A DNA stretch of 37,819 nt from Anaerolineae bacterium. Lineage in GTDB: Bacteria; Chloroflexota; Anaerolineae; UBA2200. The first letter of the stretch is position 1; every line of letters starts with the position of its first letter. The stretch spans positions 1 through 37,819 of the forward strand of contig JBFEPU010000003.1 of assembly GCA_041549915.1 (NCBI GenBank), read 5' to 3'. The position numbers and the translations under genes are program-made. Shown piece by piece: positions 1-37,819 of the stretch. A model generated the notes under the pieces. That model was not told the DNA's origin and did no database searches. It was given only the letters and a program-made list of their open reading frames with translations.

Positions 1-309
1 GCGACGCGTACTGTCCCGGCTCCCGCCTGGACTTTGACAGTGACGCCGACCGTTGCGCCAACATCGACGCGCCAGCCCAGCGCAACAGCGAGCCCTACTG
101 CTTCGATGACCCATACGGCCACAGTGACACCGACTGCGTCGCGCACGCCAAGCCCGACTGCGACTCTAACGTCGATGCCCTCGGCCACGCCCACACCTAC
201 ATTCACACCAACCTCGACTCCAAAACCTGTGCCTCCGCCTCCAACCGCACCACCGCCAAGTCCAACGCCGGTCCCTGTGGCCCCCACACAGACACTTGTC
301 CCAAGGTGA
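1..309 (+). CDS. C-terminal part of a Thr/Ser/Pro-rich low-complexity (mucin-like) protein, 5'-truncated by the window edge
   Basis: Frame is open from base 1 (ATRTVPAPAWTLTVTPT...) to TGA at 307-309. In the 91 aa from 34-309 I count 26 Thr, 10 Ser, 25 Pro and no acidic residues, with TPT/PTAT repeats. Confidence 0.8.
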   Translation, partial: ATRTVPAPAWTLTVTPTVAPTSTRQPSATASPTASMTHTATVTPTASRTPSPTATLTSMPSATPTPTFTPTSTPKPVPPPPTAPPPSPTPVPVAPTQTLVPR

Positions 310-328
310 ATCAGACTGAGGCTGCAAG

Positions 329-2617
329 ATGACGACCCCAGCCGCCAATGAGGCGCACCATGTAGATACCATACTCGAGGGCGAGCGCTGGGTGGGCCTG
401 CCCACCAAGTGGGCCTTGTTGGTGCTCGGCCTGCTCAGTACGAGCTTTGTCAACAGGTACCGCATCTACTTCTGGCTGACGGTCGGCGTGCTGACATATC
501 TCGTATTGACGCTGCTGTTCACATACCTGATAGGGACGCGGACAAGGGCTGTCGGGCACCTGGACCGCAGTCTCTACTTCGCTTCGTACGCATCAGACGT
601 GGCATTTGCCAGTCAGGTGATCTACTACAGCGGGGGTATCAGCAGTGACATGTACCTACTGTACGGGCTGCTGGCAATTCGAAGTGCTGTGTACTACCCT
701 ATCTGGCCTGAGGTATTGGCGTTTCCGTTTGCGCTGGGTCCCTTGTACGTGCTCGTTCTCCGCCTCTCTGCCGGCGGTTGGTATTTCCTAGCAGAGACCT
801 CTTTCCTGCTACGGTACGCGGTGCTTCTGGCTGTGGTATTCGTGGCCATGTACCTTGGGTGGGTCAACGAACGCGGCCGTCGGAGCCAGGGTTCACTACG
901 TCGTAGCCTGGCTGAACGCAGCCGTGACTTGGACATCAAAACCGGAGCCATGCAGCAAATGGCCACCAACCTGGGAAACCGCGTGCTTGAGCTGCGGAAC
1001 CTCCAGGAAGGCATCAAAGCTATCAACTCGGCCTTGGCACTGGAAGACGTGCTTCGTCTGATTGTGGCCAATGCATCCCAGGTGCTGCAAGGAGCACGCT
1101 GCTCAGTTGCACTATTGGGTGATTTGCCAGATGAGGTAATCTCCATGTCATCGGCGGATGGGAGAACGGATGCCCTGGCCGGTTCCGGCTCGAGATTCGA
1201 CCGGGATGTGGCCGAATGGGTGGTCCATTATGGCAAGCCCGTGCTCAGCCGCGATTTGAGTCAAGACAGCCGCTTTGGAGACAATTCTGACTTGCAGCTG
1301 TCCTCCCTCATCAGTGTACCGCTCTTCGTGGGTGATGAGGCGATCGGGGCGCTAATTGCCACCAGTCCAGACCGCAACGCGTTTGCCACCGAAGACCTCA
1401 ACCTTCTCAGCGCCTTCGCTGATCAGGCCGCAGTCGCTGCATCGAATGCCAGACTGTACGAACAACTAGTGGAGGAGCAGAAGCAGACTGCACAGCTTTA
1501 TCAGCACGTTGAAGAGAGAAGGAATGAGCTCGAGGCGATCCTGCGTGGTATCGGTGACGGAGTAATTGTGGCCGATCCCAATCTCAACCTGTTGCTGATG
1601 AATCCGGTGGCCACCCGCATCTTCCATGTCAAGCCCGATGTGACGAGCAGCCTGCCCGTTTCTGAGGTGATACCGAATCAGGAGCTCGCCTCCCTTCTCC
1701 AGGACGCACTGCATGGTGAAGAAGGAGCCATGGTCAGGGAGATCGCTCCGCCTGACGCCGACGGCCGCAGTCAGGCTACCTACCAGGCGCTAGCCTCGCC
1801 AGTACTGAGCGCATTTGGGGGCGTCCGTGGAGTGGTGACGGTACTGCGGGACATTACCACTCAGAAAGAACTCGAGCGCATGAAGTCCAACTTTCTGTCG
1901 GTGGTCTCACACGAACTGAAGACGCCGCTCCACTCCATCAAGGGCTTTGTCGACATCATCTTGATGGGTAAGACTGGACAAGTCAACGACACCCAGGCCG
2001 ACTTCCTGAGCACTGTTCAAGATCAGGCAGCACATCTGCAGAACCTAATTGACGATCTACTGGAGTTCTCGCGCCTCGATTCCGGCCAGGTCAAATTAAA
2101 CCTGACAGAGGTGGCCTTGGGTGAGGTAGCAGCCGTGGTCACAGACAAGCTGAAGCCGCTGGCTGATCAGGGGGAACTCCAGATTGTAAACCGCATTGGC
2201 CCCCACATCCCCACTGTGGAAGCAGACCGCCTACGCATTGAGCAAGTGCTCACCAACCTTGTCCAGAACGCTATCAAGTTCACTCCTCGTTCTGGCGTCA
2301 TCACGTTGACTGCTGAGGACCAGGGAGAGGAAGTACAAGTTGCGGTCTCCGATACGGGCATTGGCATCCCAGCTGACGAATTGACTCGCATTTTCGATCG
2401 TTTCTACCAGGTGGATAGCAGTCCAACACGGCACTATCGTGGGACGGGCTTGGGCCTGACGATTTGCAAGCACATTGTCGAGTATCATCGCGGCAGAATC
2501 TGGGCCAAAAGCGAGGAGGGCAAGGGGAGCACCTTCTTCTTCGCTCTGCCCAAACAAATGGTCGGCGAAGAGGACGAGGTTCTACTCGACTTTTTGAGCT
2601 TACCCAAGAAAGACTAG
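329..2617 (+). CDS. Membrane-bound sensor histidine kinase (N-terminal TM bundle, GAF, PAS, HisKA, HATPase_c)
   Basis: Several hydrophobic helices in the first ~180 aa; GAF-like SLISVPLFVGDEAIGAL...AFADQAAVAASNARLY; PAS-like GIGDGVIVAD...MNPVA...VTVLRDIT; H-box SHELKTPL; N-box VLTNLVQNAIKFT; G1 DTGIGI; F-box IFDRFYQ; G2 GTGLGL. Confidence 0.96.
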   Translation: MTTPAANEAHHVDTILEGERWVGLPTKWALLVLGLLSTSFVNRYRIYFWLTVGVLTYLVLTLLFTYLIGTRTRAVGHLDRSLYFASYASDVAFASQVIYYSGGISSDMYLLYGLLAIRSAVYYPIWPEVLAFPFALGPLYVLVLRLSAGGWYFLAETSFLLRYAVLLAVVFVAMYLGWVNERGRRSQGSLRRSLAERSRDLDIKTGAMQQMATNLGNRVLELRNLQEGIKAINSALALEDVLRLIVANASQVLQGARCSVALLGDLPDEVISMSSADGRTDALAGSGSRFDRDVAEWVVHYGKPVLSRDLSQDSRFGDNSDLQLSSLISVPLFVGDEAIGALIATSPDRNAFATEDLNLLSAFADQAAVAASNARLYEQLVEEQKQTAQLYQHVEERRNELEAILRGIGDGVIVADPNLNLLLMNPVATRIFHVKPDVTSSLPVSEVIPNQELASLLQDALHGEEGAMVREIAPPDADGRSQATYQALASPVLSAFGGVRGVVTVLRDITTQKELERMKSNFLSVVSHELKTPLHSIKGFVDIILMGKTGQVNDTQADFLSTVQDQAAHLQNLIDDLLEFSRLDSGQVKLNLTEVALGEVAAVVTDKLKPLADQGELQIVNRIGPHIPTVEADRLRIEQVLTNLVQNAIKFTPRSGVITLTAEDQGEEVQVAVSDTGIGIPADELTRIFDRFYQVDSSPTRHYRGTGLGLTICKHIVEYHRGRIWAKSEEGKGSTFFFALPKQMVGEEDEVLLDFLSLPKKD

Positions 2618-2657
2618 GGGCACACGTGCTGCCCTGATAAGTCGCAAGACGCTGAGG

Positions 2658-2718
2658 ACCAGAGGACAGCACGCTCACTGGAAGACAGGCGTCAGTGAGC
2701 AGCCTCTGGTTTTGTGTT
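2658..2718 (+). terminator. Probable intrinsic terminator after the histidine kinase
   Basis: Nested inverted repeats ACCAGAGG (2658-2665)/CCTCTGGT (2703-2710) and GCTCACTG (2673-2680)/CAGTGAGC (2693-2700), followed by TTTGTGTT. Confidence 0.6.
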
Positions 2719-2745
2719 GCATTCACACCGAAAAATGAATATATT
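2717..2745 (+). promoter_or_regulatory. Sigma70-type promoter candidate for the glycosylation cluster
   Basis: TTGCAT (2717-2722), 17 bp spacer, TATATT (2740-2745), in an AT-rich patch of otherwise GC-rich DNA, about 165 bp upstream of the ATG at 2912. Confidence 0.6.
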
Positions 2746-2911
2746 TGAAGAAATCCGCGCCCACCTTGGTTGAAATGGCGCATATATGAGCGGATTGTCA
2801 CCCCCAGAGCAGCCGTTTTTCATCGGCTTTTCATCTCCAGAGGCTAGAATGCCGCACGGGTAGGCCGCGCTGCTCTTGTTTGCGCAATCCAAGCAGAAGG
2901 GAGGGACGATC

Positions 2912-3370
2912 ATGGCGCTCTATGTGCGCGCGCTGACAAATGCGGAGCAGAACCAACTGCAGGTTTGGTTGACATGCAATGATCCCGTGATGAAGCACCG
3001 AGCACGGGTTGTGCTTCTTTCCAGCGAGGGATATCGTGTACCAGAGATTGGTTCCCTTGTTGAGGCGCACCCGGCCAATCTGCGCAAGTGGATTCATCGT
3101 TTCAACGAACGGGGATGTGAGGGTCTGCGAACGGTCCACTCCGGCGGTCCCAGGCAACGATTCTCAACACAGCAACGGCAGGAGATTGTGCGCCTGGCTC
3201 AGGCCAACCCGAGGGATCTCGGCCTCCACTTCAGCCGCTGGACGCTACATAAGCTCGCTCGACAAGCCGCGAAACGTGGCATCGTGAACCGCATCAGCCA
3301 CGAGTGTGTGCGCCAGATCCTCAGCGGCGCAAAATGTGACTACAGGAGGAGATTGAGTCCAAGTAGGTGA
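2912..3370 (+). CDS. Stand-alone helix-turn-helix protein resembling the N-terminal DNA-binding part of IS630-family transposases; no DDE catalytic domain
   Basis: RARVVLLSSEG...EIG...RKWIHRFNERGCEGL...SGGPRQRF...P.DLG..FSRWTLHKLA...GIV..ISHECVRQIL matches IS630 ORF-A style HTH regions. RBS GGAGGG precedes the ATG at 2912. Stop overlaps the next start (TGATG at 3368-3372). Confidence 0.8.
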   Translation: MALYVRALTNAEQNQLQVWLTCNDPVMKHRARVVLLSSEGYRVPEIGSLVEAHPANLRKWIHRFNERGCEGLRTVHSGGPRQRFSTQQRQEIVRLAQANPRDLGLHFSRWTLHKLARQAAKRGIVNRISHECVRQILSGAKCDYRRRLSPSR

Positions 3371-4839
3371 TGAGAGTTGCCCTGGTTTCTCCCAAGTGGA
3401 ATAGGAAAGCCAACGACTACCCAGCGCTGGGGTTGGGCTATCTGGCTGCCGTTCTTGAGCGCGATGGGCATCAAGTAAGGATCTTTGACTTTGCCCTCTA
3501 TCCCACTGCGCCTCTGGAAGAGGACGTGCAGCAAGTTTGCACGTTTGACCCGGAAATGATCGGGATCACTGCCATGAGCAGCGTCTATCACAGCGCCATG
3601 CAAACCGCTACTCTACTTAAAGCATACTTGGGAAGGCCGATTGTGATCGGTGGCCCTCATGCCACGGTGTACCCGGAGCGTGTACTCGCAGAGTCGCCGG
3701 TCATTGATTGTGTTGTCCGCGGTGAAGGGGAAGAGACCATCAGGCAATTGGCGAGGGCACTCGACGGCACTGGCAGCAACCTCGGTGCAATCGACGGTCT
3801 GACGTACCGCAAACGAAGCGAGATTGTCTCTAATCCGGATCGGCCGCTCATCCGCGACCTCGACTCGCTACCCTTTCCGGCACGCCACCTGTTCGATCTG
3901 AAACACTATGGATTGCGCACACCTGGGGGGCAGCCAATGGTGACGGTGATGTCCAGTCGGGGCTGTCCCTACAATTGCAGCTACTGCTTCAAGGGGATCG
4001 TGGGTCGCACCTACCGCCAGCGGAGTCCAGGGAACATCATTGCTGAGCTACGGCAAGTCATTGATCAGTATGACGTACGCAACTTTTACTTCATTGATGA
4101 TCTGTTCACAATAGACCGGCACCGACTGAACGCCCTCACAGAACAGCTCGTCGCCGCACGACTGGACATTCGCTGGCAGTGCTTGGGGCGTGTGGACCGT
4201 GTGGATGCGGAGGTCTTGCGCAAGATGTACGCTGCTGGTTGCCGTCGTATCCACTACGGCATCGAGTCTGGCAACCAACAGATCCTGGACGGAGTCGGAA
4301 AAGGAATCAAACTGGAGCAAGTTCGGCAGGCGGTTCGCTGGACACAAGAGGCCGGCATTGAGGTCAAGGGCTACTTCATGTTGGGCCTGCCTGGCGACAC
4401 GGAGGAGACACTGCAGCAGACCATAGATCTGGCCACTGAGCTGGATTTGGATGAAACCATGTTCAGCCTCACCACGCCGTTTCCGGGCACACGCCTGTGG
4501 GACGAATTGGTCAAGAAAAAGCCGGGGACAGAGTACAATCAGGACTTTGCCCGCGCCTACTACTATGGCAACCCCGATGAGGAAGTCACCCCTTTCCTCA
4601 ACGTCTCTGACGTTCCGGACGACGTCCTCGAAGAGTGGATGCAGCGGGCGCAGCAGTCCAATGCTGAACGCAAAGCCAAGGGCATATACCAGCAGGCCTT
4701 TGGGCGATCGTTGGGACCGATCATGTGGCGAATCTCACGTTTTGAGCCGCTACGGGCGCTGGCTCGACGCTTGCTGCGTGTGGGATTCTTCAAGCGCTTT
4801 TCCAGCCTCCGGGCTGGGGTGGTTAAGACATGGTCCTGA
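3370..4839 (+). CDS. Cobalamin (B12)-binding-domain radical SAM enzyme (class B methyltransferase-like)
   Basis: N-terminal B12-binding-like region (PALGLGYLAAVL, IVIGGPHAT, VVRGEGEET); SSRGCPYNCSYC (CxxxCxxC); FIDDLF; GIESG; FMLGLPGDT; PFPGT. Confidence 0.93.
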   Translation: MRVALVSPKWNRKANDYPALGLGYLAAVLERDGHQVRIFDFALYPTAPLEEDVQQVCTFDPEMIGITAMSSVYHSAMQTATLLKAYLGRPIVIGGPHATVYPERVLAESPVIDCVVRGEGEETIRQLARALDGTGSNLGAIDGLTYRKRSEIVSNPDRPLIRDLDSLPFPARHLFDLKHYGLRTPGGQPMVTVMSSRGCPYNCSYCFKGIVGRTYRQRSPGNIIAELRQVIDQYDVRNFYFIDDLFTIDRHRLNALTEQLVAARLDIRWQCLGRVDRVDAEVLRKMYAAGCRRIHYGIESGNQQILDGVGKGIKLEQVRQAVRWTQEAGIEVKGYFMLGLPGDTEETLQQTIDLATELDLDETMFSLTTPFPGTRLWDELVKKKPGTEYNQDFARAYYYGNPDEEVTPFLNVSDVPDDVLEEWMQRAQQSNAERKAKGIYQQAFGRSLGPIMWRISRFEPLRALARRLLRVGFFKRFSSLRAGVVKTWS

Positions 4840-5831
4840 GCAGGGTTACGCGTCGGGCGCAGCGGTATCGAGCTCGCGCCGCTTCCCTCACAAAGTGGCT
4901 TTCCTATGTGAGCGGACGTACCAGATTGCCGACCTACCCGGATCGGATGTACCTGGAATGCACCAATGTGTGCAATCTGGGATGTGTGATGTGTCCCAAC
5001 GGCTTGGGGTTGCTGACGCGCTCCAAGGGGTTCATGGATTATTCTCTTTTCACGCAGATTGTGGACGAGATGGCTCCCCACGTGCAGACGACAACCCTGC
5101 ATATCTGGGGCGAGCCGCTTCTGCATCCTCGAATCTATGACATGATTGCTCACTGTCGTAGTCAGGGCCTGATCAGCGAAATCTCCACGAATGCGACACT
5201 CCTGACCGAAGAGCGCAGTCTTGAGATACTGGACGCGGGTCTCGGCGCCATCTACCTCTGCCTGGATGGGGCGACTCCAGAGACCTACGAGCGCGTTAGG
5301 CGCAGGGCCGATTTCGAGGAGACCCAGGAGAATATCCGCCGTTTTGCGGAGTTGAAGAGCAAGCGCACTCATGGGCCACGGGTCAGTGTACAGATCATCA
5401 ATATCAGACCGACTGCTCCGGAGATCGAGCAGTTCAAGCGTGCTTGGAGCATTCCAGGCGTGGATCGCGTTCATGTCAAGGCATTCGACTCCTGGGGTGG
5501 CCAGGTGGAGCAAATAAACGAGCTGCGCAGTGAGGGCAACGGCGTGGCGGTACCAGAGGAGCGCTACCACTGTCCAAACTTGTGGTACCATGTCCACATC
5601 TACTGGGATGGAACGCTGGTCTGCTGTGACCGTGATTTCAACGCACTGAGTCCACTCGGCAACGTCCAAGATGGCGTGATGAAAGCCTGGAATGGCCCTG
5701 GGATGGTAGAACTGCGTCGCAGACACCTTCAGGGCTCGCTTGATAAAGTGCTGCCGTGCAGCAACTGCGCAGAGTGGAGTTGGTGGAAGCCATCGCCGTT
5801 CTCATCCCACGGCAACGCTCCCCAGCGCTGA
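4830..5831 (+). CDS. Radical SAM enzyme with a C-terminal SPASM/Twitch auxiliary Fe-S domain
   Basis: CNLGCVMC motif; WGEPLLHP; ISTNATLL; C-terminal CPNLWYH...DGTLVCC...LGNV...PCSNC. Confidence 0.92.
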   Translation: MVLSRVTRRAQRYRARAASLTKWLSYVSGRTRLPTYPDRMYLECTNVCNLGCVMCPNGLGLLTRSKGFMDYSLFTQIVDEMAPHVQTTTLHIWGEPLLHPRIYDMIAHCRSQGLISEISTNATLLTEERSLEILDAGLGAIYLCLDGATPETYERVRRRADFEETQENIRRFAELKSKRTHGPRVSVQIINIRPTAPEIEQFKRAWSIPGVDRVHVKAFDSWGGQVEQINELRSEGNGVAVPEERYHCPNLWYHVHIYWDGTLVCCDRDFNALSPLGNVQDGVMKAWNGPGMVELRRRHLQGSLDKVLPCSNCAEWSWWKPSPFSSHGNAPQR

Positions 5832-5843
5832 GAGGATTCGCAT

Positions 5844-7478
5844 ATGGCGCTGGGTGGGGCAGAAGCCTCTCGTCTGCCGGGCGCGCCTGCCCGTGCTGGT
5901 CTCTCCCGGATCACCCTCTCCCAAATCAACGACGGTGCCAGAGGCATTTTTCGCGCTCTGTCAAAGTCGGCCAGTCAGGAGAACAGCGCAGCTGGCGCTG
6001 ATGGGGAAGGCACAACGGGATGGAGACTTGCGCTCATTGTGCTGAGCGCGAGCCTCCTGCGCTTTGTGGGGCTGGGCAAAGAGAGCATTTGGCTTGATGA
6101 GGCGACAAGTCTCGTCATTGCCCGCATGAACCTGCCATCAGTCGTCGCCTGGGCGGCCGGAGATATCCACCCACCTCTCTATTACCTCACTTTGCACTTC
6201 TGGCTTGTGTTAGGAGACAGCGAGTTCGCCGTCCGTGCGCTTTCGGCTGTGCTGGGCATTGTTGCCATTGTGGCCACCTACGCGCTGGCCAACGAACTTT
6301 TCGGCGGCCGTGTTGGCTTGCTTGCAGCAGCGCTGCTTGCACTGGCTCCGCTTCATATCTGGTATTCCCAGCAGGCGCGCATGTACGTCATGGTGACTGT
6401 ACTCAGCGTGCTGGCGAGCTATCTCTTGTTGCTGGCCCTGCGCAGGCAGCAGACGAGCTACTGGCTGGCCTTTGTGTTGACCACCGTGCTGGCTCTATAC
6501 ACGCATTACTATGCCCTGTTTGCCTGGCTTTTCCAGGGTGTTTTTGCTGTCTACTGGCTATGGAGCAACCGATCCAACATGTGGCGCAGATGGCTCGCGG
6601 CGCAAGCGGCGGTCGCCGTGCTGTTCACCCCCTGGCTGCCGGTCCTCTATCACCAGGTGAGCACAGGCGGTGGTGGCTGGGTGGAAAAGTCCATCGGTAG
6701 GCCGGCGCCGTACGCTCTGGTTGACACCTGGCTTTACTTCAGCATCGGTCTGGACAGTGGGCTCTACCCAGTGCTCTTGCGCCGTGCAGCCTATCTGCTG
6801 TTCGCCACCTGTCTTCTGGCCGGGATACTCAGCCTGCGCCGCGCAGGTACGGGCCATGGGGTCACCCAACCCAAGCGACAGCGAGAAGGAGTGCTGTTCT
6901 GCATTGTGAATGGTGCCCTGCCGGTCCTCACCGTTTGGGTGCTGTCACAGGTGAAGCCGATGTACTCCGTGCGCTACCTGCTGGTGTTCTTACCACTGTA
7001 CTGCATCCTGGTGGCCCGGGGCATCGACGGCCTCAAGTGGGATCGAGTAGGTATCGCGGTCGCCCTGTTTCTGACGCTGACACTGCTGGTCGGCAACTGG
7101 AATGCCTGGCGTTTGGAGCAGAACGCGGACTGGCGCGGTGTGACTTTGCACGTCTTGGCTCACTCCCAGCCAAGGGATGTGGTGCTGTTCTCACCACGTT
7201 GGAATGAAAAGCCCTTTGAGTACTATAACCGAGGTCGTGTTGACACCAACATGGACCTACCGATTCCCGTCACTATGGATGCGGCACAAAGGGTCGTCGA
7301 AGACATCGCCCAGAGATATGAACGCGTGTGGTTGGTTTGGACCAGCGGGCACTACAGCGACCCAGATGGCACAGTCAAGCAGATCCTTGAGAGTCGCTAC
7401 GGGATTGTACAGGAAAGCAGCTTTCGAGGTGTCGATCGCCTGATCCTCTATGATCTGAGAGTGGCGGGGGAGAGCTAA
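5844..7478 (+). CDS. GT-C fold membrane glycosyltransferase (ArnT/PMT-like); exact start uncertain
   Basis: LRF..LGKESIWLDEA, HPPLYY, RALSA, PLHIWYSQQARMY, YTHYY; multiple TM helices and a soluble C-terminal domain. Confidence 0.9.
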   Translation: MALGGAEASRLPGAPARAGLSRITLSQINDGARGIFRALSKSASQENSAAGADGEGTTGWRLALIVLSASLLRFVGLGKESIWLDEATSLVIARMNLPSVVAWAAGDIHPPLYYLTLHFWLVLGDSEFAVRALSAVLGIVAIVATYALANELFGGRVGLLAAALLALAPLHIWYSQQARMYVMVTVLSVLASYLLLLALRRQQTSYWLAFVLTTVLALYTHYYALFAWLFQGVFAVYWLWSNRSNMWRRWLAAQAAVAVLFTPWLPVLYHQVSTGGGGWVEKSIGRPAPYALVDTWLYFSIGLDSGLYPVLLRRAAYLLFATCLLAGILSLRRAGTGHGVTQPKRQREGVLFCIVNGALPVLTVWVLSQVKPMYSVRYLLVFLPLYCILVARGIDGLKWDRVGIAVALFLTLTLLVGNWNAWRLEQNADWRGVTLHVLAHSQPRDVVLFSPRWNEKPFEYYNRGRVDTNMDLPIPVTMDAAQRVVEDIAQRYERVWLVWTSGHYSDPDGTVKQILESRYGIVQESSFRGVDRLILYDLRVAGES

Positions 7479-7483
7479 CGGAC

Positions 7484-9046
7484 GTGTCAGATCTCGTGGC
7501 ACAGCTCAGAGAAAAGAATGGTACAGCAGCCCTAGTGCTGATCGTCGCGCTTGCGGCGCTGCTGAGGTTCTACTCTCTGGCGGCAGAAAGCCTGTGGTTC
7601 GACGAGACCTATAGTGTCTGGGTGGCCAGACATCCCGTGGCCTGGCACATCGCCCTCAGCACGCAGCGGATCTTTCCACCGTTGTACTACCTGTGTCTGC
7701 ATTTCTGGCTGGGGCTGGGGAGTTCCGACTTTGTCGTACGCTCGTTGTCCGTGTGGATTGGGTTGGGATCCATCGTAGCTGTCTACGGCCTGGCGAAGCA
7801 ACTGTTTGACGCACGCGTAGGTCTGCTCAGTGCACTGCTGCTGGCGATCTCACCTCTACATATCTGGTACTCTCAAGAAGCTCGCATGTACATTCTGGTA
7901 GCGACCCTTGGGCTTTGCTCTGCTTACTTTATGTTATGCGCCTTGCGCCAAGGTAGGCTCTGGCACTGGGTGGCCTATGTATTGAGCACAGCCGCCCTAA
8001 TGAACACGCACTACTTTGCGGTCTTTCTGGTGCCTTTCCAGAACGCCTATGTGCTCTACTTGCTTCTGCGAAAGCAGATCCAACTCGGTGTTTTGCGGCA
8101 CTGGCTCGTGAGCCAGGGCGCGGTTGCTCTGCTGTCTGTTGTGGGCCTGGCAGGCATATTCAGTGCAGAATCCGGCTACTGGTGGGGGCTTCTGGATACC
8201 TGGCATGGGGCACCAACTGTTGCTGACCTGCTCGGTGTCATGTTCTCGTTCAGCCTGGGTACAACAGTTCAGGGGCGATGGATCTACTGGGGTGGGCTCT
8301 TTATCTTCGGTCTCTGTGTTCTGGCAAGCTGCATCTCCATCGGACGCCGCCGAGCGCTACTGCCCGCGGATCGGGGGCTTGCATTCGCATTGCTCTATTT
8401 GGCAGTACCCATTGGCACAGTCTTTGCGCTATCGCAATTCAGGTCGTTCTGGGTTCTGCGGTACATCTTTCCCTTTCTGCCACCGTACTGTATCATCGTT
8501 GCGAGAGGCATATCCAACCTGTGGCGCCTCGGTGAGGCGCAATCTGGCACCGGCCTGGGAGACGGCGAGTCCCAGGATCCTTCAAGAAGGGCAGCCACGC
8601 AAACGGCTGGCAGGGCTCTGGCCATAGTTCTCCTGGCGGCCATTGTACTGACTTCAACGTGGCCGATCGCGAACATCTATCGCTACGAACACAAAGAGAA
8701 CTGGCGCTCGGCGGTCACATACCTCAGTGCCCAGGAGCAACCCAGCGATTTGATCCTCTTGGTGGACGAGGATATCTGGCTGCCATTCGAGCACTACTAC
8801 GACGGTTCCACCCGGCGCATAGGAGTGAGCCGAGTGGTCACCGACCGGGATCTTCTGGCAGCGCGCGTGGGCACGGTGCTGCCCCACCATGGCCGCATGT
8901 GGCTGGTGCTCAGCCATACCGACAACTTCTTGCTCAAGGACTATCTGACGGCCTCTCGATGCACGGAATTGGTGTCAGAGAAGCACTTTACTGGCATAGA
9001 GGTTGACCTGTTCAACATCCAGCTCACGGCTGCCGATTGTGGTTAA
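7484..9046 (+). CDS. GT-C fold membrane glycosyltransferase (ArnT/PMT-like), paralog of 5844-7478
   Basis: LRFYSLAAESLWFDET, FPPLYY, PLHIWYSQEARMY, NTHYF, ENWR; GTG start. Confidence 0.9.
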   Translation: MSDLVAQLREKNGTAALVLIVALAALLRFYSLAAESLWFDETYSVWVARHPVAWHIALSTQRIFPPLYYLCLHFWLGLGSSDFVVRSLSVWIGLGSIVAVYGLAKQLFDARVGLLSALLLAISPLHIWYSQEARMYILVATLGLCSAYFMLCALRQGRLWHWVAYVLSTAALMNTHYFAVFLVPFQNAYVLYLLLRKQIQLGVLRHWLVSQGAVALLSVVGLAGIFSAESGYWWGLLDTWHGAPTVADLLGVMFSFSLGTTVQGRWIYWGGLFIFGLCVLASCISIGRRRALLPADRGLAFALLYLAVPIGTVFALSQFRSFWVLRYIFPFLPPYCIIVARGISNLWRLGEAQSGTGLGDGESQDPSRRAATQTAGRALAIVLLAAIVLTSTWPIANIYRYEHKENWRSAVTYLSAQEQPSDLILLVDEDIWLPFEHYYDGSTRRIGVSRVVTDRDLLAARVGTVLPHHGRMWLVLSHTDNFLLKDYLTASRCTELVSEKHFTGIEVDLFNIQLTAADCG

Positions 9047-9050
9047 CGGG

Positions 9051-10643
9051 ATGCGGCTATCTGGACGTGCTCCGATCGTCATATTGTCTCTGGGGCTCTT
9101 GTTTGCCGCTTTCCGGTTAAACGGCCATCTCGTGCCGGCTGGCGATAATTCGACCTACATGGTGTTGAGCCAGTCATTGGCCACGGGCAAAGGTTACCGG
9201 ATGATCAGCGATCCGCACGCCCCCTTGATGGCTCTGTATCCGCCCGGATACCCGTTGCTGCTGGCGGGCGTGCTCATGCTGACGGGAACTGTGGATCGGC
9301 TGCTAGCCGCCGTCGTCCCCATGAAACTGCTATCCATCGCGTTGTATCTGGGGGCAATCGCGTTGGCAATCGCCATCTTCAGGCGACGCAATACCAGTCT
9401 GGCCATGATGAGCGGCTTGCTGATGGCTCTGAATCCTGCACTGTTGCACTTTGCCAACGAAGTTGGAACGGAGATTGCGTACCTTTTCTTGTCTCTCGCC
9501 TGCATTTGGCTATTGGAGCGATACAGCAGGACAGCAAGCAACGGCCTGATTGCCGGCATGGGCGTTCTGCTAGCCATCACGTTCTACGTGCGCTCCATCG
9601 CGTTGGTGATGGCCATTGCCTTTGGGCTGCATCTGGTGTTGCGACGGCAGTTCAAGCGCGCCGTGCTCCTGCTGGTGATCACTGGGGTGCTGGTGCTGCC
9701 TTGGCTTATCTATACGAGTACGGTTCCCACAACCGGCACCTCTGTGGGGCTGGGGCGGGGCTATTTTGCCCTGTTTTTCTCCAGTGACCCGTACGGGACG
9801 GCACGCGCCAGCCTGGCCGATTGGGTCGCACGTCTCATGCAGAACCTGCGCATCTATGCTCTGGACATCTGGCCCGACGTGCTGCTTCCTCACGCTTCCC
9901 GCACCGCGGAGATGCTTGGTCCTGTTGGGATGCTGGTGCCAGCCACGATCTCGGCCCTGGTCTTGTGTGGATTCGTGCGTGAGGCCACGCGGCGATACGC
10001 AAGCGAATGGTATGTTGGGCTCTTCTTTGCGTCCAGCGTTGGCTACTTGTGGGCACAAAGCAGGCTCATTGTGCCTATCATCCCTTTCGCGATCTACTAC
10101 CTCTTGGTGGCCATTCGTTCTTTGCTGCGCTTGCTGTTGCGAAACAGTCAACTCCGAAAGGCAACGATGGCCCTGGCCTTTTTGGTGCTCACCCTATCCG
10201 CCGCTGTGGCGGATGGCCGAGCGATTCAGCACAACCTGCGCTATGGGTTTGGAAAGCCGGTCGATACCTACTATGCTACAGATGCCGAGTGGGGCAACTA
10301 CCTGCTGGCGATGAGGTGGATCGCGGCAGACGCAGAGCAACCTGCTGCGGTGATCTGTCGCAAGGCAGATTTGATGTATCTACTGACGGCTCACAAGGCG
10401 CTCGAGTATCCATACTCCGCAGATGGGCAGGTTCTGATGAATGCCGCTCGAGATAACCAAGTGGCGTACGTGATCGAAGATGCATTCACTTGGACGCGCA
10501 CCACCCAGCAGTATCTGCAGCCCGCACTAGAGGACTGGAGGGCTGGGGATGCCGCTGCTCTTTCTCTGGCATACGAAACCGCTCCGCCACGCACTCGTGT
10601 GTGGCGCGTTCAACAACGACAGAATGGAGACAACGTCGAATGA
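9051..10643 (+). CDS. GT-C fold membrane glycosyltransferase-like protein
   Basis: GDNSTYMVLSQSLATGKGY, YPPGYPLLLA, TEIAY, YVRSIA; polytopic. The ATG at 9051, 4 nt after the previous stop, is preferred over the TTG at 9003. Confidence 0.85.
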   Translation: MRLSGRAPIVILSLGLLFAAFRLNGHLVPAGDNSTYMVLSQSLATGKGYRMISDPHAPLMALYPPGYPLLLAGVLMLTGTVDRLLAAVVPMKLLSIALYLGAIALAIAIFRRRNTSLAMMSGLLMALNPALLHFANEVGTEIAYLFLSLACIWLLERYSRTASNGLIAGMGVLLAITFYVRSIALVMAIAFGLHLVLRRQFKRAVLLLVITGVLVLPWLIYTSTVPTTGTSVGLGRGYFALFFSSDPYGTARASLADWVARLMQNLRIYALDIWPDVLLPHASRTAEMLGPVGMLVPATISALVLCGFVREATRRYASEWYVGLFFASSVGYLWAQSRLIVPIIPFAIYYLLVAIRSLLRLLLRNSQLRKATMALAFLVLTLSAAVADGRAIQHNLRYGFGKPVDTYYATDAEWGNYLLAMRWIAADAEQPAAVICRKADLMYLLTAHKALEYPYSADGQVLMNAARDNQVAYVIEDAFTWTRTTQQYLQPALEDWRAGDAAALSLAYETAPPRTRVWRVQQRQNGDNVE

Positions 10644-10996
10644 TAAACCCAATGTTTATGCTTTTCTTCGCCATCTTCTGTTCCGTGGCGGGACAGATCC
10701 TGATGAAGATAGGTATGGATCAGGTTGGTGGGATTGATCAGTTCAGCTTGCCGCTCTTGACGCAAATGCTCTTCAACCCCTTTGTGTTCTCCGGCATCGC
10801 ATCCTACGGGGTTGGGTTCATCGCCTACCTGTTCGCCCTGTCGAAGCTGGATCAGAGCTTTGCCTATCCCATGTTCTCTCTGGGATACGTTCTAGTGGCG
10901 GTGTTCAACTGGGTCTTTCTGCACGAGCCCTTCTCCGCGACTCGTCTGGCAGGTGTGATGGTAATCGTCTTCGGAGTCTGGCTGCTCGGCAGGTAG
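10640..10996 (+). CDS. Small 4-TM EamA/SMR-superfamily protein, ArnE/ArnF-like putative polyprenyl-P-sugar flippase
   Basis: 118 aa from the ATG at 10640 (ATGA overlap, GGAGA RBS); GQILMKIG, ALSKLDQSFAYP, FLHEP...RLAGV..I..GV, typical of ArnE/F-like proteins. Confidence 0.8.
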   Translation: MINPMFMLFFAIFCSVAGQILMKIGMDQVGGIDQFSLPLLTQMLFNPFVFSGIASYGVGFIAYLFALSKLDQSFAYPMFSLGYVLVAVFNWVFLHEPFSATRLAGVMVIVFGVWLLGR

Positions 10997-11010
10997 TTGG
11001 AGATCCGTCG

Positions 11011-12945
11011 ATGGGTGCTGCGTCGGCCGACAGACGAAAGAACGGCGCCAATCTCGTGGCGCCGTACCTGGCTGTGCTGGGACTCTTCACCGCGCTCAGC
11101 GCCATTCTCACCTATCCTCTGGCCATGGACTTGGGATCAAGGATCCTGGGCCCGCCAGCACCTGGTGACAACTTTGAGTACCTGTACAAAGTCTGGTGGT
11201 TCAAGCACGCTCTGTTTGATCTGCACGCGTCACCGTTCTTCAACGCAGACATGTTCTATCCGTTCGGCTATGATGTGGTTTTGTCGGAAACTACGCTTGC
11301 CAACACCATCCCTGCCTTGCCACTCACGCTGTTCTTCGGCGAGGTTGCGGCTTACAACCTCACCATGTTGATCTCCTTTGCGCTGTCAGGGTTGGGGATG
11401 TACCTCTTGGTGCTGCGCCTTACCGGCAACAGAATAGCCGGGGTACTCAGCGGCGTCGTTTTTGCATTCTGCCCCTATCGCATGGCGCATCTGGGCGCGG
11501 GACACCTGCCACTCATGGGCACACAGTGGCTGCCCTTGCTCTTCTTGTACCTAGACAGGATGATCGTGCACCAGCGGAAGACTGATGCGCTTATGGCAGC
11601 ACTGTTCTACAGCCTTGGCGCGCTATCGGCATGGTACTATGCGTACGTCTTCGCTCTGGCTGGACTGGTGTATGTGCTGCTGCGCAGTCGGCCATGGAAG
11701 CGGTACCTGTGGCAACGGCGCTTTGCTGCCTGCATCTCTGTCTTTTTGGTTGTATGCTTTCTACTGGTTGGGCCTTTCGTGTGGCCGGTCACTCGGGTAT
11801 GGCAGGAGGGTGCGCGGCCACAGTCCCTACGCTATGTGGATCACTTCTCTGCCAGTCCTTTGGATTTTCTCTATCCAAATGTCCTGCAGCCTTTGTGGGG
11901 CAGATGGCTGCTGGAGCGTTATCCGCTCAACATCAACGAGAACGTCCTCTCCCTTGGCTTGGTGCCCGGCGTGCTGGCGCTCATTGCCTTGGGCAGGAGA
12001 GGCAGCCAGGTGACCACTGCGCTCGCCGGGCTGAGCCTGGTCTTTGCCGTGATGGCGCTGGGAACAACGCTCCATTGGGGGAACACGCCCCTGCACATTC
12101 CGGTGCCGGGGTGGTTGGAGCGTGTCTTCACCGTAGGGATGAGCTTCCTGACCACACGCCTGGCCTTATATCCAGTCTCTTCGTACACTCTCCAAGTCCC
12201 CGGGGCCATATACGTGCCGCTGCCCACGCTATTGCTGTACCTGTATCTGCCTTTCTTCAGCTCGATGCGTGTATGGGGACGGTTTGGGCTGATCACCCTG
12301 TTTGGCGTTGGCGTGTTAGCCGGGTACGGAACACAGCGATTGGCTCAGCGTTATGGTTGGCAGGATGGCATTGTCCTGCACGCGAGAACGCGGCTTGCTC
12401 ATGCCCGGTCTCGCCTCTTTGGTGTGCTTGTGACGGCCGCGCTTTTTGGCCTGATCGTTCTGGAGTTCGCCGCAGTCCCCTATGCGTTGGGTTCCAGCAG
12501 TGTAGAGGCCCGTCCGGTTGACAGGTGGCTGGCAAGTCAAGCCGGCGAGTTTGCTATCATGGAATTCCCTGTTGCCAAGGCGATCAGCGGCCGGTCACTG
12601 TACGCCATGCGCACACACGGCAAGAGAATCACGTTTGGCTACGGGACATTCTTTCCTCGGGCCTTTACCGAACAGCGGCCGGTACTGGAGGGCTTTCCGA
12701 GCGACGAAAGCATTGCATTGCTGAAGAACTGGGAAGTGCGCTATGTGTTGGTGGGATCTAGCAGCTACGGATCCGCATGGCCGCAAATCAAGAACAGCCT
12801 GTCGGAATCCTCAGGCTTGCGACATGTATTGACCATGGACGATCTGCCAATCTATGAGGGGGACCGCCTATTGCATCTGCTGCCAGGTACGGAGAGCGCC
12901 TTTGTTGTTGACCGCATCCACGTCTACGAGGTGCTCCGAGGATGA
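11011..12945 (+). CDS. Large polytopic membrane protein, YfhO-like putative GT-C glycosyltransferase
   Basis: PGDNFEYLYKVWW, MFYPFG, AYNL, FAFCPYRMAH..GH, SMRVWGRF, C-terminal soluble domain (FGYGTFFP, VRYVLV). Confidence 0.75.
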   Translation: MGAASADRRKNGANLVAPYLAVLGLFTALSAILTYPLAMDLGSRILGPPAPGDNFEYLYKVWWFKHALFDLHASPFFNADMFYPFGYDVVLSETTLANTIPALPLTLFFGEVAAYNLTMLISFALSGLGMYLLVLRLTGNRIAGVLSGVVFAFCPYRMAHLGAGHLPLMGTQWLPLLFLYLDRMIVHQRKTDALMAALFYSLGALSAWYYAYVFALAGLVYVLLRSRPWKRYLWQRRFAACISVFLVVCFLLVGPFVWPVTRVWQEGARPQSLRYVDHFSASPLDFLYPNVLQPLWGRWLLERYPLNINENVLSLGLVPGVLALIALGRRGSQVTTALAGLSLVFAVMALGTTLHWGNTPLHIPVPGWLERVFTVGMSFLTTRLALYPVSSYTLQVPGAIYVPLPTLLLYLYLPFFSSMRVWGRFGLITLFGVGVLAGYGTQRLAQRYGWQDGIVLHARTRLAHARSRLFGVLVTAALFGLIVLEFAAVPYALGSSSVEARPVDRWLASQAGEFAIMEFPVAKAISGRSLYAMRTHGKRITFGYGTFFPRAFTEQRPVLEGFPSDESIALLKNWEVRYVLVGSSSYGSAWPQIKNSLSESSGLRHVLTMDDLPIYEGDRLLHLLPGTESAFVVDRIHVYEVLRG

Positions 12946-14618
12946 TGGCTACATCGATCCACGCAGCCCTTGTCCGCGATCACAGGCAGCTGGGGATTGC
13001 CCTCGCACTGGCACTGACCACGCTCATCGTCATTGTGGCTACGCTGCCCGACGCCGGCATAACCTGGGATGAGCCGCTCTACATCAAGGCTTCTCGTGGC
13101 TATATGACCTGGTTGGGATTGCTCAAGCGCGGTGTCCTGCGGCGTGACCTGAAAGAAGCGTTGTCTGATACCACGATTGTCCGTTGGTGGGTCCAAGACC
13201 CTACCCTTGAGCTGCATCCGCCGCTGGGTAAGTTTCTGTCAGGTCTGACGTGGGCTATGCTACGTGGGGCTCTCGGCGACATCCCGGCCCACCGTTTCAG
13301 CAACGCCGTACTGTTCTCCGTCCTGGTGGCCATGGTTTTCCGGATGGTCGCTTCTACCTACAACACATCGAGTGGCATCTTCGCCGCGCTCTCTTTGGTG
13401 CTGATGCCCCGCATGTTCTTTCATGCTCACCTCGCTAACATTGACACCACCGTAGCAATCACCTGGTTTGTGGCCACGTACTTGTTCTGGAAATGCGCTC
13501 CCCGACCAGGCTGGCTGCCGGTTGTGATCGTTGGTGTGGCTTTGGGGTTGGCGTTGGGCACCAAGATGAACGCCATTCTCTTACCTGTGGTGTGGGGTAT
13601 GTGGGTAGTACTCTTTCAGCGCAGCCCGCGTTCGCTGCTGAAACTGGCGGCCATGGTGGTCATTGGGGGTGGGGTCTTTGTAGGCATCTGGCCCTGGCTG
13701 TACCATGACACGGCCAACCGACTCGTCTACTACCTGCTCATGGCTTCTCGGTTCAAAGACAGACCCCAGTTCTACCTTGGGCAGACGCTTCCTCATGTGC
13801 CCTGGCACTATCCCTTTGTCATCACACTGGCCGTGGTGCCTCTGGTTACTACGGTGATGTATCTGCTGGGAATGTTGAGCGCAGTACGGTATGCACCTCC
13901 TGGTCTCTTGAAGCGAAGCGGAGCAGGCTCGGACGAGGTGAGTGAAGACTACTGGATGGGAGCTACCGGCTGGCTGTTGGTGCTGAACGCACTAGTTCCC
14001 CTTGTGTTTGCCGCCACGGGGTTGCAGGCGGTCTACAGCGGGGAGCGGCACTTTATTCCAGCCTACCCGTATCTGGCCTGCCTGGCCGGCATTGGATTTG
14101 GCAACGTGCTGCATATCGTGAGTACAGCCTGGCAACGTCTCCACAAACGTGTGGATCGAGCGAGGGCGCGCCTGCTCGTGGGGGCCATCCTGGCTTTGCT
14201 CTTCGTTCCGCCTCTGCTATCGATGATCCGCATGCACCCATATCAGTTGTCCTACTACAGCGAGCTGGTAGGAGGGTTGCCCGGTGCAACGCGGATTGGC
14301 CTGGAAACTACGTTTTGGTGCGAGACATACAAGGACGCATTGCCATATTTGAACGAGAACGCAGACCAGGGTGCTACTGTCTGGGCCGAGAATCCCTTTG
14401 TGCTTCGTCTCTACCAAGGTCATGGCATGCTACGTGAGGACCTGACCATAGCAGGTGGGGATATCGTGAGTCCTCATGAGTCTGACTATGCAGTCGTGGA
14501 GATGCGCCAGACCGGCTTTCAGTACACGCCGGAGATCGTGTCTGTCATGCGTGACTACCGCCCGGGCTACACTCTGGCACGCCAGGGCGTTCCGCTGCTC
14601 CATGTCTACAAGCTGTAG
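12942..14618 (+). CDS. GT-C fold membrane glycosyltransferase (ArnT/PMT-like)
   Basis: GITWDEPLY, HPPLGK, PRMFFHAHLANID, LGTKMNA, RHFIPAYP, HPYQLSYYSELVGG. Confidence 0.9.
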   Translation: MMATSIHAALVRDHRQLGIALALALTTLIVIVATLPDAGITWDEPLYIKASRGYMTWLGLLKRGVLRRDLKEALSDTTIVRWWVQDPTLELHPPLGKFLSGLTWAMLRGALGDIPAHRFSNAVLFSVLVAMVFRMVASTYNTSSGIFAALSLVLMPRMFFHAHLANIDTTVAITWFVATYLFWKCAPRPGWLPVVIVGVALGLALGTKMNAILLPVVWGMWVVLFQRSPRSLLKLAAMVVIGGGVFVGIWPWLYHDTANRLVYYLLMASRFKDRPQFYLGQTLPHVPWHYPFVITLAVVPLVTTVMYLLGMLSAVRYAPPGLLKRSGAGSDEVSEDYWMGATGWLLVLNALVPLVFAATGLQAVYSGERHFIPAYPYLACLAGIGFGNVLHIVSTAWQRLHKRVDRARARLLVGAILALLFVPPLLSMIRMHPYQLSYYSELVGGLPGATRIGLETTFWCETYKDALPYLNENADQGATVWAENPFVLRLYQGHGMLREDLTIAGGDIVSPHESDYAVVEMRQTGFQYTPEIVSVMRDYRPGYTLARQGVPLLHVYKL

Positions 14619-16132
14619 TGAGGGCAGAGCCGGTGTCTTTTCGCTCGGTACACCTTCGAAGGAGAACACAGAGTCTGGGACAGGGCACGTTCCAGTTGGG
14701 TATCCAGAACAAGGATCTGCTGATCCTTCTCCTTGTCGGGCTCGTTGCCACAACGATCATGTTCTGGCGATTAGGGGAGGGTAGCCTGAGCGACTATGAC
14801 GAAGCTGACTATGCCCAGAGTGCGCGTGAAATGCTGTGGACGCGCGACTTTAACACGCCGCGCTGGAACGGCATGGAGTTCTTTGACAAGCCGCCGCTAA
14901 GCCAGTGGCTGACCGCTGTAGCCTACAAGGTTTTCGGTGTTAACGAGTTTGCCGCCCGTGTTGTGGCTGCCACCTGTGGAGTGCTTGCCATCTTGATGGC
15001 CTATGTCTTGGGCCGGGACCTTTTCGGTGAGCGTGCAGTAGGCGTGGGGGCTGCTGTCATGCTGCTCACCGTCAATCGCAACCTCTTCAGTCACGGATAC
15101 AACTTTGTCAGCCTGGCGCGGGTCGGCATGTTGGACATGCCCCTCATCCTGACGATGATGATCGCGCTCTGGTTGGCATGGCGCGCACAACGCGACCGCA
15201 CATGTCTCATCTGGCTAGGCATACCGCTGGGCCTCGGCTTGATGGTCAAGAGCATTGCTGGATTCCTGGCCTACGGCATCGTGGGGTGCTACTTCTTGGT
15301 TGGCCTGCCCAAGTCCACCTGGTGGCGAAAGGAGACCCTGTGGGGGGGCCTGCTATCCGTGCTCATCGCCGCACCGTGGCACCTAGGCCAGTTGCTGATC
15401 TGGGGCAGACACTTCTGGGATTCCTACATGGTCTCCCTGACCGTTGGGTATGTCACCGGCGAACAGGGACACGCAAGAGACTTGCTGTTCTACTTCCGCA
15501 CCATACTGCGGGGTTTCCCCGTGCTGTATCCCGCCGTGGCGCTGGCTGTGGCCTACGGCCTGTATCGGGCGATACGCTCCCACGCCTCGCGCTCTGACTG
15601 GCACTCCAGCGACCGGGCTGCGACCCTCTTGCTGTGCTGGACAGCGGTGCCTATGGTACTGTACAATGTATCGCGCAGCAGGATAGGCTGGTATATAATC
15701 CCAATCTATCCTGCTCTGGCTTTGCTCACCATGTACTTGCTGGTGAAGGTTTTGGGCAGCAAGCTGGCATTGGCGTTCGTTTTGGTGGCTACGCTGGCCT
15801 TCAATCCGTGGTTGCCCCGAGCTGGTGACTTTAATCCAGATGTGAAGAAGGTTGCCTCCTACAGCAGTTACGTGCTGGGTAAGGATGCAGTTCTGGTGAA
15901 CTATTGGCCAAGCTCCTACTGGATCAGGCCATCGGCTTTGTTCTACGCAGATCGCCCTCTGCTTCTGGTGACTGACGACCAAGCACTGCGGCGCCTGCTC
16001 ACCACGGAAGGTGACTTTTATGTTTTGGCCGATTGGAGAGACTGGGAACCTGTGCAGACGCTGGGAAGGACGGTGTACCGATCTGGTGACTATGCGCTGC
16101 TCAGAGCCCACAGTGCGTTGGCGGAAGAGTGA
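14618..16132 (+). CDS. ArnT-like (GT83) GT-C glycosyltransferase
   Basis: DYDEADYAQSAREM, FFDKPPL, FGVNEFAAR, ARVGMLDMP, LMVKS, WYIIPIYPALA are close to canonical ArnT motifs. GTG start overlaps the previous TAG. Confidence 0.92.
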   Translation: MRAEPVSFRSVHLRRRTQSLGQGTFQLGIQNKDLLILLLVGLVATTIMFWRLGEGSLSDYDEADYAQSAREMLWTRDFNTPRWNGMEFFDKPPLSQWLTAVAYKVFGVNEFAARVVAATCGVLAILMAYVLGRDLFGERAVGVGAAVMLLTVNRNLFSHGYNFVSLARVGMLDMPLILTMMIALWLAWRAQRDRTCLIWLGIPLGLGLMVKSIAGFLAYGIVGCYFLVGLPKSTWWRKETLWGGLLSVLIAAPWHLGQLLIWGRHFWDSYMVSLTVGYVTGEQGHARDLLFYFRTILRGFPVLYPAVALAVAYGLYRAIRSHASRSDWHSSDRAATLLLCWTAVPMVLYNVSRSRIGWYIIPIYPALALLTMYLLVKVLGSKLALAFVLVATLAFNPWLPRAGDFNPDVKKVASYSSYVLGKDAVLVNYWPSSYWIRPSALFYADRPLLLVTDDQALRRLLTTEGDFYVLADWRDWEPVQTLGRTVYRSGDYALLRAHSALAEE

Positions 16133-16141
16133 GAAGAGCTG

Positions 16142-16870
16142 ATGGCGTCAGGTGTGTTTCTGTCTATCACCGCACCCGCCTACAATGAGCGGGACAACAT
16201 CGAGAAGGTAGTCAGAAGCTGGGACAGCATCTTTGCCCAAGACGGCATTCAGGGTGAGATCATCATCGGAGAGGACGGGAGCACAGACGGAACCAAAGAC
16301 ATCTTACGTGAACTGCAGAGCCATCTCGCCAATCTGGTCGTGGTGGATCATGCTACCAACCGAGGTTATGGTTACGCCCTGTCCAGCGCCATCGCTCAAT
16401 CTCAGGGCTGCTATGTTTTGACCATTGATTCAGATGGCCAGTTTGATGCGAGGGAATACGAGCTTCTGCTGGCCGAGATGGACAGAGGTTTTGATGTCGT
16501 GACCGGCTACCGCCGCCGCAAGCAGGATCAGCCATTGCGCGTGGTGGCGGATCGTGTGCTGAATCTCATCACCCGTATTCTATTCCGCCTACCTTTGCGC
16601 GATACAAACTGCGCTCTGAAACTCTTCAAAGGAGATGTGGCGCGGCGCCTGACGATAGAAGCGCGGGGATACCCAACACCCACCGAGCTTCTCGTACGCG
16701 CTCAGACATTGGGCTATCGCATCGGCGAGACAGGAATCACACACTATGAACGCGCAGGCGGCAGAACAAAACTCAAAGCCCTGCGCACAAGCCTAGACAT
16801 GCTTTTGTTCCTGGCCTATCTGAAATACAAGCAATTGCTGTTCAGAATGAACGTTATCAACGAGTTTTGA
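16142..16870 (+). CDS. GT2 glycosyltransferase, DPM1-like polyprenyl-phosphate-sugar synthase
   Basis: SITAPAYNE, EDGSTDGT, NRGYGYAL, TIDSDGQ, VVTGYR, DTNCALKLF. Confidence 0.92.
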   Translation: MASGVFLSITAPAYNERDNIEKVVRSWDSIFAQDGIQGEIIIGEDGSTDGTKDILRELQSHLANLVVVDHATNRGYGYALSSAIAQSQGCYVLTIDSDGQFDAREYELLLAEMDRGFDVVTGYRRRKQDQPLRVVADRVLNLITRILFRLPLRDTNCALKLFKGDVARRLTIEARGYPTPTELLVRAQTLGYRIGETGITHYERAGGRTKLKALRTSLDMLLFLAYLKYKQLLFRMNVINEF

Positions 16871-16882
16871 TCGGGAGGGACC

Positions 16883-17926
16883 TTGTCACAGAGCTTGACC
16901 GGCGTGATTCTGGCCGCAGGCAAGGGCAGCCGAATCCAGCCGCTGAACCTCTACATGCCCAAACCTCTCTTGCCCGTCTGCAACAAGCCCATCATCCAAT
17001 ATCAGTTGGAGGATATGCGCGAGATCGGCGTCCAAGAAGTGATCATCGTGGTCGGTCACTTGAAGGAAGAGATCATTTCCTACTTTGGCGATGGTTCGCC
17101 ATTGGGACTGCGCATTCGCTATGTGGAACAACACGAGGCGCTGGGCATTGCACACGCAGTGGCACAACTGGAGAATGAGCTGCAGACGCCGTTTATCCTC
17201 CTCCTCGGCGACATTTTCCTTGTACCAAAGGACTTGAAGGCCATGGAGCGCATGTTCTGGCAGCGACGGGCAGGCGCTGTGCTGGCTGTGAAGCGGGAGA
17301 CGAACCCTGAGTACATCCGTCGCAACTTTGCTGTGATCTTGCACGCCAGTGGGACTGTTACGCGGGTGATCGAGAAGCCACGCTACTTGGGGACTGACCT
17401 CAAGGGGTGCGGCGTGTACATCTTCGATCTGGCCATCTTCGATGCCATTCGGCGCACGCCACGTACAGCACAGCGCGACGAGTACGAGATCACCAACTCC
17501 ATCCAGATCCTAATCGACGATGGTTATCCCGTCTACCCTGCAGAAGTCATTGACTGGGACATGAACATAACCTTTGCATCTGATTTGCTGGAGTGCAATC
17601 GCAACCAGCTCAAACGACTCGGCAAACCTTACTTGGTAGGCAAGGACACCAGCGTTCATCCTGGGGCTGTCATCGAAGGCTCTGTCCTTGGTGCAAGGGT
17701 GACCGTAGAGAAACCGATCACGCTCAAAGACTCGCTCATCTTCTCAGATGTGCGCGTCACGTCAGAACAGGACATCGAGTATTCGTTGCTGACTCCGGAT
17801 GTTGTGATTGACTGTGCGGCCTCGCCTAACACATGGCGAGACATGGCCTCGCCTAACACATGGCGAGACACCGCCCCGCCTGACCGTCAGCAAGACACTG
17901 CCGCCCCAAAGGGGGTGACAACATGA
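16883..17926 (+). CDS. Sugar-1-phosphate nucleotidyltransferase (long-form glucose-1-P thymidylyltransferase-like)
   Basis: GVILAAGKGSRIQP...PKPLLPVCNKP, LGIAHAV, LLGD, IEKP, EYEIT, beta-helix-like C-terminus. TTG start with GGGAGG RBS. Confidence 0.9.
   Translation: MSQSLTGVILAAGKGSRIQPLNLYMPKPLLPVCNKPIIQYQLEDMREIGVQEVIIVVGHLKEEIISYFGDGSPLGLRIRYVEQHEALGIAHAVAQLENELQTPFILLLGDIFLVPKDLKAMERMFWQRRAGAVLAVKRETNPEYIRRNFAVILHASGTVTRVIEKPRYLGTDLKGCGVYIFDLAIFDAIRRTPRTAQRDEYEITNSIQILIDDGYPVYPAEVIDWDMNITFASDLLECNRNQLKRLGKPYLVGKDTSVHPGAVIEGSVLGARVTVEKPITLKDSLIFSDVRVTSEQDIEYSLLTPDVVIDCAASPNTWRDMASPNTWRDTAPPDRQQDTAAPKGVTT
17818..17907. repeat. 27-bp-period tandem repeat with internal palindrome, in-frame in the nucleotidyltransferase tail
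   Basis: GGCCTCGCCTAACACATGGCGAGACA is identical at 17818-17843 and 17845-17870, followed by a degenerate third unit. It encodes ASPNTWRDM-ASPNTWRDT-APPDRQQDT. CTCGCC and GGCGAG are reverse complements. Confidence 0.9.
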
Positions 17927-18852
17927 GGTATGGGCACGCCTTGGTGACCGGCGGAGCAGGCTTCATTGGCTCGCACTTGGTAGAGCGCCTCCTACGCGAG
18001 GACATGCAGGTCACGGTGCTGGATAACCTATCGGTCGGTACGCGGGAGAACGTGCCAGCGGAGGCCACCTTCATGCTGGGCGATGTACGCGATGCTGATA
18101 TTGTTGCAGCGGCTGTGTCTGGCGCAGATGTGGTCTTCCACCTGGCAGCCCGGGTCAGTGTCCGCGCCTCGGTAGCGGGATTCTGGAAGGACGCTGAAAC
18201 CAATCTGATCGGTACGCTTAACATCCTGCGCGCCTGTGCCTCCCGCAACGCCAAGAAGCTTGTCTACGCGTCTTCGATGGCCGTGTATGCCGATGTAGCA
18301 GACCCTGTCCCGTTGCCCGAGAGCCACGACACGGCCCCCATATCGCCCTACGGTATCGCCAAGCTGGCCAGCGAAAGGTATGCCATGGTGGTGGCCGGGC
18401 ATTCGGGGTTTGACGCTGTGGCTCTGCGGTACTTTAACACCTACGGGCCGCGCCAGACCTTCACGCCCTACGTGGGAGTGATCACCATCTTCATCCGGCG
18501 CCTGCTGCAAGGCAAACCGCCGATCATCTTCGGTGACGGCGAGCAGTGCCGTGACTTTGTCTATGTCGGTGACATTGTTGAAGCCACAATTCACGCGATG
18601 TCGAACGATGTAGCAGGGGAGATCATCAACATTGGTTCGGGCGAAGGCACATCCGTCAACCAGATTGCCGCCCTACTTTGCGGCCGACTCCGCCCAGATC
18701 TCTCGCCGCAGTACGCTCCAGCCCACCCGGGTGAGCTACGCAACTCGATCGCCAATATTGCCAAAGCACGGCGGCTGCTGGGCTACGAGCCACAGGCGCG
18801 GCTCGAGGACAAGATTGATGAGGTGATTACCTGGAACCGGGGGACGAGCTAG
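17923..18852 (+). CDS. NAD-dependent epimerase/dehydratase (extended SDR, UDP-Glc/GlcNAc 4-epimerase-like)
   Basis: VTGGAGFIGSH, HLAA, ASSMAVY, SPYGIAK (YxxxK), LRYFNTYGPRQ, GDGEQCRDFVYV. Confidence 0.93.
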   Translation: MRYGHALVTGGAGFIGSHLVERLLREDMQVTVLDNLSVGTRENVPAEATFMLGDVRDADIVAAAVSGADVVFHLAARVSVRASVAGFWKDAETNLIGTLNILRACASRNAKKLVYASSMAVYADVADPVPLPESHDTAPISPYGIAKLASERYAMVVAGHSGFDAVALRYFNTYGPRQTFTPYVGVITIFIRRLLQGKPPIIFGDGEQCRDFVYVGDIVEATIHAMSNDVAGEIINIGSGEGTSVNQIAALLCGRLRPDLSPQYAPAHPGELRNSIANIAKARRLLGYEPQARLEDKIDEVITWNRGTS

Positions 18853-18853
18853 C

Positions 18854-19684
18854 ATGTGTGCTGCCACTGCGCGGACGCTAGTGATCATACCCGCTCACAA
18901 CGAGGCCAGGAACCTGGGGCGAGTTCTGGCCGAAATCGCTGACCTCAACCTGCATCTTGACGTGCTGGTGGTGGACGACAATTCATGGGACGAGACTGCA
19001 TCCGTGGCCGGCCAGGCGGGGGCTCGCGTGCAGCGGCTTCCCTGCAATCTGGGATATGGCGGCGCGGTGCAAGCGGGCTTTAAGTATGCTGTCCACTACG
19101 GCTACGATTTCGGTGTGCTTATGGATGCCGATGGCCAACATGCTGCCACCAGCATCGTCGATCTGTTGCGCGTGGTGCAGGAGGGCAAAGCGGACGTAGC
19201 CCTTGGCTCCCGTTTTCTGGGCCGCATGGAGTATCGAACCAGTCTCATGAAGCGTGTAGGTATGGCCTTTTTTGGCCAAGTGGTGTCTCGCATCACAGGC
19301 TGGCGGATCTCGGATCCCACCTCTGGCTTCCAAGCCATGAACTCTGAAGTCATGACGTTCTTTGCGGCAGATAACTACCCCGTCGATTTCCCCGACGCTG
19401 ACACCATCCTACTGCTGCATTTCGCCGGTTTTTGCTTGGAAGAGGTCCCGGTGATCATGCGGGAACGGTTGAGTGGCGAATCCATGCACTCCAGTTGGAA
19501 GCCGTTCTACTATATCGCCAAGATGCTACTAGCCATCCTGGTCGTCCTTCTGCGCCAGAAGACACATCGGAACGCTCTGCGTCCCAGCAAGACGATGCCT
19601 GGCTCTCGCTCAGTGGAGGGCGAGACTGCACAGCTTTCTGCGGAGTCAGGGACGGGTCTCGAGGAGACCGCCCCCCGTGCTTAA
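18854..19684 (+). CDS. GT2 glycosyltransferase, DPM1-like (GacI/PpgS-like HexNAc-P-polyprenol synthase candidate)
   Basis: IIPAHNE, VVDDNSWD, NLGYGGAVQAGF, MDADGQH, LGSRF, DPTSGF; a DUF2304 gene lies two genes downstream. Confidence 0.92.
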   Translation: MCAATARTLVIIPAHNEARNLGRVLAEIADLNLHLDVLVVDDNSWDETASVAGQAGARVQRLPCNLGYGGAVQAGFKYAVHYGYDFGVLMDADGQHAATSIVDLLRVVQEGKADVALGSRFLGRMEYRTSLMKRVGMAFFGQVVSRITGWRISDPTSGFQAMNSEVMTFFAADNYPVDFPDADTILLLHFAGFCLEEVPVIMRERLSGESMHSSWKPFYYIAKMLLAILVVLLRQKTHRNALRPSKTMPGSRSVEGETAQLSAESGTGLEETAPRA

Positions 19685-20582
19685 CGCGTTGACGATAGAC
19701 CTCGAGGACTGGTACCATCCCGAGTTGGTGCGCCACCGCCTACCTGTGTCCCATCTAGGAGACAGCAAGACACAGCCTCGCCCCTGCGCTAGCGGAAGCT
19801 CCGGCGATTGGGAGCCGCACATTGAGCAGACCACGCAAGAACTGCTGGATCTGTTACAGGCACAGCACATCCAAGCGACTTTTTTCGTCGTTGGTCAGAT
19901 CGCTCAGTGCCATCCGCAGTTGATTGAGAGGATCGTGGCGCAAGGGCATGAACTGGCCTGCCATGGGATGAGTCACAGGCCGTTGTGGGAGATGACGCCG
20001 GAGGAATTCAGGTGCGAGTTGCAGGAGTTTGCTGAGACAGTAGCTGCGGTGGCACCGAGCGTTCAGGTGCTCGGCTTCCGGGCTCCGACATTTTCACTGG
20101 ATAATCGCACGGGCTGGGCTCTGAGCGTCTTGGCTGACATGGGCTACCGCTATGACTCTAGCATTTTCCCGCTCAGAACCCCCCTCTACGGGGTCGCCCA
20201 TTGCCCGTTGATGCCGTACCGCCCATCCCCAGAGGACGTGTGCCGAGACAAGGGTGAGACTATTATAGAGTTCCCGATGTCTGTATGGACGTGGGCCGGT
20301 GTGCGGGTCCCTGTCTGTGGAGGCTTCTATCTGCGGGCCTTGCCCTTTGGCTTTGTCAAGTTCTGCTTGCGGCAGATCAATCTGCACCGACCCTTTGTCA
20401 TCTACGTTCATCCGTGGGAGACCAGCCTCGAGATCCCACGAATACCGCTGTCCCTACCATCGCGCATTGCGACGTACTACAACGTTGCGCACATGAAACA
20501 TCGACTCGTCGATCTGCTCCGTATGTTCTCGTTCGCGCCGATGAGGACAGTCCTTGAAGAGATGGGAGAGCTGAGCAGGTGA
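19677..20582 (+). CDS. CE4 polysaccharide deacetylase family protein (DUF3473-type)
   Basis: LTIDLEDWYH, ATFFVVG, GHELACHGMSH, GFRAPTFS, YDSSIFP, GGFYLR, YVHPWE. Confidence 0.92.
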   Translation: MLNALTIDLEDWYHPELVRHRLPVSHLGDSKTQPRPCASGSSGDWEPHIEQTTQELLDLLQAQHIQATFFVVGQIAQCHPQLIERIVAQGHELACHGMSHRPLWEMTPEEFRCELQEFAETVAAVAPSVQVLGFRAPTFSLDNRTGWALSVLADMGYRYDSSIFPLRTPLYGVAHCPLMPYRPSPEDVCRDKGETIIEFPMSVWTWAGVRVPVCGGFYLRALPFGFVKFCLRQINLHRPFVIYVHPWETSLEIPRIPLSLPSRIATYYNVAHMKHRLVDLLRMFSFAPMRTVLEEMGELSR

Positions 20583-20604
20583 TTTCGGGGCCAAAGGAGG
20601 AACC

Positions 20605-21033
20605 GTGCTTGTAGGCCAAGACACCATGGAAGTCCGAGCCCGTCTATTCGCCATAGCATTAGGCTTTGTGGTCTTGCTCTTTGTGGTCAACCAGGTGCGC
20701 ACGAAGAAGCTCAAGGAGGAGTTCGCCTTGCTGTGGCTGCTCACGGGTGTGGTACTGGTGCTCACGCCATTACTGATAGACTACCTGGACATGGTTGCTT
20801 ACGGGTTGGGGATTGAGTATCCCCCTGCGCTGATCTTCGTGCTCGCCATTATCTCACTGCTGCTGGTCTTTTTCCAGTTCTCGATGCGCATCTCACGCTT
20901 CAGCGAGCAGATCAAGGTCTTGACCCAGGAACTCGCATTGCTCAGTGTGAGGATTCAGGATCTCGAACGCCTCAATGGCGGCCAGGATCCAGCTGAGAAG
21001 CTGGAGGATAGGGAGGAGGCCCATGCAAGCTAG
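20605..21033 (+). CDS. DUF2304 small membrane protein (GacJ/Rv3632-like partner of GT2 lipid-sugar synthases)
   Basis: AAGGAGG RBS then GTG; three hydrophobic helices; VRTKKLKEEFALLW, LGIEYPP, IKVLTQELAL. Confidence 0.88.
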   Translation: MLVGQDTMEVRARLFAIALGFVVLLFVVNQVRTKKLKEEFALLWLLTGVVLVLTPLLIDYLDMVAYGLGIEYPPALIFVLAIISLLLVFFQFSMRISRFSEQIKVLTQELALLSVRIQDLERLNGGQDPAEKLEDREEAHAS

Positions 21034-22681
21034 GACGGAGACGCAGGGCCGACCGTGGCTGTCCGAAGTCTTGGCCCTGGTCGGTGTAGGAATCTGGACA
21101 GCTTTGGTGCGCTTGTATGCTCTGATGCAGCCGCAGCGCATTGTGTGGGGTGACGAACCGTTCTATCTTTGGTTGGGGCGCAACTGGCTCAGCGGACGAG
21201 GCTATAGCTTCACCGGCTATTCTGACGTGCATCACACGCCCACGTACCCACTGCTTTCTGGTTTGTTCTACTTGTTCACGCGCGACCTGGAGCTGGCTAG
21301 TGATATCCTCTACGTACTGTTCGGCATTCTGCTGGTAATCCCTATCTATCTCTTGGCAAAGGAGATGTATCGACGCGAGGTCGGCCTGATCAGTGTGATC
21401 GCGCTGGCCATCTATCCAGCTGTTGCCACGGCACCGCTTTTCTGGGGAACGTTGACCGAACCACCATACTACTTCTTCGTCTACACAGGTCTGCTGATGA
21501 CGCTGCTAGCGATGCGCCGCGAACAAGCGTGGTTCTATGCACTTGCGGGCGTCTTCTTCGGTCTAGCCTACCTCACGCGTCCCGAGGCCATCGCCTATGT
21601 CGCAGTCGCGGGTGGCGTCGTGGCGTTGGTCAAGCTCGGCGAAAAGCGGCTGTTTGCTCGTGCTACACTGGTGGGCTTGAGCCTGTACGCCCTGGGCTTT
21701 TTGCTCTTCTTCCTGCCCTATGCCTACTACGTCTACAGGGTGACAGGCTCATGGATGGTCAGCGAAAAGGCGGGGGTTACTTTCGTGACCTGCCTTGGCC
21801 TGTCGGAGGGCAACACGCAGGCCTTTGACAGCGCCACCTGGGGACTGGATTCCACCGGTCGCGAGGTTTTCTTCTTCTCGCGCGAAAGTTACAATGTAAG
21901 CATGATTGATGTCATTCGCGCATATCCGGAGGAGTTTATGCAGCTGTTGGTCAGGAATGCGCGCCGCTTCATCGGCTCGCTGTTGTCCACCAGACTGTTC
22001 TCCTTCTACCTATTGCCGCTGGCGGGCCTGGCCTTTTTCAAAGCGGCCTGGGACAAAGCCAGGCTGAAAGGCGAATTACTGCTCTTGGCGTCCCTGACCC
22101 CGGTAGCAGTGTTCCTACTCTTCTTCGTACAGGATCGCTACATCGCCACGCTGCTCCCGACCCTAGTTATCTGGCTGGGGCTGGGTACGTACGAACTGGG
22201 AGTCTGGTTGCGGCAGACGATGGAAAACCTACTGGGAGACAGGCTAGCGAGGCTTGCCAGACTTGGTCAATCTTTGGTGGCCATCCCGACTGTGTTGCTG
22301 ATACTCTTCTTCGTGGTGCTGCAACCACGAATCATTCACCAGTACACGGAGATTGGTTCGTTTCGGCCTGAACACAAGACCGTTGGCCTCTGGCTCAAGG
22401 ACAATATCGCATCGGATTCGGTGGTCATGTCGCGTTATCCTGCGATCGCTTTCTACGCGGACATGCAGTGGGAACCTACACCCAATGCCGATTACGAACA
22501 GCTCGTAGTCTATGCGCGAGCCCAAGGGGCGAACTACTTTGTGCTGGACGAGTATGAAACTCGCGATTTGCGTCCTCAACTTGCCTATCTACTTGCTGAG
22601 GATCAGCTTCCTGCCGAGCTGGAGCTGATTCACGTAGATGAAAGCGTGCGGGGAAAACTAGCGGTCTTTCGACTGGAATAG
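21023..22681 (+). CDS. GT-C fold membrane glycosyltransferase (ArnT/PMT-like)
   Basis: ATG at 21023 with GGAGGAGG RBS; IVWGDEPFY, HTPTYP, WGTLTEP, LAYLTRPEA, DRYIA; soluble C-terminal domain. Confidence 0.9.
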   Translation: MQARTETQGRPWLSEVLALVGVGIWTALVRLYALMQPQRIVWGDEPFYLWLGRNWLSGRGYSFTGYSDVHHTPTYPLLSGLFYLFTRDLELASDILYVLFGILLVIPIYLLAKEMYRREVGLISVIALAIYPAVATAPLFWGTLTEPPYYFFVYTGLLMTLLAMRREQAWFYALAGVFFGLAYLTRPEAIAYVAVAGGVVALVKLGEKRLFARATLVGLSLYALGFLLFFLPYAYYVYRVTGSWMVSEKAGVTFVTCLGLSEGNTQAFDSATWGLDSTGREVFFFSRESYNVSMIDVIRAYPEEFMQLLVRNARRFIGSLLSTRLFSFYLLPLAGLAFFKAAWDKARLKGELLLLASLTPVAVFLLFFVQDRYIATLLPTLVIWLGLGTYELGVWLRQTMENLLGDRLARLARLGQSLVAIPTVLLILFFVVLQPRIIHQYTEIGSFRPEHKTVGLWLKDNIASDSVVMSRYPAIAFYADMQWEPTPNADYEQLVVYARAQGANYFVLDEYETRDLRPQLAYLLAEDQLPAELELIHVDESVRGKLAVFRLE

Positions 22682-22687
22682 AGGCTC

Positions 22688-23959
22688 ATGGAACTCAGCA
22701 TCGTCATACCCGCCTGGAATGAGGCGGACAACCTCGTCAAGCTCTTGCCCCAGTTACACGCAGTGCTGTCGCACCTCAACACTGACTACGAGATCATCGT
22801 TGTTGACAACCACTCTGCTGATGCCACAGCGAAGGTTTGTGCCGCTGAGGGTGCCACCCTTTTGCAGCAGACTGAGCCCGGGTACGGAGGGGCATTGTGG
22901 GCAGGGTTCGATCACGCGACCGGGCAGTACGTCCTGACCATGGATGCCGACCTCTCGCACGTGCCGGATTTTGTGCCCACGATGTGGGCGCGGCGCTCTG
23001 ATGCCGAGTTGGTGATTGCCTCTCGCTATGTGGAGGGTGGCGGCGCGGACATGCCCTTTTACAGGGAAATACTGAGCATCATCCTGAACGTCACCTATAC
23101 CAAGCTCCTGTCGCTGCCAGTAAAGGACATCTCCAGTGGTTTTCGCCTGTACCATGCCTCGGCACTCAGAGACCTTGACCTGCAAAGCAACGACTTTGAT
23201 GCTCTGGAAGAGATACTGATCAAGTGCTATGCGAGGGGCTATAGGATCATCGAGGTCCCATTTCGCTACACACCCCGGAGTACGGGCAAATCGAAAGTCA
23301 AGCTGTTGCAGTTTGGCATCTCCTACCTGAGAACCCTGATCCGCATGTGGAAGCTGCGCAACTCCATCCAATCGGCCGACTATGACGCCCGCGCCTTTGA
23401 CAGTGTCATCCCATTGCAGCGTTACTGGCAGAGACGAAGATACCGGATCATCACCGGTCTGATCGATGCCTCCAAGTCATGTCTGGATGCCGGGTGTGGG
23501 TCGAGTCAGATACTGGGTGCCCTGAACGGTCACACGGTTGGGCTGGACGTCAGCGTGGGCAAGCTTCTGTATGCCAGATGCTACGGTCGACCGCTGGTCA
23601 ACGGCTCCATCACGGCCCTGCCCTTTCAGGACCGCGCTTTCGACCAGCTCATTTGCTCACAGGTCATAGAGCACGTCGAGGGTGGCGACCAGCCATTCTC
23701 GGAGATGGCTCGCGTGCTCAAGGCCGGTGGTCAGCTCGTCCTGGGCACACCCGACTATGGCCGAATGACCTGGGTCATCATTGAACGCCTGTACAAGTTC
23801 TTCGCACCCGGTGCCTACGGCGACAAGCACATCACACACTATACTCGTGATAGCCTGCTGGCCAGGCTGGAGCGCTTTGGATTTCGCCCGCAGAAGGTAG
23901 CCTACATCCTTGGGGCGGAGATGATTGCCTCGTTTGTCAAGGTAGACAATGCAGACTAG
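22688..23959 (+). CDS. Fusion of a DPM1-like GT2 glycosyltransferase and a C-terminal class I SAM-dependent methyltransferase
   Basis: N-terminal SIVIPAWNE, VVDNHSAD, MDADLSH, IASRY, DISSGFRLY; C-terminal CLDAGCGS, VGLDVS, LPFQDRAFD, SQVIEHV, RVLKAGG, in one uninterrupted frame. Confidence 0.92.
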   Translation: MELSIVIPAWNEADNLVKLLPQLHAVLSHLNTDYEIIVVDNHSADATAKVCAAEGATLLQQTEPGYGGALWAGFDHATGQYVLTMDADLSHVPDFVPTMWARRSDAELVIASRYVEGGGADMPFYREILSIILNVTYTKLLSLPVKDISSGFRLYHASALRDLDLQSNDFDALEEILIKCYARGYRIIEVPFRYTPRSTGKSKVKLLQFGISYLRTLIRMWKLRNSIQSADYDARAFDSVIPLQRYWQRRRYRIITGLIDASKSCLDAGCGSSQILGALNGHTVGLDVSVGKLLYARCYGRPLVNGSITALPFQDRAFDQLICSQVIEHVEGGDQPFSEMARVLKAGGQLVLGTPDYGRMTWVIIERLYKFFAPGAYGDKHITHYTRDSLLARLERFGFRPQKVAYILGAEMIASFVKVDNAD

Positions 23960-25595
23960 GCGAATTGGTCTGGCGGCAGTGCGGAGCAACCGCTGGGCTG
24001 TGCTTTCACTGGTCTTGATCCTGCTGCTAGCTCTCGGCTGCCGGCTTTACCGGCTCGTTCCGCTGGAAACAGGCCTGCTCTATGCTCAGGATGCCGATGA
24101 AGGAGTGTATGCCACAACGGCACAACTGGCATTGCAGGGCTATCTGCCGTATCGTGACTTTTTCACACCGCTCCCACCAGTTGCCATTTACCTGTTCGCC
24201 ATTGTACTGCGCGTCTTCTACCATCCTTGGGGCAATGCCACAGGGCTGATGGCTTTGCGCTACGCCTCCGTGGCCGCGGGTCTGATCACCGTGTTGCTCA
24301 CCTACCTTACAGGGAAGATGATCGGAGGCAGGTGGAGCGGGCTGCTGGCGGCGGCCATCTTGGCCTTCGATGGTATTGTCATGGCTCAGGATCGGCGTGC
24401 GATGCTCGAGGCGCCGGTCAACATGCTCTCGCTCCTGGCGATCCTCTGCTATCTCCAGGCTATGCGCCGTGACGAGGCGCACCACGAGGCACTCGAAGGA
24501 GGGCTGCACCTGTGGGCGCTTGGCAGTGGTTTCTTCTGCGCTCTGGCACTTTTAACCAAGGGAACAGCGATCGTACCCCCGCTGGTGATCGCAGCAGCCA
24601 TCCTCTTGCGTCGTCGTTGGCGACCGGGACTGTCGTTTGTCATCGCGCTTGCTGGGACCTATGTACTGGGTGCTCTGGCGTTCTTGCGTGCTTGTCCCGA
24701 CCAATACATCAAACAGATGTACCTATTCCACCTGCTGCGTCCCTGGGACGGGACGACACACCCGTTGGCGCGACTGTTGGAGATCTGGAATTACCCCTGG
24801 TCTTGGACTACAGTACGGTTTGCGCTCGGAGGTGCGCTCCTGACCGTCCTGCTGGGCAGGAAACTGCGCCACCGCACTCTCTTCTGGCTGGTCCTCGCTT
24901 GGGCCGCCGTGATGTTGCTCTTGCTGTTGGGCAGCCGAACCTATTGGGCCACTTACTTCTCCCAACTTGCGGTGCCTCTCAGTGTCCTGGGTGGTTTGCT
25001 GTGGAGTGATGAACTTGATCACACTGCACGCAGCCTTGTGGACCGACTGCGACTGGCTCCGCGGCGCTATCAACTGCTGCAGCTGGGAGCAGTCGCCGCA
25101 CTGCTCGTCGCGGGCCGCTCGCACCTGGTACTTCAGTACACCTCAACCAGAGCCGCTCTGGAGCAGACCAAGCCCGCCTACGTCGAAATCAGCTCTCATA
25201 TCAAGCAGCACGTTCCGCCTGGCGTACCGATCCTGGCCTTTGAAACGAACTACACATTCCTGTCCTCACACCCGCCAGCTGGCGCACAACAGGGTTCGTT
25301 TTTCATCGACAGCTATGGCGAGATGCTTTATCGCAACCTTGGCATCCCAGAACGATCCATCGGCAGCCTGCTCGCCACTTGGCCTCGCCAAGAGCGACTG
25401 GGTTCACGAGAGGTGTTCCAGCGGCAGCCCGCTCAGAGTCACGTGCTCACCGTGTTTTCCCGGGCCCGGTACACCGTCCTCGATGGCCGGGCTCTGAAGC
25501 AACTGACTGGGGATACAAGCGCCTATGTCCGCAACCACAGTAACGTGCTGGCGTCAGCGTATGATGCTGAGCTGCGTGCACGCACGCCAGAGTGA
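23949..25595 (+). CDS. GT-C fold membrane glycosyltransferase (ArnT/PMT-like)
   Basis: QDADEGVY, PYRDFF..LPP, DRRAMLEAP, LLTKG; paralog of 31352-32962. Confidence 0.9.
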   Translation: MQTRRIGLAAVRSNRWAVLSLVLILLLALGCRLYRLVPLETGLLYAQDADEGVYATTAQLALQGYLPYRDFFTPLPPVAIYLFAIVLRVFYHPWGNATGLMALRYASVAAGLITVLLTYLTGKMIGGRWSGLLAAAILAFDGIVMAQDRRAMLEAPVNMLSLLAILCYLQAMRRDEAHHEALEGGLHLWALGSGFFCALALLTKGTAIVPPLVIAAAILLRRRWRPGLSFVIALAGTYVLGALAFLRACPDQYIKQMYLFHLLRPWDGTTHPLARLLEIWNYPWSWTTVRFALGGALLTVLLGRKLRHRTLFWLVLAWAAVMLLLLLGSRTYWATYFSQLAVPLSVLGGLLWSDELDHTARSLVDRLRLAPRRYQLLQLGAVAALLVAGRSHLVLQYTSTRAALEQTKPAYVEISSHIKQHVPPGVPILAFETNYTFLSSHPPAGAQQGSFFIDSYGEMLYRNLGIPERSIGSLLATWPRQERLGSREVFQRQPAQSHVLTVFSRARYTVLDGRALKQLTGDTSAYVRNHSNVLASAYDAELRARTPE

Positions 25596-25601
25596 TCCAC
25601 G

Positions 25602-27317
25602 TTGGCTGACTGCCACAACGGTGAACGATGGATGACCGCGCAATCTAGAGACGGACTGCCGAATTGGGTCAGGCCGCTGCTTTGCACAGCACCGCTCGCT
25701 CTACTGGCTGTGGCTGCTTTGCCCACGCTGCTCTACCCGCTCACTCGGGACCAAGGTGCTTACGCCTACATTGCGGACCTGATGATGAAAGGCGGCGCGC
25801 CGTATCGCGATGCGTTGGACCTAAAGCCGCCAGCGGTATACCTTGTGTATGGCCTGGCTTTTGCGCTCTTTGGTCGCTCCGAGTTCGCGGTTCGCCTCTT
25901 TGACGTGCTGTACGCACTCGTCAGTGGGGCCTCCATCTACCTCCTCGCACACGAGGTATTCCACGACCGCCGCATCGCCGCGCTCTCGGCCTGGATCTAC
26001 GCGTTTTGCTACTACCTGTGGATTCATTTCTATGCCGCAGCCAACCCAGAATCGTTCATGGTACCAGTCCTCACAACCAGTGTGCTCGGCACAGTGCGTG
26101 CTCTACGGACCCGGACCAGGAATTCGTTGTTGCTCGCTGGTGTGGCCGCTGGCTTTGCGTTCTGGTTCAAACCAACGGCAGGGGTGGTCGTAGTAGCTGC
26201 GTTGGCATGGATGGTGCTCACGATGTGGCAGGAACAGCGCAGGATGAGCTCAGTGTTGCGCAACTTCACATTTGTCATCCTGGGTGGGTTGCTGGGCTTC
26301 TTGCCCATTGCCCTGTACCTCTACGGACATGGTCTCGGAGAGCTGATGGAATTGTGGCGTGACTACGGTACCGGCGCGTACGTAGGTGCGCGCGGTCTAG
26401 CACTCGGTGAGGGACCGCTAGCTGTGCTGGATGTCATCATGGGCTATCTGCGCCATTGGCAACTGCTGGTCTGGTTGAGCCTGGCCGGCGTGTTGGGCAT
26501 CCTGGTGGGGCGCGAACGCTATGGCAGGGCTGAGGCGGTGGTTGTGTACCTACTGTCTACTTTGGCGGCTACCCTTCTACAGGGCAAGCTGTTTGAGTAC
26601 CACTGGATCCCTGTGCTAGCCCCCGCAGCGATCCTGGCCGCCGTAGCCCTAGCAGGCTTGGCATCAGAGATATCCGGTCAAACCAAGAACCCGCTGCGCA
26701 CCCCGCTGAGCGCGTGGCCGGCCACGGATATGCGTACGCTTTTTGCCGTCATCGTCCTTGTGGGGCTGCTGCTGTGGACAGGCTATGATCAGCTGGCTCG
26801 ATACAGGCAAACGGCTGCCTACCTGGCGGGGCGCATGAGCGAGGAGCAGTATTCCGCTCAGTTCGATATTGGAACAGATTTCTCACGCATGGGAACACTG
26901 CGCGCAGCAACCTATCTGCGCGAACACACGGAGCCAGATGAGACAGTACTCATCTGGGGCGCTGAACCCCTGGTCCTCTTTCTGTCGGAGCGCCGATCGG
27001 CCACCAAGTACATCTTTTCGTACATGCTGGTCGGCGACGACGGCAGCCCCCGTGTCAAAGCCCGCCGCCAAGATTTCCTGGACGACGTGCGCAAGGCCGA
27101 ACCTGCATACGTCGTGGTCGTCGAACGTGATATCACCCCCTTGACGCCAGCGGGATCACTGGCCCAGCTAGATGAGTTCCCCGCTTTAAAAATCCTTCTA
27201 GACACAGCCTACTACCGCGATGCGCAGGTGGAGGATTACCTGTTCTATCGCAGAAAGGCCAGGGATCGGGCCAGTTTCATGACCAGTGATGAAGAAAGTT
27301 TCATCTGTCAGGCATGA
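25602..27317 (+). CDS. GT-C fold membrane glycosyltransferase (ArnT/PMT-like); start may be the ATG at 25632
   Basis: TRDQGAYAY, PYRDALDLKPP, NPESF, FWFKPT, FEYHW, IWGAEP. Confidence 0.88.
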   Translation: MADCHNGERWMTAQSRDGLPNWVRPLLCTAPLALLAVAALPTLLYPLTRDQGAYAYIADLMMKGGAPYRDALDLKPPAVYLVYGLAFALFGRSEFAVRLFDVLYALVSGASIYLLAHEVFHDRRIAALSAWIYAFCYYLWIHFYAAANPESFMVPVLTTSVLGTVRALRTRTRNSLLLAGVAAGFAFWFKPTAGVVVVAALAWMVLTMWQEQRRMSSVLRNFTFVILGGLLGFLPIALYLYGHGLGELMELWRDYGTGAYVGARGLALGEGPLAVLDVIMGYLRHWQLLVWLSLAGVLGILVGRERYGRAEAVVVYLLSTLAATLLQGKLFEYHWIPVLAPAAILAAVALAGLASEISGQTKNPLRTPLSAWPATDMRTLFAVIVLVGLLLWTGYDQLARYRQTAAYLAGRMSEEQYSAQFDIGTDFSRMGTLRAATYLREHTEPDETVLIWGAEPLVLFLSERRSATKYIFSYMLVGDDGSPRVKARRQDFLDDVRKAEPAYVVVVERDITPLTPAGSLAQLDEFPALKILLDTAYYRDAQVEDYLFYRRKARDRASFMTSDEESFICQA

Positions 27318-27334
27318 TCTGATATCTTGTTTTC

Positions 27335-27352
27335 ACACAACTTGTGTATAAT
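27335..27352 (+). promoter_or_regulatory. Internal promoter candidate: perfect -10 box with an overlapping operator-like palindrome
   Basis: TATAAT at 27347-27352 and ACACAA-C-TTGTGT at 27335-27347, in the largest AT-rich gap of the cluster. No good -35 box at 17 bp spacing. Confidence 0.55.
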
Positions 27353-27390
27353 TCACTGGTCCAGGCACCCAGTGGCTGGTGAACTCGACC

Positions 27391-28410
27391 ATGATCTCTG
27401 TTGTGATTCCCGCGCATAATGCTGCCCGCACGCTTGATGAGTGCCTGCAGGCTGTCCACCAATCCGACTATGCCGACTATGAGGTGATTGTGGTGGACGA
27501 CGCCTCGACTGACAGCACAGAGCAAGTGGCCACGCGACACGGATGTCGCATCGTCCGGCTGCAGCAGAACGTAGGCGCAGCGAGGGCCAAGAACCTCGGG
27601 GCGAGCGAGGCTAGAGGAGATGTCATTCTCTTCACCGACGCCGATGTCGTGTTGCAGCGGGACACACTGGGCCTGATTGCCGAGAACCTGAAGGACCCGA
27701 GCGTCGCGGGCGTGGTCGGCCTGCTCGGACGGAGCTTGAGATACAGGGATTTCAGCAGCCAGTTCAAGAACTTGTGGATGCACCACACCTACACACGCCT
27801 TGCTAGCAGCAGCGAGGCGGAACGCGGCGTTGGGCTCTTCTACACCAGCATCGCTGCCATCCGCAAGGACATCTTTGAACAACTGGGGGGCTTTGATCCC
27901 CATTACCGCGGTGCAAGCGTCACAGAAGACATAGAATTCGGGCAGCGGCTTTTGTCAGGCAGGCACAGAGTGCGGCTCGACGGCCGCCTCGAAGTGGAAC
28001 ATCTGAAGCACTACTCCCTAAGAGGCCTGCTGAAGACCGATTTTCAACGCGCTTTCGGGCTGACAAAAACCTGGCTGCGCAAGAAGTTGGAGCCCGCCGA
28101 ACGAGCCACTGGGCAGAGGTACTATGCGTCGGTGCCCTGGTTCTTCATCCTGGCCGTACCATTGGCCTGGTTGCTGCCTGTGCTGGCCGTAATCGCCTTG
28201 TGGACGGGGCATACGACCTGGGCGCTGCTCACATCGCTCGACTATGCGGGCATTCTGATCCTAAACGGGCCATTCCTGAATACGCTGTACCGGGCCAGAG
28301 GTCTGCTTTTCCTGTTGCAGTCCTGTCTGTTCTTGCCATTCGACCTATGGGTGTCCGGGCTGGGTGTATTGTGCGCAGTCCTGGACTATTCGAGGGGAAA
28401 CCGGTACTAA
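27391..28410 (+). CDS. GT2 glycosyltransferase with C-terminal transmembrane helices (not DPM1-type)
   Basis: MISVVIPAHN, VVDDASTD, FTDAD, LGGFD...TEDIEFG, hydrophobic C-terminus. Start is ATG 27391 or GTG 27379. Confidence 0.9.
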   Translation: MISVVIPAHNAARTLDECLQAVHQSDYADYEVIVVDDASTDSTEQVATRHGCRIVRLQQNVGAARAKNLGASEARGDVILFTDADVVLQRDTLGLIAENLKDPSVAGVVGLLGRSLRYRDFSSQFKNLWMHHTYTRLASSSEAERGVGLFYTSIAAIRKDIFEQLGGFDPHYRGASVTEDIEFGQRLLSGRHRVRLDGRLEVEHLKHYSLRGLLKTDFQRAFGLTKTWLRKKLEPAERATGQRYYASVPWFFILAVPLAWLLPVLAVIALWTGHTTWALLTSLDYAGILILNGPFLNTLYRARGLLFLLQSCLFLPFDLWVSGLGVLCAVLDYSRGNRY

Positions 28411-28434
28411 GCGGGAGAAAGACGGAGAAAGACA

Positions 28435-29604
28435 TTGAACTACAGACGTTATCTCAAGTACGGCACCCGCATGTTCTATAAGAGAGGTGCCTCACCCATT
28501 TACTTTGTGTACTTTGTCACTGACTTTTGCAATGCGCGATGCAAGCATTGCCTGCTTGCCGAACACGAGCCCAGCGCCAAGAGCCGGGAATTGACGATTG
28601 ATGAGATCGAGCGTGTCTCGGCCAGCATGGATGACATGCTCTTTTTCACGCCGACCGGCGGGGAACCTTTCCTCCGTCGGGATCTGGCGGAGATTGTGCG
28701 CATCTTCCACCGCAACAACCACGCAGCGAACGTCGGTATTCCAACCAATGGCAGCCTCACGGCACGCGTGGTTGAGACAACCAGAGACATGCTGGATACC
28801 TGCCCCGGTCTTGACCTGCACATTGACGTTTCCATAGATGACATTGGCGAAAGGCACGACGCGATTCGCCAGTTCCCGGGCTTGTTCGATCGCGCAGTGC
28901 GCACCTATCGAGAGCTGCGCGAACTGGAGAGGCACTATCCCAATTTCAGCACTTGCGCAGAAATCACCGTATCAGCTTACAACCAGGATCACCTGCTGGA
29001 GTTGTACGACTACCTGACCCACCAAGTCGGAGTCAATACCGTCTTCACCCTGCTCACGAGAGGCGCTCCGCGAGATCCAGGGGCCAAGGATTTCGACATC
29101 ACAAAGTACGAGGAGCTGCATGCCGTCCTGGAGCGTGACAACAAGGCACGCATCCTATCTGGCTACTACAAGATGCCCTTTTCCGACTTTTTGAACGCCA
29201 AGCGCATTGTCCGACCGCACATCATCGCCAAGACGGTGCGCGAGCGACGCTTCCAAATACCATGCTATGCCGGTTCCCTTGGTGGTGCCATGTTCAGCGA
29301 AGGCCAGGTCTTGCCTTGCGAGTTGCTCATTGACAATGAGATTGGCAATGTGCGCGACGTGGACTATGACTTTAAGAGGCTGTGGTACAGTCCGCGGGCA
29401 GACGAGATTCGCAGTCACATCCGAGACACCAAGTGTTTCTGCACCTATGAATGCTTCCTTACGGTCAATATTCTGTTCAACCCCTTGGTGTTGCCCCGGG
29501 TCGTGAGGGAATGGGGTGCCCTTAAGTGGGGCAAGCTGCAGCACCGGTTGAAAGGGCAAACGACAGAGCCTGTGACTACCCTTACACTGTCCAGCGATCA
29601 CTAG
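28435..29604 (+). CDS. Radical SAM enzyme with a C-terminal SPASM/Twitch-like domain
   Basis: CNARCKHC, TGGEPFLR, PTNG, VSIDD; C-terminal CYAG...GQVLPCE...IGNVR...CFCTYEC. TTG start with GGAGA RBS. Confidence 0.92.
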   Translation: MNYRRYLKYGTRMFYKRGASPIYFVYFVTDFCNARCKHCLLAEHEPSAKSRELTIDEIERVSASMDDMLFFTPTGGEPFLRRDLAEIVRIFHRNNHAANVGIPTNGSLTARVVETTRDMLDTCPGLDLHIDVSIDDIGERHDAIRQFPGLFDRAVRTYRELRELERHYPNFSTCAEITVSAYNQDHLLELYDYLTHQVGVNTVFTLLTRGAPRDPGAKDFDITKYEELHAVLERDNKARILSGYYKMPFSDFLNAKRIVRPHIIAKTVRERRFQIPCYAGSLGGAMFSEGQVLPCELLIDNEIGNVRDVDYDFKRLWYSPRADEIRSHIRDTKCFCTYECFLTVNILFNPLVLPRVVREWGALKWGKLQHRLKGQTTEPVTTLTLSSDH

Positions 29605-29628
29605 CCAGTCTGCATCGAGAAGAGAGTC

Positions 29629-30303
29629 ATGCACAGAGATCATACCGTCTCGGTAGTGATACCGTGTTACAACGAGGAGGAAGGCATCCAGGTCACGCTT
29701 GCTGATATGCCGGATGCGGTCGATGAGGTCATCGTCGTAGACAACAACTGCACCGATCGCACGGCCGAGGTTGCGGCTGCCATGGGAGCCAAAGTGGTGT
29801 GTGAGTCGAAGCCTGGCTACGGCGCTGCGTACAAGGCCGGGTTCCGCGCCGCCAGCGGCGACATCATCGTGACTATGGATGGTGACGCGACCTACCCCCG
29901 TGCCTTCATCCCAGTCTTGCTTGACGTATTGATCGAGGAGAACCTCGACTTCATCTCCTGTGATCGCACCGGGCACAAGGCCGACGAAGCCAATTCATTC
30001 CTCCGCGTTCTGGGCAACTTTGTTTTGAACCTGACCATTTTCGGGCTGTTCTTTGTATGGCTGAAGGACTCCCAGTCAGGAATGTGGGTTTTTAGACGCT
30101 CTATCTTGCCACAGCTTGAGCTGACCAGCGACGAGATGGCCTTCTCCGAGGAGCTTAAGATCGAAGCCTTCAGCAAGAGGAACTTAAGGGCACGTGAATT
30201 GCCAATCTATTACAAGGCACGCATCGGGGAGAGCAAACTGAACCTGTGGCGGGATGGGTTTGCCAACCTGCTATTCCTGTTCCGGAAGAGGCTTGGCAGA
30301 TGA
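29629..30303 (+). CDS. GT2 glycosyltransferase, DPM1-like polyprenyl-phosphate-sugar synthase
   Basis: SVVIPCYNEE, VVDNNCTD, GYGAAY, TMDGDATYP, DSQSGMW, RIGESKLN. Confidence 0.92.
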   Translation: MHRDHTVSVVIPCYNEEEGIQVTLADMPDAVDEVIVVDNNCTDRTAEVAAAMGAKVVCESKPGYGAAYKAGFRAASGDIIVTMDGDATYPRAFIPVLLDVLIEENLDFISCDRTGHKADEANSFLRVLGNFVLNLTIFGLFFVWLKDSQSGMWVFRRSILPQLELTSDEMAFSEELKIEAFSKRNLRARELPIYYKARIGESKLNLWRDGFANLLFLFRKRLGR

Positions 30304-31355
30304 CTCACGCAGCCGGAGCAGTGAACAAGCGAGGCACAGTCCCCTACGAGGACGAGTTTGCAGGCAGAAAGGTGCTGATTACCGGTGGACTGGGCTTTAT
30401 CGGCAGCAATCTCGCCATGCGCCTGGTTGAGCTGGGCGCCGATGTGCTGCTTGTGGACTCACTAATACCGGAGTACGGGGGAAATCTGTTCAACATCCAG
30501 CCTGTCAAGGACAGATTGCGGGTCAACATCGCAGATGTCCGCGACGTGAATGGCATGAACTACCTGGTGCGCGGTCATGACTACCTGTTCAATCTCGCTG
30601 GCCAGGTCAGCCACATCGACAGCATGCATGATCCCTACACAGACCTTGAGATCAACTGTCGCGCCCAGCTATCCATACTTGAGGCGTGCCGCTACAACAA
30701 TCCTGACATCAAGGTTGTCCATGCCAGCACTCGACAGGTCTATGGGGCACCAGAGTACTTGCCTGTGGATGAGAAGCATCTACTGCGCCCTACGGATGTC
30801 AATGGCATTAACAAGATGGCCGGCGAGTGGTACCACATACTGTACAACAATGTGTATGGTGTCCGGGCCGTGTCACTGCGCCTTACCAACACGTATGGCC
30901 CGCGGCTATTGATGAAGCACAGCCGACAGGGTTTTGTGGCATGGTTCATCCGTCTGGCAATCAGCAACGAAGAGATACAGCTCTATGGTGACGGGCGGCA
31001 GGTGCGAGATCTGAATTACGTCGATGATGTCATTGAGGCGATGCTTTTGGCTGCCGTCTACGACGGGGCCAATGGTCGCATTTTTAACCTGGGGAACACC
31101 CCTCCGGTTAGTTTGCTGGAGTTCGTCCACACCCTGCTTGAGATCTGTCAGGATTTCGGCGTGGGCGAAGGAGGCTATCGTCTGGTGCCATTTCCGCCAG
31201 ACAAGAAGCGTATTGACATCGGCGACTATTACGCCGACTATAGCAAGATCCAGAAAACCTTGGGTTGGAGACCGACGATCCCGCTCAAGGAGGGGTTGAA
31301 GCGCACGGTCGAATACTACGTAGAGCATCATGATCAATACTGGGAGAACCCGTGA
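30300..31355 (+). CDS. NAD-dependent epimerase/dehydratase family protein with an atypical active site (NxxxK)
   Basis: ATG at 30300 (ATGA overlap); ITGGLGFIGSN, NLAGQ, ASTRQVYG, PTDVNGINK, LRLTNTYGPR, GDGRQVRD. Confidence 0.92.
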   Translation: MTHAAGAVNKRGTVPYEDEFAGRKVLITGGLGFIGSNLAMRLVELGADVLLVDSLIPEYGGNLFNIQPVKDRLRVNIADVRDVNGMNYLVRGHDYLFNLAGQVSHIDSMHDPYTDLEINCRAQLSILEACRYNNPDIKVVHASTRQVYGAPEYLPVDEKHLLRPTDVNGINKMAGEWYHILYNNVYGVRAVSLRLTNTYGPRLLMKHSRQGFVAWFIRLAISNEEIQLYGDGRQVRDLNYVDDVIEAMLLAAVYDGANGRIFNLGNTPPVSLLEFVHTLLEICQDFGVGEGGYRLVPFPPDKKRIDIGDYYADYSKIQKTLGWRPTIPLKEGLKRTVEYYVEHHDQYWENP

Positions 31356-32962
31356 CAGGAGCTTTGCACGACACCGCGCGTTTTCCTCCTGTGCTGATCC
31401 TGATTCTCATCATTGCGCTGGCAGCCTTCTTGCGCTTGCACAATCTGCTCCCAATAGAGAGAGGGTTACAGTTCCTGCAGGACTATGACGAGGGGGTTTG
31501 GGACAGCACAGCGCAACTCATGCTCCAGGGTTACGTGCCCTATCGCGATTTCTTCGCCACGTTGCCTCCCGTCGGCATCTACTTGCTGGCAGCCGTTCTG
31601 CGTCTGGTCAACCAGCCGTGGGGAAACGGCGTGGGCTTTATGGCCACCCGCTATGCCTCTGTTGCCTATGGTTTAGGCACCATAGCGGTAGTCTTCCTGA
31701 TAGGACGCAAGCTGGGGGGGTGGCCAACGGGTCTGCTCGCTGCGGCTTTGCTCAGCGTCGATGGAATGGTCATCGGCATGGATCGCCGTGTCATGCTGGA
31801 GCCACCTCTCAACCTGTTTTCCGCTTTGGCAGTGTTGACCTACTACTTCGCTTGCGAGCGCCCTCACGCTGGTAGACAGGGGCAACGCCTGGCGGCCCTG
31901 GCGGGTTTCCTGAGCGCGATTGCAGCTTTGTCCAAGACACCCGGGCTGCTTGTGGCTTTGGCCCTGCTCACCGTCTCGCTGCTGCGCCGGAGATTTCGCG
32001 AAGCGGCGTTGATTGCTGCGGGCTTTGGACTGAGCTGGATACTGCTGAGCGCCTATTTCCTGCTTCGCTGCCCGGACGATTTTCTGAAACAGGTCTATTT
32101 TTTTCAGCTGTTGCGTCCTGCGGATGGCATCACTCGCTGGAGCACAAGGCTCTATGACATCTGGCACTATGCCTCAGCTTGGCACACAGTGCGGGTAGGA
32201 TTGGCAGGGGCCCTGTTGCTGGGACTGGTTGCCCTGTGGCGCTCGGAAGCCCGGCGGTGGCTGGTCATACTGGCCTGGACGGGCTATACACTGGGAATGA
32301 TACTCCTCAACAAGTCGTATTGGCCACAGTACTATGTGCAACTGGCTGTGCCACTGAGCCTGCTCGGCGGCGGACTGATCGACAGGGGAGCATGGCCTGA
32401 GTGGTCATTTGCTGGCGCAACAGTACGCCTGCGCCAGCTTCCCCTTGGGAGTGTCGTATTCGTGGCGATCCTGCTTACGGGCCTGATTGGTGGGGCAGCC
32501 GCAAGTCAATACACTGGAATGAAGAGCATGCTGGCACGGACTTCTCCAGCCTACACTGAGGTAGCAGACTACCTGAGACACAACAGCACCACCGCTGACA
32601 GGATTCTCGTCTTCGAGCCAAACTATACGTTCCTGGCCTCGCGGCCGCCGGCTGGAGTGCAGGAGGCGCGTTTCCTTGTTGACTCGTATGGCGAGATGTT
32701 GTACACCAACCTAGGGATTGAGGGGAGATCACTGCCGGCACTGGTGACGTCTGTGCTGAGCAGAGAAGAGAGCGAGTTGCAGCAAACCTTCTGGCGTGAG
32801 CCAGCACAAGAGCAGGTATTGGCTGCCTTTGAGCAAGCACAGTACGTAATCGTTGACGGACGGGCGCGCTACCAACTGCGGCCGGAGACACTGGCTGCAA
32901 TTCAAGCGCTCTCCGCCGAGCTGTTCGCTGCTGGACCTGCTAGCTTGAGGGCACGGCCGTGA
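31352..32962 (+). CDS. GT-C fold membrane glycosyltransferase (ArnT/PMT-like), paralog of 23949-25595
   Basis: QDYDEGVW, PYRDFFATLPP, DRRVMLEPP, FEPNYTFL, DSYGEMLY; GTGA overlap. Confidence 0.9.
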   Translation: MTGALHDTARFPPVLILILIIALAAFLRLHNLLPIERGLQFLQDYDEGVWDSTAQLMLQGYVPYRDFFATLPPVGIYLLAAVLRLVNQPWGNGVGFMATRYASVAYGLGTIAVVFLIGRKLGGWPTGLLAAALLSVDGMVIGMDRRVMLEPPLNLFSALAVLTYYFACERPHAGRQGQRLAALAGFLSAIAALSKTPGLLVALALLTVSLLRRRFREAALIAAGFGLSWILLSAYFLLRCPDDFLKQVYFFQLLRPADGITRWSTRLYDIWHYASAWHTVRVGLAGALLLGLVALWRSEARRWLVILAWTGYTLGMILLNKSYWPQYYVQLAVPLSLLGGGLIDRGAWPEWSFAGATVRLRQLPLGSVVFVAILLTGLIGGAAASQYTGMKSMLARTSPAYTEVADYLRHNSTTADRILVFEPNYTFLASRPPAGVQEARFLVDSYGEMLYTNLGIEGRSLPALVTSVLSREESELQQTFWREPAQEQVLAAFEQAQYVIVDGRARYQLRPETLAAIQALSAELFAAGPASLRARP

Positions 32963-33007
32963 AAGCATTCCAGGCTTGTGCGTCCAGACCGCAGTGGAGG
33001 CCAGAGC

Positions 33008-33850
33008 ATGGGTGAGAGAGTTGTCGTCGTGATGCCAGCTTACAACGCAGCCAAAACGTTGGAACGCACCTATAACGATCTTCCCAAAGATGTGGTGGAT
33101 AAGGTCATCCTCGTGGACGACGTAAGCCAGGACGAGACGGTTGAAATCGCGCGGCAGCTCGGCCTGGAGGTCATCGTCCACATCCAGAACAAAGGCTACG
33201 GCGGCAACCAGAAGACCTGCTATATCAAAGCCCTGGAGGATGTGGCAGACATTGTTGTGATGCTGCACCCAGATTATCAGTACGACTCCACGCTGGTGCC
33301 CGAACTGATCCGCCCCATTCAGGAGGGCGAAGCTGACATGGTCTTGGGTTCCCGTTTTCTGACTGGCGGCACTCTGGCAGGGGGCATGCCGCTGTACAAG
33401 TACGTTTCCAACCGCTTCCTGACCCTCGCCGAGAATATCGCCTTGGGCCAACACCTGTCAGAGTTCCATACAGGGTTTCGTGCCTACAGCAGGCAAATGC
33501 TGGAGACAATCCCCTTTCTGCTGAACTCTGACAACTTTGTGTTTGACACGGAAGTAATCGCACAGGCAGTGGCCTTTGGTTTCCGCATCGCGGAGATTGG
33601 CGTGCCGACGCGCTATTTCGAAGAGGCCTCTTCGGTGAACTTTAAGAACAGCGTGATCTATGGCTTGAGCACACTGGCCACGATGGCACGCTATCTGCTG
33701 GCCAAGTGGGACATCGCGAGCTACCCCCAGTTCAAGAAGACGCTACCGCAGATCGTCAGCCGCTATCACCTGCCGCAGATTCTGGGTGAACAGTCCCCAG
33801 ACACACGGAAATCGGTTGACGAACTTGCACAGGGAGGCACGGAGCCTTGA
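33008..33850 (+). CDS. GT2 glycosyltransferase, DPM1-like
   Basis: ATG at 33008 with GGAGG RBS; VVMPAYNA, LVDDVSQD, NKGYGGNQK, MLHPDYQY (HxD in place of DxD), LGSRF, EFHTGFRAY. Confidence 0.92.
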   Translation: MGERVVVVMPAYNAAKTLERTYNDLPKDVVDKVILVDDVSQDETVEIARQLGLEVIVHIQNKGYGGNQKTCYIKALEDVADIVVMLHPDYQYDSTLVPELIRPIQEGEADMVLGSRFLTGGTLAGGMPLYKYVSNRFLTLAENIALGQHLSEFHTGFRAYSRQMLETIPFLLNSDNFVFDTEVIAQAVAFGFRIAEIGVPTRYFEEASSVNFKNSVIYGLSTLATMARYLLAKWDIASYPQFKKTLPQIVSRYHLPQILGEQSPDTRKSVDELAQGGTEP

Positions 33851-35541
33851 CAGCGGCTCTTCTTACAAGAACGACTGATTCAGGCCGCCTGCGGGGCGGT
33901 CTGTTTCTGATAGGAATGTTGCTCAGTGCCGCATTGTTGCTCTTCTGCCGGCTCGATGACGCGTACCTGTGGCAGGACGAAGCGGAGACAGCGATTATCT
34001 CCCGCAACCTGCTGACCTATGGACTGCCGTTGTCCACCGATGGCATGAACTGGGTTCAGCAAGCACCGCAAAAGTTCATCGAGTTCACCGACGACTATAT
34101 CTGGATCTACCACTCCTGGCTGCAGTACGGAGTGACCGCCGCGTCGTTCGCCCTCTTTGGTGCTACTACTTTCGCTGCTCGGCTGCCTTTCGTGCTCGTG
34201 GGCTTGCTGACCATATACTACTTCCATGGCTTTGTATCGCGGTGGATGGCGGACACGCGCATCGCTCGTGTGGCGACTTTGCTCTTGGTATTCTGCATAC
34301 CCTTTGTGCTACTGTTGCGGCAGGCCCGCTACTATGCCTTGGCAGCGTTCTTCACCTTGCTGACAGTGGACGCCTACCTGCGCCTCACCAATGAGGGGAC
34401 CCGACCTGACCTCCAGTCAGGGGAAAAGTGGGCCGTCCCCTACTTCGTGCTGTCGGCGGCTTTGTTGTATCACAGCCACTACGGAGCTTTCTTCCCCACG
34501 ATGATAACCCTGGCGCTGCACTTTGTCCTGTCACGCCCCGCACACAGACCGCTGCGCCGCTTCCTCATGGCCTTCTTGCTCGTCGCCATGTTTGCGCTGC
34601 CCTGGGCCAGATTGATGCGCGTCCAGAATCGTGGTGAACCCTTTCAGATGGATCGCTTCCTGTCACACATTGGCCAGCACTCTCTGTATATCACCGCTTG
34701 GCTATTCCCCCTAGTACTGGTTCCATTTCTGCTCATCGCGCTCATCCGCCCGTCTCTTGGCCGCGATACGGCGCACTACTCTCAAGGAGACCGACTCGAG
34801 CTGAGCCCTGGGCAAACCACATTCTGCCGGTTGGTTGGTCTGGAGATCCTCTTGACCATCCTGCCCCTTTCCGCCTCTGCCGCCTTTGACTGGGCGTTTT
34901 TTCGTTATCTGGCACACCTGATTCCATTGCTGTTGATCTTGCTGGCGGTCGTCGTGGTCTGGTTCATGGAGCGCTCGGCTCTGATTGGATACACTCTGCT
35001 CATCGTCCTTGTGGTGAGCAACGCTCTACATGTCCTCCCATATAGACTGCCTGCCGTGAAAGGAATCGACTGGGAGGAACTGCGGCCCGGCTCACCGCCC
35101 TTCCAGGCTCTTGATGACGTATGGGCGAAGGCAGGCCGCTTCCGCTCCGATGTCTGGATGTACGCTCAGGAATTGAGCCACTCCTACGAGGGGCCCAACG
35201 AGGGTTTGGTGAAATACCTTTCGGTACATGCCCAACCAGGACAGACGGTTGTGGTGAACTATGAGGATCTGCCCCTGATGTTCTACACAGAACTGCGGGT
35301 ATTGGGTGGGCTTTCGGGCCGAGGTCTGGCCGACGATGCCCAACCGGATTGGGTGATCGACCGCAAACATGGACCCTACCGTGACCGGATAGCAACTATC
35401 GTGGCCTCGGGTTCGTACGAGCGCGTGGAAATACCCTACCCCGACATTCGTTGGGAGAATCGCCCGCAGCCTGGCCAGCATCACTACCTGACTGTCCGAG
35501 GTGAAGAGAATGTAGTGCTCTACAGGAAGCGAGGAGGCTGA
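33847..35541 (+). CDS. GT-C fold membrane glycosyltransferase (ArnT/PMT-like)
   Basis: YLWQDEAETA, FGATTFAARLP, RQARYY; TTGA overlap. Confidence 0.9.
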   Translation: MTAALLTRTTDSGRLRGGLFLIGMLLSAALLLFCRLDDAYLWQDEAETAIISRNLLTYGLPLSTDGMNWVQQAPQKFIEFTDDYIWIYHSWLQYGVTAASFALFGATTFAARLPFVLVGLLTIYYFHGFVSRWMADTRIARVATLLLVFCIPFVLLLRQARYYALAAFFTLLTVDAYLRLTNEGTRPDLQSGEKWAVPYFVLSAALLYHSHYGAFFPTMITLALHFVLSRPAHRPLRRFLMAFLLVAMFALPWARLMRVQNRGEPFQMDRFLSHIGQHSLYITAWLFPLVLVPFLLIALIRPSLGRDTAHYSQGDRLELSPGQTTFCRLVGLEILLTILPLSASAAFDWAFFRYLAHLIPLLLILLAVVVVWFMERSALIGYTLLIVLVVSNALHVLPYRLPAVKGIDWEELRPGSPPFQALDDVWAKAGRFRSDVWMYAQELSHSYEGPNEGLVKYLSVHAQPGQTVVVNYEDLPLMFYTELRVLGGLSGRGLADDAQPDWVIDRKHGPYRDRIATIVASGSYERVEIPYPDIRWENRPQPGQHHYLTVRGEENVVLYRKRGG

Positions 35542-35542
35542 T

Positions 35543-37186
35543 TTGTCACAGCGCTTGCTGCCACGCAGAAGCCTGGGGGCCTGGCTCGAGTCCAGATTCG
35601 TCTGGCTGCTCCTGATTGCAGCCACCGTGCTCCTGCTGGCACGCCTGGACAACATCTACCTATGGCAGGATGAGGCGGAGACAGCCCTGCTCTCGCAAAG
35701 GCTGCGCACATATGGCCTGCCACTGGCCTTTGACGGTCGCAACCTGATCCGCCAGGCACCCCAAGATGTGCAATACACCTCAGACTATGTGTGGGTGTAC
35801 CATCCCTGGCTGCCGTTCTTCTTGACAGCCGTCTCGTTTTCCCTCTTCGGTGCAACCACATTCGCCGCACGCCTGCCCTATGCGTTGGCTGGGCTAGCAA
35901 CGGTTCTCCTCCTGTACCACAGCACGCGCCGTCACTTTCGCGACCAGCGGGTGGCGATACTGGCTTCGACGTTTCTGTTGCTCTGCGTACCATTCCTCCT
36001 TCACGCGCGGCAGTGCAAGTACTTCCCTTTTGCGGCCCTCTTCACCGTAGCCATGCTGGATGCCTACCTGCTCCTGCTCCAAAAGGAGGAAGCACGCCGA
36101 GCGCTGCCCTACTTCGTACTAGCAGGCTTCTGCCTGTTTCAGAGCAACTTTGGCGCATTCGTCCCCATGATAGCGGCGCTGGGGGCACACTTTCTCCTCA
36201 GCCGCCCGCAATGGGATGACGTGAGACGCATAGGACTGGCTGTGGGGATACTGGCGCTCTTGGTCATACCCTGGGCCATCTACCTTCAGACCTGGGCCCG
36301 CGGCCGCTTTGCCTTCGATGTCTATCGCTTCGTTGGACACCTGGTCCACTATGCAGTGTATATCACTGGGTGGGTCTTGCCCTTGCCGCTGTTGCTCGCG
36401 TTTGCCTATTGGTATGCCAGGGCTCGCATGCGCCAAGTACTTGAGCCTCGCCAAGTCTCTGCCATCCATCTGTACACTCTGGCAGTCGCGCTCACGCTCC
36501 TCTTCCTGTCAGCAACGTTCATCTGGATGTACTTCAGCTATATTGTGCAACTCGTTCCCCTGCTGGTGGTCATCCTGGCATTGACAGTGGTCAGAGTCTT
36601 GGAGCGTTCTCGGCCGCTTGGTACTGTGCTGATTGCCCTGCTGGTCACAACGAATGTCCTGCATGCCTTCCCGTACGCGGTGCCTGCCACCAGAGAGTTC
36701 AAATGGGCTTCCCTAGCGCCCCGCCCCTACCTGGCTGAGACCGATGCACTGATCGCTTCCGCAGGAACAATTCGCTCGGACTTGGCAGACTACTTCTATG
36801 AACTCCTGCATGACTACGATGGCCCGAATGAGGGCATCGTGCTGTTCCTGCGGGAACACGCCGCACCAGGCGACATGGTACTGGCTAACTACGGTGAACT
36901 GCCGATCGCTTTCTACACCGGGCTCGATATCGCGGGTGGTTTGTCAGCATACCGCGTCGAAAGGTTCGAACAGGCCAGGTGGGTCATCAACCGCCAGGAT
37001 GGCCCCTACCGTGACGAAATGGCGCGAATCATCGCGCAAGGGAACTACGAGGCGATTGATATTCCCTATCCTGATTTGCCTTGGGGCAACCGACCAGTGC
37101 CGGAATACCACAAGTTTGCCACGGTGCACGATGCGCCCAACGTAATCATCCACCGTCTCTTAGACGGAACGGGGAATTCGGAATGA
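35543..37186 (+). CDS. GT-C fold membrane glycosyltransferase, tandem paralog of 33847-35541
   Basis: YLWQDEAETA, FGATTFAARLP, RQCKYF, YDGPNEG, IPYPD..W.NRP shared with the upstream gene. Confidence 0.9.
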   Translation: MSQRLLPRRSLGAWLESRFVWLLLIAATVLLLARLDNIYLWQDEAETALLSQRLRTYGLPLAFDGRNLIRQAPQDVQYTSDYVWVYHPWLPFFLTAVSFSLFGATTFAARLPYALAGLATVLLLYHSTRRHFRDQRVAILASTFLLLCVPFLLHARQCKYFPFAALFTVAMLDAYLLLLQKEEARRALPYFVLAGFCLFQSNFGAFVPMIAALGAHFLLSRPQWDDVRRIGLAVGILALLVIPWAIYLQTWARGRFAFDVYRFVGHLVHYAVYITGWVLPLPLLLAFAYWYARARMRQVLEPRQVSAIHLYTLAVALTLLFLSATFIWMYFSYIVQLVPLLVVILALTVVRVLERSRPLGTVLIALLVTTNVLHAFPYAVPATREFKWASLAPRPYLAETDALIASAGTIRSDLADYFYELLHDYDGPNEGIVLFLREHAAPGDMVLANYGELPIAFYTGLDIAGGLSAYRVERFEQARWVINRQDGPYRDEMARIIAQGNYEAIDIPYPDLPWGNRPVPEYHKFATVHDAPNVIIHRLLDGTGNSE

Positions 37187-37819
37187 CAAAGCAACCAAAG
37201 GCCCCCCTCGGCAGCGCAGTTCGCAACCCTGAACTCTGGTTTCTGCTGGCTATTGTCTTGGCCTCACTGATCCTACGAGTTGCCGTCGTCCGCGTGGATC
37301 GCATTGTGCGCTGGGATGAACCAGACTATTTGATCGCCGGGCGCAACCTCTTCACGGGCAAGGGCTACGCCGTAACAACCCGGCCCGAAGTGCACTATGC
37401 ACCGCTGTTCCCGGTGGTGACGGGCCTGCTGTATCCGCTGACCCACAACATGAAGCTCAACAGTGACATCGCTTTCGTCCTGTTTGGCACGCTCACGCTG
37501 CTGCCATTCTACTGGCTCGCCAGACGTCTCTTCGGAGCGCGCATCGGGTTCATGGCCACCACCTTCCTGACCCTTTTCCCCGCGCTGACCGCAGCTGTGA
37601 TCTTCTGGGGCACCATGCTCGAGCCACTCTACCTCTTTCTCCTTTATGCCGCCTTGTGCGCCGTCTGGCTCGCCTGGGAGAAGAAGAGCCTGGCGGCCCA
37701 TGTGTCTGCTGGCGCACTGTTCGGCCTGGCATATCTGACCAAGCCCGAAGCCATCGTATACCTGGTTCTGATGTTTGCGCTGCTGATTGTGGGCAATCTA
37801 TGGCGGCGTTCACTGCTCA
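37183..37819 (+). CDS. GT-C fold membrane glycosyltransferase, 3'-truncated by the window edge (absent from the ORF track); paralog of 21023-22681
   Basis: Translated by hand from the ATG at 37183 (ATGA overlap): MTKQPKAPLG...RIVRWDEPDYLIAGRNLFTGKGY...HYAPLFP...FWGTMLEPLY...LFGLAYLTKPEAIVY; no stop before the window end. Confidence 0.9.
   Translation, partial: MTKQPKAPLGSAVRNPELWFLLAIVLASLILRVAVVRVDRIVRWDEPDYLIAGRNLFTGKGYAVTTRPEVHYAPLFPVVTGLLYPLTHNMKLNSDIAFVLFGTLTLLPFYWLARRLFGARIGFMATTFLTLFPALTAAVIFWGTMLEPLYLFLLYAALCAVWLAWEKKSLAAHVSAGALFGLAYLTKPEAIVYLVLMFALLIVGNLWRRSLL

Follow-up and report, generated by a model that had tools for sequence, protein, structure and literature searches.

A co-directional run of GT-C glycosyltransferase genes in an Anaerolineales genome and its probable place in a larger envelope-glycan locus

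Gene content of the window

The DNA analysed here (the window) is one whole contig, C3, of 37,819 bp, from an uncultured sediment bacterium of the Chloroflexota (an Anaerolineales MAG, genome G000). Its end falls inside a gene, g31. The genes are listed in Table 1. Twenty-nine of them, g03 to g31 (2876-37818), are all on the + strand and closely packed: the 28 junctions between them are all of 61 bp or less, with a median of 0, and the genes overlap at 14. This packing is operon-like and agrees with the tight co-directional run described in the original prediction. The window contains 13 GT-C genes, five GT2 genes similar to those of polyprenyl-phosphate-sugar synthases and one GT2 gene of another type (g23). 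Also present are a candidate ArnE/F-like flippase, a DUF2304 protein similar to GacJ, three radical-SAM genes and sugar-nucleotide genes. The evidence for transcription is weak and limited to short contigs, obtained from two RNA libraries of a single study, which may correspond to DNA carry-over.

The tight run is opened by g03. Its NCBIfam IS630 match (62.6 bits) is under the cut-off of 100, and a counterpart with 72% identity is found at the same place in G007, a relative from another genus. The position of g02 at the start of the locus is conserved in G007, and its product may be a regulator. Upstream of the locus there is a gene for a 1681 amino acid Big_13 protein.

Table 1. Genes of the window, with their assignments and the evidence used.
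Gene	Position	Strand	Assignment	Evidence
g02	329..2617	+	Sensor histidine kinase (GAF-PAS-HisKA-HATPase)	Pfam; syntenic G007 orthologue, 66% identity
g03	2876..3370	+	Small HTH protein, like N-terminal HTH of IS630 transposases	Pfam HTH_32
g04	3367..4839	+	B12-binding radical SAM enzyme, HpnJ/BchE-like	Pfam; all NCBIfam matches under cut-offs
g05	4830..5831	+	Radical SAM/SPASM enzyme	Pfam, NCBIfam
g06	5844..7478	+	GT-C (PMT_2), g07 paralogue	PMT_2 51.4 bits; 35% identity to g07; DE motif
g07	7484..9046	+	GT-C (PMT_2)	PMT_2 47.5 bits; DE motif
g08	9003..10643	+	GT-C (weak PMT_2)	24.2/28.2 bits; DN motif
g09	10490..10996	+	SMR/EamA-type small membrane protein, ArnE/ArnF-like candidate lipid-P-sugar flippase	Pfam EamA, Multi_Drug_Res
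g10	11011..12945	+	GT-C, YfhO/PTPS_related/DUF6311 type	AlphaFold2 model, Foldseek
g11	12942..14618	+	GT-C (PMT_2)	47.0 bits; DE motif
g12	14618..16132	+	GT-C, ArnT/PMT-like	PMT_2 74.8, PMT 61.3 bits; ArnT 5ezm
g13	16142..16870	+	GT2, polyprenyl-P-sugar synthase-like	Pfam; NCBIfam AglJ, Dol-P-hexose transferase, ArnC
g14	16883..17926	+	Sugar-1-phosphate nucleotidyltransferase	Pfam NTP_transferase, NCBIfam
g15	17923..18852	+	NAD-dependent sugar epimerase/dehydratase, GalE-like	Pfam; NCBIfam galE 171.5 bits (cut-off 262)
g16	18854..19684	+	GT2, PpgS/DPMS-like polyprenyl-P-(N-acetyl)hexosamine synthase candidate	NCBIfam PpgS 91.2 bits (best)
g17	19677..20582	+	Polysaccharide deacetylase (NodB fold + DUF3473)	Pfam; NCBIfam XrtA-system deacetylase 230 bits (cut-off 276)
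g18	20605..21033	+	DUF2304 small membrane protein (GacJ/Rv3632 family)	Pfam 77.5 bits
g19	20975..22681	+	GT-C (PMT_2), g31 paralogue	42.6 bits; 41% identity to g31
g20	22688..23959	+	Polyprenyl-P-sugar-synthase-like GT2 fused to SAM methyltransferase	Pfam, NCBIfam
g21	23949..25595	+	GT-C (PMT/PMT_2), g27 paralogue	Pfam; 44% identity to g27; no counterpart in G007 locus
g22	25602..27317	+	GT-C (PMT_2)	74.4 bits; no counterpart in G007 locus
g23	27379..28410	+	Membrane GT2, C-terminal hydrophobic helices	Pfam; NCBIfam best EpsD, MftF, PgaC; PDB 6yv7 E 1e-14
g24	28435..29604	+	Radical SAM/SPASM enzyme	Pfam, NCBIfam
g25	29629..30303	+	GT2, DPM1-like	NCBIfam AglJ 116 bits, Dol-P-hexose transferase 112 bits
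g26	30246..31355	+	NDP-sugar 4,6-dehydratase/epimerase family	Pfam; NCBIfam dTDP-glucose dehydratase 153.7 bits (cut-off 365)
g27	31352..32962	+	GT-C (PMT/PMT_2)	Pfam; no counterpart in G007 locus
g28	32978..33850	+	GT2, DPM1-like	Pfam; NCBIfam AglJ, PpgS, Dol-P-hexose transferase
g29	33847..35541	+	GT-C, g30 paralogue	Identity to g30; PMT_2 24.6 bits (six-frame); DE motif
g30	35543..37186	+	GT-C (PMT_2)	42.1 bits
g31	37081..37819	+	GT-C (PMT_2), truncated by contig end, runs on in frame into C70	42.9 bits

GT-C transferases

All 13 GT-C candidates are supported, by Pfam, by paralogy or by one AlphaFold2 model. Ten of them (g06, g07, g11, g12, g19, g21, g22, g27, g30 and g31) have hmmscan matches to PMT_2 or PMT over the gathering score. 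The PMT_2 match of g08 reaches 24.2 bits by hmmscan and 28.2 bits, over the cut-off, in a six-frame search. No hmmscan match is found for g29, whose PMT_2 score in the six-frame search (24.6 bits) is just under the cut-off; it shares 43-44% identity with g30 across 543-545 amino acids. The weakest candidate is g10, which has no PMT_2 match and only a sub-threshold match to PTPS_related. We have modelled its fold (pLDDT 91.7), and a Foldseek comparison with the PDB gives 27 matches with E <= 0.001, all of them to GT-C enzymes (STT3, AftD, AglB, DPY19, ArnT, PglB). The likeness to STT3 and AftD is at the fold level only, with a TM of about 0.5 and 10-15% identity. Homologues of g10 bear PF09586, PF10131 or PF19830. 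For g12 there is a sequence match to ArnT (5ezm, E 1.5e-21); the other 11 candidates are assigned by sequence.

An acidic D-E, D-N or D-Q motif is present in all 13 proteins within about 20 residues after the first hydrophobic helix, and we take it to be the catalytic motif, as in PMT and ArnT. A crude Kyte-Doolittle scan gives 5-9 hydrophobic segments for each protein, and the 12 full-length ones have 504-644 amino acids. The original count of at least 13 GT-C-like genes is therefore upheld by Pfam, paralogy, the motif and the g10 model; it had been suggested that the fold of these membrane proteins be checked, and both the HMM matches and the model of g10 support GT-C.

Four of these proteins (g12, g21, g22 and g27) match PMT (PF02366), and very large proteins, secreted or Ig-like, are encoded beside the locus or within it: the 1681 amino acid Big_13 protein and a 1956 amino acid CBM96/esterase/dockerin protein. 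These features would fit a protein O-glycosylation battery, in which the GT-Cs would modify secreted or surface proteins in the manner of PMT, TMTC or actinobacterial Pmt and would differ from one another in their protein targets or elongation steps. We consider this quite unlikely. Protein mannosyltransferases of the PMT and TMTC groups are characterised by MIR and TPR domains. The 12 full-length GT-Cs have no Pfam matches outside GT-C-type families, so MIR and TPR domains are undetected in them. Among solved structures, g12 is closest to ArnT and not to a PMT. As described below, moreover, g16-g19 are arranged as in polymer-decorating modules and the run is linked to Wzx/Wzy genes.

GT2 enzymes, flippase candidate and the g16-g19 module

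Five of the six GT2 enzymes (g13, g16, g20, g25 and g28) look like polyprenyl-P-sugar synthases in their sequences. Their best NCBIfam matches are AglJ, Dol-P-hexose transferase, ArnC or PpgS, with scores which are all far under the equivalog cut-offs. We have compared two of them with the PDB: The best solved relatives are lipid-P-sugar synthases, DPMS (5mlz, E 5.5e-14) and also ArnC for g25, DPMS (5mlz, E 1.6e-14) and also GtrB for g16. Since the best NCBIfam and PDB relatives are lipid-P-sugar synthases, the five DPM1-like enzymes originally counted are correct. The sixth one, g23, is of a different type. With EpsD, MftF and PgaC as its best NCBIfam matches and a PDB match to 6yv7, it is not DPM1-like; it may be a lipid- or glycan-directed transferase.

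The only flippase candidate in the window is g09, compared with five putative donors. Its NCBIfam scores are 55.4 bits for ArnF (cut-off 99) and 38.1 bits for ArnE (cut-off 92). Translation probably starts close to residue 44, where its alignment to G007 begins.

The g17 deacetylase gene lies between a synthase and a GT-C gene, an ArnD-like position. The next gene, g18, is the only DUF2304 gene of the genome and codes for a likely activator of g16. GacJ is described as a DUF2304 protein which forms a complex with GacI and stimulates it, and its homologue Rv3632 is described as stimulating PpgS. When the g16-g18 complex is predicted, a median score of 0.43 is obtained, versus 0.00 for the best of three controls; at least 97% of the contacts agree between runs and the partner pLDDT is at least 74. 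In the benchmark, whose counts are only approximate here because our own alignments were used, 58 of 80 solved complexes reach the mark, as do 2 of 110 mismatched pairs; with scores of 0.60 or less, just 7 of the 80 solved complexes and both mismatches do so. The predicted complex thus lends weak support to the g16-g18 pairing.

Continuation of the locus beyond the window

The original prediction stressed that no Wzx/Wzy machinery was visible, nor any GT4, priming, Wzz or ABC gene. Within the window this is right: no Pfam matches to GT4, Bac_transf, MraY/WecA-type, Wzx, Wzy, Wzz or ABC2 are found in the 30 + strand ORFs scanned (the short 5'-cut ORF g01 was left out). For the locus, the statement on Wzx/Wzy does not hold. 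The whole contig ends inside g31, so families absent from the window tell nothing about the locus. C3 is joined to C70rc by an exact 21-bp end overlap, across which the g31 frame continues. C70 brings three more GT-Cs, two of PMT_2 type and a g10 paralogue, and the total is at least 16. Other exact end overlaps, of 141 bp each, join C340rc to C3 and C16rc to C253rc.

The Wzx/Wzy/chain-length set is located on C16. It includes Wzx (Polysacc_synt_3, 289.5 bits), Wzy_C (58.1 bits) and a Wzz-like gene (weak Wzz match, 25.2 bits; GNVR, 19.7 bits), together with five GT4 genes, a truncated sixth and a YfhO GT-C. The order C70, C438, C16 in G000 is one of synteny only: End overlaps were looked for and none was found. 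By the C70 join and this synteny, a conventional Wzx/Wzy set lies downstream, and its absence from the window is an artefact of the contig end. The original prediction had itself named such downstream genes among the findings that would count against it. A gene for the 1956 amino acid secreted protein is present inside the G007 locus, with fragments on C68, C438 and C16 of G000.

Priming phosphoglycosyltransferases (Bac_transf, Glycos_transf_4) are absent from C3, C70 and C16, and also from the G007 locus up to the contig end (G007:C12 403-482.8 kb). Elsewhere in G000, on other contigs, there are six Bac_transf and three MraY/WecA-type matches. The whole genome has 7 MOP/Wzx-type and 38 PMT_2 matches, so the proximity of GT-C and Wzx genes could be due to a general clustering of envelope genes. 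The GT-C half and the Wzx half may be separate transcription units.

Conservation in related genomes

In G007, 27 of the 31 window genes are found in the same order, with 56-89% identity. Every gene of this locus is on the + strand, to Wzx and beyond; the last GT-C is separated from Wzx by about 12 kb and the secreted protein gene. In five of nine family relatives, one contig carries the orthologues of both g12 and Wzx, on one strand and at a distance of 33-43 kb. In four of five more distant genomes, which belong to other families, the Wzx orthologue likewise shares its contig and strand with a g10-type GT-C, at a distance of 7-36 kb. Altogether the GT-C run and Wzx are linked in 9 of the 14 relatives examined, which include several families; in the other five, mostly fragmented assemblies, the two gene sets are on separate contigs.

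This same-strand linkage, conserved across families, argues against a self-standing line. In such a line, a complex glycan would be assembled for the most part by the GT-C battery, outside the membrane and starting from a lipid or glycolipid primer, as in mycobacterial LM/LAM, arabinan or the ER-lumen ALG steps, and the Wzx/Wzy neighbours would make a different polymer. Moreover, no primer-specific enzyme has been identified and polymerising activity is indicated for none of these GT-Cs. On the other hand, 16 GT-Cs for 5 donor synthases are well beyond any known decoration cassette, g23 could make a lipid-linked primer, and the locus lacks a priming enzyme. The GT-C set differs between genera, with 16 in G000 and 11 in G007, but both retain the Wzx half, and the GT-C expansion is both genome-wide and lineage-wide. 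On balance, we find a self-standing line unlikely.

The run may also be divided into blocks of a GT2 with one to three GT-Cs. Old paralogue pairs share just 35-44% identity, and modules are gained or lost across genera: g21, g22 and g27 are absent in G007, and G010 has five g10-type copies in tandem. This might suggest a glycosylation island of independent GT2 and GT-C modules with several unrelated acceptors (peptidoglycan-linked polymer, lipoglycan, EPS, proteins), brought together by duplication and shared regulation and not by a single pathway. Such an island appears very improbable, given the gene order conserved between genera, the operon-like packing and the presence of one flippase candidate and one DUF2304 protein common to the whole run.

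PMT_2-type matches are abundant in all 31 genomes of the class (20-75 per genome): This GT-C expansion is a lineage-wide Chloroflexota trait and no one-off. LpxC is found in none of the ten family genomes, five of which are at least 90% complete, and this rules out lipid A as the acceptor. An ArnT orthologue acting on lipid A has been rejected for this reason.

Comparison with known systems

Several multi-component transmembrane glycosylation systems are known: GtrA/GtrB/GtrII, GacI/GacJ/GacK/GacL of Streptococcus pyogenes, CsbB/GtcA/YfhO and the three-component pentofuranose systems (PMC11127046; 10.1101/180810; PMC8035078). In these systems, the polyprenyl-P-sugar is the product of a GT2. 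A small membrane protein has a flipping or assisting role, and the sugar is then added by a GT-C, outside the membrane, to a polymer of another pathway. The g16, g18 and g19 genes are arranged on the GacI/GacJ/GacL model, with the DUF2304 partner included. Five such GT2s and at least 16 GT-Cs are present in this run, compared with one of each in the known cassettes. No GtrA-family gene is present in the window (the only one of the genome is on C106).

The ArnC/ArnD/ArnE-ArnF/ArnT pathway, which adds L-Ara4N to lipid A, is similar in several features: g12 is an ArnT homologue, g09 is ArnF/ArnE-like, g17 is a NodB-type deacylase in the place of ArnD and the GT2s are ArnC-like. However, LpxC is found in none of the family genomes and all the NCBIfam scores are far under the equivalog cut-offs; these genes are not orthologues.

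To our knowledge, the only bacterial precedent for at least a dozen GT-Cs which elaborate envelope glycans outside the membrane from polyprenyl-P-sugars is the arabinogalactan/LM/LAM system of Corynebacteriales (Emb, Aft, Mpt, PimE; Ppm1; PpgS/Rv3632/Rv3779). Its aminosugar module, PpgS with a DUF2304 protein and a GT-C, resembles g16, g18 and g19. Mycobacterial GT-C genes are dispersed on the chromosome and belong to families GT53, GT85, GT87 and GT89, while those described here are mostly of PMT_2 type (GT83/GT39-like), in one co-directional run beside Wzx/Wzy genes. A DPA-type pentose donor pathway is not seen here. The ER-lumen N-glycan steps (ALG3/9/12/6/8/10 with DPM1/ALG5) likewise use several linkage-specific GT-Cs and at least two lipid-P-sugar donors from DPM1-type GT2s, but they are eukaryotic and make one defined oligosaccharide on Dol-PP, with a final oligosaccharyltransferase.

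Proposed mechanism

These results are best explained by a conserved envelope-glycan supercluster of about 70-75 kb, with the window as its upstream half, in a bacterium without lipid A. We give about even chances to a multi-module system of GT2, flippase and GT-C which would decorate or branch, outside the cytoplasm, an envelope polysaccharide made by the Wzx/Wzy route. Several features count against decoration: the locus has no priming phosphoglycosyltransferase, Wzx lies about 12 kb past the secreted protein gene and the last GT-C in G007, C16 is placed by synteny only, there is one flippase candidate for five putative donors, and 5 of 14 relatives, mostly fragmented assemblies, have the two gene sets on separate contigs.

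Stepwise extracytoplasmic addition from several lipid-P-sugars, as originally proposed, is the most reasonable mechanism, in view of the GT-C folds, the five synthase-like GT2s, the flippase candidate and the GacJ-like activator. The gene content, the GT-C fold, the homology classes, the contig joins and the conserved linkage are results of this analysis; we infer the donors, flipping, acceptor and order of steps as follows. In the cytoplasm, the five DPM1/ArnC/PpgS-like GT2s would charge polyprenyl phosphate with different sugars from nucleotide sugars, which would be made or modified by g14, g15 and g26, perhaps also by the radical-SAM and methyltransferase genes. The g16-g17-g18-g19 module would work on the pattern of PpgS/Rv3632/Rv3779, GacI/GacJ/GacL and ArnC/ArnD/ArnT: a HexNAc-P-lipid synthase aided by the DUF2304 protein, then the deacetylase, then transfer by the GT-C. 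The lipid-P-sugars would be flipped, possibly by g09, and at least 16 GT-Cs would attach them outside the membrane. The most likely acceptor would be the polysaccharide of the co-directional downstream genes (GT4, Wzx, Wzy_C, Wzz-like, YfhO-type GT-C). In that case, the GT-C battery would branch or decorate an exported polymer, and not replace the Wzx/Wzy route.

The original prediction did not recognise this architecture at this scale as a characterised system. We have not found it described in the literature; nevertheless, it is no isolated case, given the expansion throughout the Chloroflexota. In summary, the operon-like GT-C run is uncharacterised and unusually large, and would be a version of known extracytoplasmic glycosylation systems.

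Genes of the run

The window contains 13 GT-C genes, coding for membrane transferases of a kind known to use polyprenyl-phosphate sugars outside the membrane, as the original prediction had claimed. Of the 31 ORFs called on the + strand, all except the short 5'-cut g01 were compared with Pfam, 30 in total. Ten large polytopic proteins are above the PMT_2 or PMT gathering score, and g08 is a borderline PMT_2 case (24.2 bits with hmmscan, 28.2 bits in a six-frame search). g29 has no hmmscan match, but aligns with g30 from end to end at 43–44% identity. The sequence of g12 is matched by that of ArnT (E 1.5e-21). The hardest case is g10, which only has a sub-threshold PTPS_related match in Pfam and no match at E <= 10 among PDB sequences; its homologues are annotated as YfhO, PTPS_related or DUF6311. 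Its AlphaFold2 model (pLDDT 91.7, 40-sequence alignment) has 27 PDB matches at E <= 0.001, and all 27 are GT-C enzymes: STT3, AftD, AglB, DPY19, ArnT, PglB, ALG12, EmbB and AftA. An acidic D-E, D-N or D-Q motif is found directly past the first hydrophobic helix in 13 of the 13 proteins. GT-C gene blocks are also marked by a strongly negative AT skew (-0.17 to -0.21). Four pairs of these paralogues show 35–44% identity and the remainder can barely be aligned: To judge from their sequences, they are old paralogues.

There are six GT2 genes. Five of them (g13, g16, g20, g25 and g28) are DPM1-like, as predicted, while the sixth, g23, had been overlooked. The best NCBIfam matches of the five are lipid-phosphate sugar synthases, which are also the best solved relatives of those tested against PDB; the matches include AglJ, a haloarchaeal Dol-P-hexose transferase, ArnC, PpgS, Pyrococcus DPMS and GtrB. 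On the other hand, hydrophobic helices are present at the C-terminus of g23, and its resemblance is to EpsD, MftF, PgaC and PDB 6yv7, not to lipid-phosphate sugar synthases. The fusion in g20 may provide a methylated lipid-linked sugar donor.

The tight co-directional run described originally is confirmed: All 28 junctions from g03 to g31 are of 61 bp or less (median 0), and 14 overlap. The run reads as repeated blocks, in which a DPM1-like GT2 precedes one to three GT-Cs, as shown in the Table. A scan of positions 2400–22000 gave 6 promoter-like sites (7.3 +/- 2.8 in shuffles) and 23 terminator-like sites (15.4 +/- 3.9 in shuffles). As most of these sites are within T-rich genes for membrane proteins, the scan is uninformative on operon limits. 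Two RNA libraries from one study have 34 and 17 matching contigs (250–600 nt among those listed), covering 26/30 and 16/30 bins of positions 5000–24999, a weak hint that the window genes are transcribed.

The first gene, g03, resembles solely the N-terminal DNA-binding part of IS630 transposases and is 72% identical to a protein at the same position in G007, a genome of another genus in the same family. It may be a domesticated transposase HTH acting as a regulator of the locus. Radical-SAM and SDR enzymes only have sub-threshold NCBIfam matches (HpnJ, BchE, AprD4, NirJ, GalE and RmlB types). Six radical-SAM genes are found across the extended locus: g04, g05, g24 and the three others in the Table. 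The best match of the three B12-binding ones is HpnJ, BchE or AprD4, and the other three are SPASM or SPASM-like; none of the six reaches the NCBIfam cut-off. Unusual C-methylation or deoxygenation of sugars would be candidate reactions for them.

Features of the locus and of related loci (L, sub-loci with local coordinates; C, contigs; G000, the genome containing the window; G010, a genome of the same order)
Feature	Location	Description
Upstream neighbourhood, directly before g02	L008:3662-12367 (G007); C68 (L015), C340 (L016) in G000	Kept in both; OmpR-type response regulator, 1681-aa Ig-like (Big_13) surface protein, TPR protein, BNR/Sortilin-type beta-propeller
g02		Sensor kinase
g03	window 2876-3370	164-aa HTH protein, first gene of run
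g04		B12-binding radical-SAM enzyme
g05, g24		SPASM-type radical-SAM enzymes
g06-g12		GT-C-only block around g09
g09		ArnF/ArnE-like SMR protein (NCBIfam), candidate flippase
g13, g16 -> g19		Block
g14		Sugar-1-P nucleotidyltransferase
Variant near g14 3' end	window 17818	27 bases missing in one contig (depth 7) of DNA run X2; in-frame population variant
g15, g26		SDR epimerase/dehydratases
g17		NodB-type deacetylase with DUF3473
g18		DUF2304 protein, only one in genome
g20	window 22688-23959	DPM1-like GT2 fused to SAM-dependent methyltransferase
g20 -> g21, g22		Block
g25 -> g27		Block
g28 -> g29, g30, g31		Block
G007 downstream, same strand (1)		Remainder of g31-type GT-C
(2)		B12 radical-SAM gene, SDR, hexapeptide acyltransferase, methyltransferase
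(3)	L010:13672-19542; fragments in G000 on C438 (L017) and C16 (L013:16809-18413)	1956-aa secreted protein: CBM96, S9-type esterase/alpha-beta hydrolase, disaggregatase repeats, CarboxypepD_reg, dockerin
(4)		Further B12 radical-SAM gene, methyltransferase
(5)		Wzx, two GT4, Wzz/GNVR-like, GT4, Wzy_C, GT4, radical-SAM, more GT4
(6)	L018:771-1250, 1324-1773; C253 in G000	Split Alg14-like + Alg13-like (Glyco_tran_28_C) pair at distal end; then DegT aminotransferase, GFO/IDH oxidoreductase
Other radical-SAM genes	L012:8647-9981; L013:15348-16802; L013:1971-3158	Extended locus
C16 (G000)		Wzx (Polysacc_synt_3, 289.5 bits); Wzy_C (58.1 bits); Wzz/GNVR protein (weak match); five GT4 genes and a cut sixth; two radical-SAM genes; 842-aa YfhO-family protein (17th GT-C)
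Tandem GT-Cs	G010:C1:92603-102685	Five g10-type (YfhO/PTPS_related-like) copies adjoining g12 orthologue
GT-C/GtrA pair	G000:C106:4977-7257	Best PMT_2 match of genome (88.4 bits) adjoining its only GtrA-family match

The clearest module is g14–g19, with a nucleotidyltransferase, a GalE-like epimerase, a PpgS-like GT2, a deacetylase, a DUF2304 protein and a GT-C. It resembles GacI/GacJ/GacL, with a deacetylase in addition. DUF2304 is the family of GacJ, which, according to a preprint (bioRxiv 10.1101/180810), binds and stimulates the GlcNAc-P-undecaprenol synthase GacI; the same source describes stimulation of PpgS by Rv3632, the M. tuberculosis homologue of GacJ. A complex prediction for g16 and g18 has a median score of 0.43, the best of 3 controls has 0.00. 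The runs concur in at least 97% of contacts, with a partner pLDDT of at least 74. The mark for such scores is attained by 58/80 solved complexes and 2/110 mismatches, and at 0.60 or under by 7 of those 80 complexes and both mismatches; the g16–g18 prediction used its own alignments, and these counts apply to it only roughly. The model lends weak support to a g16–g18 complex. The analogy with ArnC/ArnD/ArnT and PpgS/Rv3779 suggests that this module would attach a de-N-acetylated hexosamine on the outer side of the membrane.

The locus beyond the contig

The window is the whole of contig C3 (37,819 bp), which terminates inside its last gene, g31, a detail that the original prediction had also overlooked. 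The bin has 487 contigs, 3.07 Mb, 60% G+C and 77% completeness. No GT4, priming transferase, Wzx, Wzy, Wzz or ABC-2 family match is found among the 30 window ORFs scanned with Pfam. This absence, a premise of the original prediction, is true of the window, but for GT4, Wzx, Wzy and Wzz it does not extend to the locus. In G007 the locus is on a 483-kb contig, where 27 of the 31 window proteins are matched in the same order with 56–89% identity; g01, g21, g22 and g27 have no match there. The genes continue downstream on the same strand as far as conventional Wzx and Wzy genes. On its own terms, the original prediction would be refuted by such genes directly downstream. The gene for the 1956-aa secreted protein separates the GT-C part of the locus from the Wzx part.

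Counterparts of the G007 proteins are found in our genome, downstream on C70, C438, C16 and C253, upstream on C68 and C340. Exact end overlaps connect C340 (reversed) with C3 (141 bp), C3 with C70 (reversed; 21 bp, g31 in frame across the join) and C16 with C253 (141 bp). We have looked for C68–C340, C70–C438 and C438–C16 overlaps and found none: Their adjacency is given by synteny with G007. Wzx and Wzy are on C16, so the lack of these genes is an assembly artefact. C70 contains two PMT_2/PMT GT-Cs and a 665-aa protein missed by Pfam, 46–48% identical to g10. It adds three GT-Cs, and therefore the continuous C3+C70 run, 48.8 kb long, has 16 GT-C genes.

Near-identical DNA is found in 18 DNA runs, labelled as sediment, marine or plain metagenomes. 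These runs come from 9 studies, and the bin itself may derive from one of them. One window transferase has relatives with 60–71% identity at six public loci, from Anaerolineales, Anaerolineae or Chloroflexota MAGs. Coverage by DNA run X1 is missing from several bins in the 16.3–21.7 kb interval, perhaps owing to strain variation in the g13–g19 module; no contig bridges the gap, so we have not counted it as evidence.

Distribution in related genomes

Orthologues of g12 and Wzx are on one contig and the same strand, 33–43 kb apart, in five of nine family relatives, and on separate contigs in the other four. Among five more distant genomes, which belong to other families of the class, four have a g10-type GT-C and a Wzx orthologue (44–52% identical) on one contig and strand, 7–36 kb apart. 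The persistence of linkage over such distance argues for a functional tie between the GT-C run and Wzx. The GT-C complement is fluid: 16 genes in G000 vs. 11 in G007. Only 9 of the 61 class genomes have the g10 type (E <= 1e-40), and its five tandem copies in G010 show rapid tandem GT-C expansion at the locus.

Our genome has 38 PMT_2 matches (E <= 0.01), 33 of them over the cut-off, with 12 on C3 and 2 on C70. All 31 class genomes of a first sample have 20–75 matches each. In a phylum-wide sample, which includes one flagged unpublished genome inside its range, 59 of 61 genomes have matches, with 0–44 in the 60 genomes other than G000. The lowest counts (0–10) correspond mostly to small genomes of 1.4–2.4 Mb; most larger Chloroflexota genomes have 15–75 PMT_2-type GT-C matches. 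The operon thus shows, in its densest form, a trait general to Chloroflexota. Two papers (PMC6306507, PMC11650866) touch on this trait only through CAZyme tallies, where GT83 is listed with the most abundant or numerous GT families. Our literature search found no study, functional or otherwise, of Chloroflexota GT-C arrays, the supplements may hold per-genome counts.

LpxC was looked for in ten family genomes and found in none. G000 contains one LCP ligase, seven MOP/Wzx-type, six Bac_transf and three MraY/WecA-type matches, all on other contigs. The pair on C106 looks like a separate, classical three-component cassette.

Possible functions of the locus

For the whole locus we prefer, with about even confidence, a battery of GT-Cs which would decorate and branch the Wzx/Wzy product. 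Several points count against decoration: No priming transferase is found in the locus, up to the distal end of the G007 contig; a 12-kb spacer contains the large secreted-protein gene; and there is a single flippase candidate. A self-standing assembly line outside the membrane, as originally predicted, would be an unlikely explanation, with Wzx and Wzy in the same syntenic locus. We consider it still less probable that the locus serves protein O-glycosylation, and an island of independent modules is the least credible of these readings.

As an alternative to decoration, it might be suggested, with considerable doubt, that in Anaerolineales, perhaps in Chloroflexota generally, most of the envelope glycan is built outside the membrane by linkage-specific GT-Cs from at least five polyprenyl-P-sugars, with Wzx/Wzy giving only a primer or a separate polymer. 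If so, bacteria would have a counterpart of the ALG chemistry of the ER lumen and of mycobacterial arabinan/mannan synthesis, coded for at this locus by one operon-like run of 16 GT-Cs. The locus represents no new principle: Known three-component glycosylation systems and mycobacterial wall synthesis follow the same logic, applied here on a larger scale and within one compact run.

Little is known as yet of the cell-envelope chemistry of Chloroflexota, abundant as they are in sediments, sludge and mats. In one family, a Wzx/Wzy core is surrounded by at least 16 GT-C transferases, six radical-SAM enzymes and five lipid-sugar synthases. This packing, with tens of GT-C genes per class genome, points to unusually complex envelope glycans, with most of the assembly outside the membrane. 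As a compact, syntenic gene set, the locus would suit heterologous reconstitution; it is also a natural library of GT-C enzymes, whose linkage specificities probably differ. Its striking gene content could serve as a way into the envelope glycobiology of this phylum, so far unexplored.

Follow-up and report, generated by a model that had tools for sequence, protein, structure and literature searches.

A stand-alone IS630-type helix-turn-helix protein at the head of an Anaerolineae glycosylation operon is probably a domesticated regulator

The analysed window, a stretch of 37,819 nt of Anaerolineae DNA, carries a gene for a stand-alone bipartite helix-turn-helix (HTH) protein, equivalent to the N-terminal (OrfA) part of an IS630 transposase. 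Judged from its sequence and that of its relatives, the gene is very likely a domesticated IS630 DNA-binding module, kept as a conserved host gene, and not debris of an insertion sequence (IS), because the family keeps the same length, mostly one copy, no DDE domain and a fixed place, shows a dN/dS of about 0.1 and yields a RecA-like tree. Our best overall explanation is a domesticated two-HTH regulator that would be induced by an OmpR-type two-component system and would tune its own promoter, and we assign this reading as a whole a probability of roughly 0.55.

The HTH gene and its neighbourhood

The features around the HTH gene are as follows.

1..309, + strand: Pro/Thr-rich tail (low-complexity match only)
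329..2617, + strand: membrane GAF-PAS sensor histidine kinase, 5′ of the HTH gene
2897..2904, + strand: ribosome-binding site, purine-rich, 7 nt 5′ of the HTH start codon
2912..3370, + strand: HTH gene, ATG at 2912, TGA at 3368-3370, 152 aa, no internal stop
3370..4839, + strand: B12-binding radical SAM enzyme (domain matches), start coupled to the HTH stop
4830..5831, + strand: radical SAM/SPASM enzyme (domain match)
5844..37819, + strand: co-oriented run of glycosylation genes (~32 kb)

An earlier note on this DNA had described an intact ORF of 152 aa with a ribosome-binding site and a stop codon overlapping the radical SAM start, and ORF, binding site and overlap were all confirmed. The HTH stop overlaps the ATG at 3370-3372 of the B12 radical SAM gene, an arrangement retained in most genomes of family f1, and the purine-rich ribosome-binding site recurs in the 22 aligned upstream regions. 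Membrane glycosyltransferases of the GT-C type (PMT/PMT_2), GT2 enzymes, a nucleotidyltransferase, two epimerases, a polysaccharide deacetylase and a third radical SAM protein are encoded in the glycosylation run. Positions 1 to 309 are likely the tail of a Vps10/BNR-type beta-propeller gene belonging to the regulator-kinase cluster described below, with the body of the gene on contig C340. The HTH gene and its flanks are present once in the own assembly (3.07 Mb, 77% complete), as seen in a search of the kind that the earlier note had proposed for multicopy IS ends. RNA-library contigs (runs X1, X2, X4 and X5; 4 of 15 listed) cover parts of the gene at a depth of 2-4 and may be of DNA origin.

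Relationship to IS630 elements

The Pfam models HTH_32, HTH_28, HTH_29 and HTH_23 all score above their cut-offs in the HTH protein, with overlapping matches. The NCBIfam model of IS630 (NF033545) is covered at positions 2-114 of 299 only, with 62.9 bits against a cut-off of 100. To the OrfA proteins of multicopy IS630 elements from Nitrososphaerota the identity is about 40%, and the first recognition helix matches these elements. In many related IS630s OrfA comprises 163-177 aa and ends at an Asp-Pro/Lys-Lys junction, while the DDE domain is read in a different frame, some 510 nt downstream of the start. The solo HTH proteins end before this conserved junction of true OrfA and have variable tails.

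The claim that the ORF lacks a DDE domain held: the match to the IS630 model is confined to its N-terminal part, and the own assembly (77% complete) gave no DDE_3 domain in a search whose positive control was detected in 5 of 14 named genomes. For a wider survey a DDE profile was built from the IS relatives and applied to downstream DNA up to 1.8 kb. No catalytic frame was found within this distance behind any of the 84 distinct Chloroflexota genes scoring at least 90 bits, and at least 1 kb of downstream DNA was available for 86 of 87 solo HTH genes. The same profile detected a DDE frame behind all 48 Nitrososphaerota loci, of which some had served to build it, and at scores as low as 38 bits in 13 Chloroflexota IS loci. 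The count leaves out 22 duplicate loci, three f23 genes below 90 bits, and loci L164 and L168, in which no DDE was found and which are IS-like or fragmentary.

Terminal inverted repeats, whose absence had been noted before, were also searched for. Around the HTH gene 27 pairs were obtained, the longest of 20 nt at 70% complementarity, and none was a credible pair flanking the gene; in the IS relatives of the HTH gene true ends are plain. The own assembly holds no IS630 copies, so that no near-identical full-length element, which the earlier note had named as evidence against co-option, occurs elsewhere in it. Measured against the features of IS630 membership, the N-terminal bipartite HTH is present, while DDE_3 (in frame or frameshifted), terminal inverted repeats with TA target duplication and several copies at varying sites are absent (the last in a 77%-complete assembly). 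Since these three defining features fail, the HTH gene is not a member of IS630.

Distribution, position and inheritance of the gene family

A total of 275 homologues were found. The 120 listed show identities of 61-95%, and 114 of them are 145-166 aa long, in line with the same-length orthologues that the earlier note had suggested looking for. The closest named relatives come from Anaerolineae and other Chloroflexota assemblies, and public sources often label relatives as 'transposase'; atlas clusters labelled HTH/IS630 contain proteins of 154-174 aa only. With E ≤ 1e-15 as the limit, 81 of the 301 class genomes have a match, for the most part a single strong copy, and two of these 81 (G018, G220) resemble IS copies or fragments. 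DDE-free genes are spread over 16 family codes of the class and two more in the phylum. Paralogues are found in f54, G073 and f9, and elsewhere there is usually a single strong copy.

The order kinase, HTH gene, radical SAM gene is kept in eight of nine sister genomes, in f2 (1/1) and in f19 (3/3). Absence from this position in relatives would have spoken against a host gene according to the earlier note; the gene is present there in eight of the nine other genomes of the family. Thus an intact ORF, low copy number and an orthologous position in relatives, all features of domesticated genes, are present. Distant families differ: there the gene stands before MazG, DsbA, aminotransferase, epimerase or GT2 genes, and the motifs upstream of it are others.

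Using the Nei-Gojobori method, dN/dS of the HTH gene against its three unsaturated partners was 0.10-0.11, and values of 0-0.27 were obtained over the 44 unsaturated of 197 HTH pairs. Within the family pN is 0.157, on a par with the kinase (0.153) and the radical SAM gene (0.133). The dN/dS check proposed by the earlier note therefore returned about 0.1, the rate of a host gene, and is not discriminating alone: OrfA pairs of active IS630s give 0.08-0.22 (12 of 20 unsaturated pairs shown). Because these values are similar, purifying selection counts only alongside the other evidence.

The HTH trees referred to here are quick trees. They sort by host family, with the exception of f48, and place the gene of the window within a clade of 36 rows that are all solo genes (SH-aLRT 96). 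The RecA sequences of 25 of these genomes fall into matching main groups, {f54, f48}, {f1, f2, f19, f29, f31} and the rest, and f16 and f41 stand together in both groupings. HTH and RecA distances are correlated (rho 0.45, 23 genomes, 0/2000 permutations); the correlation falls to 0.26 (16/2000) with f23 included. G302 was left out of this comparison as no RecA was extracted. The HTH gene is vertically inherited, with f23 as an exception. The f23 genes and the second f9 copy are divergent and may represent a separate capture. Deep branches are weak, and in free trees IS rows fall among the solo clades. A single-origin constraint gave p-AU values of 0.55 for the 38 core rows, 0.86 with five sigma-54 fusions and 0.31 with f23/f9 and f73 added. 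One origin of the core family is thus not rejected by these tests, which are compatible with it and do not fix the number of domestications.

A direct-repeat box and the upstream two-component system

The earlier note had placed the HTH gene 3′ of the best promoter, which needs correction, as a sigma-70 scan returned no canonical promoter in 2400-3500. The actual conserved promoter consists of a −10 hexamer with a direct repeat standing in for the −35 element.

2786..2800, − strand: left arm of motif 1, an inverted, degenerate copy of the repeat
2819..2834, + strand: right arm of motif 1, a TTCAY-N6-TTCAY direct repeat with an 11-bp period at the −35 position
2845..2850, + strand: conserved −10 hexamer, following the direct repeat at a distance of 10 nt
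27321..27352, + strand: weak internal promoter-like site, one half of motif 1 and a consensus −10

All 27 training sites share the T, A and final T of the −10 hexamer, and transcription would be expected to start near 2857. Motif 1 was found in 28 of 36 upstream regions of the near clade, and the site in the window has the top matrix score in its own genome. Eight sites scoring above 18 were counted in the own assembly versus none in one shuffle; these precede an FtsX-type ABC exporter and a methyltransferase/membrane-protein pair, among others. The internal site at 27321..27352 scores 12.2, within the range of shuffled controls (top 15.6). For the class as a whole, the strict pattern was counted in 123 of 301 genomes and its reversed control in 0.

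Boxes of the OmpR/PhoB type are direct repeats with a period of 10-11 bp at the −35 position, and motif 1 is likely an activator box of this type. An OmpR-type regulator is encoded 10-12 kb upstream in all five relatives tested, with the gene order regulator, Ig-like protein, TPR protein, beta-propeller, kinase. In the own assembly this cluster is spread over contigs C68, C340 and C3, with the regulator on C68 at 6955-7638. The GAF-PAS kinase is likely the partner of this regulator. Strict motif 1 is found in 58 of 83 genomes with a regulator orthologue versus 65 of 218 without one, counts in which kin are not independent. It is present in 15 of 24 genomes with the regulator and no HTH gene, in 9 of 22 with the HTH gene and no regulator, and also in 56 of 196 with neither; other regulators likely share the pattern. 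Four of nine f16 genomes have motif 1 directly before the regulator gene.

Natural gene losses bear on the function of the box. G275, a genome of the own family, and all five f3 genomes show the order kinase, box, radical SAM gene and lack the HTH gene; in the f3 genomes (93-98% complete) the HTH family was not found at all, the best matches reaching 25-31 bits. Since these genomes keep this order, motif 1 is most likely a site of the regulator, and the operon can do without the HTH gene. Of the 30 best loci with radical SAM orthologues, 17 lack an HTH gene at a distance of up to 1.5 kb; motif 1 is still present within 200 nt of the start in 10 of these 17.

Two other assignments of motif 1 were considered. 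As an operator of the HTH protein itself it was rejected, because both arms persist in f3. A Pho box, with the kinase as a PhoR-like sensor, was not adopted: no phosphate-uptake gene was seen behind the 14 own-genome and 30 class sites inspected, as read from ORF starts and not from family scans. Motif 1 resembles the cre/blr tag of CreB/BlrA, given in the consulted part of PMC3660660 as a TTCAC-N6-TTCAC repeat in promoters under two-component control. That repeat matches motif 1, whereas motif 1 differs from the tag as given there by preferring T at the last position and by its extra inverted arm; our regulator was compared with CreB by box pattern.

Motif 2 and the question of autoregulation

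A second motif emerges in the same region once motif 1 is masked, with a mean best score of 14.9 compared to 9.8-10.7 in three shuffled sets.

2744..2775, + strand: motif 2, two A-rich cores (2744-2761 and 2770-2775), about 25 bp apart, candidate operator

Motif 2 is found upstream in f1, f2, f19, f31 and three f48 genes without motif 1, and inverted in f29. It lies just 3′ of the −10 element in f19 and f54, a repressor-like position, and it recurs at other positions and orientations where the neighbours differ (f29, f54, f48). By eye it is absent from three HTH-less intergenic regions, which are short. About 10 of the 36 near-clade regions score below 10 or miss it, and the motif is short, A-rich and derived from related, non-independent sequences. 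The ends of Nitrososphaerota IS630s carry, by eye, two short cores 24-25 bp apart that differ at two of six positions, and the likeness in core spacing may be due to chance.

The earlier note had regarded the gene as a co-opted DNA-binding module acting as an autoregulator of the operon. Co-option is strongly supported, but the role as operon autoregulator is only a candidate one: the gene has unrelated neighbours in distant lineages, the operon occurs without it in G275 and f3, and the main promoter motif follows the OmpR-type regulator instead of the HTH protein. As motif 2, the weaker of the two motifs, travels with the HTH gene, we rate an action of the protein on this promoter at slightly less than even odds.

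Predicted structure and fusions of the HTH module

An AlphaFold2 model of the HTH protein (mean pLDDT 83.9, pTM 0.50) predicts two helical HTH domains, with helices within residues 10-72 (domain 1) and 86-139 (domain 2), joined by a flexible linker (about 73-85) of which residues 76-80 fall below 50. The model aligns weakly over both domains with the DNA-binding domains of PAX6, SETMAR, Tc3 and Mos1, and a TnsB match was also obtained. None of these structural scores is significant (best Foldseek E 0.048; two-domain matches with Z 5.2-5.8 and rmsd >10), and the top rows of the wide fold search are generic HTH motifs of sigma region 4 (Z 6.8). A sequence search of the PDB with the HTH protein returned one irrelevant match only. 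Both predicted recognition helices are nearly invariant in the homologue alignment, which argues for retained DNA binding. Furthermore, the same module is fused, as the leading part, to TPR/sigma-54 activators in 8 of 53 longer matches scanned, and also in P0122 and P0123; the search for longer homologues, with 7994 candidates scored and 4 returned, was weak on fusions. We take the sigma-54 fusions as a second sign of the use of this module in transcription control.

Proposed mechanism and alternatives

According to the preferred reading, an IS630 element split into OrfA and a DDE frame would have lost the second frame and thereby left a ready-made DNA-binding protein. Such an origin, with an OrfA-like HTH protein as the remainder, is very likely on present sequence comparisons, and the direction from IS to host follows from the narrow range of the solo family compared to IS630, which is wide in range. 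The protein would still bind DNA and regulate transcription, and a function as DNA-binding transcription regulator is likely. The OmpR-type regulator would bind motif 1 and activate the promoter at 2845-2850, a step that we regard as likely; the HTH gene would be switched on together with the glycosylation operon by the upstream two-component system. The HTH protein could then bind motif 2 and exert negative feedback, in the manner of IS1 InsA, which represses its own promoter; by this analogy the feedback is a candidate step with a chance just short of one half. The protein would thus act as a modulator or second-tier regulator rather than as a switch on which the operon depends.

The most serious competitor, in our view rather unlikely, holds that the HTH protein is a domesticated transcription factor with targets elsewhere, which does not act on the operon and stands first in it just for use of the common two-component promoter. 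In favour of this, the operon persists where the gene is lost, the neighbours of the gene vary across families, and in f54 the gene is unlinked from the radical SAM operon, each having its own motif 1. However, motif 2 stays with the HTH gene and was missed by eye in the three HTH-less loci, and most f1 genomes keep the stop/start overlap with the radical SAM gene. We consider it improbable that the protein is a trans-acting brake on IS630, as a free OrfA on transposon ends, or a low-specificity nucleoid protein. Free InsA represses IS1 and competes for IS1 ends, as far as the consulted part of PMC12428005 describes it, the first recognition helix of the HTH protein is shared with Nitrososphaerota IS630s, and the own assembly yielded no DDE_3, an absence weakened by its 77% completeness. 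Against a brake, the Anaerolineae searched yielded no closely related IS630, a solo HTH gene and distant IS630s coexist in G114 and in G237, and host regulation agrees better with the long conservation of the gene behind a two-component box of envelope type.

Still less probable is an action mainly through a protein partner, in which the HTH protein would either supply DNA binding for a split response regulator or assist the OmpR-type regulator as a cofactor. This reading draws on a receiver-only protein, devoid of a DNA-binding domain, whose gene lies just upstream of the HTH gene in Caldilineaceae, f38 and one f43 locus, and on f48, where a full response regulator and a kinase precede the HTH gene. 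However, no such receiver-only protein was found in the own assembly, and between the receiver-only and HTH genes lie 240-660 nt of DNA that contain promoter-like motifs. The receiver-only proteins (19 aligned) often have Glu at the usual phospho-Asp position, and a complex prediction for one of them with the neighbouring HTH protein (f38 pair) gave no informative model (score 0.00). That the gene is IS debris, or OrfA of a still mobile IS630, is very improbable: the resemblance to OrfA of multicopy elements and the public 'transposase' labels point that way, but DDE frame, ends and extra copies are missing, the protein stops short of the junction of true OrfA, and the locus is fixed and the tree host-like.

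Relation to known systems

With the N-terminal domain or OrfA of IS630 (NF033545; Nitrososphaerota loci L033-L080) the HTH protein shares the two-HTH module, the level of identity and the first recognition helix given above, whereas DDE_3 domain or frame, ends and frameshift junction are lacking and the gene is a single, fixed, vertically inherited copy. It is well established that animal transcription factors can arise by retention of nothing but the DNA-binding module of a transposase. Drosophila cag, toy (Pax) and CG4570 are described as factors from Tc1/mariner DNA-binding modules in the portion of PMC13548663 consulted, and SETMAR as a further eukaryotic factor with such a module in that of PMC6326780. 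As presented there, they belong to the same transposase superfamily and took the same route of keeping the DNA-binding module; unlike them, the present family is bacterial, its structural likeness is not significant, and it is known here from sequence and a model. By analogy, a parallel to animal transposase-derived factors such as Pax is likely.

Among bacteria, TldR proteins are RNA-guided repressors that arose from TnpB (PMC10705468, in part). There, too, a protein encoded by an IS lost its catalytic activity and became a domesticated transcription regulator, but, following that account, the source was an RNA-guided nuclease of IS200/IS605 elements, whereas the HTH gene would derive from the protein-only DNA-binding module of a DDE transposase. 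SfsB, from phage Mu Ner, and antitoxin-derived regulators are HTH proteins recruited into host regulation (PMC8987985, section 10 and other parts consulted). They too are HTH proteins of mobile elements, but had been regulators beforehand; section 10 of that review, as far as consulted, gives no example of a transposase DNA-binding domain. IS1 InsA, the N-terminal product of a transposase made by frameshifting, lacks catalysis and acts as repressor of its own promoter (PMC12428005, same part); it is the model for the proposed feedback, but serves a live element of another IS family. The bacterial precedents found in print, within these portions of the literature, thus go back to TnpB (TldR), phage regulators and antitoxins, and none to the HTH module of a DDE transposase. 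No description of the solo HTH family was found in the literature searched, which covered few subscription journals and no supplements.

The solo family looks like a clear and old bacterial example hidden under 'transposase' labels, and stand-alone HTH_32 'IS fragments' can be host genes, a warning for annotation. With G275 and f3 as natural controls for gene loss, a candidate operator and a probable two-component input, the system can be tested with one small protein, and motif 1 maps a putative regulon for cell-surface glycosylation in a little-studied class. A more far-reaching and only tentative idea, which we think somewhat doubtful, is that of a bacterial counterpart of Pax/cag: an ancient class-wide transcription factor family from IS630 OrfA, with a transposon-end-like twin site (cores 24-25 bp apart) as operator, placed second-tier in envelope signalling, and with its module grafted onto sigma-54 activators. 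Under this idea the input would be the OmpR-type system here, and receiver-only proteins and ECF-like promoters elsewhere.

Further motif 1 sites and the regulator-kinase cluster

Outside the window, the own genome (G000) carries more sites of motif 1, the direct repeat TTCAY-N6-TTCAY that precedes the -10 element of the HTH gene. These sites are distributed over seven contigs at the following approximate positions:

C130, ~2220
C70, ~3396
C121, ~5930
C275, ~476
C390, ~1059
C362, ~2260
C7, ~15660

Judged by sequence, they make up a candidate small regulon, which includes an FtsX-type ABC exporter as well as a methyltransferase and, beside it, a membrane protein that is similar at its start to window 11011-12945.

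The gene order around regulator and kinase is conserved and runs from the regulator (OmpR-type) through a large Ig-like secreted protein, a TPR protein and a beta-propeller protein with a Pro/Thr tail to the sensor histidine kinase.

Window 1-2617, contig C68 6955-11081 and contig C340 of G000: regulator-kinase cluster of the own genome

The three accessory proteins (Ig-like, TPR and beta-propeller) may feed the sensor kinase, and the Pro/Thr tails of the cluster could plausibly be glycosylated by the operon's enzymes. In genome G023 a transposase-like ORF pair, split over two frames, lies close to the regulator cluster (L218, 3669-4525).

Glycosylation genes of the window

Membrane glycosyltransferases of the GT-C type (PMT/PMT_2) are unusually numerous for a single run in window 5844-37819, where 10 of them have a Pfam match; to these come unannotated membrane proteins at window 9003, 11011 and 33847. 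The window furthermore encodes three radical SAM enzymes. At its C-terminal end the nucleotidyltransferase contains a short repeated peptide of two near-identical 9-aa units (window 17830-17926), a sequence pattern that suggests a small tandem duplication.

Two-HTH modules in larger proteins

An N-terminal IS630-type two-HTH module (residues 1-150) is also present in a family of TPR plus sigma-54 activator proteins (P0122, P0123, P0146, P0147, P0175, P0179, P0186, P0189, P0235, P0247). The five fusions taken into the tree form a single clade (SH-aLRT 100), which adjoins the clade of the window's HTH protein (91 in the same tree). Other proteins consist of tandem repeats of the module, with 2 to 11 matched stretches each (P0133, P0134, P0138, P0139, P0150, P0154, P0155, P0163, P0241), and the domain scan gave no DDE match in any of these nine.

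The IS630 elements of Nitrososphaerota (L033-L080) reach up to dozens of copies in a single assembly and have a split OrfA/DDE layout. Inspected by eye, their ends show two short cores spaced by 24-25 bp.

Surroundings of solo HTH genes in other lineages

In three lineages (Caldilineaceae, family f38 and one f43 locus) stand-alone, atypical OmpR-type receiver proteins are encoded directly upstream of the solo HTH gene. They lack the DNA-binding domain, and their phospho-Asp position is often occupied by Glu. Several motifs were observed upstream of HTH genes, and a tandem gene pair was observed in family f9:

L017-L025, L029-L031, L130: receiver-only protein, encoded some 350-1200 nt ahead of the HTH start
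L108, L109, L124, L125, L127, L128, L150: further receiver-only proteins
L108-L110, L125, L127, L128, L133, L134, L148-L150: motif pair common to f38 and f43
L019, L029, L030, L126, L128, L129, L138-L140: 16-bp palindrome (6 + 4 + 6)
L141-L144, within the 100 nt preceding the HTH start: tandem 21-22 bp repeats of f23
L135 5998-7127, L136 5998-7149: tandem solo HTH genes of f9

The f38/f43 pair resembles an ECF sigma promoter; four f43 loci carry a gene for an ECF-type sigma factor a few genes downstream, on the opposite strand. The palindrome recurs in Caldilineaceae, f16, f38 and f41, and we regard it as reminiscent of LexA-type boxes. In f23 the solo HTH gene is divergent, perhaps a separate domestication, and its tandem repeats, two or three in number, overlap the -35 element; they are a good candidate for an operator. 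The two f9 paralogues are flanked on either side by peptidase C25 genes.
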